From a virus: a stretch of DNA of 64,000 nucleotides. This document shows positions 1 to 64,000 of the stretch, piece by piece. The stretch's first letter is position 1. Each line of letters opens with the position of its first letter. The translations under genes and the position numbers were made by a program. The notes under the pieces were generated by a model that saw only the letters and a list, made by a program, of their open reading frames with translations, did no database searches and was not told the DNA's origin. The stretch covers positions 1 through 64,000 of the IMG/VR virus record IMGVR_UViG_3300023109_002988; one strand, 5' to 3'.

Positions 1-112
1 GAGGATTGCTGAAATGCAAAAAGAGACAGTCAAAAAAGAAGCAGAAAGGCTTGAGGGTATGGCTGAGTGGAAAGCTAGAATTTTAGGTATAAGTCAAGAC
101 GATGTCATTTAA
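1..112 (+). CDS. 3' end of upstream gene (partial; ...RIAEMQKETVKKEAERLEGMAEWKARILGISQDDVI*)
   Basis: Open frame from base 2 to TAA at 110-112, overlapping the next ATG at 102. Function unknown. Confidence 0.6.
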   Translation, partial: RIAEMQKETVKKEAERLEGMAEWKARILGISQDDVI

Positions 113-1022
113 ATGCAAAGAATGTGGAAAGGACTTCGAATCACAAAGAGGTCTTCATACTCATATAAAGAAACACGACATGTTTCTTGGGGATTACTAC
201 GTAAAGCATTACGCCCGAAAGAACAAGCTTACGGGAGACCTTCTCCCCTTTAAGAACTATAAGGATTACTTTTCGAAAGATTTCTCTCAACCACACCAAC
301 TCATGGAGTGGGTTAACAAGTCACCAGCTCAAGAAGTAAGAGAATACTTAATTGAAATACTACAAAAGAGAGTATCTAATAAAGATATGGGCTATGGCCC
401 AACGGAGTTGGAGCTAAGATCAGCTGGATTACCATCAATTGAGGTTTACAAAAAGTATTTTGGCAGTTACACATATGCATGTGATAAGGCTGGCGTAATG
501 CCATTACTAGGGAGTCAATTGCCAAAAGAGTTCTTTAATGATTATTCTGATGTCAAAATATTAATTGATACTAGGGAGCAGCAACCTCTTTCTTTTAAAA
601 ACTCAGAGTCTTTTAAATTGGATGTGGGCGATTATGGCGTTACTGCCAAAGATTATGATTACACTTACGTGGATAGAAAGTCATTTGGTGATTTTTGCGG
701 CACAACTACCGTGGGATATTCTCGTTTTTGCAAAGAGCTTGATAGATGTAGGTCTTTGGGGGCTTATTTGTTTGTGGTAATGGAATTCTCGTTCGAAGGC
801 ATTGATGAGTGCAATTACAAAAGCTTCAAAAAGTATAAACTTGATTATGTGCTTCATAATATGCGTGAAATACAAAAGCAATATAAAGACTGTTGTCAAT
901 TTGTGTTTGCTGGGTCTAGAGAGTTAAGCGAAGAGCTTATTCCCAAACTACTTGTTTGCGGTAAGAAATCTTGGAAGACTGATATAAATTATTTTTGGTC
1001 TAAACATCTAAAAGAATTATGA
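102..1022 (+). CDS. C2H2 zinc finger + ERCC4/XPF-family nuclease domain protein
   Basis: N-terminal CKECGKDF..LHTHIKKH (C2H2). ILIDTREQQP..LDVGDY..VDRKS matches the ERCC4 signature (DxRE..GDY..ERKS-like). Overlaps the terminase start (ATGA). Confidence 0.75.
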   Translation: MSFKCKECGKDFESQRGLHTHIKKHDMFLGDYYVKHYARKNKLTGDLLPFKNYKDYFSKDFSQPHQLMEWVNKSPAQEVREYLIEILQKRVSNKDMGYGPTELELRSAGLPSIEVYKKYFGSYTYACDKAGVMPLLGSQLPKEFFNDYSDVKILIDTREQQPLSFKNSESFKLDVGDYGVTAKDYDYTYVDRKSFGDFCGTTTVGYSRFCKELDRCRSLGAYLFVVMEFSFEGIDECNYKSFKKYKLDYVLHNMREIQKQYKDCCQFVFAGSRELSEELIPKLLVCGKKSWKTDINYFWSKHLKEL

Positions 1023-2878
1023 GTTGGGTAAAAGGAATACAAGAGTCTAGAAACAGGTTTCCAGATATTAATAAAGAGCTTTTAGAGATAGAAGGATATC
1101 TCGAGGAAGACGAAGCTAAGATATTGTTTTATAAATTTCTACGACAGAATCCATCTTTTGCTGCAGAGTTCATAACTGGTGTTAGATTGTTCCCTTTCCA
1201 GCATATGGCTATTAAGGGCATGATGGAGACCGATTACTTTTTGGGGATATGGAGTCGTGGAATGTCCAAAAGCTTCTCTACGGCCGTTTTTGCGCTATTA
1301 GACGCCATTTTAAACCAAGGCGTCCACATAGGAATCATATCTAAGTCTTTTCGTCAGTCAAAAATGATATTTACTAAGATGGAAGAGATAGCTCAAAGCC
1401 CCAAAGCTGAGTTTTTATCTCAATGCATAACAAGGGTGTCTAAAGCTAACGACCAATGGGTCATGGAAATCGGATCAAGCAAAATTACTGCTTTGCCTTT
1501 AGGAGATGGCGAGAAGCTACGTGGTTTTCGTTTTGAGAGGATGATTATTGATGAGCTACTCCTGATGCCTGAGAAAGTCTTGAATGAGGTCATCATGCCG
1601 TTCCTTTCTGTTATCAAGAATCCAACAGAGAGACAAGAAACTTATGATCTCGAAACAGAGATGATAAAACAAGGTAAGTTAACCGAAGAAGAGAGAACAA
1701 AGTGGCCCAACAACAAAATTATAGGGTTGTCATCTGCCTCTTACAAGTTTGAGCATTTGTACAAGATGTATAGTCAATATGAATCATTGATTTTAAACGA
1801 AAACGAACAAGATAAAGCTCACAGGACAATAATGCACTTTAGTTATGACTGTGCGCCACAACAGCTTTATGATCAAAACCTTATTGACCAAGCAAAGGCG
1901 ACCATGAGCCAATCTCAGTTCGACCGAGAGTTTATGGCTGTATTCACAGATGATAGTTCTGGCTATTTCAAGGTTAGTAAAATGGCGGCATGTACAATTC
2001 CAGACGGAGAGGGTCAATCTGTTGAGGTTATTGGGTTACCACAAGATGAATATATACTTGCTTTTGACCCATCTTGGTCTGAGAGTGAATCATCTGATGA
2101 TTTTGCTATTATGCTTATAAAGCTTAACAAGGAATCTAAAAAAGGCACTGTAGTTCATAGTTACGCTTTGCCAGGAGCTAATCTAAAAACACATATAGAG
2201 TACATGGCTTACCTTCTGACGCATTTCAATATAGTATCAGTTGTGGGTGACTATAATGGAGGTGTACAGTTTTTAAACTCCTGTAATGAGAGTAGTATAT
2301 TTAAAACAAAAAAATTAAAACTAAATGTAATAGATGCTGATCTTGATAACCACCAAGAATACGACAAAGGATTACGCAGCTTGAAAAGGCAGTACAATAA
2401 AGACACAAGTACTTATGTTTTCCTAAGGAAGCCAACCTCTAAATGGATTAGATACGCTAATGAATTACTACAAGCTTCTTTTGATCATAAGAGGATATTC
2501 TTTGCTGGCGCTGCCATGAATGATGATTACAATAAACAAAGAAAAGCAAAAATACCTATAAAAAAAATAAGCTTTCTGCCAAATTATCAAAACAACTCCG
2601 AACCTTCCAAAATGATTGATTTTGTTGAACACCAAAAGGATATGATGGATCTTATTAAGGTCGAGTGTGCTTTGATACAAGTAAACACATCTGTTCAGGG
2701 AACCCAAAGTTTTGATTTACCAATAAACCTAAGAAAACAAAGCAGTGCAGATAAAGCAAGGAAGGACTCTTATTCTGCAATGATATTGGGGAATTGGATG
2801 ATGAATGTTTACTACGACATGATGGATGATAAGATTGATTCAAGCCAAGGCACATTTACACCCATGTTTATAGATTAG
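1019..2878 (+). CDS. terL: Terminase large subunit
   Basis: LFPFQ Q-motif, Walker A SRGMSKS, LRGFRF followed by Walker B MIIDE, RNase H-like LAFDPS and KDSYSA; upstream of portal. Confidence 0.9.
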   Translation: MSWVKGIQESRNRFPDINKELLEIEGYLEEDEAKILFYKFLRQNPSFAAEFITGVRLFPFQHMAIKGMMETDYFLGIWSRGMSKSFSTAVFALLDAILNQGVHIGIISKSFRQSKMIFTKMEEIAQSPKAEFLSQCITRVSKANDQWVMEIGSSKITALPLGDGEKLRGFRFERMIIDELLLMPEKVLNEVIMPFLSVIKNPTERQETYDLETEMIKQGKLTEEERTKWPNNKIIGLSSASYKFEHLYKMYSQYESLILNENEQDKAHRTIMHFSYDCAPQQLYDQNLIDQAKATMSQSQFDREFMAVFTDDSSGYFKVSKMAACTIPDGEGQSVEVIGLPQDEYILAFDPSWSESESSDDFAIMLIKLNKESKKGTVVHSYALPGANLKTHIEYMAYLLTHFNIVSVVGDYNGGVQFLNSCNESSIFKTKKLKLNVIDADLDNHQEYDKGLRSLKRQYNKDTSTYVFLRKPTSKWIRYANELLQASFDHKRIFFAGAAMNDDYNKQRKAKIPIKKISFLPNYQNNSEPSKMIDFVEHQKDMMDLIKVECALIQVNTSVQGTQSFDLPINLRKQSSADKARKDSYSAMILGNWMMNVYYDMMDDKIDSSQGTFTPMFID

Positions 2879-2880
2879 AT

Positions 2881-3351
2881 ATGCAAGATTTCAGATCTCT
2901 AGAGGCTAATTTTAGCACAATTAAAAAAGAATACGAACAGATAAAAAACAGCATGTTGAATTATCCAGAAACAAACCTTTACAATAATGCGGGTTGGGAA
3001 GTTTTTCCTATTTTTAATTGGCCTCATGGGGAGATTATAGAAGAGACATCAAAGCTATTGCCAGAGACGACAAAACTTATAGAGAAATATGTGCCAAATC
3101 ATAAATCGGCTTCGTTTTCTAGATTAAAACCTAAAACAATTATCAAGCCTCATATGGGACATCAAGGAGACTTCTTAAGATATCATTTGGGAATTGATGT
3201 ATATGAAGGAAATTGTGGGTTAAGATCTGAAGGTAAGGTGTATAGATGGGAGAACGGAAAGTCCTTTGTGTTCGACGATAGGAAAGTTCATTCAGCTTGG
3301 AATAAAAGCAGCAAAGACAGAGTTATATTAATAATTGATTTTACAGAATAA
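2881..3351 (+). CDS. Aspartyl/asparaginyl beta-hydroxylase-family 2OG-Fe(II) oxygenase
   Basis: FSRLKP..IKPHMG..LRYHLGI..W..GK..FDD..H.AWN...DRVILIIDF motif set. Confidence 0.85.
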   Translation: MQDFRSLEANFSTIKKEYEQIKNSMLNYPETNLYNNAGWEVFPIFNWPHGEIIEETSKLLPETTKLIEKYVPNHKSASFSRLKPKTIIKPHMGHQGDFLRYHLGIDVYEGNCGLRSEGKVYRWENGKSFVFDDRKVHSAWNKSSKDRVILIIDFTE

Positions 3352-3352
3352 A

Positions 3353-3871
3353 ATGGAATACGATTTCGAAAAACTAAAAGAAAGATTTAAACCTATAGAA
3401 GATAGGTGGGAAGACATAAGAGCTGAGTATGATGGTATAGCAGAGAAGTTTTCTGCTTGGCCAGCGACATACATAAACAAAGGCGACACTTGGACTTTGT
3501 TTCCGATATTCGATAGAAGAACAGAGAGTATAGGGGCTAGAGTTGGGTGTGATATTGAAAAGACTTTCCAACCAATGATTCCGATAACTACATCTTTAAT
3601 AAAAAAGTATATACCAACTCATGGAGCTTGTGGGTTTTCTAGAATGGAGCCTGGGGCTTATCTTAAGCCACACTACGGATATAAAACGCCACATCTTAGA
3701 TACCACCTAGGGATTGATTGTCCAAGTGGTAATATAGGTCTTAATTGTGAAGGAAAAATATACAGATGGAAAGACAAAGAATCTTTTATCTTCGATGATA
3801 GAAAACTTCATCATGCTTGGAATAAAAGCAGAAAAAGAAGAACTATTTTGATGATAGATTTTATACCTTAA
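3353..3871 (+). CDS. Second Asp/Asn beta-hydroxylase-family paralog
   Basis: FSRMEPG..LKPHYG..LRYHLGI..FDDRKLHHAWN..RTILMIDF. ATG at 3353 preferred over the track start at 3335. Confidence 0.85.
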   Translation: MEYDFEKLKERFKPIEDRWEDIRAEYDGIAEKFSAWPATYINKGDTWTLFPIFDRRTESIGARVGCDIEKTFQPMIPITTSLIKKYIPTHGACGFSRMEPGAYLKPHYGYKTPHLRYHLGIDCPSGNIGLNCEGKIYRWKDKESFIFDDRKLHHAWNKSRKRRTILMIDFIP

Positions 3872-3932
3872 TTTAAAAGTTACTTTTAAAAGTTAAAAGT
3901 TTAACTTTACACTTTTCCGTGTATAATCTTTT

Positions 3933-5900
3933 ATGGCAAAGAGGAAATATACAAAAAAATCTGAATATTGGAACAAGCTTAGTGAGAAGAGCCAACCAAT
4001 AGCAGGCGCATCAGAAGATTTTCAACCAGATATGCTGGGCGAAGCTTTTTACACAGCTTCGGCTTCTTACAGAACGTCGAAAGCGTCTAGAGCTACATCT
4101 ACTCAAAAAGGTGTATCAAGATTTAATAGGTCAGCTTTAGATAAAAAAACAGATAGGTTTTCTAGTATTAGAGGAGGCCTTCTTCCATATAAGTATTCGG
4201 CCGATGGAGTTAATGTGAGGGATGCTATTGAGCTTTGTCAAAAAGCTTACGCAAACGTTTCTGTTTTCAGAAATGCTGTGGATATAATGTCCGAGTTCGC
4301 CAATACAGATTTGTTTTTAGAGGGAGGCACAAAGAAAAGCAGAGAGTTTTTCCAGGAGTGGTTTAAGAAGATAAATTTAACTAATTTAAAAGATCAATAC
4401 TTCAGAGAATATTATAGAAGCGGCAATATATTCTTGTATAGACTTGATGGTAAATTTCAAGAGGACGATTTCATAGATTTGGTTAGATCAATATCACCAA
4501 CTGGTATATCTAAGAATAGTATACCCATAAGATATATATTGATGAACCCATACGATATAGTAGCTACAAGAGCTTCGTCGTTTAATGATGGAGCTTACGA
4601 AAAAATACTTTCTGAGTATGAGATGTCAAGGCTGCAAAACCCATCCACAGATGAAGATAGAGAAATATTCGACTCTCTACCTAAAGATGTTCAAGAAAAC
4701 ATAAAAAGAGGAAATTATAACACAGACGGTCTAAAAATTAAACTAGACCCAGAAAAAGTGTCTCATTCTTTTTATAAAAAACAAGATTACGAGCCATTTG
4801 CTATTCCATTTGGATATCCAGTTCTTGAAGACATTAATGCAAAGCTTGAGCTTAAAAAAATGGATCAAGCAATAACACGAACCATTGAAAACGTAATACT
4901 TTTGATAACAATGGGGGCAGAGCCTGATAAGGGGGGCATCAATGCACAAAATTTAAACGCAATGCAAAACCTTTTCAAAAACGAAAGTGTTGGGCGTGTT
5001 CTTGTATCAGATTATACAACCAAAGCCGAATTTATTATACCCGACCTTAATAAAGTTCTTGGGTCTGAAAAATACAAAGTGCTAAACGAAGATATTAAGC
5101 AAGGATTGCAAAACGTTGTTGTTGGTGAGGAGAAATACGGCGCAACACAAGTTAAGGCTCAGATATTTATTGATAGACTCAAAGAAGCCAGAAATGCTTT
5201 CTTGGCAGACTTTTTACAAAAAGAAATCAAAAGAATATCTAAAGAATTAGGTTTTAGATCTTACCCCACAGCGACATTTAAAGATGTGGATATGAGAGAT
5301 GAGGCTCAACTAATGAAAGTTGCGACAAGACTTATGGAGCTTGGTGTTATTACACCTCAACAAGGCATGGAGATGTTCCACACGGGTAAATTCCCCAATG
5401 TAGAAGATATAAGCCCAGCCCAAAAGAAGTTTATAGAGGAAAGGGAAGAAGGTTATTACAACCCTATAGTGGGCGGTGTGCCAATGCTAGAGCCAGCCAC
5501 TGGCGATACCCCAAAAGGACCAAACGGTCAAGCAGGAAGACCAGAAGGAACATCTGGCATACCTCAAGAAAATTCTGAAGCTAAGTATTCAAGAAGCAAT
5601 ATAGAAAAAACAATCCATAATCTTGAAACAGTTAGGGCTGAAGTAAAGAAGGAGATGAGAGATAAATTAAAGATTAAGAGGTTTACAAAAAACAACGAAA
5701 AGATGTTGGACAGTTTATGCGAAGCTGTAGTTTGTTCCACTAGCATTGAAAGTTGGACGCAAAAAGCAGTTTCTTGTGTATCTAATTTAGAAGAAATACA
5801 AAATCTAGATGTTTTACCTGAAATTCTTGATATATCAGCGAAACACGAACTAGATAATTATTCATCTGCAATATTGTACCATAGTAATGAAAACAAATAA
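3933..5900 (+). CDS. Portal protein
   Basis: Position between terminase and protease, 655 aa, portal-like segments (NAVDIMSEF, EYYRSGN.F.Y, KKQDYEPFAIP). Confidence 0.75.
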   Translation: MAKRKYTKKSEYWNKLSEKSQPIAGASEDFQPDMLGEAFYTASASYRTSKASRATSTQKGVSRFNRSALDKKTDRFSSIRGGLLPYKYSADGVNVRDAIELCQKAYANVSVFRNAVDIMSEFANTDLFLEGGTKKSREFFQEWFKKINLTNLKDQYFREYYRSGNIFLYRLDGKFQEDDFIDLVRSISPTGISKNSIPIRYILMNPYDIVATRASSFNDGAYEKILSEYEMSRLQNPSTDEDREIFDSLPKDVQENIKRGNYNTDGLKIKLDPEKVSHSFYKKQDYEPFAIPFGYPVLEDINAKLELKKMDQAITRTIENVILLITMGAEPDKGGINAQNLNAMQNLFKNESVGRVLVSDYTTKAEFIIPDLNKVLGSEKYKVLNEDIKQGLQNVVVGEEKYGATQVKAQIFIDRLKEARNAFLADFLQKEIKRISKELGFRSYPTATFKDVDMRDEAQLMKVATRLMELGVITPQQGMEMFHTGKFPNVEDISPAQKKFIEEREEGYYNPIVGGVPMLEPATGDTPKGPNGQAGRPEGTSGIPQENSEAKYSRSNIEKTIHNLETVRAEVKKEMRDKLKIKRFTKNNEKMLDSLCEAVVCSTSIESWTQKAVSCVSNLEEIQNLDVLPEILDISAKHELDNYSSAILYHSNENK

Positions 5901-7413
5901 AAGCAAAAAACTACCCTACAAATACACAACCACTTTTGAAGCAGAAGTTTTTTCTTGCGACATAGGAGGAGATTCTTTTATATCAAAAGCATCACTCGAT
6001 AATCTTGAGTCGCTAGTGCCAAAAGGTGTAAACTTTGCAGATAACATTGATCTTATGGGGGTTGCTTTTAACGCAGCTGTAGTAAATAAATTTAATAAAA
6101 ATGGCGATGGAATTGATTCCAGCACAGCCATTGAGTATACAAAAAACTTTATACATAAGCCAACAAATATAGAACACGATAAAGATAGAATTGTCGGTCA
6201 TATTGCAAGCGCTGGTTGGAGTGAGTACGGGACAAGTAGAGTTATGCAAGCCAATGAGCTTGAAGGTTATAAAAAACCATTCAACATTGCTTTGGGAGCT
6301 TTGGTTTATAAATCAGCTAACCCAACATTCGCAGAGGCTTTAGAAAAATCATGTAGCTCTGGCGATGAGATGTATCATTCTGTATCTACGAGTTGGGAAG
6401 TTGGATTCTCCGAATATGTTCTCGCTGTTGGTAGTGAGTATTTGGAAGAAGCCAGAATAGTATCAGATCCAAAAGAGATGGAAGAGATGGTCGGATGCCT
6501 TAAATCTCTAGGTGGATGTGGAAAAACAGACAAGGGTGAAGTTGTAAGTAGGCTTATAACGGGTAAAATTTACCCGCTTGGTATTGGTTACACAACGAAC
6601 CCAGCAGCCGACGTTAAGGGTGTCTATATGAAACCTGAAGAGAAAAAACAAATTATCATTAAAGATAAAAGAGATAAAAATATTTCACAAAGTGAAAAAA
6701 CTAATGTAAACCTTAAAAAGAATAATTCTATGGAAACTGAAAAAGTTATCAACGAACTGAAGGATCTTCTTAACGAAAAGAAGTTCTCGCAAGAAGCAGT
6801 CGCTTCTATGACCAGCACCTTTGCAGATGCTATCAAAGAAAAAGACGAAGAGTTTCGTGCAGAGCTTACTAAAGCACAAGAAGAAAAAGAGGCTGTTGCT
6901 GCAGAGCACCAAGAACTTAAAACTTCAGTCGAAGACTTGAAGGCAAAGTTTGAGGAAGCCCAAAACAAAATCGCCGAATACGAAGCTACAATTAAAGCTG
7001 AAGAAGCTGTAGCCCGTTTCAATGAGCGTATGGACATCCTCGATCAAAAATTTGATCTTGAAGACCAAGATAAAGAGTTTTTAGCTCAGGAGCTTAAATC
7101 AATCGACGAAGCTGAAGAAGCTTTTGCGTCTTTTGAAGAAAAGCTTTCTGTTTTGTGGAGACACAAGAGTAAAGAAGCTAAAGCTGAGTTTGAGAAGCAA
7201 GTGGAAGCTCGCATTCAGGAAGAAGTTGAGAAGAGAATCTCAAAGCCTACTGAAGAAGCTGTAGCTAGCAAAACTCAAGAAGAAATCCTTGATGGGGCCG
7301 AAACTACGGAAGCGGCCGTTTGTAATTCTAACGAAGAGTCTTCACGCGAAGAGCAAACCATTAGAGAAAAGCTCGCTGCAGCTTTTGATCGCAGCAACAT
7401 AGAAATTTCATAA
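5887..7413 (+). CDS. Prohead protease fused to C-terminal coiled-coil scaffold
   Basis: NKNGD..PTNIEHD..IVGHI..STSWEV..GIGYTTNPAA resembles phage prohead proteases. The C-terminal ~230 aa is an E/K/A-rich coiled coil. Confidence 0.75.
   Translation: MKTNKSKKLPYKYTTTFEAEVFSCDIGGDSFISKASLDNLESLVPKGVNFADNIDLMGVAFNAAVVNKFNKNGDGIDSSTAIEYTKNFIHKPTNIEHDKDRIVGHIASAGWSEYGTSRVMQANELEGYKKPFNIALGALVYKSANPTFAEALEKSCSSGDEMYHSVSTSWEVGFSEYVLAVGSEYLEEARIVSDPKEMEEMVGCLKSLGGCGKTDKGEVVSRLITGKIYPLGIGYTTNPAADVKGVYMKPEEKKQIIIKDKRDKNISQSEKTNVNLKKNNSMETEKVINELKDLLNEKKFSQEAVASMTSTFADAIKEKDEEFRAELTKAQEEKEAVAAEHQELKTSVEDLKAKFEEAQNKIAEYEATIKAEEAVARFNERMDILDQKFDLEDQDKEFLAQELKSIDEAEEAFASFEEKLSVLWRHKSKEAKAEFEKQVEARIQEEVEKRISKPTEEAVASKTQEEILDGAETTEAAVCNSNEESSREEQTIREKLAAAFDRSNIEIS
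6683..6709 (+). promoter_or_regulatory. Putative internal late promoter TTTCAC-N15-ATGTAA ahead of in-frame ATG 6730 (scaffold)
   Basis: Near-identical to the element at 13584-13610 (minus strand), with the same spacing and distance to an ATG. Confidence 0.55.
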
Positions 7414-7435
7414 CAATTTAACAAAATATAATAAT

Positions 7436-8044
7436 ATGTCACTTAGAATTCTACCATTTAGACAATATGACGAAAATGATGTAATCAATCTTTTCGCCCT
7501 TGAAGGTGCTAGCGCAAACGAGGCCACTACGGACTCTGGTGCTGGCGATGCTGGTGTATTTGTTAAGGTCTCCGCAGGAGATTTTGACCAAGACCCAGTT
7601 TCATACTCAGACGACTCTTACCTTGGTAAGACCGACTACCCATTCATCAAAGCTCAATATCCAAAAGTAAACCTTGAGTGTGCTCCTGCTTCTAGCGGTG
7701 ATGCTCTTCTTGGAATTACTCTTCGTCAAACTGCAAAGACTGACGAAAACGGAGAAAAGCTTCTTTACAATCCAGTTAAAGCAGAAGAGCTTGGCTGTGT
7801 TATGCCTGGACAAGCTGTTCCTGTTGCAACCCGTGGTGTGTTCACCATCACTGCTGATGCATACACTGGCTCTCTTTCAGTTGGTGGAGGTGTAGCTCTC
7901 AGCGCTACAGCTGGTAAAGTTAAGGCTTGCGCCGCAACTGCAGCAGAAAAAGTTGGTACAGTAATCGGAACTGGTAGCCGCTCAAGCGGTACTATCACTG
8001 ACGCTTTTGCTGGTGATTATGCAGTTATCGCTCTTGGTCTGTAA
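7436..8044 (+). CDS. Probable head decoration/capsid cement protein
   Basis: Small A/G/T-rich protein directly upstream of the MCP, with PGQAVPVATRG motif and highly-expressed codon bias. Confidence 0.6.
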   Translation: MSLRILPFRQYDENDVINLFALEGASANEATTDSGAGDAGVFVKVSAGDFDQDPVSYSDDSYLGKTDYPFIKAQYPKVNLECAPASSGDALLGITLRQTAKTDENGEKLLYNPVKAEELGCVMPGQAVPVATRGVFTITADAYTGSLSVGGGVALSATAGKVKACAATAAEKVGTVIGTGSRSSGTITDAFAGDYAVIALGL

Positions 8045-8080
8045 TCTTTAACATTTAACAAGAAATATATATATAATAAC

Positions 8081-9214
8081 ATGAAAATTTCACTCAAAAG
8101 AACTCCAGAACAAGTCGAGCTTATCAAAGCTATGGCTTCGAAGAATCGTTCGGTTGCTTATGAAGCTCAAGTAGCTCTTGCCGAATTTATCGGTCCAGTT
8201 ATTGCTGAAGTAATCAATAATGCTCCAGTACTCAGTAACCTGTTTACTTCTCTTAGTTACAACTCAGAGGACAATCCTTCAATTCCGTTGGATCTGTACT
8301 ACGATGTTACTGACGAAGATTATGTTAACGTTTACAGCACTAGCGTTGCTGGTGGTCTACCTCAGAATCAGGTAACACCTACAGTTTCTGAGCTTAAGGT
8401 CGCTACCTACAGCTTGGATACAGCAGTAAGCTTTGATCGTCGTTATGCAGCTAAGAGCCGCATGGACGTTGTAAGCAAGACATTCACTCGTATGGCTCAA
8501 GAGATTCTTCTTAAGCAAGAGCGTACTTCTGCTAACCTTATCATGGGCGCAGTAGCCAATGCATCAACTAACGGCAAGGATCATATCTTCCGTGCTGGTA
8601 CTGACGGCTCATTCCTTCTTGATGACTTCAACAACTTGATTACCCGTGCAAAGCGCATTAACACCGCTTGGAACAAAGGTACTCCAGAAGGTGGTCGTCG
8701 TGGTATTACTGACCTTATGGTTTCTCCAGAGGCAGTTAAGTCTCTTCGTGAGATGTCCTACAACCCTGTAAACACCAAGACTGGTCCTGGATCTTCCGAT
8801 AACGGAATCGCAGCTCCAGAAGGTCTTCGTGAGTCTGTTTACAACGCTGGTGGAGGTCTTCCTGACTTCTACGGTATCTCCATCATGGAGGTTAACGAGC
8901 TTGGTGTAGGCCAGAAGTTCAATACTATCTTTGATACTATTGCTGATGCAACTTCTTACTCTGATGCTAATGGTGCTAATAGCGCAGTATTCGATGGAGC
9001 TTCCGACGAAATCATGCTTGGTCTTGATCGTGGTCGTGACTCACTCGTTAAAGCAATCGCTGTCGACGAAGAGAATGGTTCTGAATTCCAACTTACCGCT
9101 GACGATCAGTATAGCATTCGTCAGAATAAGATTGGCTGGTTCGGAGGACTTGAAGAGGGCCGTATGGTTCTTGACAATCGTGCTCTGGCTGGAATCATCT
9201 GTAACGGACTGTAA
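8081..9214 (+). CDS. Major capsid protein
   Basis: 377 aa after scaffold and decoration genes, strong codon bias, followed by a terminator. Confidence 0.75.
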   Translation: MKISLKRTPEQVELIKAMASKNRSVAYEAQVALAEFIGPVIAEVINNAPVLSNLFTSLSYNSEDNPSIPLDLYYDVTDEDYVNVYSTSVAGGLPQNQVTPTVSELKVATYSLDTAVSFDRRYAAKSRMDVVSKTFTRMAQEILLKQERTSANLIMGAVANASTNGKDHIFRAGTDGSFLLDDFNNLITRAKRINTAWNKGTPEGGRRGITDLMVSPEAVKSLREMSYNPVNTKTGPGSSDNGIAAPEGLRESVYNAGGGLPDFYGISIMEVNELGVGQKFNTIFDTIADATSYSDANGANSAVFDGASDEIMLGLDRGRDSLVKAIAVDEENGSEFQLTADDQYSIRQNKIGWFGGLEEGRMVLDNRALAGIICNGL

Positions 9215-9233
9215 TAGCCTAAAACAAAAATTT

Positions 9234-9265
9234 AAAGGTCATCCTTAACGGGATGGCCTTTTTTT
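9234..9265 (+). terminator. Rho-independent terminator after MCP
   Basis: AAAGGTCATCC..GGATGGCCTTT hairpin followed by a T-run. Confidence 0.85.
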
Positions 9266-9300
9266 GTGTAAATATATTATAACAAACCTATAATATTAGT

Positions 9301-9816
9301 ATGAAAGAAGAAAACTCAAATGAAATGGACGTATCTTATGGAGTAGATCAAGATAGTGAATCCGCAAAGTACTCTTACAAGAAATCTAAAAAGAAGATGA
9401 AAAAGTCCAAAGCTAAACAAGAAAAAGCAGAACCTAAAAAGCCGAGTTTGATCACAGAGATCAATGAAATGAAAGCTAACAACGAAACCAGGACTCCTGA
9501 GTTTTCTAAAAAAATGAGCGAGCTTGAAAATATTCTGGGCGTGAGTGAAATCAATCCATTTGGCACAAATGAGCTGGACGTATTCGAAGATAAACTTAAG
9601 GGAATGAGCGAATCTGATTTGCAAGACCTTGCTTACAAGGTGGGTTTAAACCCATATATACCAGGACCACAACTCAAAGGAGTTCTTAGAAACGAATTCA
9701 AGAGCTATAATAGAAATAGCATGCGTAACTCTTTGCCTTCAAAAACAGATGCTATTAAGCTGGATCCAAACAACCCAGACCATCAAGAAACTATAAAAAT
9801 TATAGGAGAAATTTAA
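9301..9816 (+). CDS. Hypothetical protein (head module)
   Basis: 171-aa ORF, K-rich N-terminus, GTGTAA motif upstream. Confidence 0.6.
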   Translation: MKEENSNEMDVSYGVDQDSESAKYSYKKSKKKMKKSKAKQEKAEPKKPSLITEINEMKANNETRTPEFSKKMSELENILGVSEINPFGTNELDVFEDKLKGMSESDLQDLAYKVGLNPYIPGPQLKGVLRNEFKSYNRNSMRNSLPSKTDAIKLDPNNPDHQETIKIIGEI

Positions 9817-9819
9817 TAA

Positions 9820-10266
9820 ATGCAAGTATTAGAAGAACTGGCTGAAGAATTAATGAAAGATGAGTTTGATGGGGATTCCTGTTTGAACTCTATCCAGTCT
9901 ATTCTTTCTTGGATGAGAGCCAACCTTGGTGTTCTTAATGGACTGCTCGATCAGTGCTATGAGCTAGATGGCGAAAATATGGACGAGGAGGCGCAAGCGA
10001 TATACAAGCAAGCTTATCTATATCATCATTACTCCAAGAAGGCTAGGAACGCTCTACGTGGCATTATGGACACATCTGTGGACTCTCAAGGGGAGGTGGC
10101 ATCAATAAGCGATGGTGAAAGCAGAGTTACATTCACAAATAAGAATGAATCCGCTAAAGTAATCAGGGCTTTTGCTAACGATGCTAAAAACATGATGGAT
10201 GAATTGATTCATAAATACAACATGTATCAATCCGAGCCTAGACAGGTATCTGGAGGAGACGCTTAA
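9820..10266 (+). CDS. Hypothetical, possible head-tail adaptor
   Basis: 148-aa helical ORF after the MCP. Function inferred from position only. Confidence 0.45.
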   Translation: MQVLEELAEELMKDEFDGDSCLNSIQSILSWMRANLGVLNGLLDQCYELDGENMDEEAQAIYKQAYLYHHYSKKARNALRGIMDTSVDSQGEVASISDGESRVTFTNKNESAKVIRAFANDAKNMMDELIHKYNMYQSEPRQVSGGDA

Positions 10267-11213
10267 AGCTTATAGTCTGCTGACCAGCGTGAAGTGCCAT
10301 TGATTTCATCTAAATTATTAAAATAACTTTCATCTATAACTGGGTAGTATTTATGCAGGTGTTTTTTAAACTCTTTTATGCTTTGTGTCTTTTTGATACC
10401 AGCGTGGGTGTAATTTAATACAAATAAATAATCTTCAATTTCTTCCCAAGAAGTGTTCATTTGCTTTAGGTAAATATTAGCTAAAATTTTTCTTTGTTTC
10501 TTTTTTGTTATTAAAATTTGATCCCAAAGTGGCTCTATTAAACCTTTTTCGAACTTCCTACTGAACTTTATAAAATTATTAACTTCATTTAAAGGGTTGG
10601 AAAAGCAAGCTTTGTAAATAAATTTAGCTATATCATAAAGCTCTGGTCCTCTGCAGGTTGATCCGAAGTCAATAGCGTAGGGTTCGTTTTTTTTAACAAT
10701 TATATTACTTATTGAAAAGTCCCCATGGAGCAAAGTGTCGCCAGTTGGAAGTCTGTCTAACACCTTGATTGCTTCTGCGACTTCATCTTTAGGAAATTCA
10801 TTATTACAAATAATTCTCCTTCTTAGGTCTTTCTTATAGCAATCGGCGTTTCGTACTTTATTTTTAAGTATATCCTTATGTAAGGATGATGCATATAAGC
10901 AATATTTTTCAAATATATTGTGTTCTATTTCTTCGCCGTTTACTTCTTTAAAAATTAAGTTGTCAATTGAAAGCTCTATATCTGCATCTCTTTCGTCACC
11001 TTCTATATATTCATAACAAATTGCTTCATTTGTTTTGAATTTTTGCTTGCTTAAGAGTCTGGACTTATTGAAAGGAAGGTCTCTTATTAGTAGTGCATTA
11101 TTATATTCTTTATCTATCCTTCTGGATGTGGGATAAAGTTTATATATTACATTTCCATTCTTCAGGATTGCACAAGCATGGGATAAGTATAGTATTTTTT
11201 CGTATCTAAGCAT
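10263..11213 (-). CDS. APH/choline-kinase-like phosphotransferase
   Basis: Brenner motif LLHGDFSISNII followed by AIDFG; CYEYIEG hinge. Confidence 0.8.
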   Translation of the reverse strand: MLRYEKILYLSHACAILKNGNVIYKLYPTSRRIDKEYNNALLIRDLPFNKSRLLSKQKFKTNEAICYEYIEGDERDADIELSIDNLIFKEVNGEEIEHNIFEKYCLYASSLHKDILKNKVRNADCYKKDLRRRIICNNEFPKDEVAEAIKVLDRLPTGDTLLHGDFSISNIIVKKNEPYAIDFGSTCRGPELYDIAKFIYKACFSNPLNEVNNFIKFSRKFEKGLIEPLWDQILITKKKQRKILANIYLKQMNTSWEEIEDYLFVLNYTHAGIKKTQSIKEFKKHLHKYYPVIDESYFNNLDEINGTSRWSADYKL

Positions 11214-11224
11214 ACTTTAAACTA

Positions 11225-11251
11225 AAAAAGCCCCGCAATAGCGGGGCTTTT
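11225..11251 (-). terminator. Intrinsic (likely bidirectional) terminator after the tail-tube genes
   Basis: AAAAAAGCCCCGC-AATA-GCGGGGCTTTT perfect stem with A/T tracts on both sides. Confidence 0.9.
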
Positions 11252-11267
11252 GTTTGTTATCTTAATG

Positions 11268-12389
11268 TTATTGGAAGATAGGTCTATTCAAACCAGATCC
11301 ACTACAAATAATTCCGTTTTCGATATCATCAACGCCGCCAAGTTGAACGCCGAATGTTAAGTCTACAGTCTTATTCGATCCAATACTTGATGAGTATGAT
11401 TCGGAATCCAGAGTTGCCCCTTTAAGGTTCCATATCATAGCGTCTCCACCGTCACATGACTGCATGGTTATTTGAACTTCTCCGTTTGAGCTGGAACATC
11501 CAGAAATCAACGCTGACAAGTCTCTAGTTTCTTGCTCACTGACAATAGCGTTGACAGACATGGTTGCGTTAACAGGGAAGTCAACAACTCTAGCAAATGG
11601 GAATTTAGACCCAAGTCTTTCAATAGCTGATCTAGATAGAGGAACAGAAAGGTTCGCGCTCTGAAGGTTGAATTTTCCGTCTCCACTGATTCTAACCAAT
11701 GATGAGTTGTCATCTGTAAATCCTGGGAAGGTTATATAAATATCTCCAGGACGAAGTGCTGTTGGGCCTCCTTGACCAGTATTAGTGGGCTTAAGGATAT
11801 CTACAGATTTTCCAATAGGAGTTCCTAACTCAATATCGATTGCTGGACTATCGCCAGTCATTCTGAAGTCGCTAGGAACATTGCCTTGAATTGTTCCGTT
11901 AGTTGAGTTAATATTCGCAGCTTCGAAAGAAACCGTGGCTGTTGGAAGAGATCCTACAGAAAGATCTACGCTGTAATCACTAAGGAAAGCGTTTCCGATA
12001 CCGATCAAGCTGTAAGGGTCATCTTTAATGAAGTTGACCGAGTCTTGACCCTCATTAGAGGTTACGATATAAAAGTTTCTTCCACTTGTTGTTTCTAGGA
12101 ATCCACTTGGGAATTGGGCATTTGACGTAATATCAAAACCCAACGCTTTTTCATTGAATCCGTCTCCTACATAATAGGAGAAGTCAAAGTTGACTGTTGG
12201 AGCCTCGAGCACCAAAGAGTCGATGCGAGCGAGGTTTCCGTATTGGTTTACGTCCTGTCTATTGATGTTGAATCCATAGTTTGCGCTCTGAACCCTAATT
12301 AGCTCCTCATGATCTCCAGAGGATGTGGATGATGCATCTTTACTTACGTAAAGAGATTCCGATTGATAAATTACTCTATTTCTTGACAT
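11268..12389 (-). CDS. Tail-tube-like structural protein, paralog 2
   Basis: Beta-rich 373 aa, clearly paralogous to 12415-13563 (MSRNRVIYQSE, RVQSANYGF, ERLGSKFPFARVVDFPVNAT). Lies after neck genes and before a strong terminator. Confidence 0.65.
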   Translation of the reverse strand: MSRNRVIYQSESLYVSKDASSTSSGDHEELIRVQSANYGFNINRQDVNQYGNLARIDSLVLEAPTVNFDFSYYVGDGFNEKALGFDITSNAQFPSGFLETTSGRNFYIVTSNEGQDSVNFIKDDPYSLIGIGNAFLSDYSVDLSVGSLPTATVSFEAANINSTNGTIQGNVPSDFRMTGDSPAIDIELGTPIGKSVDILKPTNTGQGGPTALRPGDIYITFPGFTDDNSSLVRISGDGKFNLQSANLSVPLSRSAIERLGSKFPFARVVDFPVNATMSVNAIVSEQETRDLSALISGCSSSNGEVQITMQSCDGGDAMIWNLKGATLDSESYSSSIGSNKTVDLTFGVQLGGVDDIENGIICSGSGLNRPIFQ

Positions 12390-12414
12390 GGTTTAGATTT
12401 TGTTTTTTTGATTT

Positions 12415-13563
12415 TTATACATACGGAACAGTTGTATTGCTTCCGCTAACAAAGATACCATTATTGGCGTCTCTTGTTCCTCCGATTTGAGTTGAGAATG
12501 TAATATCTACACTCTTGTTTGAACCAATACTAGAAGAGAAACTTTCTGCGTCTACAGTACATCCTTTAAGAAGGAATTCCATTCCTGTTTTTGAAACGCC
12601 ACACTCTTCAAGAGTTAATGTTACGTCTCTTCTGTTGGTTTCTCCACAGCCGCTGATTACATTAGCGAGGTTTTGAGCTTCCATTGTGTTAACAATAGCA
12701 TTAACACTTAATGTAGCATTAACTGGGAAGTCAACAACCCTTGCGAATGGGAATTTAGATCCAAGTCTTTCGATTGGAGATCTTGAAAGAGGTATAGAAA
12801 GAGATGCACTTTGAACGTGCAAACCGTCAGTTCCAATCAAGCTACTCAAAGTTTCACCTTGGAAACTTGAGATATCGATTTTAATATCTCCAGGACGAAG
12901 AGCTGAAACGAGATCTGCATCAGTACCTCCAGCATTGCCAGAAGCCACTGGTACTTCCACCTCAAGACCTAACGACTCTCCTAATTCAGGGTCGACACCA
13001 GGAGAACTAATGCCTGAAAACAGACTTGAGTTTCCTGATATAGCGGTATCGGCGATAATGTTGGAAGCTTCAAAAGACACGGTCGCTGTCGGCAGAGATC
13101 CTACGGAAAGGTCTAATGTATAATCGGTAAGGAATGCGTTTCCAATTCCGATAACACTGTTTTCAGTTTCTCCAACCTGTCTATTTAGGTTAGCGTCTCT
13201 TCCTTCTGGTACAGTAAGAATATAGAAATTCTTTCCAGATCCAGCAGCTAGGTGACCAGAAGCAAATTGCCCAGAGGTGTTTTCTGGTGTATTGCCATCT
13301 CTAACAAAAAAGTCTAAAGCTTTTTCGTTAAAGCCGTTTGTAGGATAGTAAGTTACATCAAAGTTAACAGTTGGAGCTTCCAGAATGATCGAATCAATTC
13401 TGGCTAGGTTTCCAAACTGGTTAACATCTTGACGACTGACTGAAAATCCGTAATTGGCGCTTTGAACTCTATGAAGTTGCTCATGGTCCGCAGCATTTTG
13501 AGAAGTGTGCTCTTTGCTAACGAAGAGAGCTTCCGATTGATAAATTACTCTGTTTCTTGACAT
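12415..13563 (-). CDS. Tail-tube-like structural protein, paralog 1 (probable major tail protein)
   Basis: Same motifs as paralog 2, with its own putative late promoter. Confidence 0.65.
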   Translation of the reverse strand: MSRNRVIYQSEALFVSKEHTSQNAADHEQLHRVQSANYGFSVSRQDVNQFGNLARIDSIILEAPTVNFDVTYYPTNGFNEKALDFFVRDGNTPENTSGQFASGHLAAGSGKNFYILTVPEGRDANLNRQVGETENSVIGIGNAFLTDYTLDLSVGSLPTATVSFEASNIIADTAISGNSSLFSGISSPGVDPELGESLGLEVEVPVASGNAGGTDADLVSALRPGDIKIDISSFQGETLSSLIGTDGLHVQSASLSIPLSRSPIERLGSKFPFARVVDFPVNATLSVNAIVNTMEAQNLANVISGCGETNRRDVTLTLEECGVSKTGMEFLLKGCTVDAESFSSSIGSNKSVDITFSTQIGGTRDANNGIFVSGSNTTVPYV

Positions 13564-13583
13564 GACGTTATTATTTTAAATGT

Positions 13584-13610
13584 TTACAGTTGTTTTTTGT
13601 GTTTGTGAAA
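13584..13610 (-). promoter_or_regulatory. Putative late promoter TTTCAC-N15-CTGTAA for tail-tube genes
   Basis: Intergenic; matches elements at 6683 and 55059. Confidence 0.55.
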
Positions 13611-14483
13611 TTATTGATGCCTGAATCTGTGTTGTTGTATTTCGAAATCTATGAAGCCAACAAATATATTGTTAGATAAAGACTTTCTAGCCCTATCTGT
13701 TAATTTAGACGTATTGACATTGTTTACATATAAAGAATTACACTTATTATTGGCGTTTGATAGATTTTCGTAATTAAAAAAACCTTCTTTTAAGTCATTG
13801 AATTCATTAAATGGGTGTTCTGACATTGATATCAATGCTATTGATTCATTTTTTGAGTCATTGAATATTGAAAGCACTCCATCAAGCATGTAGCTGTCCT
13901 CGGACATTACAGTAGCTGTTATTGTAGTAGTCGTCTCTTCCATACCCCCAAAGGCAAATCCTTTGTTGTTCGATGTAGAGGTATTAAAAAACACAGCGGG
14001 GATAACTTGATCATAAGGCTCTATAGGACCAAGGCCAGCAGAGGGTATTCTAGAATTTATTGTATATTTATTCTCTACTATTAGGTCTTCCTCTGTTTCG
14101 TTTGTGAAATATAGATTGAAGTCTTTTACTGAGAAATCCGCTGTTATGTCGTAGTTTTCATTTGTTGTTTCTACCAAAACCCTTCCGTTATCAAAATCCA
14201 ACGCTATACCGTCTCTTCCGCTTATGGATGGATTATAAGATCCAGTAGGTGTATTACCAACGGTCACCCCATCTGGCACAGTCACCCCGCCAACAGAAGA
14301 ATCAAAAATCCATTGTTTATATGGGCTTCCATAGGCTTTGTAATTAGAATCTATTCTGTCATCAGGATAGTATTCAAGCTTTACCCCTGTATGGTTTGTG
14401 TAAGCCTTACCTTTTGTTAAAAGATAGTTGTCGAACCAAAGCATAAACGAGTTAGTTAATTTATGGTGATACTGCTCTATCAT
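13611..14483 (-). CDS. Probable tail completion/neck protein
   Basis: 290 aa immediately upstream of the tube genes. Call is by synteny. Confidence 0.45.
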   Translation of the reverse strand: MIEQYHHKLTNSFMLWFDNYLLTKGKAYTNHTGVKLEYYPDDRIDSNYKAYGSPYKQWIFDSSVGGVTVPDGVTVGNTPTGSYNPSISGRDGIALDFDNGRVLVETTNENYDITADFSVKDFNLYFTNETEEDLIVENKYTINSRIPSAGLGPIEPYDQVIPAVFFNTSTSNNKGFAFGGMEETTTTITATVMSEDSYMLDGVLSIFNDSKNESIALISMSEHPFNEFNDLKEGFFNYENLSNANNKCNSLYVNNVNTSKLTDRARKSLSNNIFVGFIDFEIQQHRFRHQ

Positions 14484-15058
14484 CTTATTTCTTTAAACTT
14501 TTGTTTGTATTTTTTTAGTAAAGCGGAAATGTATGGTCTATTCTTAAATTTACCACTTCTAACTTTAGATCCTGCCTGTATAGCTACACCAGATCTGCTT
14601 GAGGAACTTGATTTATTTAAAAGGTAGCCAACCCCAGAAATGCCAGTCTCAATACCTTTAGCCCAGCTTCTACCAGAAGCCCAAGGCATAGGAGTTACTG
14701 AAAAAACATCTTCGCTAGTTGGCATTATAATGCTAAACTTTCTTCCTTCAGCTGATTCCCCAGAGTCTTTGTATGTAATGTCATTTAATAATTTTAAAAT
14801 TGGTTCTATTGGATTTTCTCCAGAATTAAAACCTATAAAAGCAAACAGGTTGGAATTTATGTTTAAAGTCCCGCTGATATTAGATCCAGAAGCACCTGAT
14901 AGAAGTTCAACAGTAACAGGGTCAGACATGAACTCTTCTATCATTTCCTGTTTCGTTGTATCGAAGTTTTTTTTAAAAGTTTTGGTATAATCTCTTTTTT
15001 TTGTTTTTTGAGATTTTCTCTCCAATTCTTTTATGACGCTTTTTGGTATTTTAATCAT
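14480..15058 (-). CDS. Probable neck/tail-completion protein
   Basis: Basic 192-aa ORF ending NRPYISALL, coupled to its neighbours. Call is by synteny. Confidence 0.45.
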   Translation of the reverse strand: MIKIPKSVIKELERKSQKTKKRDYTKTFKKNFDTTKQEMIEEFMSDPVTVELLSGASGSNISGTLNINSNLFAFIGFNSGENPIEPILKLLNDITYKDSGESAEGRKFSIIMPTSEDVFSVTPMPWASGRSWAKGIETGISGVGYLLNKSSSSSRSGVAIQAGSKVRSGKFKNRPYISALLKKYKQKFKEIR

Positions 15059-15519
15059 TAATCTGTAGCCTCATCTAATGGTGTTAAATAAAATGTATAA
15101 AAAAGATTTCCAGTCAAGCCGTATGGTGATCCATCAGTATGTATGCTGAATTTTCTACCATCAAACTCCACTCTTCTTGATTCTTGTATGAATTTAAATC
15201 CGTCCTCTTTTACTATAACTTTGACAGAACCCTTAGGCATTATGACTTTTACTTGGCTGCTTTCATTGTTGAATAGCTCCTCCTCTGTTTTTACGTAGTA
15301 AATTCTAGCATCAAAAGTGTTTGAAATAGTTTCGTATTCGACACTATCTCTCCTACCTAAGTTGTTTCTTCCATAGACCGCATTGTATTTTGGGTCATGA
15401 GCTATTAGGGTTTTTCTACCGTTCTTGTAAACCGTTATAGTTTGAGCGAATGTTTCATGAAGTTTTCCATACAAACGTTCTATTTCTGTTTTTTGAGATG
15501 CTGATAAAAAGCTTGCCAT
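15058..15519 (-). CDS. Probable head-closure (stopper) protein
   Basis: 153 aa beta-rich (RVEFDGRKFSI..FYTFYLTP), first gene of the neck operon. Confidence 0.45.
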   Translation of the reverse strand: MASFLSASQKTEIERLYGKLHETFAQTITVYKNGRKTLIAHDPKYNAVYGRNNLGRRDSVEYETISNTFDARIYYVKTEEELFNNESSQVKVIMPKGSVKVIVKEDGFKFIQESRRVEFDGRKFSIHTDGSPYGLTGNLFYTFYLTPLDEATD

Positions 15520-15564
15520 ATTGAAAAATACACTTTTTTTTATATTATAATAAAGGATAAAGGT

Positions 15565-15852
15565 ATGAATGCTAAAAAAATTCTGAACGATAGTTCCGAT
15601 AAGGAGATTAAATCGTTATTTAAAACAATGCTTATGTTGGTTGAGGACATGAAGAAAGATCATGTTTTTCACTACCAAAAGCTATACGAGGAGATCCCAC
15701 AGGAATATCATTCGGTTATTAGGGCAGCAGATCACTTCACCCCAGAAAAGTTGGCATGGATAAGAAAGAGAATACTTGACCATGGTAATGAATCTGTAAG
15801 AAATATGCAAAAAGAAATTGAAAATTTCAAGGTAACATTTAAATTTAATTAA
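15565..15852 (+). CDS. Hypothetical protein
   Basis: 95-aa ORF with purine-rich upstream sequence. Confidence 0.6.
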   Translation: MNAKKILNDSSDKEIKSLFKTMLMLVEDMKKDHVFHYQKLYEEIPQEYHSVIRAADHFTPEKLAWIRKRILDHGNESVRNMQKEIENFKVTFKFN

Positions 15853-15858
15853 AGGATT

Positions 15859-16653
15859 ATGGAAAATAAAATATTATATAAATTCACTATTGATAAGGAC
15901 GTTGAGAAAACAGTTGAGTCGATCAGAAAAAACAAAAAAACTGGCGAAGAGACAATCACAAAACGTAAGGTCAAAAAGAAAGAGCCTGTAGAGGTTCAGA
16001 TTAAAAGACCAAACAGAAGAGAACTCGAAGAAGCGGAGCTTGAATATTCCGTTGAGATGAGTAATTGTATTAAAAAGGGTATTTTAACCAAAGCTATGCT
16101 TGGTAAAAAGTATAGCGATACTGGAGGACTATTTAGCGAAGAGGATTCTAACGATTATGCAGATATGTATAAAGAGGCTCTTGATATGCAAAACGAGTAT
16201 ATGCGTCTAGATACAGTAAAGAAAAGAACCGAAGCTCAAGAAAAACGTTTTGATAAACTGAAGTCAGAAATTTCTTTTAACAGGAAAAAAATTGTAGAGT
16301 TTGAATCTAATTTCCAATCTCTATTTGATCATACTGCAGATGTAAAAGCTCAAAACAAAGTCTTGCTTTGGTACTGCCTCCATTTAACCTATGTGTACAA
16401 TGAGGAAAAGGATAAGTTTGAGCCTTATTTTATTGGTGATACTTTTGAGGAAAAAACAGAGTATTACTACGAGCTTGAAGAGCAAGATGATCCGTTTTAC
16501 ACAGAACTTATTCAGAAAGCCTCAACAACGTTGGCGTTTTGGTTCTTTAACCAAGCTTCAAACCAGGAAGAGTTTGAGGAGCTAATGGATAAAGTCGAGA
16601 AAGGTGAGTTAGATAGCCAAGAAGAAGAACAAGAGGAGGCTTCTGAAAAATAA
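15859..16653 (+). CDS. Hypothetical, possible tail assembly chaperone
   Basis: Charged helical 264 aa, two genes before the tape measure. Confidence 0.45.
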   Translation: MENKILYKFTIDKDVEKTVESIRKNKKTGEETITKRKVKKKEPVEVQIKRPNRRELEEAELEYSVEMSNCIKKGILTKAMLGKKYSDTGGLFSEEDSNDYADMYKEALDMQNEYMRLDTVKKRTEAQEKRFDKLKSEISFNRKKIVEFESNFQSLFDHTADVKAQNKVLLWYCLHLTYVYNEEKDKFEPYFIGDTFEEKTEYYYELEEQDDPFYTELIQKASTTLAFWFFNQASNQEEFEELMDKVEKGELDSQEEEQEEASEK

Positions 16654-16674
16654 GTTCTTCAATAATTCATTAGT

Positions 16675-17652
16675 GTGAATGAAGAGTTTTACATCTCTAT
16701 AGCTGGAGAAATATTTGATGGTTATACATCATTTGATTTCCAGGGTGAAGAACTGTATCTAAAACACACAAGTATAAAAGATCAAAGAAATTTACATTTA
16801 TACTACGAGCATTATAAGAATAGAGCTATTAAAAAAGGAGTTCAATCAGAAGAAAAAATACTTATTAAAGTAAAAGAAGACAATCTTTGGACTGAGGACG
16901 ATGATTTAAAAATATCTTCTTTGGAAATAGAAATTCAAAATCTAAAAAAGACTAAAGATAGCTTATTGTTACCCTCTCAAAAAAGAACGTTACAAGAGAC
17001 TATAGATCAAAAGCAGAACGAATGGTTATCTCTACTTACCAAAAGAAAAGAAATTATAGGTAAAACTGCGGAAGATTATGCCTCTGCAATGGCCGCTAAT
17101 GAGATAGTTAGGTATTTTGTTTTTAGAGATCGAGAATTAACTAAAAACGCATTTAACAAAGAAGAGTTTGACAACATGGATGACGAAGACATGTTGAATT
17201 TAAGAGATATTCAATTAAAAACCTCTAACAGATTAAATGAATTAGATATTCAAAAAACAGTATTAAGGCCGTTTTTTAATTTGTATCTATCTTTTTGCGA
17301 TAGCCCTAAAGATTTTTATGGCAAACCATTGGTCGATCTTTCTGTTTATCAATTAAAGACATGCGTATTCGGCAAGGTTTTTCATAGTATATTCCAGCAT
17401 GTCGAAGGGATACCAGAGGACATAAAGGATGATCCAGAAAGATTATTGGCGTTTTCTGAGTCTAAGAGTAATTCAAGTAAGTCGAAGAAGTTTATAGATG
17501 AAGACTCTGCAGCTTCTACTGTTTTTGGGGCTAGCACGGAAGACATAAAAGATCTTGCTGGTGATAGCTCTGAGATATCTCTAACCGAAGAAATAAACAA
17601 AGCTGGAGGCAAGCTTGACATGGAACAAATGATGAAATTGGCAGGTCATTAA
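16675..17652 (+). CDS. Hypothetical, possible tail assembly chaperone
   Basis: 325 aa, GTG start, directly upstream of the tape measure. Confidence 0.45.
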   Translation: MNEEFYISIAGEIFDGYTSFDFQGEELYLKHTSIKDQRNLHLYYEHYKNRAIKKGVQSEEKILIKVKEDNLWTEDDDLKISSLEIEIQNLKKTKDSLLLPSQKRTLQETIDQKQNEWLSLLTKRKEIIGKTAEDYASAMAANEIVRYFVFRDRELTKNAFNKEEFDNMDDEDMLNLRDIQLKTSNRLNELDIQKTVLRPFFNLYLSFCDSPKDFYGKPLVDLSVYQLKTCVFGKVFHSIFQHVEGIPEDIKDDPERLLAFSESKSNSSKSKKFIDEDSAASTVFGASTEDIKDLAGDSSEISLTEEINKAGGKLDMEQMMKLAGH

Positions 17653-17699
17653 TATAACTTTCGGTGTAATACCTTAAAAGGAAAAAAGGTCTCACCAAT

Positions 17700-20600
17700 A
17701 TGCCAGAATCAGTATCATTACCATTACAAGGACGCATAACAAACCAGTCTCAACTAGAGAGGCAGGTCGCCTCAATAGCAAAAAAAGCTGGTAGAAATTT
17801 AAATATAAATTTAGGCACCAACGCCAAAGATATTAAATCTTTGGAGCAACCTCTTGGCAGAATAACTGGACAGGCTGATGATTTTGGTAAATCAATGGAG
17901 GCTGCGAATGCAAGGGTTATTGCTTTTGGAGCATCAGTGGGAATTATAAATGCCGTTGTACAATCTTTCAAATCCCTTGTATCTACAACCATCGAGGTCG
18001 AGAAAAGTCTCGCAAAAATAAACTCAATCCTAAAAACATCCACTTCTGGCTTGGATGCTTTAAAGAGTCAAATATTCGACATAGCAAGAAGCACAGAGCA
18101 AACTTTTGATACTGTAGCTGATGCAGCGCTAGAATTATCTAGGCAAGGTTTGAGTGCCACCGAAGTTACTAAAAGATTAAATGACGCTCTTATACTTTCT
18201 AGACTTTCAGGAATTAATGCCGCTGAGGCTGTTGCTGGATTAACTGCTGCGGTAAACAGTTTTTCTAAAGCAGGTTTAACTACTGGCGAAGTTTTAAACA
18301 AGATAAGTAACGCAGCGAACCAATTTGCGGTTTCAGAGAGAGACCTTATTGAAGGTTTTAAGAGATCTGCGTCTGTTGCTGAACAAGCTGGTGTAAGTAT
18401 TGATGAGTTAGGAGGTATTATTACTGCCGTCCAACAAAAAACCGCTCGAGGGGGAGCTGTCATAGGAAACTCATTTAAAACAATTTTCACACGGATAGGC
18501 AGAGCCGACAACCTAGAACTTTTAAGGAGTGTCGGGGTAGAAGTCACAGATTTACAAGGTAAAATATTACCAGCTACTAAGTTAATAGAAAACTTATCCA
18601 AAAGACTTGAAGGTTTAAACGATGTACAAGTTAGGTCTATAACAGAAAAGATTGGTGGCGGATTCCAGATAGCTCCACTACTTGCGGCTTTGTCTGATTA
18701 TAGTAGTGAGACATCTGTAGCAATACAAGCGACAGAGGCTTTTAGAAGTGCTACAGATCAAGCTTACCAAAAAAATATAATTTTAAATCAGACTTTATCT
18801 GCAGCGATTAACACCACATCCCTGTCAATTCAAGAGTTGGCGAACTCTTTAGGAGAATTGGGTATTTTAGATCCTTTTAAGGAGATTTTAAATTCAGTTA
18901 ATGCTTTTGCACAGAATGTAAACGAATATCTGGGTGATGGCGAAGCTTTTGGTTCTAAATTTGCGAATGGTATCCTAAAAGGAATCAGTGGGATATTAAT
19001 TAAAGGTGGTATAGCTGTATTTGGTTTATTGCTATTTAATCTTTCTAAAAACTTACTAAAATTTGGAGCGGATTCATTTAAAGCTTTTCTTGGTTTAAAT
19101 AAAGAAGCAGAAAAACTAAAGAGTATACAGTCTCAAATAGTTCAAACACTATTGGGAGACAAGGGTGTTAGGGAAGCAATCCTTAGGATTGAGAATTCTT
19201 CGGTGTCCGCCGAACAAAAGAGACTACAGCAAGCTGAGTTTTTTAATACAGCGCTAAGGGAAAGAGTAAAAATAACCTCGCAGTTAAATACTATTTCTGC
19301 TGGTATAGCTCCAGGAATTATTGGCAGAAGCAGATCGGGCTCCACTAAAAGAGCTGCGGATGGATATTTGCCAATTGGCGCAGAACAAAAAGACATAAGC
19401 AGTGGTGTTGGTGGCGCTCCTTCTTCAGCAAAGCCAGTTGTTATTCCTAACTTTGCATTTGGTGGCGGTAAGAAAGGCACAATGGTTGCTAACTCTAGTG
19501 AGTATCTTGTTCCTAATTTTGCGGGTGGTGGTGATGCGATATTTAATCAGGACATGGTTAAGTCGATGGGCTTACCAGATGGAGCAAAAAAGATAAACGC
19601 GGCTGGTGGTTATGTTCCAAATTACTCAAGCAAGTTCGCACAGAGTCTTAATGTAGCAAGACAAGCAAGAACAGATAAGTTTCCATTTAGACAAAAATCC
19701 TTTGGTGATCTTTCTGCAGATGAAGCTAATCAGGCAGCTGGAAGAGGCAGAGCAGTAAGAGACCGATTTGATAAAAAACGTAAAGCAGGTAAAGTACCAC
19801 AAGGAATCAATCTTGTTAATACTGGGGGTCAGTATATACTCCTGGTTGGAGCGGACGCTCCAGACGAGCCAAATAAAACACTTTATTCAGGCTTGTTGAA
19901 AGAGAGTGGCAAGATTAATAGCTACGAAAACATAAAAGATGCAACAACTTATCTTCGGGCGGGTTTTTCTCAAGTAAATGTTCCTACTTATGGTTTATCG
20001 AAAAATGAAAGAAGTGACAAGAATCCAGGAGCTAAAAATGATGTTGATTCTATAGAGGCTGATTTAACAAAACAAGCTTCTTTAATAGGTTATAACTACG
20101 CCAAAAGCATAAGCAATACCAACACTCTGTCGCCAAGAACAAAAAAAGAAATAGGATCTCTTTTTAACAAAGGCTCTTTAAGTGGTTTTGCTGGGAGTAT
20201 ATTTGAAGCTAGTATAGCTTCTATAATGACAAGCTCTCAGTTTAGAGATTATAAAGACAGAACAGACACCTCTTTAATTGACCTCCCTGCATCTCCTGAA
20301 CTCTTCGAGTTGTTTGGAGTCGGCAAAGGCAAGGGTACTTCAGGGGCAGAGGTAAAAAACAGAGCTGGTAATGATCAATTAAAATCTACAGCTGACAAGC
20401 TTTTTAAAATATTAGTCGGTGGTAAAGAGGGACCTCAAGCGCCTTTTGAATATAAAGAAGGCACTGCTTCTGCTAAGAGAGCGGCTAAAAAAGCTGCATC
20501 TGGATACATACCTAACTACGCTCAAGGCATGAGTCCAGTTGAAGAGGCTATCCAGCGAGAAAAAGATGCTGGTGTTCCAATCAACCAAATCAGGATTAAT

Positions 20601-23600
20601 CAAGACGGAAAACTTCGCAACAGTCAAAACCCAAGCGGTATTGCTGTAACTAATACTAGAGATGAGCCTACTGGCGCTATACCTAAAAATGCAGCTAGAG
20701 GATTCGTTCCTAACTTTTTTATAGGAGCAGGAGTAGGTGAAGCTGCCAAAGCTAACGTAGGTGCTCTTAAAGAGCAAACAGAATCTTTAAAGAAAAGCTC
20801 CAAGGTGACTCAAGGTGAGGCTACTCAGAGAGAGAGTTCAACTAACAAAATGATATTGTTGACTTCTGCTGCTTTCGGATTGCAACAAATTTTTGGTGGC
20901 TTAGGGTCTACTACTGACGGTTTATCAAGTAAAATGGCAGCTTTTGGAGAGGGCGTAACTGCAGCTATATTTACTGGATCTGCCTTATCAACTATTGGTG
21001 CTGGGCCTGGAAATATTATAGAAGGTATTGGAGGCTCAAAAAATGGGCGAAATAAGTTTGGAAGGAGTGCAAAAAAATCGACCCTTGATTTCGCTCAAGG
21101 TTTAAAAGGAAGAAGTTTTATTGGTCCTCTTTCTAAATCTTTCACTAAGCTTGCCCCAATTATTGGTAAATTAGTTGGTTTCGGGGCTAGATTAATACCT
21201 ATCATAGGTACAGCTGTGACAGCTTTTCAATTGTTAAATCCGATACTTAAAAGTTTTGGTGTAGATTTAGGCAAGTTGCTATTTTCACCTTTAAAATCTC
21301 TTGGTCAAAAACTTGGTTTTGTAGATACTGAGGCCGAAAAAGCAGCTAAAAGCATAAATAAGTTTAGCGAAAAAGCTCTAGAAAGTATTTTTACTGCTGG
21401 TGGTCAGCGAAACCTGTTTAAAGAAGAGAGTAAGCAATTTAAAAACCCAGAAGGCAAAGTTCTAGAAAGCGCAAACGACATTCTGAAGTCAGTGCTATCT
21501 TCCAGAAGCGAGGGCAGACAAGATTCGGCATCGTTTTTTAGAATAGAGCAAAGACGGCCAGGTAGAAACCAGCAGTTTCAAGAACAAGGAGGCGTTAAGA
21601 AATATTTCTCTAAAATAGAGGGGGAAGAAATAGAAATTAGCAAAAAAACTTTTGATAGCCTAAGGGAATTAGGACCTTCTATAAATAAGAAGGTTGAAAC
21701 AGCTCTGCTTAAAACTCTTAGTGACGTCGATTTGAAAGATCTGGAGAATAATCCTACTTTCGAAAAGGTACAATTTTTATTAGACAAACAAATAGGCCTT
21801 CTTGGTGAAGGAGGGAGGGAAAAACTTCGGGCAGCTCAACAAAGGCTAGAACTAGCACAAGCTCAAGTCGACGATGCTCAACCTAAAAGAAACGGTCGTG
21901 GACAGAAGGTTGCTCAGACAGCAGAGCAAGCTGCATCTGAAGTTGATGGAAATGTAAAGGTAGCTTCGGCTAAAGAAGAAATAGCAAAACTTCTCGAAGA
22001 GATACTTAAAGGTTCCAAGGCTTTATCTAAGCAGGAAGTTATTGCTAATAACATCAAAAAAATAAAATTTGATATAGCAAAAATAGAAGCCGAATCATTT
22101 GTAAATCAAAAGCTTATACTGACAAATGTTAAAACTCAAGAAGAGGCGGAACTTTCTTATAGAAACGCTTTAAAAGAAACAGCTGGTTTCCAAAGGTTCA
22201 ATAATGTCACAAGATTAAAAGAGATCGAGACAGAAAGAAAAGTACAACAAGAATCTTTAAAATCATTACAGAAAGATCTTGGGTCAGATAAATTCTTAAA
22301 AAGAGTGTTCAGTGTAGACGCTCTTGAGGAGATCGATGAGAGCGGACTTAACTCTTACCTGTCAACATTAAACGAGATTTCAGAAGCTTCAGCCGAAAAC
22401 AAGCAGATTAATACCGAAGATTTTGCCCTCCAGTTGGCTCGCATATCTAATAACGAGGCTTTGACGGGAGAAATTAAAGCCACTCTTGACGCCAATCAAA
22501 AAACATTAAGCGTAAAGAGGGAAGAACTAACTTTAACACAGGCTATGGAAAACTTAGAGCGAGGTCGTAATAAGTTTTCAGAAATACAAGTCAGGCAAGA
22601 AGAAGCAAGACTGTCTTTAATTCAGAAGCAGTTTGATATAGAGCAAAAAAGAATAAGCGACGCCAAAACACTTAGTGATTTGGGTTTTGATAGACAGCTT
22701 GAAAAAGCAAGGGCTGACGCTATCGGCGGTGGTCAATCAGCTAGACTTGGCTTGGCAGCTGAAGAAAAAAGAATAGGGAAGCTAAGAATAGATGCAAACG
22801 AAATTTTTGATAAAAAAGCTCTTACAAAAAGTTTTCAAAAAACAATAATTGATTCTTTTAATCAAGCAGGTCTTAGATTGAATCAAGGGCAAGTAAACTC
22901 AGTAAGGACCTCGAAAACCGAGGGGCAATTTAATGCTTATATAGAAGAATTCAATAGAAAACTTGAAGAACAGCAAAAGAAAGAAATAGAAGTTGCAGCG
23001 GAAGCTCAAAGAGAGGCTCAAAAATTAATATATGAGAGGAAACTTGCAAATCTAAACTTTAAATTTACCGCAGAAGATTTCGATACATCTGTAAGAGATT
23101 TCAATGAGGGTGTTTCTAGGTTCGTAGAAGCTTCAAGCAGACCAGACAAATTCTCCAAAAGCCTGATTAGCGGCGACTCTGCAGAAGGACAAGGGGGTAA
23201 TCAGAATCAGACTGCACCAGCAGCTGGCAATACCTCTAATGCTGTTCAGGGAAGCTCCAGAGAAGCTGAAAGGGCAAAACTAAAAGCAGATCTTGACAAA
23301 GTAATAAAAGGTATAGACGAACAAGCTCAAAAACTTAAAGAAGGTATAACTGGAGTTACTATTGATGTTCAGGGTTTTAAAAACGGTATTGAAATAATTG
23401 AAAAAGGTGTTAAATTGGCTGGCGACAGACTTCAGAATGTATTTGACGAAACTGGAGCTAGCGCAACTACATTTGCAAATCTACTAAGAGATGTATTCAA
23501 CAAAATACCAGAACAAAAAGCACAGAATTTATTTGATATAGCAACAACTGCTGACCCCGACACTCTGCAGAGAGCGGCTTTAGACCAAGCAAGAATAGGA

Positions 23601-26600
23601 GTTTTGGAAAAATCAGAGGGGTCTTTAGCTGAGAGAAATAAAGCGGCTAATGAGTTTATCTTGCTAAAAGAAAAAGAAATAGCGTTGATAGGCGCCGCCG
23701 ACACAGCCACAAAAATACAACTAGAATATGAATATCAAATAAACCTTGAAATTCTAGAGTTGAGAAAACAGATAGCTGAAGCTGGAAATACTGAAGAATC
23801 TGCTGAGTTGGCAAAGCAGATAGAAGAACTTGAGAAAAGAAAAGGAAATCCAGATCCAGGCACTAAGATTAAGAAATTAAGCATAGATGGTGAGACAGCA
23901 GCCAACAGGATGATGGACGCCGCTATTGAAGGAGCAGATCAATTTATAAATACAATATCTGATGGATTGGTTGATGCCATATCTAAAGGAGAGAGTCTTG
24001 GGGATGTACTAAGAGGCGCTGCTGACGACTTCCTTGATAAGATGGCAAAACAGGCAGTTAATAATGTCATAAGGCAAGGTATCGGAATAATTGCTCAGGG
24101 GTTTGGTGCTCCTGTTACAAGAGCCGAAGGAGGAATGATTTCTGGCGGATCTGGAATGAAAGATGATGTTCCAGCCCTGCTCATGGGAGGAGAGTACGTC
24201 ATGAAGAAAAGCGCTGTACAGAAGTACGGGCCAAACTTCATGGATCAATTAAACGGAGGCAAGCTTCCTGGTTATGCTGAAGGTGGAATGGTTCAAGATT
24301 TCAGAACGAAGTCTGGATCTATCGCGTCAAAGTGGACACCGAGATCAGACCAAGATGACGTTGATATAGATGATAAAGTCCCCGATCGCAAAATGAGAAC
24401 TAAGAGCGGAACCCAGGCTTCGCTATGGACTTCGTTGTCGAGCTTGGACAAGGTAAAAGATTCCGAGCTGCAAGACGAAAAAGATAAGAGAACGGACTCT
24501 GGTGTTCAATCTTCGGATTGGACTAAGAAGGCCGATTTGCCCAACGTTTTGAAGTTCGCCGAAGGCGGAATGGTCCAAGATTTCAGAACAAAGTCTGGAG
24601 CTATTGCGTCAAAGTGGACACCGAGATCAGACCAAGATGACGTTGATATAGATGATAAAGTCCCCGATCGCAAAATGAGAACTAAGAGCGGAACCCAGGC
24701 TTCGCTATGGACTTCGTTGTCGAGCTTGGACAAGGTAAAAGATTCCGAGCTGCAAGACGAAAAAGATAAGAGAACGGACTCTGGTGTTCAATCTTCGGAT
24801 TGGACTAAGAAGGCCGATTTGCCCAACGTTTTGAAGTTCGCCGAAGGCGGAATGGTCCAAGATTTCAGAACAAAGTCTGGAGTTATCGCTTCTAACTGGA
24901 CGCCAAAATCGGACGATGATAATGTAGACAGAAAAGACAAAATTCCTGGTCGCAAGATTAGATCTGAAAGCGGAACTGAAGCATCTACTTGGACATCTTC
25001 ATCAAGTTTAGATAAGGCTAAAGATTCTGAGTATCAAGACGAGAAAGAAAAGAGGACTGAGTCTGGTGTTCAATCTTCTAATTGGACTGAAGAAGCAAAT
25101 TTACCTGATGTTCTTAGGTTTTCTGAAAAAACTTCGCCATTAAGCAGATATAAAGAATACAGAATGAGTCAAGACGAAGAAGCTAGAGAGCGATCTTCAG
25201 TGTTGTCCTCTGACTGGAATCCTAAATCTAACAAAAAAGGTGAAGACGACAAGGATTCGGATTCTATGCACGAAGTTCAAAACTTCGCCGAGGGTGGAAT
25301 AGTAGGAATGGTCCAGTCTTTCAGAACAAAGTCTGGAGCTATCGCGTCAAAGTGGACACCGAGATCAGATCAAGATGATGTCGATATAGATGATAAAGTT
25401 CCCGATCGTAAAATGAGAACCAAGAGCGGAACTCAGGCTTCGCTGTGGACCGCATTGTCGAGCTTGGACAAGGTAAAGGATTCCGAGCTGGAAGACGAAA
25501 AAGATAAGAGAACGGACTCTGGTGTTCAATCTTCAGATTGGACTAAGAAGGCCGATCTGCCTAACGTTTTGAAATTTGCTTTAGGAGGCATGATAAGCGG
25601 AGGATCTGCCATGAAGGATGATGTTCCTGCATTATTGATGGGCGGAGAATACGTAATGAAGAAAAGTGCTGTCCAAAAATATGGACCAAACTTCATGGAT
25701 CAGATAAACGGCGGAAAGCTTCCTGGTTACGCTTTAGGAGGTATGATAAGCGGAGGTTCTGGGATGAAGGATGATGTTCCAGCAGTATTAATGGGTGGCG
25801 AATACGTCATGAAGAAAAGCGCTGTCCAAAAATATGGACCAAACTTCATGGATCAGATAAACGGCGGAAAGCTTCCTGGTTACGCTGAAGGTGGGGTTGT
25901 ATCCAATACATTAAGAACTGAGTCAGGAGTCAAATCTTCTAATTGGACTCAAGAGGCTAACGAAGGGCGAGTTCCAGAAAGTTCAAAAACTCCGAAAGGA
26001 AATGTTAGAACAGATTCTGGCTTATTAGCTTCTTCTTGGACAAGTTTGGCTAATTACGCAAAAGCACAAAAAACAGAATTATCTAATAATTTAGAAGAAC
26101 GAAATGAATCTGGACTACTTTCTTCTAGATGGACTCCAAAAGCTGATAAATACACGCAAATAGATGCAACTACTGGCAGGAGTAAATACGCCCCTTCGGC
26201 AATAAAAGCAGAGGAAAAAGAAGAAAGAACAGATTCTGGGGTAAAGCCATCTAGATGGACTAGAGAAGCAGATTACACTAAAGTAAACAATGTAGCTAGC
26301 CTTACGAAAGAGAAGTATAGAAACGAATCTGGTTTAGAAGCTTCTAGATGGACTAGAGAAGCTAGTTTTGATAAAGTTCAAAATAAAAAAGATTCTTCTG
26401 ATGCTTTATTTAGAGCCAACTCGGGATTAATAACTTCTGATTGGACAAGATCGGCATCTATAGACAAAGCTAGTGGTAACACAGCAAAAACATCCCTACA
26501 ACAAACCATAGATGATAGGATCAAACAATACACAGAAAAATCTGTACCTGAAAATATAGGAAGAGGTAAATTGATGAGTCAGAATGCTGTACCTTCAATG

Positions 26601-27755
26601 TTGACTGGTGGTGAATATGTTGTTGGTAAAGATGCTGCTCAAAAATTTGGCAAGGGTTTCTTGGATTCTTTGAATGAAGGAAGGGTTCAAAAATTTGCAA
26701 AGGGAGGGTTTGTATCTGGAGCTACATTCGCTCGAGACGAAGAAGACTTCAAAACTACGGATGTATTTGGAAGCAAGATAAAAGAAGGGTCTTTAAGACG
26801 ACAAAAAGGAGGTGGAGACTTTGTTATACCTGGTTTGTACGGTGAAGGGCAAATAACGGGAGCTCAGAACATGCTAGATTTTTCCACACAAGCATTCACT
26901 AGTGGTAGTCGGGATGTGATAGGGGGCGTTTCTGGCGCATCTATGATATCTCTAGAACCAGAGAGTGTAAGACTTACTAATTTTGGCAGAACAAGAGAAA
27001 CACCACTACAGGCTGCAACTAGGGAAGCAAAAGGACAAGCTTTTGAATTAAACCTTGAGTATCAACAGCAAGTTGCTGACTACAAACAACTTCTAGAAGA
27101 CCTTAAAGAACAAGAGAAGGCAAGAAGAAAGGCTGTAATAACAAAGGCCTTAATTAGTCTGGCTGGTATGGGAATATCTGCAGGTTTAAGTGGTATTGGG
27201 GCCGCTATGGGATCAGGAGGAACCACTAGTATTGGTCAAGGTTTCCTTAGAGGGGCGACTAATGATAGTGGTGTCCAAGTTGGAGGTATTCTGAATCCAT
27301 CCAGTTACAGCGGTTATAATTTGGGCGGCGGCTATGCTACAGGAGGTTATGTTAAAGGAGGTTCTTCAGACATAGATAGTGTTATGGCTATGCTATCTGG
27401 CGGAGAGTTTGTTTTAAACAGAGCCGCCACAGAAAGAATAGGTCAAGAAGAACTTCAAAATCTTAATTCTGGTTCTGATTTGCAGGGATCTGAAAAACTT
27501 TTAGATAAGTTGGACGAATTGTTAACAGCAACAAGAGAAAATTCTGGGGAAATAAATATAACTGTAAATGGTGGTAATAATGGTGGAAACCAGTCTGGTA
27601 ATAGCGGTGGTAGTGCTGCTGGTCAGGAAACTGTGGTAGAAAATAAAGGTGCTACTGGGGATTCTAGAGCAAGAGAGGAGCTCGGTAAGGCCATTAAACT
27701 TAAAGTCTTAGAGGTTCTTAGAGAAGAAAAAAGATTGGGAGGAACACTTAGGTAG
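17700..27755 (+). CDS. Tail tape measure protein (TP901-like core) with repeat-rich C-terminus
   Basis: N-terminal TMP core (ELSRQGL..GVSIDELGGIITAVQQKTARGGAVIGNSFKTIFTRI), hydrophobic segments, long coiled coils, GG..D.VPA.L.GGEYV repeats, C-terminal EKRLGGTLR. Confidence 0.9.
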   Translation: MPESVSLPLQGRITNQSQLERQVASIAKKAGRNLNINLGTNAKDIKSLEQPLGRITGQADDFGKSMEAANARVIAFGASVGIINAVVQSFKSLVSTTIEVEKSLAKINSILKTSTSGLDALKSQIFDIARSTEQTFDTVADAALELSRQGLSATEVTKRLNDALILSRLSGINAAEAVAGLTAAVNSFSKAGLTTGEVLNKISNAANQFAVSERDLIEGFKRSASVAEQAGVSIDELGGIITAVQQKTARGGAVIGNSFKTIFTRIGRADNLELLRSVGVEVTDLQGKILPATKLIENLSKRLEGLNDVQVRSITEKIGGGFQIAPLLAALSDYSSETSVAIQATEAFRSATDQAYQKNIILNQTLSAAINTTSLSIQELANSLGELGILDPFKEILNSVNAFAQNVNEYLGDGEAFGSKFANGILKGISGILIKGGIAVFGLLLFNLSKNLLKFGADSFKAFLGLNKEAEKLKSIQSQIVQTLLGDKGVREAILRIENSSVSAEQKRLQQAEFFNTALRERVKITSQLNTISAGIAPGIIGRSRSGSTKRAADGYLPIGAEQKDISSGVGGAPSSAKPVVIPNFAFGGGKKGTMVANSSEYLVPNFAGGGDAIFNQDMVKSMGLPDGAKKINAAGGYVPNYSSKFAQSLNVARQARTDKFPFRQKSFGDLSADEANQAAGRGRAVRDRFDKKRKAGKVPQGINLVNTGGQYILLVGADAPDEPNKTLYSGLLKESGKINSYENIKDATTYLRAGFSQVNVPTYGLSKNERSDKNPGAKNDVDSIEADLTKQASLIGYNYAKSISNTNTLSPRTKKEIGSLFNKGSLSGFAGSIFEASIASIMTSSQFRDYKDRTDTSLIDLPASPELFELFGVGKGKGTSGAEVKNRAGNDQLKSTADKLFKILVGGKEGPQAPFEYKEGTASAKRAAKKAASGYIPNYAQGMSPVEEAIQREKDAGVPINQIRINQDGKLRNSQNPSGIAVTNTRDEPTGAIPKNAARGFVPNFFIGAGVGEAAKANVGALKEQTESLKKSSKVTQGEATQRESSTNKMILLTSAAFGLQQIFGGLGSTTDGLSSKMAAFGEGVTAAIFTGSALSTIGAGPGNIIEGIGGSKNGRNKFGRSAKKSTLDFAQGLKGRSFIGPLSKSFTKLAPIIGKLVGFGARLIPIIGTAVTAFQLLNPILKSFGVDLGKLLFSPLKSLGQKLGFVDTEAEKAAKSINKFSEKALESIFTAGGQRNLFKEESKQFKNPEGKVLESANDILKSVLSSRSEGRQDSASFFRIEQRRPGRNQQFQEQGGVKKYFSKIEGEEIEISKKTFDSLRELGPSINKKVETALLKTLSDVDLKDLENNPTFEKVQFLLDKQIGLLGEGGREKLRAAQQRLELAQAQVDDAQPKRNGRGQKVAQTAEQAASEVDGNVKVASAKEEIAKLLEEILKGSKALSKQEVIANNIKKIKFDIAKIEAESFVNQKLILTNVKTQEEAELSYRNALKETAGFQRFNNVTRLKEIETERKVQQESLKSLQKDLGSDKFLKRVFSVDALEEIDESGLNSYLSTLNEISEASAENKQINTEDFALQLARISNNEALTGEIKATLDANQKTLSVKREELTLTQAMENLERGRNKFSEIQVRQEEARLSLIQKQFDIEQKRISDAKTLSDLGFDRQLEKARADAIGGGQSARLGLAAEEKRIGKLRIDANEIFDKKALTKSFQKTIIDSFNQAGLRLNQGQVNSVRTSKTEGQFNAYIEEFNRKLEEQQKKEIEVAAEAQREAQKLIYERKLANLNFKFTAEDFDTSVRDFNEGVSRFVEASSRPDKFSKSLISGDSAEGQGGNQNQTAPAAGNTSNAVQGSSREAERAKLKADLDKVIKGIDEQAQKLKEGITGVTIDVQGFKNGIEIIEKGVKLAGDRLQNVFDETGASATTFANLLRDVFNKIPEQKAQNLFDIATTADPDTLQRAALDQARIGVLEKSEGSLAERNKAANEFILLKEKEIALIGAADTATKIQLEYEYQINLEILELRKQIAEAGNTEESAELAKQIEELEKRKGNPDPGTKIKKLSIDGETAANRMMDAAIEGADQFINTISDGLVDAISKGESLGDVLRGAADDFLDKMAKQAVNNVIRQGIGIIAQGFGAPVTRAEGGMISGGSGMKDDVPALLMGGEYVMKKSAVQKYGPNFMDQLNGGKLPGYAEGGMVQDFRTKSGSIASKWTPRSDQDDVDIDDKVPDRKMRTKSGTQASLWTSLSSLDKVKDSELQDEKDKRTDSGVQSSDWTKKADLPNVLKFAEGGMVQDFRTKSGAIASKWTPRSDQDDVDIDDKVPDRKMRTKSGTQASLWTSLSSLDKVKDSELQDEKDKRTDSGVQSSDWTKKADLPNVLKFAEGGMVQDFRTKSGVIASNWTPKSDDDNVDRKDKIPGRKIRSESGTEASTWTSSSSLDKAKDSEYQDEKEKRTESGVQSSNWTEEANLPDVLRFSEKTSPLSRYKEYRMSQDEEARERSSVLSSDWNPKSNKKGEDDKDSDSMHEVQNFAEGGIVGMVQSFRTKSGAIASKWTPRSDQDDVDIDDKVPDRKMRTKSGTQASLWTALSSLDKVKDSELEDEKDKRTDSGVQSSDWTKKADLPNVLKFALGGMISGGSAMKDDVPALLMGGEYVMKKSAVQKYGPNFMDQINGGKLPGYALGGMISGGSGMKDDVPAVLMGGEYVMKKSAVQKYGPNFMDQINGGKLPGYAEGGVVSNTLRTESGVKSSNWTQEANEGRVPESSKTPKGNVRTDSGLLASSWTSLANYAKAQKTELSNNLEERNESGLLSSRWTPKADKYTQIDATTGRSKYAPSAIKAEEKEERTDSGVKPSRWTREADYTKVNNVASLTKEKYRNESGLEASRWTREASFDKVQNKKDSSDALFRANSGLITSDWTRSASIDKASGNTAKTSLQQTIDDRIKQYTEKSVPENIGRGKLMSQNAVPSMLTGGEYVVGKDAAQKFGKGFLDSLNEGRVQKFAKGGFVSGATFARDEEDFKTTDVFGSKIKEGSLRRQKGGGDFVIPGLYGEGQITGAQNMLDFSTQAFTSGSRDVIGGVSGASMISLEPESVRLTNFGRTRETPLQAATREAKGQAFELNLEYQQQVADYKQLLEDLKEQEKARRKAVITKALISLAGMGISAGLSGIGAAMGSGGTTSIGQGFLRGATNDSGVQVGGILNPSSYSGYNLGGGYATGGYVKGGSSDIDSVMAMLSGGEFVLNRAATERIGQEELQNLNSGSDLQGSEKLLDKLDELLTATRENSGEINITVNGGNNGGNQSGNSGGSAAGQETVVENKGATGDSRAREELGKAIKLKVLEVLREEKRLGGTLR
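24279..24880 (+). repeat. 282-bp (94-aa) near-perfect tandem repeat in TMP
   Basis: Units start at 24279, 24561 and 24843 (the third diverges after its start). A further close copy lies at ~25305-25577. Confidence 0.95.
25578..25883 (+). repeat. 153-bp (51-aa) tandem repeat in TMP
   Basis: AxGGMISGGSxMKDDVPAxLMGGEYVMKKSAVQKYGPNFMDQxNGGKLPGY at 25578 and 25731, plus 24123. Degenerate copies at ~26580 and ~27335. Confidence 0.95.
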
Positions 27756-27757
27756 AT

Positions 27758-28603
27758 ATGAATAATATTATTTTGGGCCATGAGTCTTTTGTTCTGTTGG
27801 ATGGTATTCATTTAACAGGCGTTGATTCTGTATCAATTTCGTCAAGAAACAATAATTCTATTGATAGCCCATTGGGTACAGAAATGGGGTTGACAACCCC
27901 ATCTTCACCCACCGATCAGTCTATGACATTATCTAGAAAATTAATGTACAAAGATCCAATTTACCAAATTTTAGGCAAGGACAAAACCTTACAGGGTCAA
28001 ATACATGACATTAATGACAATTCTTATTATGGGTTTGAAAGCGGATATATAAGAAGCTATTCAATCAATTGTGCTGTAGGCCAATTACCTAAAGTAAATA
28101 CAAGTTTGGGTATTTTAGATGAAATTTCAACCGATATAAACAGACAAAAAAATGGTCAACCAAGAAATCGCCCCAGAAAGAAAACTCACCCAGATATAGA
28201 TAGTCCATCTCAAAAAAATATTTATATAACATCAGAAGATTTTAAGGACAACAGAATTGTTGGTTTTGATTTTTCAGTATCTTTAGACCACAAAGTTTAT
28301 TATGGTATAGGATCTACATCCCCATACGCAATAGAGCAAAAAAGACCTATAAAATATTCCGCTTCTGTTCAGCTGGAATTAGGTAAAACATACAACACTC
28401 AGACTTTTGATTTCTTAGATTCAAGACAGAACAAAGATGTGTCTATAGATATAGAGGGTAGAAACGGAACTAAATTAAATAATATAAAAATACCAAATGC
28501 AAGTTTAGTGGGTAGGAATTTGAGCCAATCGCAAAAAGGATCAGTAGTTATGAGTTTGTCTTATGTTGGTCATTTAGGGGGAGACAGGATCTTTTTACCT
28601 TAA
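27758..28603 (+). CDS. Divergent tail-tube-like protein (possible tube initiator/distal tail)
   Basis: GYIRSYSINCAVGQLPKVNTSL aligns with AFLSDYSVDLSVGSLPTATVSF; RPIKYSASVQL aligns with FPVNATMSVNA. Confidence 0.5.
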   Translation: MNNIILGHESFVLLDGIHLTGVDSVSISSRNNNSIDSPLGTEMGLTTPSSPTDQSMTLSRKLMYKDPIYQILGKDKTLQGQIHDINDNSYYGFESGYIRSYSINCAVGQLPKVNTSLGILDEISTDINRQKNGQPRNRPRKKTHPDIDSPSQKNIYITSEDFKDNRIVGFDFSVSLDHKVYYGIGSTSPYAIEQKRPIKYSASVQLELGKTYNTQTFDFLDSRQNKDVSIDIEGRNGTKLNNIKIPNASLVGRNLSQSQKGSVVMSLSYVGHLGGDRIFLP

Positions 28604-28639
28604 TTTATTTATTTTTTATTTAAATTTTATATAATATAT

Positions 28640-30487
28640 ATGGCTTATGTTAAAATAGAGGACGAAGAGTTAATTTATGACAGGACTAGAAACTTTTCTG
28701 GCATATCTTACTTTGAGGAAGTTAGTGAGATATCTTGTCCTACAAAAGGGTCTAGTGTAGAATTTTTAGCCAAAGATAAGGCTTTAACTACCAATCACAA
28801 TTATTTAAATATAACTCCTGTAGGCATTAATAATTTATACGCCAATTTTAATATGGTTTATGAAGTTGATGAGGAGGAAGCTGCTAAACTAGCTAACTTT
28901 CTAGAAGAAAAAAGGGGTATCGAGCCTGTTTTTTTTGATTCTGATCCAACTATATATAGGAAAATAAATGGTTTTTGTAATCAATATAGCATTAACCAAT
29001 TAGACGCTTCTACTTATAAGATATCTGCGCAATTTGAAATAACAGAATCTCCTGGAAGTTTTAATTGGACTGGATTAAATTTTTTAGATCCAGATTATGA
29101 AAGTTTATATTACGAGCAGGAAAATAGGGAGTATTCAAAGTATGATGTAGTTTACGATCAGAGGCTCGAGTTTAAATACCAGGACAAGATAAATAATTTT
29201 TATTATTGTCTTGAAGGACACAACTCTTCAGCTGATGCATCTATAAATCTCGAGGAAAGCCCTTATTGGACTAAAGATTTCTTCTGGCAACCAGATGTTG
29301 GTCAAACTAATTCTGTAAAGTTTGACGTTCAAAGATTTGGAGATAAGGATGGTTTTCCTTTGAGGAGAAAGATAAAATATAATACAGCATCTTTCCCGAT
29401 TTCTTATAATTTTACAAAAATAACCACCAAGCAGCTAAAGAGTATGCTCCACTTCCTGGAAAATTTAGGTGGCTATAGAAGATTTAAACATCAAATACCA
29501 TCTGTATACAATAGACCTAAGGTTTTTGTTTGCAGAAAATGGGTTCATACATGGAACAGTTTTGACTCTCACGATTTACAGGTGTTTTTTGATGAAGATC
29601 CACTAGGAATAATTCCAGACAGATCTCTTCATAATACCGAGACTCTTTCTACTAGAATTTTTGATGGTGATTCAAATTTAATTGATCAAATTCAAGGCGA
29701 TATACCTGATTATTGGGCAAACATGGATCCAGAACTTCACCAATTAAAAATTGGAGCTGGTTGCGAAACAATAGGAGAGTATGCATTTGCAGGAGCTGTA
29801 AACCTAAGGGGTGATTTGATCATACCTGGGAATGTAAAAACTATAGAAAATAATGCATTTGATAGTTGCGCTTCTTTTAATGGATCTTTATTGTTGGGTG
29901 GGGGCTTATCTTACGTGGGGGATGAAGCATTCAAAGATTGTAGTGATCTTATCGAAGACCTTTTGGTTCCTCCAAACACCAGATATATCGGGGACAAAGC
30001 CTTCTTCGGTTGTAGCAATCTAGATGGGGCTCTTTCCTTAGGGAAGATTTTAAGTCATATTGGAACTGGCGCTTTTCAAGGTTGTGTTAAACTTAACTCT
30101 AAGTTAGTTATACCAAGTACATTAAAGACAATATCTGAAAGAGCATTCAGGGGATGTTTTAAATTGAACGGCGACTTAGAAATACCATCTGGAGTTGAAA
30201 ATATTGAAGAGCAAGCTTTTTTTAATTGCCGTAAATTGGGTACAGATGTAATCATACCGCCAACTATAAAAACAATAAAAAATAATGCATTTTATGGATG
30301 TAAATACGTGTATAATGTTTATATAAATGCTCCAGTAGCGCCAACAATATATGGGGATCCGTTTCCAACTGCAAACATGGAAAAACTGAAGAGAATTCAT
30401 GTACCTTTGCAAGCAGCTGGTTATAATGATCCTTATTGGTTGGCCAAAAGGGACGAGGGAAAATTAGTATTTGACATTACACTCTAA
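28640..30487 (+). CDS. Minor tail protein with C-terminal BspA-type LRR array
   Basis: N-terminal ~330 aa has two minor-tail-like halves (LANFLEEKRG; MLHFLENLGG..F). The C-terminus has about 9 IPxxVxxIxxxAFxxC repeats. Confidence 0.75.
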   Translation: MAYVKIEDEELIYDRTRNFSGISYFEEVSEISCPTKGSSVEFLAKDKALTTNHNYLNITPVGINNLYANFNMVYEVDEEEAAKLANFLEEKRGIEPVFFDSDPTIYRKINGFCNQYSINQLDASTYKISAQFEITESPGSFNWTGLNFLDPDYESLYYEQENREYSKYDVVYDQRLEFKYQDKINNFYYCLEGHNSSADASINLEESPYWTKDFFWQPDVGQTNSVKFDVQRFGDKDGFPLRRKIKYNTASFPISYNFTKITTKQLKSMLHFLENLGGYRRFKHQIPSVYNRPKVFVCRKWVHTWNSFDSHDLQVFFDEDPLGIIPDRSLHNTETLSTRIFDGDSNLIDQIQGDIPDYWANMDPELHQLKIGAGCETIGEYAFAGAVNLRGDLIIPGNVKTIENNAFDSCASFNGSLLLGGGLSYVGDEAFKDCSDLIEDLLVPPNTRYIGDKAFFGCSNLDGALSLGKILSHIGTGAFQGCVKLNSKLVIPSTLKTISERAFRGCFKLNGDLEIPSGVENIEEQAFFNCRKLGTDVIIPPTIKTIKNNAFYGCKYVYNVYINAPVAPTIYGDPFPTANMEKLKRIHVPLQAAGYNDPYWLAKRDEGKLVFDITL

Positions 30488-30489
30488 TT

Positions 30490-33400
30490 ATGAGCCAAAG
30501 GATAACATTAAATAGCGCTAATTCAGCAATTATAATATCAGATTCCCCTGCTTTTAAAACTCAAAATGAGTCTAGTTTTGTTTTTGCTGGGGTGCAATCT
30601 TTATCTTATGGTTTTAACAACGTAAGAGCTGATACCAGCCAAATAGGTTCTCAAGCTTTTGATGATAAAAATATAATAAGGCAGCCAGATGTTAAATTGC
30701 AAATGAGCTACAGCTTTAGCCCCACTTTTGCCAATGAGGAACTAATGGGGTTAACTTATAACCTAGATGCTAAATCTAAATTTTCAGTTATTAAAGGTTT
30801 ATCTGATTCTTCTTATAATTTTTATGTTTACAATCATCCAGAGCAAGAGCAAGACGCTTTGGAATATATAAAAGATGGCGTATCTCCAAATGGAGGGGAA
30901 GTTGTTTCAATTGGCAATGCATATTTAACTAATTATAATATGACATTCACGCTAGGATCTATCCCAAGTGTAGATGTTGAATTCGATTGTTCTAATATAA
31001 AAACTGAAAATTATACATCTGCCTTTATAGAAAGTCCAGCCATAAATTTGGAATCTGGTAACAATATTGGAGTAGGGTCTATAAATATATTAGACACCAA
31101 TTATTACGAAAGATCAAAATTTGGAGATATTTATAATCTAGATAGAACAAGAATAGAGACCATATTACCTAAGGATATAAATTTTCAAATGGATAATTTA
31201 TCCATAGGAGGTCAAAAACTAGAACTAGAAAACCATAGAATAAACCAGTTTTCTATAAGTTTACCTATTAACAGATCAAATGCATATAAGCTTGGTTCTG
31301 ATTATGTGTGCAGTAGAAAACTAAATTACCCAATAGACGGAAGACTGTCTATATCATCTTTAGTTACTAATTTAGAGGCTGGATTTATAAGTGGACTTGT
31401 TAAGGGTGATCAGATATCAAATCTGAAAATTATATCTTCAGATTGCGAAAAGAAAGTGTCTTCCCAATTTTATTTCGAGGATATAAAGTTGGAAAATGTA
31501 GAATATCAAACACTGGTAAATGAACAGACAAACTATAATCTTGAGTTTTCATTTCAAATAACAGATGAAAAAGGATTTAAGACCGCAGTAACAGAGCAGG
31601 ATATAGATGCAACTAGGTTTATAGATGATGAAAATAAAGTTTATGAATACATTCAAGGGGATGTTATTGAGGGTTGGCAGTCTGGAGATTTGGGCGGCTA
31701 CAAAATAGCTTTTGCAGAAATTAAAAACTTCGACGTTTTGGAGGCTGCTTTTTCTGGATGCACAAATATAGATAAGCCTGTATTTTTGTCTCCGCAAATA
31801 AACGTTATTGAGGATGATGTTTTCCATGGATGCACAAACCTGCCTGATTTTTATTCCGATTCTGCTTGTAGAGTACAAGTTTTTGGGGAAAGGTCCTTTA
31901 AGAATTGTTCTTCTTTAGAAGAAATAGTTTTACCTATAAGTATAAAAGAAATAAAAGAAGAGTCTTTCATGGGTTGCTTTTCTGCTAAAGATTTATTTTT
32001 AGCGGATGTAGAAACCGTTGGTGAGAGAGCTTTTTATAATTGTTACGGACTTTCTGAGAATTTATATTTGCCGAATTCTTTGCTTACTCTAGGTGAAAGC
32101 GCTTTTGAAAATTGCAGCGGAATGGAGGGAGGCTTGTTTATAGGGGGATCTCTTACAAGAATAGAAGATAAAACCTTCAAGAATGCAAAACTTTTTTCTT
32201 TTGATCTAGAAATACCAGACAATATAACAAGCATAGGTCACGAAGCTTTTTATGGGTGCGATGGTTTTGATGGGGAGTTAATTTTAAGCTCTGAGCTATC
32301 AAAAATAGAATCTTACTCATTCTATGGATGCAGTTCTTTAACTGGTTATTTAAACATACCAGAAAATGTAATCGAAATAGAAGACTCCGCTTTTGAAAGC
32401 TGCTCTGGTTTTAATAAAGAAATATTACTGCCTGGAGTTGAAATAATAGGTGATAATGCTTTTTCTGGATGCTCCAGCTTAACTGGAAAAGTTAACTTTG
32501 CTTCTGGAATTTCAACTATAGGAGATAATGCATTTATGAATTGTAGTTCATTTGGATATGCTCTTAACATACCAAGCGGAATACAATCTATAGGAGATAG
32601 ATCATTCTCTGGTTGCGTAGGAATACAAGACGCGTATGTTAATTTTGCCGCAACCGTATTCCAGGGCCAAGATGCTTTTGCTGGCATAAAGGGATGCATG
32701 TATGTGACGCCTTTCCATTATAATGCTTACAAACAATTATCTGTAGATGGGTATTTCCAGGGAATGCCTGTTTGTTATGGGTCTATAGATACAATAGTTT
32801 TTGACGCTAATACAGCAGAAATAATAAAATTTAAAAGAGGTGATATACCTACTAATTGGTACTCTAATCAAAGCAGAGCTTCCTTGTTAGTGATAGGGTC
32901 GACCTGTAAAAATATAGAACCAGGAGCTTTTGATGGTAGTGATGGATTGGAGGGTCTTTTTGTTATTCCAGATGAACTTGAAACAATAGGTGATTTCGCT
33001 TTTAGAGGGTGTAATTTTGAAGGTGAGTTGTTAATACCAGATACTATAAAATATTTGGGAAGTGGAGCTTTCGAGGATTGCACTGGTTTTAATGATTTTC
33101 TATTGATAGGAGACGGTATAGATACCATAAAAGGCAAGACTTTTAAAAACTGCTCAAACATAAATAGTGATATAATCATAGGTAGTGAAATTATATCTAT
33201 CGAAGATGAGGCTTTTTATAATTGCACTGGTATATCTGGAGATATTTCTCTTGGATTCTCCGTGTCATACATTGGTGATTACGCTTTTTATAATTGCAAA
33301 AATGCGGTTGGGGATTTAGAAATACCAGAAGATGTTACTTATGTTGGAGATTTTGCTTTTTATAATTGTTCCAGCTTGGATGGAGACTTTATAACTGCAG

Positions 33401-36400
33401 AAGCAATAAGCATTGCTTATATAGGAAATTCTGCTTTTGAGGATTGTTCTTTAATGAGTGGCCCTCTTGTAATGCCAGCTTCTGTGACTTATATAGGAAG
33501 CGGCGCATTCAAAAACTGCAGAGGATTAAATTCAGAAATTGATTTGACTTTAACTCAGATAAATGAGATAAATTATCAATCATTTTTTGGTTGTTCTGGT
33601 CTTGTAGGATCATTGGTTATACCAGATTCTGTTCAGTACATAGGAGACGAAGCTTTTCTTGGGTGTTCATCTTTGAGCGAGAGTATTACAATAACAAATA
33701 TAGCAGCCAGAAATATAGGTAATAACGCTTTTGACTCACCAATACAATTCCAAGAATTAATAATTAGCGATTCTGTGGGTGAGGTACGTCAATATGAATT
33801 TGATTATTTTAAAAATGATCCTTTGTATTTGACAATGCAGGAAGGATTGACTGGAATTAATGAATACTCTTTTTCTAACTACGCTTTTATTGGTGATCTT
33901 GATATACCATTGACATTAAAGTATGTAGGGGATGCGGCTTTTTCTGGATGCGAGTTCGGGGGTACGTATATTTTTGAAGATTCCAATATTGAATATATTG
34001 GAGATTATGCATTTTACGATCTAGATTTAATTGACGGAAATATAATTGTTCCAAATGTAGACTATGTAGGAAAAGGAGCTTTCTTTAACAACTCTTCTAT
34101 TGACGGCTATATTACTTTTGGAGAAGTGATTTCAAGTATAGGGGAATATGCTTTCGCTAACTGCTCGAGCGCAATAGGTGATTTAACAATACCAGATAAT
34201 GTAAGCAATTTGGGGCAGTATGCATTTTTAAATTGTTCTTCTTTAAGTGGTACGCTGACCCTTCCTAATAATGAAGAGTTTAATATTATAAAAACTGGAA
34301 CTTTTAAAAATTGCTCTCTTTTAAGCGGAGATCTTTTGATTCACGATTATATATCTGGCATAGAACAAGAAGCATTTTTGGGTTGCAGTGGTCTTACTGG
34401 AGATATAACAATCACAGACGTTTGCGCTTCGACTTTGGTTGGATCAAATACATTTGACGACTCCCCCTTCTCTAGATTGATAATTAGTGATTCTGTAGTT
34501 CAGATAAATAATACTGAGTTTGATTACTTTGCATCAAGACAGATGGAAGTTGTATTTGGAAAAGGGTTGAGTGGAATTTTAGATGGAGCATTTGATAATT
34601 ACAATTTTGTAAGTGAATTAAACTTACCTTTATCGCTTACTGGTATCGGGGTAAGCGCTTTTGAGAATTGCAACGGTCTTTATGGTAATTTAATCATACC
34701 AAATAATGTCTCTGGAATAGGTGAGGACGCATTTAGATCATGCAGTAATCTTTCTGGCAATTTAATTTTGCCTAGTAGAATAGAGAATATTGGTGATGGA
34801 GCTTTTGTAGATTGTGTTAAATTAGATGGATATATAAGAATATCAGACCTAACAGCCTCTTCTATCTCATCTTACCCTAATGTTTTTGGAGGCACTAACT
34901 TCAAAGAGTTAAGGGCAACTTCATCAGATTTAATAATAGAAAATACAGAATTTGATTCTTTCAATGCTTTTGTAGGCGCGTTGCTTTTGGAGCCATCTGT
35001 ATTAGATGTAGGGCCATATGCATTTGTAGATAACTTCTCGTTTGCTGATACGTTAACAATAAGCGAGAATTCAGAAAGAATTGATGACTATGCATTTTCT
35101 GGTAATAGTTTTATTGGAGATCTTGATATAAATTCTGAATTCATAGGGTATGCTTCATTCGCAGATTGTAGTAGTTTCGACGGTAGGTTTACAATCAATA
35201 CTGCGACACTAAATGAAGTAGGTGATTACGCTTTTTATAACTGCTCTAATCTTAGTGGCGATTTAATAGTGGGTGAGGTTTTGAGTGGAATTGGAGAATA
35301 TTCATTTTCAAACATGAGCAGTTTGGATGGAGAGTTTGCTCTTTGTCAATTGCCTGAAGATTTTGATGGTCAGCTCTCCAAATACGAACCAACAATAGGT
35401 GAATCAGGGGTTCTTACATTTGAATTCGAAGAGTATGTAGAGACATCATTGAAGTATTTTGGTGACTATGCATTTGCAAACAATTCGAACCTATCTGGGA
35501 ACTTAGTAATACCAGATACAACTACATCTTGGGGAGAATATGCATTTTTAAACATGTCTTCCTTGGATGGATTCTTGATATTAGGAAGTGGAGTTAATAG
35601 TATACCAGAGGGAATATTTAAGAATTGCTCTGGTTTAAATTGTTATGATGGTTTATTTAAGATACCAGAAAATGTTTCATTTATAGGTGCTGAAGCTTTT
35701 TATAACTGTTCTTCTTTGGACTGCGTATTAAGGTTGAAGCCTGGGGTAACTACTTTAACGGACGCTTTCTTTGGAACTAACTTTGATAAGTTGTTAGTGC
35801 CATCAGGAACAGTTGCTATTTTGGATGGTGATTATGACGCACTTCAAAACCTCGATATAAAATTGGGATTTGAGTCTCCAGATTCAGCATTTAGAACATT
35901 GGGAGATCTTGCTTTTGATAATTATCAGCTAACAGGAACATTGGTTTTACCAGAGTCTACGGATTACATAGGGTCTTCTGGGTTTTTAAATTGCGACTTG
36001 CTAAGTGGATCATTTTCCGTTCCTTCTTCTGTAAAAGTTATAGGTAATAGTGCGTTTAGAAACTGTTCTGGTTTTGATGGAGAATTCTCGTTAGTTAATT
36101 TACCAAGTTCATATAATGGAGAAAGTGATTTAGATGTGGCTTTATCAGGCATAGGAGAATACGCTTTTGCAAATTGTCAAAATTGGACAGGGAACATAGT
36201 GATTCCAGATGGTGTTAATTACGGAAAGTACAGTTTCCTTAATAACAAATCTCTTGACGGGTTTTTGATTCTTAATCAAACTTTAGAAGTTATACCAGAA
36301 GGAGCCTTTAAGAACTGCGAACAAATAACTCGTTTTGAGGGTGAAACCTTCACGATACCAAGAGTTGTAACAACAATAGAAGATGAAGCTTTTTACAATT

Positions 36401-39400
36401 GCCAAAACTTGCTTGATAGCGATATTAAGATAGGAGCGGGACTAACAATAGGGGCAAACGCTTTCTTTGGTGAGGATTTTAACGATTTGATTGTCCCTAA
36501 TTATGAGGAAGTAATAATAGACGGAGACTACGAATATTTTAAAACTTTATCTATTGGACTAAAGTTCGAAAGTGTTTCTAGTGTTTCTGGTATAGGGGAT
36601 AGAACGTTTTTAGATTATAGATTGACAGGGTCTTTGAGTTTACCGCAATCATTGATAAGTATTGGATCTTCTGGATTTAAAAATTGCGACTTGCTAAGTG
36701 GATCATTTTCCGTTCCTTCTTCTGTGGAGGTTATAGGCGACAGCGCCTTTAGAAACTGTTCTGGTTTTGATGGAGAATTCTCATTAGTTGATTTACCGTT
36801 ACCTTATAATGGACAAAGTGATTTAGATGTGGCTTTGTCAGGAATAGGAGAATACGCTTTTGCGAATTGTGAAAATTGGACAGGAAATTTGGTAATTCCA
36901 GATGGAGCTACTTACGGAAAGTACAGTTTCCTTAATAACAAATCTCTTGACGGGTTTTTGATTCTTAATCAAACTTCAGAAGTTATACCAGAAGGAACCT
37001 TTAAGAACTGCGAACAAATAACTCGTTTTGAGGGTGAAACCTTCACGATACCAAGATCTGTAACAACAATAGGAGATGACGCTTTTTACAATTGCCAAAA
37101 CTTGCTTGATAGCGATATTAAGATAGGAGCGGGACTAACAATAGGGGCAAACGCTTTCTTTGGTGAGGATTTCGATGATTTGATTATTCCTAATTACGAG
37201 GAAGTAATAATAGATGGAGACTACGAATATTTTAAAACTTTATCTATTGGACTAAAGTTCGAAAGTGTTTCTAGTGTTTCTGGAATAGGAGATAAGGCGT
37301 TTTTAGATTATAGATTCACAGGGTCTTTGAGTTTACCGCAATCATTGAAAAGTGTTGGATCTTCTGGATTTAAAAATTGCGATCTGTTTAGCGGTGATTT
37401 GTTTTTACTTCGAACTGAAATAATAAAAGATAATGCTTTTGAGAATTGTTCTGGGTTTGATGGAGATTTATTTATTGGTTCGCCAACGGAAAGCATAGGA
37501 GTTAATGCTTTCACGAACTGTAGTAGTTTTAAAGGATCAATTGATCTACCAAACTCATGCACAACATTAGGAGAAGAAGCTTTTCTTAACTGCTCTGGAT
37601 TTGATAGTGTTATAGATGTAGGTAATGGTATAGAATATTTAGAAGACAGGACTTTTAAAAATTGTCAATCTGCTTCTGGTCATTTATATTTATCGGAAAA
37701 TGTTACTGGAATAGGTAATTCTGTCTTTGAGAATTGTTTTAAGTTAAATAGAAATGGAAACCTGCTTGAAATACCACGTTCTGTAGATTACATAGGAGAT
37801 AAAGCGTTCTTTAACTGTAATGATCTTCTTGTAGGAGAGCTTAGGATAAAAGGGTCTCTCGACATAGGAGTGGATGCTTTTGAGCCATTTAACTTTGGGA
37901 TACTAGGCGTTCCAGATTATCAGACTTACATCAACTCGGGAGATTATTCTTATTTTAAAGATAAGACTTTTCAGCTTAGTTTTGAAAACTATAATAGTTC
38001 ATACCTCGGAACAGAACATATAAGCGGAAAGGCTTTTTCTGGTTATAATCTAACTGGAACTTTAAACTTGCCAAGAAAGCTCCGAGAGATTGGCGATCAC
38101 GCTTTTGTTAATTCTACTGGTTTGTCAGGTGATCTTACTTTTTTAAGTCAATTAAGAATAATAGGAGATGGAGCTTTCCAAAATTGTTCTGGATTTGATG
38201 GAAAATTATTTATTGGTTCATCAATAGACAGCATAGGAGTTAATGCTTTTACTAACTGTAGTAGTTTCACAGGGTCAATTGATATACCTAATTCATGCAC
38301 AACATTAGGAGAAGAAGCTTTTCTTAACTGCTCTGGATTTGATGGGAATATAGATATAGGCAACGGCCTTAAATATTTAGAAGACAGGACTTTTAAAAAT
38401 TGTCAATCTGCTTCTGGAGTCTTGGATCTTCCACTTAATATCTCTGGTATAGGAAATTCTGTATTCGAGAAATGTTACAAATTAAAAAGCAAAATTACAG
38501 ACATCTTAGAAATACCACGTTATGTAGATTATATAGGAGACGAAGCCTTTTATCAATGCTTTAGTCTTCTTCAAGGAACACTGAGGATAAGAGGTGGTGT
38601 TGACATAGGGATAAATTCTTTTGAGCCATTTGGTTTTGAAAATTTGAGCGTTCCTGATTATCAGGTTTCTATAGATTCTGGAGATTACTTATATTTTAAA
38701 GATAAAGCTTTTCAGCTTACTTTTGAAAATAGTAATTCTTTAGCATGCAAAACAAGAGACATATATGAAAAAGCTTTTTCTGGATATAACTTATTTGGAA
38801 CATTAAATTTACCTATAGGACTTAAGGAGGTTGGTGATTATGCCTTTATTAATTCTACTGGTTTGACAGGTGATCTTTATCTTAATAAATATTTAGAAAC
38901 AGTGGGGGAAAGAGCTTTTGAAAACTGTTCTGGCTTTGATGGAGAATTCTCCTTAGCTCCTCTACCATATTGGTTTGAAGGAAGTCCAAATTTTGGTAAT
39001 ACTGTCCAGTTAGAAACCATAGGCGACTACGCTTTTGCTAACTGCGAGAACTGGTCTGGTAATTTAGTTATTCCAAATGGAGTATCTTATGGTGAATATT
39101 GTTTCTTGAATAATAGCTCCCTGAATGGTTTCTTGATATTAAATGAAACACTTAATAGGATACCAGAAGGAGCATTCAAAGACTGTTCTAAACTCACATG
39201 CTATAATGGAGTATTTAAAATACCAGAAGTTGTAAGTTTAATCGAAAGATACGCTTTCCAAAATTGTTCTGGTCTTGATTGTGACCTTCAAATAGGACCA
39301 GACGCCAGCATAGGAACACAAGCATTTGAAGGTACTGATTTCAAGGGCTTAGTTATACCTTCTTTTCTACAGGAGGTTCAATATCAAGATTATGATTATT

Positions 39401-42400
39401 TCAAACAAGATATAATAACTCTTAAATTTGAAAATTATAATTCACTATCTAATACTAGAAATATCGGAAGTGGAGCATTTGCTGATTATAATTTTAGTGG
39501 CGAATTAAATCTACCTATTTCATTAACAGGTATAGGTGATAATGCTTTTAATCAAAACGATTTACTTGAGGGTCCATTGAGTATACCATCTAACGTAAGG
39601 GAAATAGGATCTGGAGCTTTTGAAAATTGTAGTGGTTTTTATGGTGATTTCTCATTCCCTAAAACTGTAATAAGCATAGGGGCAAAAGCTTTTAAGAATT
39701 GCGAAAATTTAGTTGGTACGCCTGAATTTTTTATAACTACTGAAACTATAGGAGATGAAGCATTTGCTAATTGCCTTAGTTTAAATGGAACAATGGAACT
39801 ACCACCAAATATTACAAGTATTGGTAGTGGAGCTTTTCTTAATGCTATAGGCATAGATGGGGTTACAATAATTTCATTGCCAAGCGACGTATTTAAGGGT
39901 GAGAATGCTTTTTCTGGAGTTGGGGGTGTTCTAGAATTGTCTCCGTTAGTATATCAGGATTACTTGCAAAATAGTGATTTGATAAATGGGGACTATTATT
40001 TCCAGGGAATAAAGATAACTGGACAGATAACTGACGACACTGTGTTTTACATAAGTGTCGATTCGAACGAAAATAATAAGTACCAAGATCCTTTTGATGG
40101 TACATTGACATCACAAAACTTTCAATCTTACGCTATTCCAAACAACTGGAAAGAAGGGATACCAAATGACCCAAAATATGGTGGACTAGATTCACGAAAT
40201 CAAAATTGTTGGTTAGAAATAGGTGGTTTATGCGACAGTGTTACAACAGGAGCATTTAAAAATAGAAAATTCTTAAGAGGCGATGTCTTTTTCCCAAGTT
40301 CTGTAGACAGTATTGATGATGAGGCTTTCTTAAACTGCGAAAGGTTAGAAGGATTAACATTTGCTTCTTACGGATTGAGAGATATTGAAAATGATGCTTT
40401 TTATAATTGTAAACAAGTCACTAGCGATATAAATCTGCCAGAAACAATAGAAAATATAAAACCAGATGCTTTTAAGTATATGTATAGAGCTGGAAACCTA
40501 ATCTTGAATGGAACTTCATTAACTGGAATTAGCGGTGGAACTTTTCATAGTTTCGGAGATGCAGCTTTAAATAAAACATTTAAACTAAATGAGGGTCTGT
40601 TAAATATCGAAGCCCTTGGTTTTTATCAGGCTGGAGGGATAGGTGCTTCTTTAGAATTGCCAAGTACATTAGAGACCATTGGTTACCAAGCTTTTTACTC
40701 TTTCGGTGGGGCTACTAATACCCTTAATGCCCGTGGTGAATTAAAAGGTATTAATCAATCTTCATCTTTGTCGAATATAGAAAATAGAGCATTTGAAGAA
40801 TCAAACGTTACTGGTCATATAGTATTTCCAACGTCATTGCCACATATAAAATATAGGGCTTTTTACGGCTCGAAGATAACTAGCGTATCTGGATTTGATC
40901 ATATGGATTATATAGGTGAAAGCGCATTCGCTAGAGATACTAGAAACGCAACAAATCTTAGAATGGATAATTTAGTTATACCAGAAAAACCTTATTTGTC
41001 TAGGAGATGCTTTTCTAGCCATCAATATGTAAAATATATTACTCTTGAAGGACAAAGAGACGATTCAGATATAGACTGGCGAGGCCAACAATTCCATGGA
41101 TACAACAATGGTTACCTGTTCAGTGATCTGACAGGTTTTAACGCAAGTGGAACTAATTATTTTGCACATAGTATGTTCGGTTCTAACCACAACGTTATGA
41201 TTGAAGATAATTTCTCACCGAATTTGAGCGGTATTGACCAGAACGCTTTTTATTTTTGCAGTTATCGTGGTTTTTATAACGGCACTTCTCCATCTAGACC
41301 ACCTTCAATAATTAATTTGCCTAGCGGTGTTGTGTCAATTGACAATGGTGCTTTTCAAAATAATAAATGGACTAATCAATTAAATTTTTCAGGAGCTGAA
41401 TCTGGATTGATTATAGGTGATAATGCTTTTGAAAATTGTGGAACCGTTTGGCAATATGCCGCGTATAGTACATTTCGGGAATACGGCCCAAGAAATTATA
41501 ATAATATTTATTGGGGTCACGATGAGATAGACATAACTGGAGAATTTATTATTCCTAGCGGATTAAACTATTTGGGTAAAAGCGCTTTCAGAGGGATAAG
41601 AGGTAGAAATTTAGATATTATTTTTAGCGATGACTTTACTGGGAGTAGAACCGACCTGCAAATTATAAATGCTTATGATAATAATTATAGAGACAGAAAC
41701 ACGCTAGGGACAAAAGATTATTGTTTTTACGGTAGTCAGTTGAGAAAATTAAAATTATCTCAATCTATGGAAACTATTGATAATTACATGTTTTCATTTT
41801 TTACTATAATGGATCATAACAATTTTGATTCTCCGTTAGGAGTTAAGGAATTTGGAATAGAGTCTTTCATACGTTTTAATTGTGAGTCAGGGGATGGTAA
41901 GTTTACCTTTGAGTTCGGATCTGGATTGAACCGTTTAGGGAAAAAATCTTTTGCTACCTATGGTTTGCCAGAAGATCCCGTTTTTCAAGGAAAAGTAGTA
42001 CCAAATCATACTTACTCTGGAGAATATATAGAGCACAGATGTATAGAGGCGTTTGATTTCTCTAGAGTAAGTGGAGCTGTCGATTTTGAAGAAGCATGTT
42101 TTAGCAGAACATGGGCTGAAGGAACTATGACATTGCCAGAAGTTAATAGTCTTGGTCAAGGTGTATTTTTCGGAGCAAGTAGACTTGAGTCTGTTGTGTT
42201 CCAAAGCTCACCAAACTTAACAACCTTGGCTGATTCAACATTTTCAAATTTAGCTAAATTAACTGGAGTAATCTTTAATAATGAACTTACATCGATAGGT
42301 AGTAATGTTTTCGAAAGTTGCCCATCTTTAATTGACTTTGATATTTCTAATACAGATATAGTAAGTCTAGGTAGCGAAATGTTTAAAGATGCCTTTAATT

Positions 42401-43671
42401 TAACTAATGTTAATCTATATAATGGAAAGCTTACAACATTGGGAAATAGAGTCTTTGAAAATTGTACTAGTATCGACGATCTCTATATACCAAATTCAGT
42501 AACAACGGTTGGTAGTAATTTATTTTTAAATGCAAACATAAATATATTAGACTACGATGTTAATACTAGCGTTTTAGATCCATTCTTGTTTAACGGGGCT
42601 ACTATAGGCGATTTATCCTTACCCCAAACGACCATAGTAGTTAAAGAAGGTGTATTCCAAAATGCAATATTTGGACCAGATCCTTTTGATGGATTGCCTA
42701 ATGGAGTGGTTACCTTTGAAGATAGTGTGTTTAAGCAAACACCTTTAAGTGGTATATTTATTCCTTCATCACTTAGCGGTTTAGCGAACACTACATTCAA
42801 AGACTCACCCAACCTTACTGGTTTAGACTTTTCTTCGTGTAGTTCACTTACTGGAATTGGAAATGAAAACTTCATGAATTGTGATTCTATCACAGGTATT
42901 GTTTTACCTAATTCTTTACAGATTATTGGGGATGGCAACTTTAAGAATCTTGATTTAATAGAAGAAATAGTTTTCCCAACATCTTTAGAATACATCGGAG
43001 ATGAAAACTTTAAAAATTGTTCTGGCTTGTCTATTGTTGATTTGTCTAATACAAATTTAATAGAAATGGGGAACAGAAACTTTATAGAAGATACAAATTT
43101 AAAAACTATACTTGATCTTAATTTACCAGATAGTTTGCAAGTGATTGGTGATGAAAACTTCAAAGAAATTAATCTTAACAGTTTAAAGCTTCCTACTGGA
43201 TTGAGGGTTCTTGGGGATTCTAATTTTTACGATTGCGAATCTTCGGATCAAACGATTTGGGGAGAAGGAGATCCTCCTGTGTTTAGTCTGCCAAGCGGGA
43301 TTGAAAGTATAGGTAATTCAAATTGGGAGAGATCAGACGCAATACAAAGACTTAGGATAGATGAAGGTTTTTCTGGTTCGATAGGAAATTTAAACTGGAA
43401 TTTATGTAATCAAATAAGTCAGCTTCTTATAAAAACAACAGATTCTAATTTTTCAATAGGCGATAAAAATTTCACAGACTTAAATTTATTGGGTGTAATT
43501 CAAATTGATTGCCCAGCATCTTGTTGGCAAGGAACAGGTAATTTCGACAAATCTAAAACAGATATGGTAATTTATGTTAATTCAACTTATGCGGCTGGTT
43601 ATAATGCAACCTGGAGTGGAGATCAAGCAGTGCCAAATGGAGCTACAATAATAACTTACGACCCTCAATAA
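30490..43671 (+). CDS. Giant (4393 aa) tube-like domain + BspA/LRR_5 array protein
   Basis: N-terminal ~370 aa shares GVQSLSYGF, IGNAYLTNY..LGSIP.V.V.F, SPAINLESG and LG..Y...R..NYP with the tube paralogs. The remainder is LRR_5-like repeats. Confidence 0.85.
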   Translation: MSQRITLNSANSAIIISDSPAFKTQNESSFVFAGVQSLSYGFNNVRADTSQIGSQAFDDKNIIRQPDVKLQMSYSFSPTFANEELMGLTYNLDAKSKFSVIKGLSDSSYNFYVYNHPEQEQDALEYIKDGVSPNGGEVVSIGNAYLTNYNMTFTLGSIPSVDVEFDCSNIKTENYTSAFIESPAINLESGNNIGVGSINILDTNYYERSKFGDIYNLDRTRIETILPKDINFQMDNLSIGGQKLELENHRINQFSISLPINRSNAYKLGSDYVCSRKLNYPIDGRLSISSLVTNLEAGFISGLVKGDQISNLKIISSDCEKKVSSQFYFEDIKLENVEYQTLVNEQTNYNLEFSFQITDEKGFKTAVTEQDIDATRFIDDENKVYEYIQGDVIEGWQSGDLGGYKIAFAEIKNFDVLEAAFSGCTNIDKPVFLSPQINVIEDDVFHGCTNLPDFYSDSACRVQVFGERSFKNCSSLEEIVLPISIKEIKEESFMGCFSAKDLFLADVETVGERAFYNCYGLSENLYLPNSLLTLGESAFENCSGMEGGLFIGGSLTRIEDKTFKNAKLFSFDLEIPDNITSIGHEAFYGCDGFDGELILSSELSKIESYSFYGCSSLTGYLNIPENVIEIEDSAFESCSGFNKEILLPGVEIIGDNAFSGCSSLTGKVNFASGISTIGDNAFMNCSSFGYALNIPSGIQSIGDRSFSGCVGIQDAYVNFAATVFQGQDAFAGIKGCMYVTPFHYNAYKQLSVDGYFQGMPVCYGSIDTIVFDANTAEIIKFKRGDIPTNWYSNQSRASLLVIGSTCKNIEPGAFDGSDGLEGLFVIPDELETIGDFAFRGCNFEGELLIPDTIKYLGSGAFEDCTGFNDFLLIGDGIDTIKGKTFKNCSNINSDIIIGSEIISIEDEAFYNCTGISGDISLGFSVSYIGDYAFYNCKNAVGDLEIPEDVTYVGDFAFYNCSSLDGDFITAEAISIAYIGNSAFEDCSLMSGPLVMPASVTYIGSGAFKNCRGLNSEIDLTLTQINEINYQSFFGCSGLVGSLVIPDSVQYIGDEAFLGCSSLSESITITNIAARNIGNNAFDSPIQFQELIISDSVGEVRQYEFDYFKNDPLYLTMQEGLTGINEYSFSNYAFIGDLDIPLTLKYVGDAAFSGCEFGGTYIFEDSNIEYIGDYAFYDLDLIDGNIIVPNVDYVGKGAFFNNSSIDGYITFGEVISSIGEYAFANCSSAIGDLTIPDNVSNLGQYAFLNCSSLSGTLTLPNNEEFNIIKTGTFKNCSLLSGDLLIHDYISGIEQEAFLGCSGLTGDITITDVCASTLVGSNTFDDSPFSRLIISDSVVQINNTEFDYFASRQMEVVFGKGLSGILDGAFDNYNFVSELNLPLSLTGIGVSAFENCNGLYGNLIIPNNVSGIGEDAFRSCSNLSGNLILPSRIENIGDGAFVDCVKLDGYIRISDLTASSISSYPNVFGGTNFKELRATSSDLIIENTEFDSFNAFVGALLLEPSVLDVGPYAFVDNFSFADTLTISENSERIDDYAFSGNSFIGDLDINSEFIGYASFADCSSFDGRFTINTATLNEVGDYAFYNCSNLSGDLIVGEVLSGIGEYSFSNMSSLDGEFALCQLPEDFDGQLSKYEPTIGESGVLTFEFEEYVETSLKYFGDYAFANNSNLSGNLVIPDTTTSWGEYAFLNMSSLDGFLILGSGVNSIPEGIFKNCSGLNCYDGLFKIPENVSFIGAEAFYNCSSLDCVLRLKPGVTTLTDAFFGTNFDKLLVPSGTVAILDGDYDALQNLDIKLGFESPDSAFRTLGDLAFDNYQLTGTLVLPESTDYIGSSGFLNCDLLSGSFSVPSSVKVIGNSAFRNCSGFDGEFSLVNLPSSYNGESDLDVALSGIGEYAFANCQNWTGNIVIPDGVNYGKYSFLNNKSLDGFLILNQTLEVIPEGAFKNCEQITRFEGETFTIPRVVTTIEDEAFYNCQNLLDSDIKIGAGLTIGANAFFGEDFNDLIVPNYEEVIIDGDYEYFKTLSIGLKFESVSSVSGIGDRTFLDYRLTGSLSLPQSLISIGSSGFKNCDLLSGSFSVPSSVEVIGDSAFRNCSGFDGEFSLVDLPLPYNGQSDLDVALSGIGEYAFANCENWTGNLVIPDGATYGKYSFLNNKSLDGFLILNQTSEVIPEGTFKNCEQITRFEGETFTIPRSVTTIGDDAFYNCQNLLDSDIKIGAGLTIGANAFFGEDFDDLIIPNYEEVIIDGDYEYFKTLSIGLKFESVSSVSGIGDKAFLDYRFTGSLSLPQSLKSVGSSGFKNCDLFSGDLFLLRTEIIKDNAFENCSGFDGDLFIGSPTESIGVNAFTNCSSFKGSIDLPNSCTTLGEEAFLNCSGFDSVIDVGNGIEYLEDRTFKNCQSASGHLYLSENVTGIGNSVFENCFKLNRNGNLLEIPRSVDYIGDKAFFNCNDLLVGELRIKGSLDIGVDAFEPFNFGILGVPDYQTYINSGDYSYFKDKTFQLSFENYNSSYLGTEHISGKAFSGYNLTGTLNLPRKLREIGDHAFVNSTGLSGDLTFLSQLRIIGDGAFQNCSGFDGKLFIGSSIDSIGVNAFTNCSSFTGSIDIPNSCTTLGEEAFLNCSGFDGNIDIGNGLKYLEDRTFKNCQSASGVLDLPLNISGIGNSVFEKCYKLKSKITDILEIPRYVDYIGDEAFYQCFSLLQGTLRIRGGVDIGINSFEPFGFENLSVPDYQVSIDSGDYLYFKDKAFQLTFENSNSLACKTRDIYEKAFSGYNLFGTLNLPIGLKEVGDYAFINSTGLTGDLYLNKYLETVGERAFENCSGFDGEFSLAPLPYWFEGSPNFGNTVQLETIGDYAFANCENWSGNLVIPNGVSYGEYCFLNNSSLNGFLILNETLNRIPEGAFKDCSKLTCYNGVFKIPEVVSLIERYAFQNCSGLDCDLQIGPDASIGTQAFEGTDFKGLVIPSFLQEVQYQDYDYFKQDIITLKFENYNSLSNTRNIGSGAFADYNFSGELNLPISLTGIGDNAFNQNDLLEGPLSIPSNVREIGSGAFENCSGFYGDFSFPKTVISIGAKAFKNCENLVGTPEFFITTETIGDEAFANCLSLNGTMELPPNITSIGSGAFLNAIGIDGVTIISLPSDVFKGENAFSGVGGVLELSPLVYQDYLQNSDLINGDYYFQGIKITGQITDDTVFYISVDSNENNKYQDPFDGTLTSQNFQSYAIPNNWKEGIPNDPKYGGLDSRNQNCWLEIGGLCDSVTTGAFKNRKFLRGDVFFPSSVDSIDDEAFLNCERLEGLTFASYGLRDIENDAFYNCKQVTSDINLPETIENIKPDAFKYMYRAGNLILNGTSLTGISGGTFHSFGDAALNKTFKLNEGLLNIEALGFYQAGGIGASLELPSTLETIGYQAFYSFGGATNTLNARGELKGINQSSSLSNIENRAFEESNVTGHIVFPTSLPHIKYRAFYGSKITSVSGFDHMDYIGESAFARDTRNATNLRMDNLVIPEKPYLSRRCFSSHQYVKYITLEGQRDDSDIDWRGQQFHGYNNGYLFSDLTGFNASGTNYFAHSMFGSNHNVMIEDNFSPNLSGIDQNAFYFCSYRGFYNGTSPSRPPSIINLPSGVVSIDNGAFQNNKWTNQLNFSGAESGLIIGDNAFENCGTVWQYAAYSTFREYGPRNYNNIYWGHDEIDITGEFIIPSGLNYLGKSAFRGIRGRNLDIIFSDDFTGSRTDLQIINAYDNNYRDRNTLGTKDYCFYGSQLRKLKLSQSMETIDNYMFSFFTIMDHNNFDSPLGVKEFGIESFIRFNCESGDGKFTFEFGSGLNRLGKKSFATYGLPEDPVFQGKVVPNHTYSGEYIEHRCIEAFDFSRVSGAVDFEEACFSRTWAEGTMTLPEVNSLGQGVFFGASRLESVVFQSSPNLTTLADSTFSNLAKLTGVIFNNELTSIGSNVFESCPSLIDFDISNTDIVSLGSEMFKDAFNLTNVNLYNGKLTTLGNRVFENCTSIDDLYIPNSVTTVGSNLFLNANINILDYDVNTSVLDPFLFNGATIGDLSLPQTTIVVKEGVFQNAIFGPDPFDGLPNGVVTFEDSVFKQTPLSGIFIPSSLSGLANTTFKDSPNLTGLDFSSCSSLTGIGNENFMNCDSITGIVLPNSLQIIGDGNFKNLDLIEEIVFPTSLEYIGDENFKNCSGLSIVDLSNTNLIEMGNRNFIEDTNLKTILDLNLPDSLQVIGDENFKEINLNSLKLPTGLRVLGDSNFYDCESSDQTIWGEGDPPVFSLPSGIESIGNSNWERSDAIQRLRIDEGFSGSIGNLNWNLCNQISQLLIKTTDSNFSIGDKNFTDLNLLGVIQIDCPASCWQGTGNFDKSKTDMVIYVNSTYAAGYNATWSGDQAVPNGATIITYDPQ
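35971..37383 (+). repeat. 693-bp (231-aa) near-identical tandem duplication within giant LRR gene
   Basis: TTGCGA anchor at 35991, 36684 and 37377; long identical stretches between copies. Confidence 0.9.
37430..38950 (+). repeat. 738-bp (246-aa) older tandem duplication within giant LRR gene
   Basis: AGCATAGGAGTTAATGC at 37492 and 38230; PNSCTTLGEEAFLNCSGFD and YLEDRTFKNCQSASG each occur twice. Confidence 0.85.
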
Positions 43672-43673
43672 CA

Positions 43674-46600
43674 ATGCCAAGAAACAGAACTATATATCAA
43701 TCTGAATCAGTTTTCGTTAGTAACAACTTAGATTCTACTGACGTTTGGGAACACGCTGAAGTAGCAAGAATACAAGAAGCTAGTTATGGTTTTTCCATGA
43801 ATAAAACAGATGTCAATCAGTATGGAAAAAGCAGTAGAATAGATCATATAAATTTAGAACTGCCTACTGTTAATTTTGACATGTCTTACTTATTGGGTAA
43901 TGGTTACAATGAGTCCGTTTTAGGTTTTGATATTAAAGAAGGTTATCAATTTGCAAAATATCATTTAGAAAATAATAGTGGCAAAAATTTCTACGTATTA
44001 ATTTCTGAAGAAGGTCTTGATTCAAAATCTTTAGAAGTCGGAGATCCTTATACTTTAATAGGTATAGGTAATGCTTTTTTGACAAACTATTCTGTAGATA
44101 TGTCTGTAGGTTCTTTGGCTAAAGTTAACCTGCAATACGAATGCTCAAATATAAATTCAATTCACGGTGTTGTAGAAGGTGAAGGCTTTTGGCTTACGCA
44201 GCTAAGTGGGGATAGTGCATCTATAAATATAGACAAAGGAATACCTTACGATAAGAAAATAAAAATTACTGCACCTAAAGGTGATATAGAAAATATACCT
44301 ACTGCATTAAGACCTGGCGACATAACAATAAATTTTGAAGGTTTTGATTCTGAAAATTTATCGACCATTAGTGGTAATGGTTCTTTCCATTTACAAAGCG
44401 CCAACTTATCTATTCCATTGTCTAGATCTGAACTAAAAAGATTAGGTTCGAAAGGCTCGTATGCAAGAGTTCTTGATTATCCTATAAAGGCTACTTTAAG
44501 TGTAAACTCTATAGTTAGCAATATTGAGGTTGTAGATCTTGCTGAATCTGTAAGAGGTTGTATAAACAACTCTTTGAATAATGATATATCTATATTGGCT
44601 AAGGATTGCAATAAAGAAAATGCTATTATATGGAGGCTCAAAAATCCTGATTTGTTATCAGAAAATTTCTCTTCTAATATTGGGCCAAACAAATCTGTTG
44701 ATCTTACTTTTGAGGTTGAAATAGGCAATCCAGATGATAACTCCATAGGAATACTTTGCAGTGGAGCTTCAGATAGAGATAATGAAGAAAGAGAAGACGA
44801 CAACGATTACTATCCAACCAGAGTCTACGGCTATGATTATACTGGATCCGCTGCTGCTCTCGAGGAGGGAGTCTTTACTGGCGAAAGCAACATACTTTTA
44901 GACTGGCAAACTGGTGATGTAATTGAAGAATGGAAGTATAATCGATTGTTCACCCCATGGCGAGTCCCTAAATGGGGAAATTTAGATTTCATAAAAAGAA
45001 TTGCTCCTGGAGGGTCTACTGAATATATTGGTGATGACGCTTTTCGAAACATAAAGGCAACAGGAGAATTGTATTTAACAAAGAATCTTACTGGTATTGG
45101 AACGAGCGTTTTTGAAAACACAAATATTGATTATCTTGTGGTTGGAGACGGACTTCCAAAACTTCCGAGTAGATCTTTTTATGACTGCGATCAATTAAAA
45201 ACAGTGAAAACGGCAGATTCTATAACAGAAATAGGAGATTCTTGTTTTGCATACAGCAACAAATTAAATGAGTTTTACTTTAGTAAAGGATTAAGCGGAA
45301 TTGGGGTTGGAGCTTTTCATACTTGTTCTTCTTTGCTAAAAGCTGATCTTTCTGGGTGTAATTATTTGCAAAGTATAAACGATAATACTTTCAACTCATG
45401 TACCTCTTTAGAAGAGGTGAGCTTATCGGATTCTATATTAACATTAGGAGATGATAGTTTTAAAAGTTGCACTTCATTAACTAATTTTAAATGGAGTTCA
45501 GGATTGGAGAGTGTGGGCGATAGATCTTTTAATGGATGCACAAGCTTGCTAGATCCTGTTTTTTATGATACTTTAGAAACAATCGGGGACGAAGCTTTTT
45601 CAACTTGTTATTCTTTTGATTCTGTTACTATACCAGGAACAGTAACATATTTTGGCGAATACGCATTTAAAACATGTGGAGTGAAAAGTTTAGTATTAAA
45701 CGAAGGCTTATCTGAAATCTCATATCAAGCTTTTTATAATTGTGCATCTTTAAAAAGTATAAGCTTTCCCGAAACTTTATTATATATAAATCCATATTGT
45801 TTTATTTATAACTATAGGTTACAAAACCTTAATATACCAGACAATGTTTCTGGAATAGGGAATCACGCATTCTATACTTGTTACTCGGCAGCTACTTCTC
45901 AGGAGTGTTTAGACGTTGTAAATTTTGGCAGCGGACTTAAGTTTATTGGGGAACAAGCTTTTTATGGCAACCAATCACTAAGATCAGCCGATTTGCCAGA
46001 AAACATAGAATCAATAGGATATAACGCTTTTTTCAACTGTGGTTTAAGCGGGTTTGTTAACCTTCCCGATTCTTTGAATTCAATAGGAATCAACGCTTTT
46101 GATAGTAATAATTATATTGAAAGCATCAATATAGGTGCTGGATTAACAACTCTTTCCAATAACTGTTTTGAAGAATGCACAAGCCTTTCAGGTGTATTTA
46201 TACCAGATTGGTTCGAAAGTCTTAATGACGGCGTATTTTTACGTTGCTATGATATAACTACAATAAGCCTGGGTAATGGTATAGAATATATAAATGACTA
46301 TGCATTTGGTGACTGTAGGTCACTGACAGGTATAGATATTCCTTCTCAAATTACTGGTATTGGAAATAGCGCTTTTCAAACTGGGCTAAATATAACTAAC
46401 GTTGGTTTCGTAGAAGGTTTGGAGTATATTGGTAACAGTGCTTTTGCAAATTGTTATTCTTTGACTGGAGTTTCATTCCCAAACACTTTGAGTGGCATTG
46501 GTTCAAGTTCGTTTTCTGCTTGTTCTGATTTAAGTGGTCAAATAATTTATACTCCGAACCTACAATCCGTGGGTGCTAGCGCTTTTCTTGGCACAGATAT

Positions 46601-48383
46601 ATATGATGTAGTATTTAATAATCATCCATCCTACAATAAAATAGAAGACTCTACATTCTCTAATTGTGACTTTTTAACTGGGCTTAATTTAGTACCAAAT
46701 ATCACAGAAATTGGATCTAGCTCGTTTGCAAATTGCGATATTTTAAGCGGAATTAACTTTAACGAAACTATTACCACCATTGGTAGTTCAGCTTTTAGTA
46801 GTTGCGTAGATTTAAGCGGTGTTAGCTTTCCAGATAGTATAGAGGATATCGGAAATAGTGCTTTTACTAACTGCTATGATTTGAGTTTTGTTGACTTTAG
46901 CCAAAATAGTAATTATGATACAATATCAACCTCTTGTTTTGAAAATTGCACATCTTTAACTAATGTTTTATTACCTGATAATGTAACTGAATTAGGTGGC
47001 TCTTGTTTCAAAGGCTGTACTAGTTTGGAATATATAGATTTAAATATTTCTGTGGAATATATAGGAGCCAGTGCTTTTCGGGGTTGCTCTGTTTTTAACA
47101 ACCTAGATCTGCCAAGTAGCTTACTTACTATAGCAAACGATGCTTTCAAGCTTTGCTATGAATTAAAGTCTATGAGTGTTTTTCCAGAAAACCTTGCATC
47201 TATAGGAGACGATGCTTTCAATTCTTGCGATCTATCTGGGTTTCAGTCAATTTTAACTATACCAGATAGTGTAACCTATATGGGACTAAGAGCTTTTCAA
47301 AATAATTCAGATAATTTAAGTGGTGTAGTTCTAGGGTCTGGTTTAACTAATCTTCGGTCTAGTGTTTTCCAAAATTGCACTAATCTAAGAGAAATAAATT
47401 TAGAAAATATAACATCCATAGAAAACAGCGCTTTCAAAAACTGCTTAAATTTAACTGGGGCTTTAATTCCGCCCAATATGCAGTCTATGGGAACCTCTGC
47501 TTTTGAAAATACAGCCATTGAAAGTATAATAATACCAAACGCGATAACAGAAACAAGCACTACTTTGTGTTACTCTTCTTCGTTTTTAACTGGTATAATT
47601 TCAGGCTTAAATTTAATTACTATAGGCAACAGTTCTTTTTACGGATGTGGTGCTTTAAGTGAGTTTTATGCGGAAGATAATTTGAGAAAAATTAGTAGTA
47701 ATGCGTTCTATAATTGTTCGTCAATGAGTGGTCTTGATTTAAATCAAATAACAGAATTGCAGACTAGTGCATTTAAAAATTGCGACTCTCTACCTGAGTT
47801 CCTAGAAATTCCAGATACTGTAACCGTAATGGGCACAAACATTTTTGAAGGTTGCACTAATACTACTGGTTTTTCTTGGACTTCTGGTTACAATAAAATA
47901 CCAGCTGGCACATTTAAAGGATGTAATAATATTCAAACTTTAGAAATACCAAGCTACATAACAGTAGTAGATGCAGAGGCTTTCATGAATTGCACTTCTA
48001 TAAGCGGAGTAAGTTTTCCACAAGGAATACAATATATAGGAGGATCGTTAAGAAACTATAATGCAGCCAATGGAGCATTTAAAGGATGCGTAGGAATAAG
48101 TGGAGAAATAATACTTCCTTCTTCATTGGAGCAATTGGGCCGTTATGCTTTCTATGACAGTAACCTTATAAGTACTTTTAAGTTTTATAGTACTACTGCT
48201 CCTCTTACAAGAGTAGACGCTTTTCCTGTAAAGTTTATCAACGACCCAAGTAATAATCCAATACACGCTCCTTCTGGGGCTGAAGCCAGTTATTCTGGAC
48301 AAAGTTATGCTCCATCGTATAGCTATTACGGAGCTAAAAGCCCAGTTAATTGGGATTCTTTAAATATCATTTTTGATTTATGA
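43674..48383 (+). CDS. Tube-like domain + BspA/LRR_5 array protein (1569 aa)
   Basis: N-terminus is strongly similar to 11268-12389 (MPRNRTIYQSE, DPYTLIGIGNAFL, PTALRPGDI, LQSANLSIPLSRS, IGPNKSVDLTF), followed by ~1150 aa of LRRs. Confidence 0.9.
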   Translation: MPRNRTIYQSESVFVSNNLDSTDVWEHAEVARIQEASYGFSMNKTDVNQYGKSSRIDHINLELPTVNFDMSYLLGNGYNESVLGFDIKEGYQFAKYHLENNSGKNFYVLISEEGLDSKSLEVGDPYTLIGIGNAFLTNYSVDMSVGSLAKVNLQYECSNINSIHGVVEGEGFWLTQLSGDSASINIDKGIPYDKKIKITAPKGDIENIPTALRPGDITINFEGFDSENLSTISGNGSFHLQSANLSIPLSRSELKRLGSKGSYARVLDYPIKATLSVNSIVSNIEVVDLAESVRGCINNSLNNDISILAKDCNKENAIIWRLKNPDLLSENFSSNIGPNKSVDLTFEVEIGNPDDNSIGILCSGASDRDNEEREDDNDYYPTRVYGYDYTGSAAALEEGVFTGESNILLDWQTGDVIEEWKYNRLFTPWRVPKWGNLDFIKRIAPGGSTEYIGDDAFRNIKATGELYLTKNLTGIGTSVFENTNIDYLVVGDGLPKLPSRSFYDCDQLKTVKTADSITEIGDSCFAYSNKLNEFYFSKGLSGIGVGAFHTCSSLLKADLSGCNYLQSINDNTFNSCTSLEEVSLSDSILTLGDDSFKSCTSLTNFKWSSGLESVGDRSFNGCTSLLDPVFYDTLETIGDEAFSTCYSFDSVTIPGTVTYFGEYAFKTCGVKSLVLNEGLSEISYQAFYNCASLKSISFPETLLYINPYCFIYNYRLQNLNIPDNVSGIGNHAFYTCYSAATSQECLDVVNFGSGLKFIGEQAFYGNQSLRSADLPENIESIGYNAFFNCGLSGFVNLPDSLNSIGINAFDSNNYIESINIGAGLTTLSNNCFEECTSLSGVFIPDWFESLNDGVFLRCYDITTISLGNGIEYINDYAFGDCRSLTGIDIPSQITGIGNSAFQTGLNITNVGFVEGLEYIGNSAFANCYSLTGVSFPNTLSGIGSSSFSACSDLSGQIIYTPNLQSVGASAFLGTDIYDVVFNNHPSYNKIEDSTFSNCDFLTGLNLVPNITEIGSSSFANCDILSGINFNETITTIGSSAFSSCVDLSGVSFPDSIEDIGNSAFTNCYDLSFVDFSQNSNYDTISTSCFENCTSLTNVLLPDNVTELGGSCFKGCTSLEYIDLNISVEYIGASAFRGCSVFNNLDLPSSLLTIANDAFKLCYELKSMSVFPENLASIGDDAFNSCDLSGFQSILTIPDSVTYMGLRAFQNNSDNLSGVVLGSGLTNLRSSVFQNCTNLREINLENITSIENSAFKNCLNLTGALIPPNMQSMGTSAFENTAIESIIIPNAITETSTTLCYSSSFLTGIISGLNLITIGNSSFYGCGALSEFYAEDNLRKISSNAFYNCSSMSGLDLNQITELQTSAFKNCDSLPEFLEIPDTVTVMGTNIFEGCTNTTGFSWTSGYNKIPAGTFKGCNNIQTLEIPSYITVVDAEAFMNCTSISGVSFPQGIQYIGGSLRNYNAANGAFKGCVGISGEIILPSSLEQLGRYAFYDSNLISTFKFYSTTAPLTRVDAFPVKFINDPSNNPIHAPSGAEASYSGQSYAPSYSYYGAKSPVNWDSLNIIFDL

Positions 48384-48553
48384 ATATTAAACCATCTTTA
48401 AAACGAGATAAAGAAAGTGGAGTTTGGACAGCCTCTTACACATCTGAATTTGGTCAAGAATTTAAAACCAAGGGTCATTCTGCTGGAGAAGCCATGCAAT
48501 CCTGGTACAAAACATTTGGTAAAAAATTTGGTATAATAAAAGGTGGTGGATGA
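48380..48553 (+). CDS. 57-aa ORF missed by the ORF track; HicB-N-terminal-like pattern
   Basis: ATGA overlap with the previous stop. Translation MNIKPSLKRDKESGVWTASYTSEFGQEFKTKGHSAGEAMQSWYKTFGKKFGIIKGGG. Confidence 0.6.
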   Translation: MNIKPSLKRDKESGVWTASYTSEFGQEFKTKGHSAGEAMQSWYKTFGKKFGIIKGGG

Positions 48554-48584
48554 TGCGGATCTAAATAAAGTCGGTCTGACTTTA

Positions 48585-48974
48585 CTAATCAAAATCAACA
48601 TTTATCTGACCATTGTTTTTAGCGGCTGATTTCATTTGATCCATATGCTTTGCCCCATTTCTTTTGCTTGAATAGTCTTTATAGTAATTTTCTTTTACAG
48701 GGTCAATACCGCCATTCTTTTCTGCTCTTTGATAACTTAACTCTTTGCTGTAATCCATTATGTCTCCCATGGATCCTTTTTTGTTGGCAGTCTTGTTCAC
48801 AAAATCCCTAGAGCTGTGAGGGTCGATCTGAGAATCTATTGAAGCATTTGGTATAGTGAATACTCTTTTCCATTCAAGGCCGTCAGAATCAAAGTATACA
48901 TGCTTGTCGTTCATTCCTTGAACTTCTTCTATGTATTGTTCTAAGCTTGGGTGTTTGTAGATATAAATAGGCAC
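48585..48974 (-). CDS. FmdB-like (MPIYxY) small protein lacking the Cys ligands
   Basis: Starts MPIYIYKHP..WKRVF; GTG start. Confidence 0.55.
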   Translation of the reverse strand: MPIYIYKHPSLEQYIEEVQGMNDKHVYFDSDGLEWKRVFTIPNASIDSQIDPHSSRDFVNKTANKKGSMGDIMDYSKELSYQRAEKNGGIDPVKENYYKDYSSKRNGAKHMDQMKSAAKNNGQINVDFD

Positions 48975-48988
48975 AATATATAATACAC

Positions 48989-49019
48989 AAACGGATGTAG
49001 TTTTTCAACTACACCCGCT
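48989..49019 (-). terminator. Hairpin/terminator after hsp20
   Basis: Minus strand CGGGTGTAGTT..AACTACATCCG 11-bp stem followed by TTTGTGTATT. Confidence 0.6.
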
Positions 49020-49046
49020 TGATTCTTAGTTAATAATAAACAGACA

Positions 49047-49367
49047 CTAATCAATATCAATAGATAAAGTTTTTTTGACTTCTTTTTTAGGCATTGTTAT
49101 TGTAAGTAATCCGTCAGACATTTTAGATGAAATACTACTCAATGAAACTAGGTTTTTAAGATAAACCTTGTGGGTTTTTTTCTTTTTACCACTTTTTTCA
49201 GCTTCAATTGTTAGTACTTCGTCACAAACCGTAATCTTTACATCCTTTTTGGAAAATCCAGCAAGTTCAAATTCAACGGTGTAAACGTCATCGCTGCTTT
49301 TTACCAAGTTTGTTGTGTCTTGGTAAGCCCTCTCAATATTTAATAGTTCATTAATAATTGATGTCAT
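49047..49367 (-). CDS. Small heat shock protein (Hsp20)
   Basis: ELAGFSKKDVKI..LTIEAE..MSDGLLTITMPK alpha-crystallin motif. Confidence 0.85.
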   Translation of the reverse strand: MTSIINELLNIERAYQDTTNLVKSSDDVYTVEFELAGFSKKDVKITVCDEVLTIEAEKSGKKKKTHKVYLKNLVSLSSISSKMSDGLLTITMPKKEVKKTLSIDID

Positions 49368-49380
49368 AATATATTACTAT

Positions 49381-49396
49381 TGCAGATACCATGCCA
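49381..49396 (-). promoter_or_regulatory. Sigma54-type -24/-12 promoter for hsp20
   Basis: TGGCATGGTATCTGCA versus consensus TGGCACGnnnnTTGCA; exact GG-N10-GC spacing; intergenic. Confidence 0.65.
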
Positions 49397-49406
49397 ATTA
49401 AAAAAC

Positions 49407-50468
49407 CTAGGAAATATAGGACAAAATGCCGTCAACTGTGTTTGAGTAGGTAAATTTGTCCGATAACTTTTGTCCCTCTGAGTTAATTTGTCCCACCTTA
49501 GATTCAGCTTTTTCCATGGCTACAATCACTTCATCAGGATTCCAATCATAAAACGAACCTTGATTAAATGGAGATCCTTTAACAAAGAATTTTCCATCTT
49601 GGACATCAATATAACCAGAAGACTCTACAAGTATTGAATTATCTTTGTTTGCCCAATCTTTATGGGATGTTTCGTTAAGGACAATACTCCATTTGCCTAA
49701 ACAGGAAGAATTAAAAGCTGGCAAATTCCAACCCTCTCCTCCAGAAAGACCAGTTAAGTCAATATCAATTGCGTTAAGGAACTCATTAACCTCTCTGTTT
49801 GTTTTTAGATAGGGTAAAAAATTAACATTGCTATACCTGTTGCCTCCCAAAGTATTGGAAATGATGTGAGACATCTCCTCCTCTTTAAAGAAAGGGTTTG
49901 TAATACAACAAGTCAATTGATACTTGCTATTGTTGCCATATTTTTTAATCCATGTTTGAATTATTTTTGCTGTGTGCTTCCTGTTTTCAAACTTGCCCAT
50001 CAATCCGAAATGAACAACATCTTGAAGGTAAACTTTTTCAGTTCTTTTAAATTCTGGATCTAAGCCAAGAGGTACATGAGGAGAATTAAATTGATCCCCA
50101 GCATACTTAGAGCTAAAAATAGTTTTACTCTGAGCTTTGCATAAAGCTTTTTCTATGTCTGTAGGTTCGTTACATTCATAAAAAGTGTAAAGATACTGAT
50201 TGGAATTTTTCCTGTTTTCAGATCCATTCAGGTGCCAAATCTTAAGAGATGGTACATCATCTGATAAAAAATCAAACCTTTTATTTATAGAATCCTGAAA
50301 AAAAGATCTGTCATCATCGCTTAATTGATAAGCAGATAAATCAATACTTGATTCATTCATAGGCCAGATAGCAACATCATGGCCTTTACCCTTGAGCTCC
50401 TTGATAATGTTTACGGAAACATTACCAAGGCTCAGTGAGTTTAGGGGTGCGTCTACTAAGATTTTCAT
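49407..50468 (-). CDS. GT-B fold glycosyltransferase (GT4-like)
   Basis: GKFENRK..LSGGEGWNLPAF..LGK motif (ExFGLP-like). Confidence 0.75.
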   Translation of the reverse strand: MKILVDAPLNSLSLGNVSVNIIKELKGKGHDVAIWPMNESSIDLSAYQLSDDDRSFFQDSINKRFDFLSDDVPSLKIWHLNGSENRKNSNQYLYTFYECNEPTDIEKALCKAQSKTIFSSKYAGDQFNSPHVPLGLDPEFKRTEKVYLQDVVHFGLMGKFENRKHTAKIIQTWIKKYGNNSKYQLTCCITNPFFKEEEMSHIISNTLGGNRYSNVNFLPYLKTNREVNEFLNAIDIDLTGLSGGEGWNLPAFNSSCLGKWSIVLNETSHKDWANKDNSILVESSGYIDVQDGKFFVKGSPFNQGSFYDWNPDEVIVAMEKAESKVGQINSEGQKLSDKFTYSNTVDGILSYIS

Positions 50469-50840
50469 TTAAAATGGAATATCTTCATCTACCGAACCTG
50501 CGGTAACAGCTTGCTTGCTTTCTGCTTTTGGATCAGAATCATTTGTCCCACCAATGAACTGAAAGGTAGAGGCGGAAATAAACATCTTGTTGTATTTCTT
50601 ACCTTCAGATTCCCAAGAAGAATTTCTCAATTCACCTTGAATAATAATTGGTCTACCTTTGGTAAGGTACTGATTAGCTGTTTCAGCTTGCTTGTTCCAA
50701 AGCTCTGCGTCAATAAAACACGGCTCTTTGGCTCTTTTACCTGACACACAAAGTCTGATTTTACAAACCTTGTTATCTCCTACTTGTCTCATCTCTGGGT
50801 CTGATGCCAGATGACCTGCTGCTACTATTGTATTATACAT
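50469..50840 (-). CDS. ssb: Single-stranded DNA-binding protein
   Basis: GHLASDPEMR..W.KQAE..YLTKG..I.GEL..W, acidic tail DEDIPF. Confidence 0.92.
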   Translation of the reverse strand: MYNTIVAAGHLASDPEMRQVGDNKVCKIRLCVSGKRAKEPCFIDAELWNKQAETANQYLTKGRPIIIQGELRNSSWESEGKKYNKMFISASTFQFIGGTNDSDPKAESKQAVTAGSVDEDIPF

Positions 50841-51405
50841 GATTTTCGTCTAATTTATTTTTTACTTTTTCAATGAATCTGTCGTGAATGTTTATGCAAC
50901 CTTGTATACTAAGATTAAGTTTTTTGGCGGCTATTTTCCACGGCACTAACTTAGTATTGCTTGTATTGTATCTTATGTCAATGATTTTTTTTACTCTTTT
51001 ATCATTTTCTGTTTTAAGCATAGAGTTAAAGATGTCAAAAGCTTCTATTTTTGATAGCTTTACAAGAGAGTCGTCGTCGTCAGATAAGTCTGAGTGTACG
51101 TTTTCTAGGGGTACGTTCTTCTTTTCTTTTCTGTTAATCTCATTAAGGCACTTCCACTTAGTCTGATTAGCAAGAAATGTAGAAAATTTACTATTTTTGC
51201 TTGGATCATAATCTAACGCAGATTTATATATCATATAATCTTTATCGTCTATTATGGACTTTTTGTTTATATTAATGCGGTCATTTTTTGAATATTGATC
51301 CACTATATAAACATATATACCAGAATGCCTATTTATTAATTCAGATAAGCTCGCCCCATCTTTTGATTCTTGTATTCTTTTTATAAGGGACAGGTCACTT
51401 TCCAT
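50833..51405 (-). CDS. Phage sigma70-family sigma factor
   Basis: Region 2 YDPSKNSKFSTFL; region 4 IIDIRY..WKIAAKKLNLS HTH. Confidence 0.75.
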   Translation of the reverse strand: MESDLSLIKRIQESKDGASLSELINRHSGIYVYIVDQYSKNDRININKKSIIDDKDYMIYKSALDYDPSKNSKFSTFLANQTKWKCLNEINRKEKKNVPLENVHSDLSDDDDSLVKLSKIEAFDIFNSMLKTENDKRVKKIIDIRYNTSNTKLVPWKIAAKKLNLSIQGCINIHDRFIEKVKNKLDENHV

Positions 51406-51968
51406 AATTCATATGTTTCTTTGTTTAATAGTTTATTCAGTATTTCGTTGGATGTCAAACTTAAAAGTCTTTTATCTTCAAAGTTTCCAAACGTAAAATT
51501 TACATCTACTTCGTTTTTTAGAATAGAGTTATTATCTTCTTCGTATTTGTTTGCGGGTTCTATGCCTTCTCTTTCTATCAAAACAGATAGACCATCGTTT
51601 CTCTTTACCCAATCAAGTTCATTTGAAAACCTTAGGTCTGTTATTATGTTAACAGCATCAAGATCTAGGTTTTCCTCTAGTTTGTTTATCCATGTATTAT
51701 TGTCTATCTTTCTTATGACATCTGTGCCCCAACAAACTAAGAAGGGTCTGATTATTTTTTTCTCGTCATCATCTTCTGTAAAAGCAGATATCCCAGTTTT
51801 TTCAATTAAAAATTGATCTACTGATTTTTTTAATTCATCAGCGAATGAAACCTTTACCGCTTTAATTCCACTATCCCTAAGTATATCTATGAAGTTATTT
51901 CCAAGAGTATCTTTCCCAGATCTAGCATTACCAGATATACTTATAATTTTATGTTTATAATTAAGCAT
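51381..51968 (-). CDS. Deoxynucleoside monophosphate kinase
   Basis: ISGNARSGKDT P-loop, SFADELK, WGTD.IR, ITDLRF.NE. ATG at 51968 preferred over the track start at 51995. Confidence 0.8.
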   Translation of the reverse strand: MLNYKHKIISISGNARSGKDTLGNNFIDILRDSGIKAVKVSFADELKKSVDQFLIEKTGISAFTEDDDEKKIIRPFLVCWGTDVIRKIDNNTWINKLEENLDLDAVNIITDLRFSNELDWVKRNDGLSVLIEREGIEPANKYEEDNNSILKNEVDVNFTFGNFEDKRLLSLTSNEILNKLLNKETYELWKVTCPL

Positions 51969-51995
51969 TTGTTTAAATGATAATTTATCATACAA

Positions 51996-52411
51996 ATATC
52001 AACAAGTCAATACTTTTATTTAGAAATCAATTCATTTTTTAAAATGCTTTGCTTTGAGATATTTAAAATACTATACCGTATAGTAATACTTTACGGTTAG
52101 TAGTATATACTAATCGATAAGTAATTTAAATATCGAAAAGAAATCGATTGACAATAGTCTTCGATTAAGTTCGTAACCAATAACTTTTTCGGAAGTGTTG
52201 TTGAATACGTTTTATTATACAAAACCGTTCTACTTTTTTCTAAAGTTTTTTTCACTTTTTTAAAAATGAAATTTCAAATAAAAAAATTAAGTATATTTTC
52301 TACTTGACCGATACCAATTTCTGGCTAATGTGTAAATTATCACAGCGGGGAATAAAGAGGGGTGAAACCAGGAACCGACGTAACAATAAACAATAAACAA
52401 AGAAAGAAAAA
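51996..52411. other. Longest intergenic region; divergent promoters, clustered palindromes, possible origin
   Basis: Strand switch point with several inverted repeats at 52069-52170. Confidence 0.4.
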
Positions 52412-53389
52412 ATGAGCATATTCGAAGAACAAATATCAAGAAAACCTAATAATTATCCGTGGGCAGAAGACTTTATTGAAGTCATGCATAATGGATTTTG
52501 GACAGATAAAGAATTTAGTTTTTCCTCTGATGTTCAAGATTTTCAAATATCCATGGACGATCAAGAGAAAGAGATAATCGTTCGAACACTATCTGCAATT
52601 GGTCAAATCGAGGTTGCTGTTAAAAAATTCTGGGCCAAGCTAGGAGACAATCTTCCTCACCCATCTCTTACTGATCTAGGTTATGTTATGGCTAATGTCG
52701 AAGTTATACATAACAATGCGTATGAAAGACTACTTAAAGTTTTAGGATTAGAAGAAATCTTTGAAGAGAATCTAAAATTGGACTTTATTGAGGGAAGAGT
52801 TAACTATCTTAGAAAATACAATCATAGATATTATAAAGACAGTAAGAAGCAGTATGTATATTCTTTGATTCTTTTTACGCTTTTCGTTGAAAACGTATCT
52901 CTCATGAGCCAGTTTTATATAATTAATTGGTTTTCCAGAAATAAAAATGTTCTAAAAGACACCGAACAACAGGTAAGGTATACAAGAAACGAAGAGAATA
53001 TCCACGCTCAAGTAGGAATCAAAATAATTAACACTATTAGAGAGGAACACCCAGAACTTTTTGACGAAGAATTAGAGCAAAGAATTTTGCATGAAGCTGA
53101 ACAGGCATATATTGCAGAAGCTAAGATTATTGATTGGATGGTTAATGGTATTGACGAAGAGGGATTAAGTGCTCCTCTTCTTAAGGAGTTTATTAAAGAG
53201 CGTATTAACGATTCATTACAACAAATTTCATTCAAAAAAGCATTTGAGGTTGACAATACTTTGATTAAGGATACAATGTGGTTTGAGGAGGAGTTAATGG
53301 GAAACAATTCAACTGATTTTTTCCATTCTCGTCCTGTAGAATATTCAAAAAAAGCACAAACATTTGACCTAGATAGCGTATTTGCATGA
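52412..53389 (+). CDS. nrdB: Ribonucleotide reductase beta subunit, class Id-like (NrdBi)
   Basis: QIEVAVKKFW, EVIHNNAY, ENVSL.SQF, EENIH, WFEEE..DFF..RPVEY. Confidence 0.92.
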   Translation: MSIFEEQISRKPNNYPWAEDFIEVMHNGFWTDKEFSFSSDVQDFQISMDDQEKEIIVRTLSAIGQIEVAVKKFWAKLGDNLPHPSLTDLGYVMANVEVIHNNAYERLLKVLGLEEIFEENLKLDFIEGRVNYLRKYNHRYYKDSKKQYVYSLILFTLFVENVSLMSQFYIINWFSRNKNVLKDTEQQVRYTRNEENIHAQVGIKIINTIREEHPELFDEELEQRILHEAEQAYIAEAKIIDWMVNGIDEEGLSAPLLKEFIKERINDSLQQISFKKAFEVDNTLIKDTMWFEEELMGNNSTDFFHSRPVEYSKKAQTFDLDSVFA

Positions 53390-55056
53390 AAAAATATTAT
53401 TGGAACAACAAAACTTCGCAACAGATTTTAAACAGAGGATACCTTGACGGCGAAAGCTTGACTGGTAGAGTTCTTAGTGTGGGTGAGTCTTTTCAAAAAG
53501 ACTTTGTATCTCGCGCTCCTGCAGAACACAAAGGTAAATTTTCTGATTTATGTGAAAAGTTTGAACATTATATGTCTCTAGGTTTCTACTCTCTGTCTAG
53601 TCCTGTTTGGGCTAATTATGGTAGAGACAGGGGCCTTCCCGTTTCCTGTAATGGGGTTTATGTTCCAGATACCATGCAAGGCATCTTGACCAAACAATCA
53701 GAAGTTGGTATGCAAACAAAGCATGGCGCTGGAACTTCTGGTTACTTTGGAGAGTTGCGTGGTAGAGGTCACCCTATAAGTACTGGAGGTAGTTCTTCTG
53801 GATCGGTGCATTTTATGGAGCTTTTCGATAAGGTAACATCTGTAGTTTCACAAAGCAGTGTTCGCAGAGGTTCTTTTGCAGCTTACCTCCCTGTTGATCA
53901 CCCTGACATCGAAGAGTTTCTACGTATCAGATCTGAGGGTCATCCTATACAAGATCTTTCTTTTGCTGTGACTATTACAGATGAATGGATGGAAGCAATG
54001 AACAATGGAGATATCGACAAGCGCAAAATTTGGGCAAAGATTATCCAGAAGAAGTTTGAGTCTGGATATCCTTATTTGTTTTTTCAAGATACAGCCAATA
54101 AGAACGCACCTCAGGTATACAAAGATAAAGACATGAAAATTTATGCTTCAAATCTTTGCAATGAAATTTCTCTACCATCTTCTCCAGAGGAGTCGTTTGT
54201 TTGTTGTTTGTCTTCGCTAAATCTGGAGAGGTGGGACGAGATTATTAAGACTGATGCTATTGAAACCATGGTTTACTTTCTTGATTCTGTTATGGAGGAA
54301 TATATAGATAAGACAGACGACATACCTTACATGGAGTTTGATAATAACTTTGCTAAACGTCATAGGGCTTTAGGCATGGGTGTTCTTGGTTGGCATTCTT
54401 ATTTACAGAGTAATTCTATTGCATTTGAGAGTATGGAAGCTAAAATGAAAAATGTAGAAATATTCAAAACAATTAGAGAAAGAGCGGACAAGGCGACAAA
54501 GGAATTAGCTGAAGTTTTTGGTGAGCCTGAAGTCCTTAAAGGTTATGGTCGCAGAAACACAACAACAATGGCTGTTGCCCCAACGACAACAAGCTCTCTT
54601 ATTCTTGGTCAGGTTTCTCAAGGGATTGAGCCTACTGTAAATTACTATACTAAGAACTCAGCTAAAGGTAAATTTACAATTAGAAGCCCTCACCTAGCAA
54701 ATTTGTTGGAATCTAAAGGTAAAAACACAGAAGCAGTTTGGAAATCTATTCTTCATAACGATGGATCAGTTAAGCATTTGAATTTTTTGAGTGATCATGA
54801 AAAAGATGTATTTAAAACTTTCGGGGAAATATCCCAAAAAGAAATAGTAATTCAAGCCTCGCAACGTCAAAAATATATAGACCAAGGTCAGTCTTTGAAC
54901 TTGATGATCCATCCAAAAGCTTCTCCAAAAGAGGTTAGTGAACTTATGATTTTTGGTTGGGAAATGGGTCTCAAAGGTTTTTATTACCAAAGAAGCATGA
55001 ATCCTAGTCAAGAATTAGCAAGATCCATTATGAATTGTACATCTTGTGAAGGTTGA
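53386..55056 (+). CDS. nrdA: Ribonucleotide reductase alpha subunit, short, no ATP cone
   Basis: PVSC, SNLCNEI, CCLSSLNL, APTTTSS, DQGQSLNL, FYYQRS, C-terminal CTSCEG. Confidence 0.95.
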   Translation: MKKYYWNNKTSQQILNRGYLDGESLTGRVLSVGESFQKDFVSRAPAEHKGKFSDLCEKFEHYMSLGFYSLSSPVWANYGRDRGLPVSCNGVYVPDTMQGILTKQSEVGMQTKHGAGTSGYFGELRGRGHPISTGGSSSGSVHFMELFDKVTSVVSQSSVRRGSFAAYLPVDHPDIEEFLRIRSEGHPIQDLSFAVTITDEWMEAMNNGDIDKRKIWAKIIQKKFESGYPYLFFQDTANKNAPQVYKDKDMKIYASNLCNEISLPSSPEESFVCCLSSLNLERWDEIIKTDAIETMVYFLDSVMEEYIDKTDDIPYMEFDNNFAKRHRALGMGVLGWHSYLQSNSIAFESMEAKMKNVEIFKTIRERADKATKELAEVFGEPEVLKGYGRRNTTTMAVAPTTTSSLILGQVSQGIEPTVNYYTKNSAKGKFTIRSPHLANLLESKGKNTEAVWKSILHNDGSVKHLNFLSDHEKDVFKTFGEISQKEIVIQASQRQKYIDQGQSLNLMIHPKASPKEVSELMIFGWEMGLKGFYYQRSMNPSQELARSIMNCTSCEG

Positions 55057-55058
55057 TA

Positions 55059-55085
55059 TTTCATTTTTTTAAAATTTCAGTGTAA
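55059..55085 (+). promoter_or_regulatory. Putative late promoter TTTCAT-N15-GTGTAA
   Basis: Intergenic, with the same bipartite spacing as 6683 and 13610. Confidence 0.55.
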
Positions 55086-55094
55086 AGAATTAAC

Positions 55095-56063
55095 ATGGAG
55101 TACGATTTTTCAGAACAAGCAAAAACCTTTTTAGAAAGCCAGTCAGCAAAAAGACCAGGACCAAAAGGTTCGGCTCAAACACCTGCTAAAAAAAGCGAAA
55201 AAAAAGAAGGTTCTAGCAAAAACGAGAAGGGTAGTGCTGGTAAAGATGGTAAAAAAATAACGTTTTCTGATAAAGTTATTTCTGCTTTGCAAACAAAAGT
55301 TAAAGAACATAACGAAAAACACTCCAAGAAAGTTACTCTTGCTCAACTTAAAAAAGTATATCGTAGAGGTGCTGGAGCATTTAGTTCTAGTCACAGACCT
55401 GGAATGACTAGGGGTCAATGGGCGATGGCTAGAGTAAATACTTTTCTGAAAATGGCTAGAGGCGGTAAGGTTAAAAAATCTTACAAAGCTGCTGACAGCG
55501 ATATTGCAAAAGGTTCTGAAGAATACTATCTTGAAAAACAAGGTGATGCTTTCTGGGACTTCGAAGAAATTGAATTTCAACTAGCAAAAATTGATCTATT
55601 AAAAGCTGGCATTGAAACTTGGGAACAAGACCAAGAAGCTGAAGAGCTTGAGTTCTCTGAAGCTGAGAAAAAAACCTTGAACAAACCTTTTAGATTAAAG
55701 GGTGGCAAAAAAAAGTTCGGAGTATATGTAAAAAATCCTAAAACTGGCAACGTAGTTATGGTTAAATTTGGTGATCCTAACATGGAAATCAAAAGAGATG
55801 ATCCTGATCGTCGTCGTAGTTTTAGAGCCAGACATAAATGCGATAGCGCAAAAGACAAAACCACACCTCGTTACTGGTCTTGTAAGATGTGGAGCAAAAA
55901 GCCTGTTAATAAATCTGTTTCTTCTGAAGCTCTTGAGTGGGATGACGAAGAAGCTGTTAGCGAGTGGGGTTGGGATGAGTCCTCTGTTATCGAAAACGAT
56001 GATTATTTTAAAGGCTACGATCATTTAAAAGATTGTGAAATAATTGAAAACGATGATGTTTGA
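55095..56063 (+). CDS. Basic two-domain phage protein (possible internal head protein)
   Basis: LKKVYRRG.GAF..SHRPG....QWAMARVN and KKF.VYVKNP..VKFGDPNM.IKRD.P.RR.SFRARH.C..YWSC domains, recalled from large phages. Confidence 0.55.
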   Translation: MEYDFSEQAKTFLESQSAKRPGPKGSAQTPAKKSEKKEGSSKNEKGSAGKDGKKITFSDKVISALQTKVKEHNEKHSKKVTLAQLKKVYRRGAGAFSSSHRPGMTRGQWAMARVNTFLKMARGGKVKKSYKAADSDIAKGSEEYYLEKQGDAFWDFEEIEFQLAKIDLLKAGIETWEQDQEAEELEFSEAEKKTLNKPFRLKGGKKKFGVYVKNPKTGNVVMVKFGDPNMEIKRDDPDRRRSFRARHKCDSAKDKTTPRYWSCKMWSKKPVNKSVSSEALEWDDEEAVSEWGWDESSVIENDDYFKGYDHLKDCEIIENDDV

Positions 56064-56076
56064 TTTATGATCCTTT

Positions 56077-56829
56077 ATGGATCTAAAACCCAAGATATCA
56101 TTCTGCATTATCTCTAATGGGAAACGCCCTAGAGAACTAAGGCTTTCAGTTAAATCTATAGAAAGCAACTTCTATATAAAAGACGACTATGAGATTATCA
56201 TTGTTGGGGATAACATAGATCAATTTAAAGATCTTGACGTTAAACTTGTAGAGGATAATAAGTATAATAAATACCTAGGTGCTAGAAAAAACATAGGTAC
56301 AAAAAACTCTAATGGAAACATAATAGTTCATTGCGATGATGATGTTATCTTTACTAAAGACTGGTTCTTCAAGCTGGAAGAATACCACAGTAAAAACCCA
56401 GAGTGGGAAGTTCTAGGCAATAAGATATTTCTTCCAGATGGCGGCAGGTATTATGATAGAGCTATATATTTACCAAGACACAAGATGGTGCCTTACGATT
56501 TTGATGAGACTGTTGACCCGCACACATTACTTTACCAGTGCGGAGCCTTCTCTGTGTGTAAAAGATCACTTCTTGATAAGGTAGAGTGGAGTAATGAGAT
56601 TCCCTTCTACGGGAAACTAAATGGTTTCGATTACAACGAGGACGTAGACTTTTCTGTTAAGCTTAAAGAAGCTGGAATTAGAATAAGCTTTGACGAAAAC
56701 AATACTGTTTGGCATTATGATCACAGTTACTATTACAAAGACTGGTTTGCATACAAAAAGAAACCAGAAGAAATGAACGAAAATAAGTGTCTTGATTTCA
56801 TAATGCTTTTAAACTTTTTAGATAAATGA
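56077..56829 (+). CDS. Glycosyltransferase family 2
   Basis: ISFCII..YEIIIVG..ARKN.G..HCDDD..EDVDFS. Confidence 0.85.
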   Translation: MDLKPKISFCIISNGKRPRELRLSVKSIESNFYIKDDYEIIIVGDNIDQFKDLDVKLVEDNKYNKYLGARKNIGTKNSNGNIIVHCDDDVIFTKDWFFKLEEYHSKNPEWEVLGNKIFLPDGGRYYDRAIYLPRHKMVPYDFDETVDPHTLLYQCGAFSVCKRSLLDKVEWSNEIPFYGKLNGFDYNEDVDFSVKLKEAGIRISFDENNTVWHYDHSYYYKDWFAYKKKPEEMNENKCLDFIMLLNFLDK

Positions 56830-57518
56830 AAGAAAAACAAAAAATAGGCTTTCTTGTTTTAGCTACCAATAAGTATACAAGATTTATTCCCGACTTAATA
56901 AAGGGGGCGGACGAGTTCTTTTTAAGAGATTACGAAGTAGAGTACTTTATATTTACTGATGACAAAAGCTTAGATGTTGAGACACAGCGTAAAGTTCACC
57001 TCATAAATACAGAACACAAGCCTTGGCCATATATGCCAATGGCCCAGTATGGTATATTTCATTCAAACAAACAATCATTTGAAGATATGGATTATCTTTA
57101 TTATTGTGATGCTGATATGCGGTTTTGCGATCATGTCGGACCAGAAATACTCAGTGACAGAGTAGCCACTCAACACCCAGGTCTTTATGGGAGAAGGGGG
57201 ACTCCAGAAACAAACCCTAACTCAACTGCTTATGTTTCTATGTTTGAAAACATGCAGTATTTTGCTGGTGGATTCAATGGAGGTTCTCACGACGAATATA
57301 TAAAGATGTGCAAGATATGCTATGAAAACATAGAGAAAGATTTCGAAAATGACATAACAGCGGTATGGCATGATGAAAGTCATATGAATAGGTATTTCAT
57401 AGACAACCCTCCTACTAAAATATTGGACCCAGGATATTGTTATGGAGAGTCTTTGCGCCCACCATTTAAACCTAGGTTAATAGCCCTAGATAAAGACCAC
57501 AAAGAAATAAGATCCTAA
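56826..57518 (+). CDS. Glycosyltransferase family 6 (ABO-like)
   Basis: ATNKY, YFIFTD, DADM, QHPG, FAGGFNGG, AVWHDESHMNRYF. Confidence 0.9.
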   Translation: MKEKQKIGFLVLATNKYTRFIPDLIKGADEFFLRDYEVEYFIFTDDKSLDVETQRKVHLINTEHKPWPYMPMAQYGIFHSNKQSFEDMDYLYYCDADMRFCDHVGPEILSDRVATQHPGLYGRRGTPETNPNSTAYVSMFENMQYFAGGFNGGSHDEYIKMCKICYENIEKDFENDITAVWHDESHMNRYFIDNPPTKILDPGYCYGESLRPPFKPRLIALDKDHKEIRS

Positions 57519-57519
57519 A

Positions 57520-58170
57520 ATGATTTCTATATTATTGGCTGTTCATAATGGAGAAAAATATCTCCGTCAAAGTATTGATTCTGTAATTTCCCAGACATCT
57601 AAATCTTGGGAGCTGCTAATAGGTTTCAATGGTACGTCGGACTCATCTAAAAATATAGCAAAAGAATATAATGAACCAAGAATAAAATTGTTTGATTATG
57701 GAAAAGACAAAGGAAAAGCCAAAACATTAAACAAATTAATAAAAGAAGCTAAATATGATTGGTGTGCAATTCAAGATGACGATGATTTATGGGAAAAACA
57801 AAAACTCGAAAAACAAATAAAACACAAAAAAGATTACGATGTAATAGGTTCCTTTATAAAGTATATAGATGAAAAAGGTTTTATCATAGGAGGTCCAAAT
57901 CTAGCGTCTAACCACGAAGACATAAAAGCAAGAAGTCTCTCAGGGGTAAATCAAGTAGCAAATTTAAGTGCAATATTTAAGAAATCTGCAGTATATTCAA
58001 TTGGTGGTTGGGACGAAAATATAGATGGAATAGAAGATTACGACTTGTGGTTAAGACTTCTCAGGTGCAATTATAAATTTTTTAATGTACCAGAGTATTT
58101 ATGTTTTCACAGGCTCCACAAAGAAAGTAATTTCAATACAAAAAAACAAGATGTAAGTAAAATATTATAA
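57520..58170 (+). CDS. Glycosyltransferase family 2
   Basis: ISILLAVHNGEKYL..QDDDD..GGW..EDYDLWLR. Confidence 0.9.
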   Translation: MISILLAVHNGEKYLRQSIDSVISQTSKSWELLIGFNGTSDSSKNIAKEYNEPRIKLFDYGKDKGKAKTLNKLIKEAKYDWCAIQDDDDLWEKQKLEKQIKHKKDYDVIGSFIKYIDEKGFIIGGPNLASNHEDIKARSLSGVNQVANLSAIFKKSAVYSIGGWDENIDGIEDYDLWLRLLRCNYKFFNVPEYLCFHRLHKESNFNTKKQDVSKIL

Positions 58171-58175
58171 AAACA

Positions 58176-58868
58176 ATGATAACAATATGCATAACAACAT
58201 TTAATAGGTGCGAAAGGACCATTAAATCATTTATTTCTGTGGTTGATGATCCAAGAGTGTCAGAAATAGTTATTTGTGACGACTGCTCTGAAGATTTGAT
58301 TTTCAAAAAACTAAAGCAGAAAATAGAAACGATAAATAATGCTAAAATAAAACTTTTCAGAAACAAGGAGAACAAAGGGGCTTTTTTAAATAAGGTAGAA
58401 TCAATAAAAAAATGTTCTAACGATTGGGTTGCATTAATTGATTCTGATAATGAAATTGACATATCATATATAGATAACCTCCCAGAAAAGAAAGACAACA
58501 AAACTTTCTACTTTCCCTCTATAGCTGTTTGCTCTAGCCCCTATTTGAACTTCAGTGAATACGCTGGTATTTTTTTAGATAAAGATGCTTTTTGTCGTAT
58601 TATAGATGGAGCTTTGGCAAATACTGGTAACTATTTCTTTAATAGAAACACCTACTTAAAAGCTATAGAAAAAGAAAACAATTTAATAAACCCTTACGGC
58701 TTGTGTTCAGCTTACCCAGTTTGGTTGTGCTATAAATACATAGAAAAATTTAAAGTTAAAGTTGTAGAAGGATTACATTATAAACATGGCTTAGGCAAAG
58801 ATAGTTGGTACTTAGCAAATCAAAACAAGTCACTCGGATTAATTAATTTCTTCAGAAGAAACATATAA
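58176..58868 (+). CDS. Glycosyltransferase family 2-like
   Basis: ITICITTFNR..EIVICDDCS..WVALIDSDN. Confidence 0.85.
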   Translation: MITICITTFNRCERTIKSFISVVDDPRVSEIVICDDCSEDLIFKKLKQKIETINNAKIKLFRNKENKGAFLNKVESIKKCSNDWVALIDSDNEIDISYIDNLPEKKDNKTFYFPSIAVCSSPYLNFSEYAGIFLDKDAFCRIIDGALANTGNYFFNRNTYLKAIEKENNLINPYGLCSAYPVWLCYKYIEKFKVKVVEGLHYKHGLGKDSWYLANQNKSLGLINFFRRNI

Positions 58869-58872
58869 AATA

Positions 58873-59442
58873 ATGGCATACGGGAAAGAAAAAAAAACAC
58901 ACCTAGGTGGTTATATTATAAATATAACAGATCACGGAGATCCTAATAGTTATGCTACCGAAGTCTGGGATGAAATGATCAGCGCTGGTATCAAATCTGT
59001 TTTAGATATAGGTTGTGGAGAAGGTCACTCCACTAAATATTTTTTAAACAAAGGAATAAAGTGCATTGGCGTCGAAGGCGGAGAAATAGCGTATAACAAC
59101 TCTCCAGTTAAAAACAATTTAGTTCTACACGATTATACAGAAGGTCCTTTTGTGCCTATCGATAAATTTGATGCGGCTTGGTGTTGTGAATTTGTTGAAC
59201 ATGTAGATGAAAAATACTGTCAAAACTTTTTAGATAGCTTTTCCAAATGCGATTTCATATTTATGACACACGCAAACATTGGTCAAGAAGGCTATCATCA
59301 TGTTAATTGTCAAAACTCTGAATATTGGATCGAAAAAATCGAAAAGATCGGGTTTCGTTTTTCTCCTGAAATGACAAATCACTATAAAAACTTTTCTCCA
59401 CAATGTATGCATCTAAAAAACCTAATTGTATTTAAAAAATGA
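58873..59442 (+). CDS. SAM-dependent methyltransferase
   Basis: SVLDIGCGEG..EFVEHV..GQEGYHHVNCQ..YW. Confidence 0.85.
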   Translation: MAYGKEKKTHLGGYIINITDHGDPNSYATEVWDEMISAGIKSVLDIGCGEGHSTKYFLNKGIKCIGVEGGEIAYNNSPVKNNLVLHDYTEGPFVPIDKFDAAWCCEFVEHVDEKYCQNFLDSFSKCDFIFMTHANIGQEGYHHVNCQNSEYWIEKIEKIGFRFSPEMTNHYKNFSPQCMHLKNLIVFKK

Positions 59443-59951
59443 ATTTAGATACCGAAAGAATGACTGGCTTTGGTGCTTATAGCGTTGATGGATATGATGT
59501 GAATTATTTATTCGGTCTTCGGGATTTATGTGAAGATTTTCTATCTAATGAAAGTCATGTATTAGAGTTGGGTTGTAATGACGGAGTCAGTACAAGATTA
59601 TTTTCTGAGTATGCCAATGAAGTTACAGCTGTTGACATCAACTTGACAAAAAAGTTCAAATCACTTTTAAATGATTCTGTTAATGTAAAATTTCACCATT
59701 TAGACTTCGATTTATTTTTTAAAAAAAATACCAATAAATATGATTTAATATATATAGACGGACCACATGATTACTCTTCAGTAAAAAGCCATATAGAAGA
59801 TTGTAAAAAGATCATAAAAAAACACGGGGTGATATGTGGTCACGATTACCACTCTAAAGTTGGTGTGATTGAAGCCGTTAACGAATCTTTTGGTAAAGAA
59901 AACATTAAAATTTACTCAGATAGTTCTTGGGCGGTAACGAATATAGTATGA
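59439..59951 (+). CDS. SAM-dependent methyltransferase (Methyltransf_24-like)
   Basis: VLELGC..G.ST..DLIYIDGPHDY..V..ICGHDY. Confidence 0.85.
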   Translation: MNLDTERMTGFGAYSVDGYDVNYLFGLRDLCEDFLSNESHVLELGCNDGVSTRLFSEYANEVTAVDINLTKKFKSLLNDSVNVKFHHLDFDLFFKKNTNKYDLIYIDGPHDYSSVKSHIEDCKKIIKKHGVICGHDYHSKVGVIEAVNESFGKENIKIYSDSSWAVTNIV

Positions 59952-60718
59952 TAATTATTAAAATACATGGTGGTTTGTGTAACCAGCTTTTTCAGTGGGC
60001 TTATGGATATGCTTTATCAAAAGAGCATGAGGTTTATTTTGACACATCGTTTTTTAATAGTCAAGATATAATGTCTTCGGTATCTATCCGTGATTATGAA
60101 TTACCCAATATAATCAACAGAGAAATACCAATAGTTACAAAAGAAATCTTTGAGGATTTTTCATCTAAGAGCGTACAAATGGTTCTTGATAACTTTTACT
60201 ACTCAAATATAAAATTCGAAAAAAATAAAAATTATTATTTAAATGGATATTGGCAGTCGGATTTGTTTTTTAACAATGTGAAGCAGGAGATTGTTGATTC
60301 GTTTAAATTTCCAGAAGTTGAACATTTTGATTTTAAATACTCATGTTCAATACATATAAGAAGAGGGGATTATTTAAAGCTTAAAGGAATACATACACAT
60401 CAGACTTTAGATTATTATGAGCAAGCTCTTGATGTTATAAAACCTAAGGGTAAAGTGTTTGTTTTTTCTGATGATATAGAATGGTGTGAGAAAAATCTAA
60501 ACTTCGAAAACCAGGTATTTATGAAAGGTAATTCTAACGTTAAAGATCTTAGACTCATGAGTTTGTGTTCTAACAATATAATGGCTAACAGTAGCTTTAG
60601 TTGGTGGGGAGCTTATTTAAACAATAATCCAAACAAAATTGTTGTCTGTCCTAAAAATTGGTTTGGTAACAATACCAATGACTCCGATATCAAAATGAAA
60701 GATTGGCTGGAAATATAG
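59948..60718 (+). CDS. Glycosyltransferase family 11 (alpha-1,2-fucosyltransferase-like)
   Basis: GGLCNQLFQ, GYWQS, HIRRGDY, FSDDIEWC, NSSFSWWGAYL. ATG at 59948 preferred. Confidence 0.92.
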   Translation: MIIIKIHGGLCNQLFQWAYGYALSKEHEVYFDTSFFNSQDIMSSVSIRDYELPNIINREIPIVTKEIFEDFSSKSVQMVLDNFYYSNIKFEKNKNYYLNGYWQSDLFFNNVKQEIVDSFKFPEVEHFDFKYSCSIHIRRGDYLKLKGIHTHQTLDYYEQALDVIKPKGKVFVFSDDIEWCEKNLNFENQVFMKGNSNVKDLRLMSLCSNNIMANSSFSWWGAYLNNNPNKIVVCPKNWFGNNTNDSDIKMKDWLEI

Positions 60719-60743
60719 ATGATTTGTTTTATTATATTTTGAT

Positions 60744-61772
60744 ATGAGTAAAGTAATTATAACAGGAGTAACGGGACAAGATGGTAGCCACATGGTTGAT
60801 TATTTATTGGCTAATACTGACATTGATGTAATTGCTGGTGTTCGTAGGCTTTCGGTTAAAAATCACGAAAACATTAAACACTTGTCAGACAACTCGCGGT
60901 TTAAATTGATCGATCTTGATATCACAGACCAGTCAAATGTAGATCGTGTTATAGCTAAAGAAAAACCAGACTTCTTTATTAACTTTGCTGCCAATTCATT
61001 CGTAGGAGTTAGTTGGGATATGCCAGAAAACCACATGAATACAAATTGCATGGCGGTTCTTTATCAATTGGAAGCTATACGCAAGCACTGTCCAGATTGC
61101 CGTTATTACAATGCTGGTTCATCCGAAGAGTTTGGTAACGTAGTTACTGTCCCACAGGACGAGACTCACCCACTGCGCCCTAGAAGCCCTTACGGAGCAT
61201 CTAAAGCTGCTGCAAGACATCTAGTTAAAGTTTGGCGTGAAAGTTACAATTTATACGCTATTCAAGGTTGGCTATTTAATCACGAAGGAACAAGAAGGGG
61301 TGAGGAATTTCTTACCCGCAAAGTCACTAAAGGCGTCGCCAAAATTGTACAGCAGATCAGAGAGGGTAAAACGCCCACACCCATTGAGCTTGGCAATCTA
61401 GAAGCAAAAAGAGATTGGTCAGATGCAGAGGATTTTGTGGATGGCATTTGGTTGATGCTTAACCAAGAAGAGCCGAAAGAATATGTATTAGCCTCTGGTG
61501 AGACATATACTATTCGTGAGTTCGTAGAGGCCGCTTTTGGCTTTGCTGGGTTTGGTGCAGAAGAGTGTCATTGGGATGGTCAAGGTGTTGACCAAAAATA
61601 TATTCACGGAGATCAAGTGCTTGTAACAATTAATCCAAAATACTATCGACCAGCTGAAGTTAACTTATTGCTTGGTGATCCTAGTCTTGCAGAAAAGGAA
61701 ATGGGTTGGGTAAGAAAAACCGACTTTTATGGCTTAGTAAAAAAGATGGTTGACAAAGATATTAATCTTTGA
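60744..61772 (+). CDS. gmd: GDP-mannose 4,6-dehydratase
   Basis: ITGVTGQDGS, SSEEFG, PRSPYGASK, LFNHE..RG..F.TRK, GNL.AKRDW, RPAEV.LL.GD. Confidence 0.95.
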   Translation: MSKVIITGVTGQDGSHMVDYLLANTDIDVIAGVRRLSVKNHENIKHLSDNSRFKLIDLDITDQSNVDRVIAKEKPDFFINFAANSFVGVSWDMPENHMNTNCMAVLYQLEAIRKHCPDCRYYNAGSSEEFGNVVTVPQDETHPLRPRSPYGASKAAARHLVKVWRESYNLYAIQGWLFNHEGTRRGEEFLTRKVTKGVAKIVQQIREGKTPTPIELGNLEAKRDWSDAEDFVDGIWLMLNQEEPKEYVLASGETYTIREFVEAAFGFAGFGAEECHWDGQGVDQKYIHGDQVLVTINPKYYRPAEVNLLLGDPSLAEKEMGWVRKTDFYGLVKKMVDKDINL

Positions 61773-61778
61773 TACTAT
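61750..61778 (+). promoter_or_regulatory. Sigma70 promoter TTGACA-N17-TACTAT
   Basis: Near-consensus; ATG at 61785 lies 6 nt after the -10. Confidence 0.7.
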
Positions 61779-61784
61779 CAACCT

Positions 61785-62243
61785 ATGCCCAGAGGAAAGA
61801 AACAATGTCCCGAATGCTCTTTGGAGTTTGGGGCAAGAAAATCCGTGTGCGATTGCGGCTACATATTTTCTAAGGCGGTTAAGAAAACCCCTAAAATCAA
61901 AACAGAGAAGAAAATAAACAAGCGCGAAATACTTTTTCGCCTTGTCGAAAAACCCAAGGAAAACAAAAGGTTTTTCTTCATGAGGGAAATGAAATTTCTC
62001 AACGACCTTAGTAGTCGTTATTCTCTTGAGTTTCTTGGTGTTGTCACTTTTCCTAAAAAGTTTAAGTCCCTAGCTTACTTGGTTAGCCCTAAACTAAAGG
62101 GTACCATGGATATAAAATGGAGAGCTTTCAATTACAAGGTTGACAAAAGTAAATATGAAGAGTACAATATAGGAGAAAAGATTGGACAAGATATAAACAT
62201 ACCTAGGCAAATTAAAACAACAAAAGATTTTTTAAATGAGTGA
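61785..62243 (+). CDS. Hypothetical with N-terminal zinc ribbon
   Basis: CPEC...CDCG. Confidence 0.65.
   Translation: MPRGKKQCPECSLEFGARKSVCDCGYIFSKAVKKTPKIKTEKKINKREILFRLVEKPKENKRFFFMREMKFLNDLSSRYSLEFLGVVTFPKKFKSLAYLVSPKLKGTMDIKWRAFNYKVDKSKYEEYNIGEKIGQDINIPRQIKTTKDFLNE
62140..62168 (+). promoter_or_regulatory. Sigma70 promoter TTGACA-N17-TACAAT upstream of recA
   Basis: Near-perfect consensus inside the preceding CDS. Confidence 0.7.
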
Positions 62244-63354
62244 TACAACAAATTCAAGCAACCTATTGGAAAGCTTTCTGAAAGCTAATAAACAAGATCA
62301 TTACAATTTCGAAGAAGAAATTGATTATAAAATATCAAGCGGATCACTTCAATTTGATCTGCACCTTGGAGGAGGTTTTGGTCCTGGACTGCACCGATTC
62401 TGTGGAATGAATGAAGGCGGAAAAACCTCCGAAGCTTTAGAGGTTACTAAAAACTTTCTATTAACACTTCCTAATTCCAAGGGTGTTTATTTTAAAGCTG
62501 AAGGTCGACTTTCTCCAGAAATGAAAAAAAGATCTGGTGTTAAGTTTGTAACTAAAACTGAAGATTGGGTCGAAGGCACTTGCTTTGTATTTGAATCAAA
62601 CATTTACGAAACAGTCGTAGATCTAATGAGGCAATTGGTCTCAAACAACGATGAAAAAACCAAGTATTGTTTCCTCCTTGATTCTGTAGATGGTCTCATC
62701 CTAAGGAACGATGTAGACAAATCTTTTGAGGATTCATCGAAGGTCGCTGGTGGCGCTGTTGTAGCGGGTACATTTATGAAGAAGATGTCAATTGCTCTAG
62801 CTAAAAGAGGACACATGGCAATATTTATATCGCAAGTCAGGGCTGACATTAAGTTGGATCCTTACAGTAAAGTTCCTATTAGACAAACAAGTGCAACTGG
62901 AGGTAATGCACTTCTTCACTTTGCTAATTGGATTATTGAGTTTGAGGCTAGATATAATAAAGACATGATTCTTAAGAACCCATCCATTAAGAAAATGGAC
63001 GCTCAAAAGAATCCAGCAGTTGGTCATTATGCAAGTGTAACAATTAAAAAGTCTCCTAATGAAAAAACCAATACAAGACTAACATATCCTGTTCGTTACG
63101 GCAGGACAGCTGGAACATCTATTTGGATCGAGAAAGAAATAGTTGACCTGTTATTTGCTTGGGAATTTCTAGTTAAAAAAGGTTCGTGGATTAAGACTAC
63201 GGAAGACTTCGTGGAACTTCTTTCTGAGAATAGTCTTGAGTTCCCAGAAAAAATCCAGGGCGAATCTAATGTATTTAAAGCTATTGAGAATGATGGTGAT
63301 CTCTCTGCTTTTCTTGTTGACTACTTCAAAAAAGCTATAGGTGAATTAACATGA
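62236..63354 (+). CDS. recA: RecA/UvsX-like recombinase
   Basis: ISSGSLQFDLHLGGG, GMNEGGKT, LLDSVDGL, FISQVR, GGNALLHFA. Confidence 0.85.
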   Translation: MSDTTNSSNLLESFLKANKQDHYNFEEEIDYKISSGSLQFDLHLGGGFGPGLHRFCGMNEGGKTSEALEVTKNFLLTLPNSKGVYFKAEGRLSPEMKKRSGVKFVTKTEDWVEGTCFVFESNIYETVVDLMRQLVSNNDEKTKYCFLLDSVDGLILRNDVDKSFEDSSKVAGGAVVAGTFMKKMSIALAKRGHMAIFISQVRADIKLDPYSKVPIRQTSATGGNALLHFANWIIEFEARYNKDMILKNPSIKKMDAQKNPAVGHYASVTIKKSPNEKTNTRLTYPVRYGRTAGTSIWIEKEIVDLLFAWEFLVKKGSWIKTTEDFVELLSENSLEFPEKIQGESNVFKAIENDGDLSAFLVDYFKKAIGELT

Positions 63355-63758
63355 AATTTTTAGATCCCCTAGGAAAAGAAAGAAATTTAAAGGGAGCTAA
63401 AAAATATTTAATAAACTGGGAGGAAAAAAGCCGAAGTAAGTTTCAAAAAAATGTTAAAGATTTCTTAAAAGACTACTGGTCTAACGACATAGTCTTTGAA
63501 GAATTTAGAATTGTTGGAACAAGGTTATCCTTGGACTTCTATAACGCCAATAAAAAAATAGCGGTAGAAGTCCAAGGTGATCAGCATGTTAGATATGTAA
63601 AGCACTTTCATAAAAACAGGCTGAAATATTTAGAACAATTAAAGAGAGATCAAAAGAAGCTTGACTTTTGTCAGATGAATGATATAAAGTTGGTAGAGGT
63701 CTATACCACAGATGAGATAAACGCATCTTTATTTAAAGATCAAGATATATATTTATGA
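63351..63758 (+). CDS. PD-(D/E)xK endonuclease (DUF559/Vsr-like)
   Basis: LDFY..KIAVEVQGDQH..RD..K..FC...I.LVEV. Confidence 0.75.
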   Translation: MKFLDPLGKERNLKGAKKYLINWEEKSRSKFQKNVKDFLKDYWSNDIVFEEFRIVGTRLSLDFYNANKKIAVEVQGDQHVRYVKHFHKNRLKYLEQLKRDQKKLDFCQMNDIKLVEVYTTDEINASLFKDQDIYL

Positions 63759-63985
63759 ATGTTGAAGACAATATAGAATTTGCGATACCAGAAAACTTTT
63801 TAGATAAGCTTTATGAGTTGACAGGTTCTGCTGACAAGTACAAGGGTTTTATCCTTGTTTATTCTGACGAGAAGGGGAATCCTATTATTTTTAATAAATG
63901 TGAATCTCACCTAATTGAGATGGGGCTTATTAGAACTGTCGAGTCTTACCTACAAGAACCAAAAACAAACAAACATGATTTATAA
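63755..63985 (+). CDS. Hypothetical protein
   Basis: 76-aa ORF with ATGA coupling. The next ORF (ATG 63975, MIYNLELE...) runs off the window. Confidence 0.6.
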   Translation: MNVEDNIEFAIPENFLDKLYELTGSADKYKGFILVYSDEKGNPIIFNKCESHLIEMGLIRTVESYLQEPKTNKHDL

Positions 63986-64000
63986 TTTAGAATTAGAGAA

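Follow-up and report, generated by a model that had tools for sequence, protein, structure and literature searches.

In phage T5, residues 1-374 of the protein pb6 form the tube part and residues 375-462 a peripheral Ig-like domain. The protein p140, a duplicate of pb6, carries the fibre collar and makes up a single trimer ring, placed between the distal tail protein and the last of the pb6 rings (PMC10038345). The two proteins share only 9% identity, the position of the p140 gene marks it as a baseplate component, and the T5 authors consider p140 and p132 together to be a landmark restricted to T5-like phages (PMC10038345). Both pb6 (5NGJ, 9INY) and the tube protein of P74-26 (8ED0) consist of two tandem tube domains, and the known proteins of this kind assemble into trimeric, pseudo-hexameric rings. 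Siphophages normally carry their fibres and adhesins on the baseplate, on the distal tail protein or on a collar. The ‘evolved’ distal tail proteins of lactococcal and Lactobacillus siphophages reportedly contain inserted carbohydrate-binding modules, and tubes can be decorated, as by the Ig domain of lambda gpV, SPP1 gp17.1* and TpeX. BspA-type LRR_5 adhesins (PF13306) are known from Bacteroidota, spirochaetes and Trichomonas as secreted proteins or proteins of the cell surface, anchored through signal peptides or por-type domains.

Here, we analysed an uncultured marine phage whose genome of 98.5 kb holds five copies of one T5-type tail-tube domain. All five lie in the window, i.e. the stretch of 64,000 nucleotides that was analysed, and BLASTP, a family HMM and hhalign place the copies in one family, as the original prediction, made from the DNA letters, had proposed. 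This siphophage seems to construct its tail from tandem-duplicated tube domains with three-fold symmetry, similar in this to T5 and P74-26. As in the proposed fusions, pb6 bears an adhesion-type peripheral domain C-terminal to its tube part, and the very long tail of P74-26 is in keeping with the tape measure protein of 3351 aa found here. Sequence similarity to pb6 and to the P74-26 tube is undetectable, and structural alignments give about 10% identity.

The locus nevertheless departs from these systems in several respects. Every pb6 subunit carries its Ig-like domain of 85 residues, whereas here the putative bulk subunits lack any appendage, and the LRR solenoids, 1,200 to 4,000 residues in length, are found on separate paralogues. 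In T5, p140 (7QG9), which derives from duplication of the major tube gene and makes the specialised distal ring attaching the fibres, is itself bare, and the L-shaped fibres are held non-covalently through the collar p132. The protein closest to p140 in fold and size here is P0003, but two more paralogues are fused directly to an arm. Up to three different specialised rings are implied, compared with the single one of T5, and the design is combined with lambda-type gpM, gpL and gpJ genes. The ‘evolved’ distal tail proteins and the tube decorations likewise use core ring proteins as adhesion scaffolds, P0004 being a gpM-type protein with an appended binding domain. However, the appended module is here a BspA-type LRR, whereas those systems use carbohydrate-binding modules, Ig or FN3 domains; the arms are larger by a factor of 10 to 40, and they are encoded by dedicated paralogous genes, with no frameshift or single-gene insertion. 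The arms belong to the same repeat family as the BspA-type adhesins, according to Pfam scores and a period of ~24 aa, but their anchor would be a phage tail ring domain.

We found neither a tube-LRR fusion nor a BspA-type LRR on phage tails in the literature. The earlier assertion that no example had been described is still too strong, because the p140 ring and the pb6 Ig-like domain are partial precedents. What is probably new is that the tube subunit itself, after duplication, would serve as the covalent anchor of arms that are very large and can be swapped.

Fold and family of the tube domain

Two of the five copies are stand-alone genes arranged in tandem on the minus strand, P0001 (positions 11268-12389; 373 aa) and P0002 (12415-13563; 382 aa). 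Their products are 55% identical over the full length (E 1e-132), so that a protein of ~370 aa is indeed encoded twice. The tandem pair is kept in all close relatives having the locus. It forms a separate block, divergent from the tape measure operon and located between this operon and the capsid block, a synteny also kept in relatives. Such a placement, with neck, tail-chaperone and tape measure genes in a module devoid of a sheath, is that of the two-domain tube class.

The AF2 model of P0001 (pLDDT 75.6, pTM 0.75) was compared with known structures. Its residues 6-366 align to residues 4-355 of T5 pb6 (VIA-align, 9iny) with Z 19.7, and the model matches the P74-26 tube (8ed0) with Z 19.6, the major tail protein of SH-Ab15497 (8xan) with Z 18.5 and T5 p140 (9ioz) with Z 16.8. 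The next structural class after these two-domain tubes reaches Z values of only about 8-9; tube and Hcp proteins with a single domain align to one or the other half of P0001 (residues 7-167 or 197-369) at Z about 8-9. With Foldseek, E values ranged from 1e-11 for the best match to 3.5e-8, and the named BFVD matches were major tail or tail tube proteins. Having two consecutive tube domains and a full-length structural match, the shared domain is, as modelled, a tandem-duplicated tail-tube fold of the T5 pb6 / P74-26 type, and P0001 is a candidate major tail-tube protein. AF2 models were produced for P0001 and P0003, and we infer the N-terminal tube fold of P0005 and P0006 from their homology to P0001. 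The original prediction of a tail-tube fold stacking as hexamers is thus upheld for the fold; given the tandem duplication, the predicted rings are trimeric and pseudo-six-fold, and not hexameric.

No Pfam or PHROG family was matched by any of the five copies, a search of PDB sequences with the tube domain yielded chance PDZ matches only, and tblastn of the domain against 50,697 GenBank phage records gave no match. Among 43 diverse members of the family, three had marginal PHROG tail matches. A match to a curated family does not define the class, because pb6 and p140 are themselves so far apart in sequence; as the domain has no named sequence family, the fold assignment depends on AF2 models, whose confidence is moderate (pLDDT 74-76).

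The family comprises 1,492 clusters (50% identity) and is present on 413 IMG/VR contigs. Extensions at the C-terminus, of up to 3,559 aa, occur in 28 of 145 representative clusters, or about one in five. In a quick IQ-TREE run, with SH-aLRT support only and some long branches, P0002 forms its own, well-supported clade, the P0005-type fusions nest inside the P0001-type clade, and at least four independent fusion events are required. A scan of genome contigs retrieved 10 matches, all on MAG contigs whose taxonomy is mixed (three of Flavobacteriales, the others of Verrucomicrobiales, Halobacteriovorax and further groups) and points to no single host.

The tail-tip operon and its LRR proteins

The tape measure gene (17700-27755, plus strand) is the first of a tightly coupled tail-tip operon. 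Its product matched 15 PHROG families (best E 1.4e-44), of which 13 bear the annotation tape measure protein. The genes of P0003, P0004, P0006 and P0005 follow in this order on the same strand with gaps of 2 to 36 nt, the stop codon of the tape measure gene lying 2 nt upstream of the next start. All ORFs were found at the coordinates previously given, and no tRNA gene was detected within the 64-kb window.

P0003 (27758-28603, plus strand; 281 aa), encoded directly after the tape measure gene, is a remote and undecorated tube paralogue. Its relation to the tube family is visible by BLASTP (E 1e-4) and with the family HMM (E 8e-5), and hhalign, with a probability of 97% and E 9e-11 over 176 columns, bears out its earlier description as a remote fifth copy. 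The best Foldseek match of its AF2 model (pLDDT 73.7) is T5 p140 (7qg9_G, 298 aa; E 7.5e-9, TM 0.61/0.58). P0003 has the features of the p140 type, namely an undecorated two-domain fold of ~290 aa whose gene is a diverged copy of the tube gene in the same phage. From its modelled fold, its size and its gene position, P0003 is best read as the counterpart of p140, whose gene we take to follow directly the tape measure gene in T5 as well.

The next protein, P0004, combines Phage_min_tail (PF05939) with LRR_5. Its anchor (28640-29644, plus strand) consists of two tandem lambda gpM-type domains (about aa 33-133 and 213-319), and lambda gpM forms the distal tail protein ring. At 57.6 bits against a cut-off of 39, P0004 is above the Pfam threshold for a gpM-type distal tail protein. 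The two halves of the anchor, scanned apart with Pfam, gave E 1.6e-10 and 7e-5, and the second gpM-like domain covers the whole profile with 23.6 bits; BLASTP did not reveal the internal duplication of the anchor. The LRR_5 arm (29645-30487, plus strand; E 2.6e-37) opens with a GDIPxxW cap motif at aa 353.

Both giant fusions are encoded immediately downstream, by ORFs that are intact across 13.2 and 4.7 kb. P0006 (30490-43671, plus strand; 4393 aa) is made of a tube-paralogue anchor (aa 1-375; 30490-31614) and an arm of about 4,020 aa (31615-43671) with 34 LRR_5 stretches. P0005 (43674-48383, plus strand; 1569 aa) has an anchor of aa 1-368 (43674-44777), followed by an acidic linker, a cap motif and an LRR_5 arm, together about 1,200 aa (44778-48383), with 11 LRR_5 stretches (E 1e-211). 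The LRR_5 scores are 128 bits for P0004, 691 for P0005 and 1423 for P0006, at a cut-off of 27.7, and the repeat period is about 24 aa. Hence, the LRR repeats that had been noted on both fusions and on P0004 are all recovered, and the earlier figure of about 17 kb for the LRR-coding DNA is roughly correct. In the fusions, the arms begin at the equivalent of the boundary between the tube part and the Ig-like domain of T5 pb6.

The two anchors differ markedly in their distance from the stand-alone tubes. Residues 1-365 of P0005 are 52% identical to P0001 (E 2e-132), with the motifs MPRNRTIYQSE, IGIGNAFL and PTALRPGDI present, as first reported. Stand-alone tubes share 127 conserved columns, and the P0005 anchor retains 93 of them, including 9 of the 11 in the N-terminal arm, i.e. 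conserved determinants of ring contact, as the N-terminal arm mediates ring contacts in T5 (PMC10038345) and P74-26. By its identity to P0001 and its place in the tree, this anchor is a recent derivative of the P0001-type tube gene. The copy opening P0006 is more diverged, as anticipated, with 28% identity to P0001 (E 1e-30). The family HMM fits it over residues 1-374 (E 3e-108), end to end with the two-domain tube profile, while just 40 of the 127 family-conserved columns (31%) are retained, and the N-terminal arm has lost all of its 11. The P0006 anchor belongs to an old and deep clade that includes a stand-alone orthologue of 367 aa in the related locus L019.

The genes for a central tip were found outside the window. 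A lambda-type tip module with gpL/gpK/gpJ-like genes is located at 80-90 kb of the same genome, with a gpL-like protein of 805 aa (PF05100, E 4.5e-39), a gpJ-like protein of 1615 aa (PF13550, E 1.7e-20) and a JAB protein that may be the gpK counterpart. Further small LRR proteins accompany these genes at 80-96 kb. Accordingly, the remark that no fibres are recognisable holds inside the window but not for the genome, and the idea that LRR arms stand in place of fibres has to be abandoned: with this module present, the arms would supplement a central fibre and not replace it.

Modular arms in related phages

The gene context in relatives was read from IMG/VR loci. The giant fusions are intact in some of these: L021 has one of 1569 aa with 84% identity, and L028 one of 3172 aa. 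Because they are kept intact in diverged relatives, the giant ORFs are, on this comparison, real genes. Elsewhere, anchors and arms are combined differently. In L019, the distal tail protein stands alone as a 311-aa gene lacking an LRR, the P0006-type tube gene is the stand-alone 367-aa one, and a 1089-aa fusion joins a P0005-type anchor to a non-LRR arm. The P0005-type version of L028 is a 528-aa gene followed by a separate LRR gene of 964 aa. In L025, a 1048-aa fusion adjoins the bulk tube gene and is not in the tip operon. The survey of the same loci with and without LRRs that had been suggested for this system thus returned LRR-less anchors, non-LRR arms and arms of other lengths.

Anchors and arms also differ in their rates of change. 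Relative to L028, anchors are 58-71% identical and arms 33-43%, with flanking genes at 96-98%; for P0006 and its orthologue in that locus, the values are 71% for the anchor and 43% for the arm. In L021, the anchor is 94% identical and the arm 81%. On these identities, arms diverge much faster than anchors, and they behave like exchangeable, fast-evolving binding modules on a conserved anchor.

Probable position of the proposed specialised rings

The data directly support the homology of the five copies, a duplicated tube fold, the presence of LRRs, the arrangement of the operon and the modularity across relatives. The reading that we favour, with a probability of roughly 60%, is that the LRR adhesins are displayed by a small number of specialised tube rings close to the tail tip; ring formation, location in the virion, tail position, copy number and binding function are the parts that we infer. 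P0001 and P0002 would be the bulk tube subunits, and P0003 and the N-termini of P0006 and P0005 would each probably form a trimeric, pseudo-hexameric ring aligned with the tube. The specialised rings would most likely be few and located at the tip beside the gpM-type P0004, like the p140 ring in T5. Each fusion ring would project three arms made of BspA-type LRR_5 solenoids, some 1,200 residues long for P0005 and some 4,000 for P0006, and the distal tail protein P0004 would contribute shorter LRR arms. All of these would act as exchangeable adhesion or receptor-binding modules alongside the lambda-type gpL/gpJ central tip, so that the tube itself probably anchors the adhesins of the phage. Two points weigh against this arrangement. 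The P0005 anchor resembles the bulk tube closely enough that its insertion anywhere along the tail is conceivable, and arms of 4,000 residues on a tube ring are without structural precedent and might hinder stacking.

The first of these points leads to a different arrangement, in which the fusions are minority tube subunits scattered along the tail, in occasional or mixed-trimer rings, resulting in a bristled tail. SPP1 gp17.1* and lactococcal TpeX are tube decorations, which such subunits would resemble. The closeness of the P0005 anchor to P0001, its nesting in the P0001-type clade and its 9 of 11 conserved N-terminal-arm positions are all compatible with scattering, as is the 1048-aa fusion of L025, adjacent to a bulk tube gene and away from the tip operon. 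Moreover, the P74-26 tube is thought to grow monomer by monomer, which would make mixed rings possible. However, both fusions of the present genome are in the operon of the tape measure, p140-like and distal tail proteins, apart from the bulk tube genes. The P0006 anchor, with no N-terminal-arm position and 31% of the conserved columns retained, suits a dedicated neighbour better, and the T5 precedent p140 occupies one ring at a fixed place (PMC10038345). We therefore regard a scattered distribution as unlikely.

Less likely again is a location outside the tube stack, the tube-like N-termini then belonging to a hub or adaptor, either a gp27/Tal-like cap below the distal tail protein or a neck ring, that bears LRR fibres. 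Tube-like domains also make up the proximal ring of baseplate hubs (hub domains I and IV in T5 pb3; HDI of gpL with HDII of gpJ in lambda), and the P0006 gene, following that of the distal tail protein, occupies the usual place of a hub/Tal gene. Yet the genome already encodes a complete lambda-type hub set elsewhere (gpL-like, possible gpK, gpJ-like), the anchors fit the two-domain tube profile end to end with no room for insertion or plug domains, and the P0005 anchor appears to be a recent derivative of the bulk tube. For P0006 in particular, a hub of the gp27-like type, as T5 pb3, would be expected to have four hub domains, among them the insertion or plug domains closing the tube, and to be the only hub; the P0006 anchor matches just the two-domain tube profile, and the hub/Tal reading of P0006 was rejected given the full gpL/gpJ set and an anchor free of extra hub domains.

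BspA-type LRR proteins are typically cellular surface adhesins, but it is most improbable that the giant proteins are secreted or cell-surface proteins of infection, or decaying relics of tube duplicates. Their reading frames are uninterrupted over 4.7 and 13.2 kb and persist as ORFs in relatives that have diverged, the genes are closely coupled to those of the tape measure and distal tail proteins, and the anchor is under constraint (94% identity in L021 against 81% for the arm).

Returning to specialised rings near the tip, a more detailed scheme can be put forward tentatively, and we consider it doubtful as a whole. The tail would contain a programmed stack of rings running from the p140-like ring through P0006 and P0005 to bulk P0001/P0002, placed on a trimeric, duplicated distal tail protein, each ring being a covalent socket for an exchangeable arm. 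Approximately nine LRR arms, tens of nanometres long, would then effect primary host recognition, and such ‘tube-ring display’ would be a general design, replacing collar- or baseplate-mounted fibres across a large group of uncultured marine siphophages.

If specialised tube rings do carry the LRR arms, the principle known from T5 p140 would extend well beyond T5-like phages and would account for some of the largest phage structural genes. The arms would also indicate host-range determinants in a widespread group of uncultured marine phages, and the rings would constitute a natural scaffold for the display of large proteins on a phage tail.

A tube protein family with LRR arms

The open reading frames match their description in the original prediction, and the five-member tube family proposed there was recovered by BLASTP, a family HMM and profile–profile links among the copies. 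The two stand-alone genes, P0001 at 11268-12389 and P0002 at 12415-13563, lie in tandem on the minus strand and their products are 55% identical. Residues 1-365 of the 1569-aa fusion P0005 are 52% identical to P0001, and the first approximately 360 residues of the 4393-aa fusion P0006 show 28% identity (E 1e-30; family HMM E 3e-108). The fifth copy, the 281-aa P0003, whose gene directly follows that of the tape measure, is only distantly related (BLASTP E 1e-4; HMM E 8e-5), and is linked to the family at a profile–profile probability of 97% (E 9e-11). Pfam likewise confirmed LRR_5 repeats on both fusions and on the adjacent minor tail protein: in P0005 (11 stretches, E 1e-211) and P0006 (34 stretches, 1423 bits) they make up the remaining sequence, and in P0004, a distal tail protein whose N-terminus matches Phage_min_tail, the C-terminal 260 residues. 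The same cap motif, GDIPxxW, opens all three LRR arms.

No Pfam or PHROG family covers the shared domain, nor does the PDB contain a relative recognizable by sequence. The fold of the domain was approached by modelling P0001 with AF2 from 48 homologues (pLDDT 75.6, pTM 0.75; the AF2 models here are of moderate confidence). With Foldseek, this model retrieved pb6 of T5 and DT57C, T5 p140, the P74-26 tube and the SH-Ab15497 major tail protein (E 1e-11 to 3.5e-8), and its named matches among predicted viral structures were major tail or tail tube proteins. VIA-align superposed model residues 6-366 on residues 4-355 of T5 pb6 (Z 19.7), with Z scores of 19.6 to P74-26, 18.5 to SH-Ab15497 and 16.8 to p140, and single-domain tube and Hcp proteins fitted residues 7-167 or 197-369 (Z approx. 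8-9). Full-length two-domain matches, together with single-domain matches to either half, indicate that the shared domain, as modelled, is a tandem-duplicated tube fold, which the anchors (the N-terminal tube domains) of P0005 and P0006 would share by homology. Foldseek and VIA-align hence agree with the predicted tail-tube fold, but not with the hexamer stacking expected along with it: in T5 and P74-26, the tandem-duplicated fold builds trimeric, pseudo-hexameric rings, and a duplicated fold of this kind would lead to trimer stacking.

The AF2 model of P0003 (pLDDT 73.7) matched T5 p140 best (E 7.5e-9; TM about 0.6). T5 p140 arose by duplication of pb6, with which it now shares only 9% identity. 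It makes up a single trimeric ring, inserted between the distal tail protein pb9 and the last of the pb6 rings, and bears the p132 collar, to which the side fibres are attached (PDB 7QG9; PMC10038345). P0003 resembles p140 in fold, in size and in being undecorated. The p140 gene presumably also lies, like that of P0003, immediately after the tape measure gene on the T5 map.

Anchors and arms in related phages

A word-indexed search retrieved 3,462 homologues of the tube family at E <= 1e-3, forming 1,492 clusters at 50% identity and present on 413 IMG/VR contigs. In all close relatives, the two bare tube genes occur as a tandem pair, and more distant relatives mostly have one tube copy within the fetched stretch, the pair recurring in L024, L036, L066 and L080. 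Pairs of the P0001/P0002 type were noted at L003-L018, L022-L024 and L036, the two types falling into separate, well-supported clades. Among 145 full-domain representative clusters, 91 are plain, 28 are extended at the C-terminus (by up to 3,559 aa), five are extended at the N-terminus and 23 contain large internal insertions. These insertions (P0195, P0213, P0291 and 20 others) interrupt the tube domain with 100-400 aa beyond approximately position 27 of the profile, and are a second way to decorate the ring. Domains appended across the family include LRR_5, He_PIG, cadherin, FG-GAP-like, laminin-G-like and FGE-sulfatase domains.

The survey of related phages suggested in the original prediction showed the same loci with and without LRRs. 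At L019, the distal tail protein (311 aa) is devoid of LRR, a 367-aa gene encodes the P0006-type tube domain by itself, and a 1089-aa fusion with a non-LRR arm holds the position of P0005. At L028, the P0006 orthologue has 3172 aa, and that of P0005 (L028:9992-14469) consists of a 528-aa tube-plus-short-LRR gene followed, with a 4-nt frame overlap, by a separate 964-aa LRR gene. L028 comes from an 89.8-kb relative, and this split could be real or a sequencing frameshift.

A quick maximum-likelihood tree search grouped the P0006-type anchors as a separate deep clade and nested the P0005-type fusions within the P0001-type clade, so that at least four independent fusion events are needed. Between P0006 and its L028 counterpart, the anchor is 71% and the arm 43% identical; for P0005, the values are 58% and 33-35% against L028, and 94% and 81% against L021, the flanking replication genes being 96-98% identical. 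At the sequence level, this stable anchor, hypervariable swappable arm and near-identical flanks read as the usual signature of a host-recognition protein.

Tail architecture and proposed ring order

The window spans the initial 64 kb of one 98.5-kb contig. Its genes include those for a large terminase subunit, a probable portal protein, head proteins and a 3351-aa tape measure protein (17700-27755, plus strand; 13 of the 15 PHROG families matched are annotated as tape measure protein), and no sheath gene was found in the tail module, hence a long-tailed phage. Tail length usually amounts to 0.15 nm per tape measure residue, which implies a tail of approximately 0.5 micrometres. This approaches the tail of P74-26, which is likewise long-tailed and has a two-domain tube protein. 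The tube protein matched no GenBank phage record and the genome matches of its domain were only MAG contigs of mixed taxonomy; the source phage is uncultured. Directly downstream of the tail operon, the minus strand (49047-50840) carries an Hsp20/alpha-crystallin gene and an SSB gene. Beside the tube genes (10263-11213) lies a gene for a 316-aa protein with weak APH/RIO-kinase-like matches, expanded at L005:11199-14338 to four tandem paralogues (approx. 34% identity).

Well away from the tape measure operon, a lambda-type tail tip module occupies the minus strand at genome positions 80246-90280 (L002:246-10280, L002 being a stretch of the same genome). Within these 80.2-90.3 kb, it encodes an 805-aa gpL-like protein (PF05100, E 4.5e-39), which greatly exceeds lambda gpL in length, a possible gpK counterpart with a JAB domain, a 1615-aa gpJ-like protein (PF13550, E 1.7e-20), a 557-aa protein matching no Pfam family and a 218-aa protein. 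These genes point to a lambda-type hub and central fibre. The idea that LRR arms stand in place of fibres was therefore not sustained: the arms would add to a central fibre encoded outside the window. A role of P0006 as hub is also unlikely, lambda-type hub genes being present elsewhere in the genome. The stretch at 93408-96237 (L002:13408-16237) encodes three small LRR_5 proteins, of 261, 268 and 211 aa, and, in their midst, a DUF4376 protein; a 963-aa protein of L019 has a short match to one protein of this set.

P0004 matches PF05939 above the curated cut-off, with two tandem gpM-type Phage_min_tail domains (about aa 33-133 and 213-319, within the part encoded at 28640-29644). Lambda gpM is the hexameric distal tail protein joining the tube to the gpL/gpJ tip. 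The P0004 ring, too, could be a pseudo-hexameric trimer, in which case the whole tail would be three-fold and built from fused duplicates.

The genes for the tape measure, P0003, P0004, P0006 and P0005 are consecutive, with gaps of 2 to 36 nt, and the two bare tube genes form a separate divergent block; the products of the former are probably synthesized jointly and in low amounts. In the structural alignment, the tube domain ends where pb6 runs into its peripheral Ig-like domain, and by this analogy the LRR arms should project outwards from the tube. Ring contacts in T5 and P74-26 are made by the N-terminus and long loops. Of 127 columns conserved in the family, the P0005 anchor retains 93, among them 9 of the 11 in the N-terminal arm; the P0006 anchor retains 40, and none of those 11. 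Divergence follows a gradient, from P0003 through P0006 and P0005 to the bulk tube; the first three have this order in the tip operon, but with the distal tail protein gene between P0003 and P0006. Gradient and operon order fit a series of specialized rings stacked on the distal tail protein, in which every ring would be adapted to those next to it and the final one would be able to join the bulk tube; we infer ring formation, position and copy number, and give this reading a probability of roughly 0.6. The main rival, scattered incorporation of the fusions along the tail, draws some support from L025, where a fusion adjoins the bulk tube gene, but appears rather improbable.

Relation to known systems

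The closest known systems are T5 pb6, a two-domain tube protein whose C-terminus is an Ig-like domain; T5 p140, the specialized tube-paralogue ring holding fibres via a collar; the P74-26 tube; and ‘evolved’ distal tail proteins. Literature searches found no paper on a tube-LRR fusion. New here are dedicated tube paralogues fused directly to very large LRR solenoids and, by implication, several such rings in one tail, as well as the combination of this tube-LRR design with lambda-type tip genes, widespread in uncultured marine phages.
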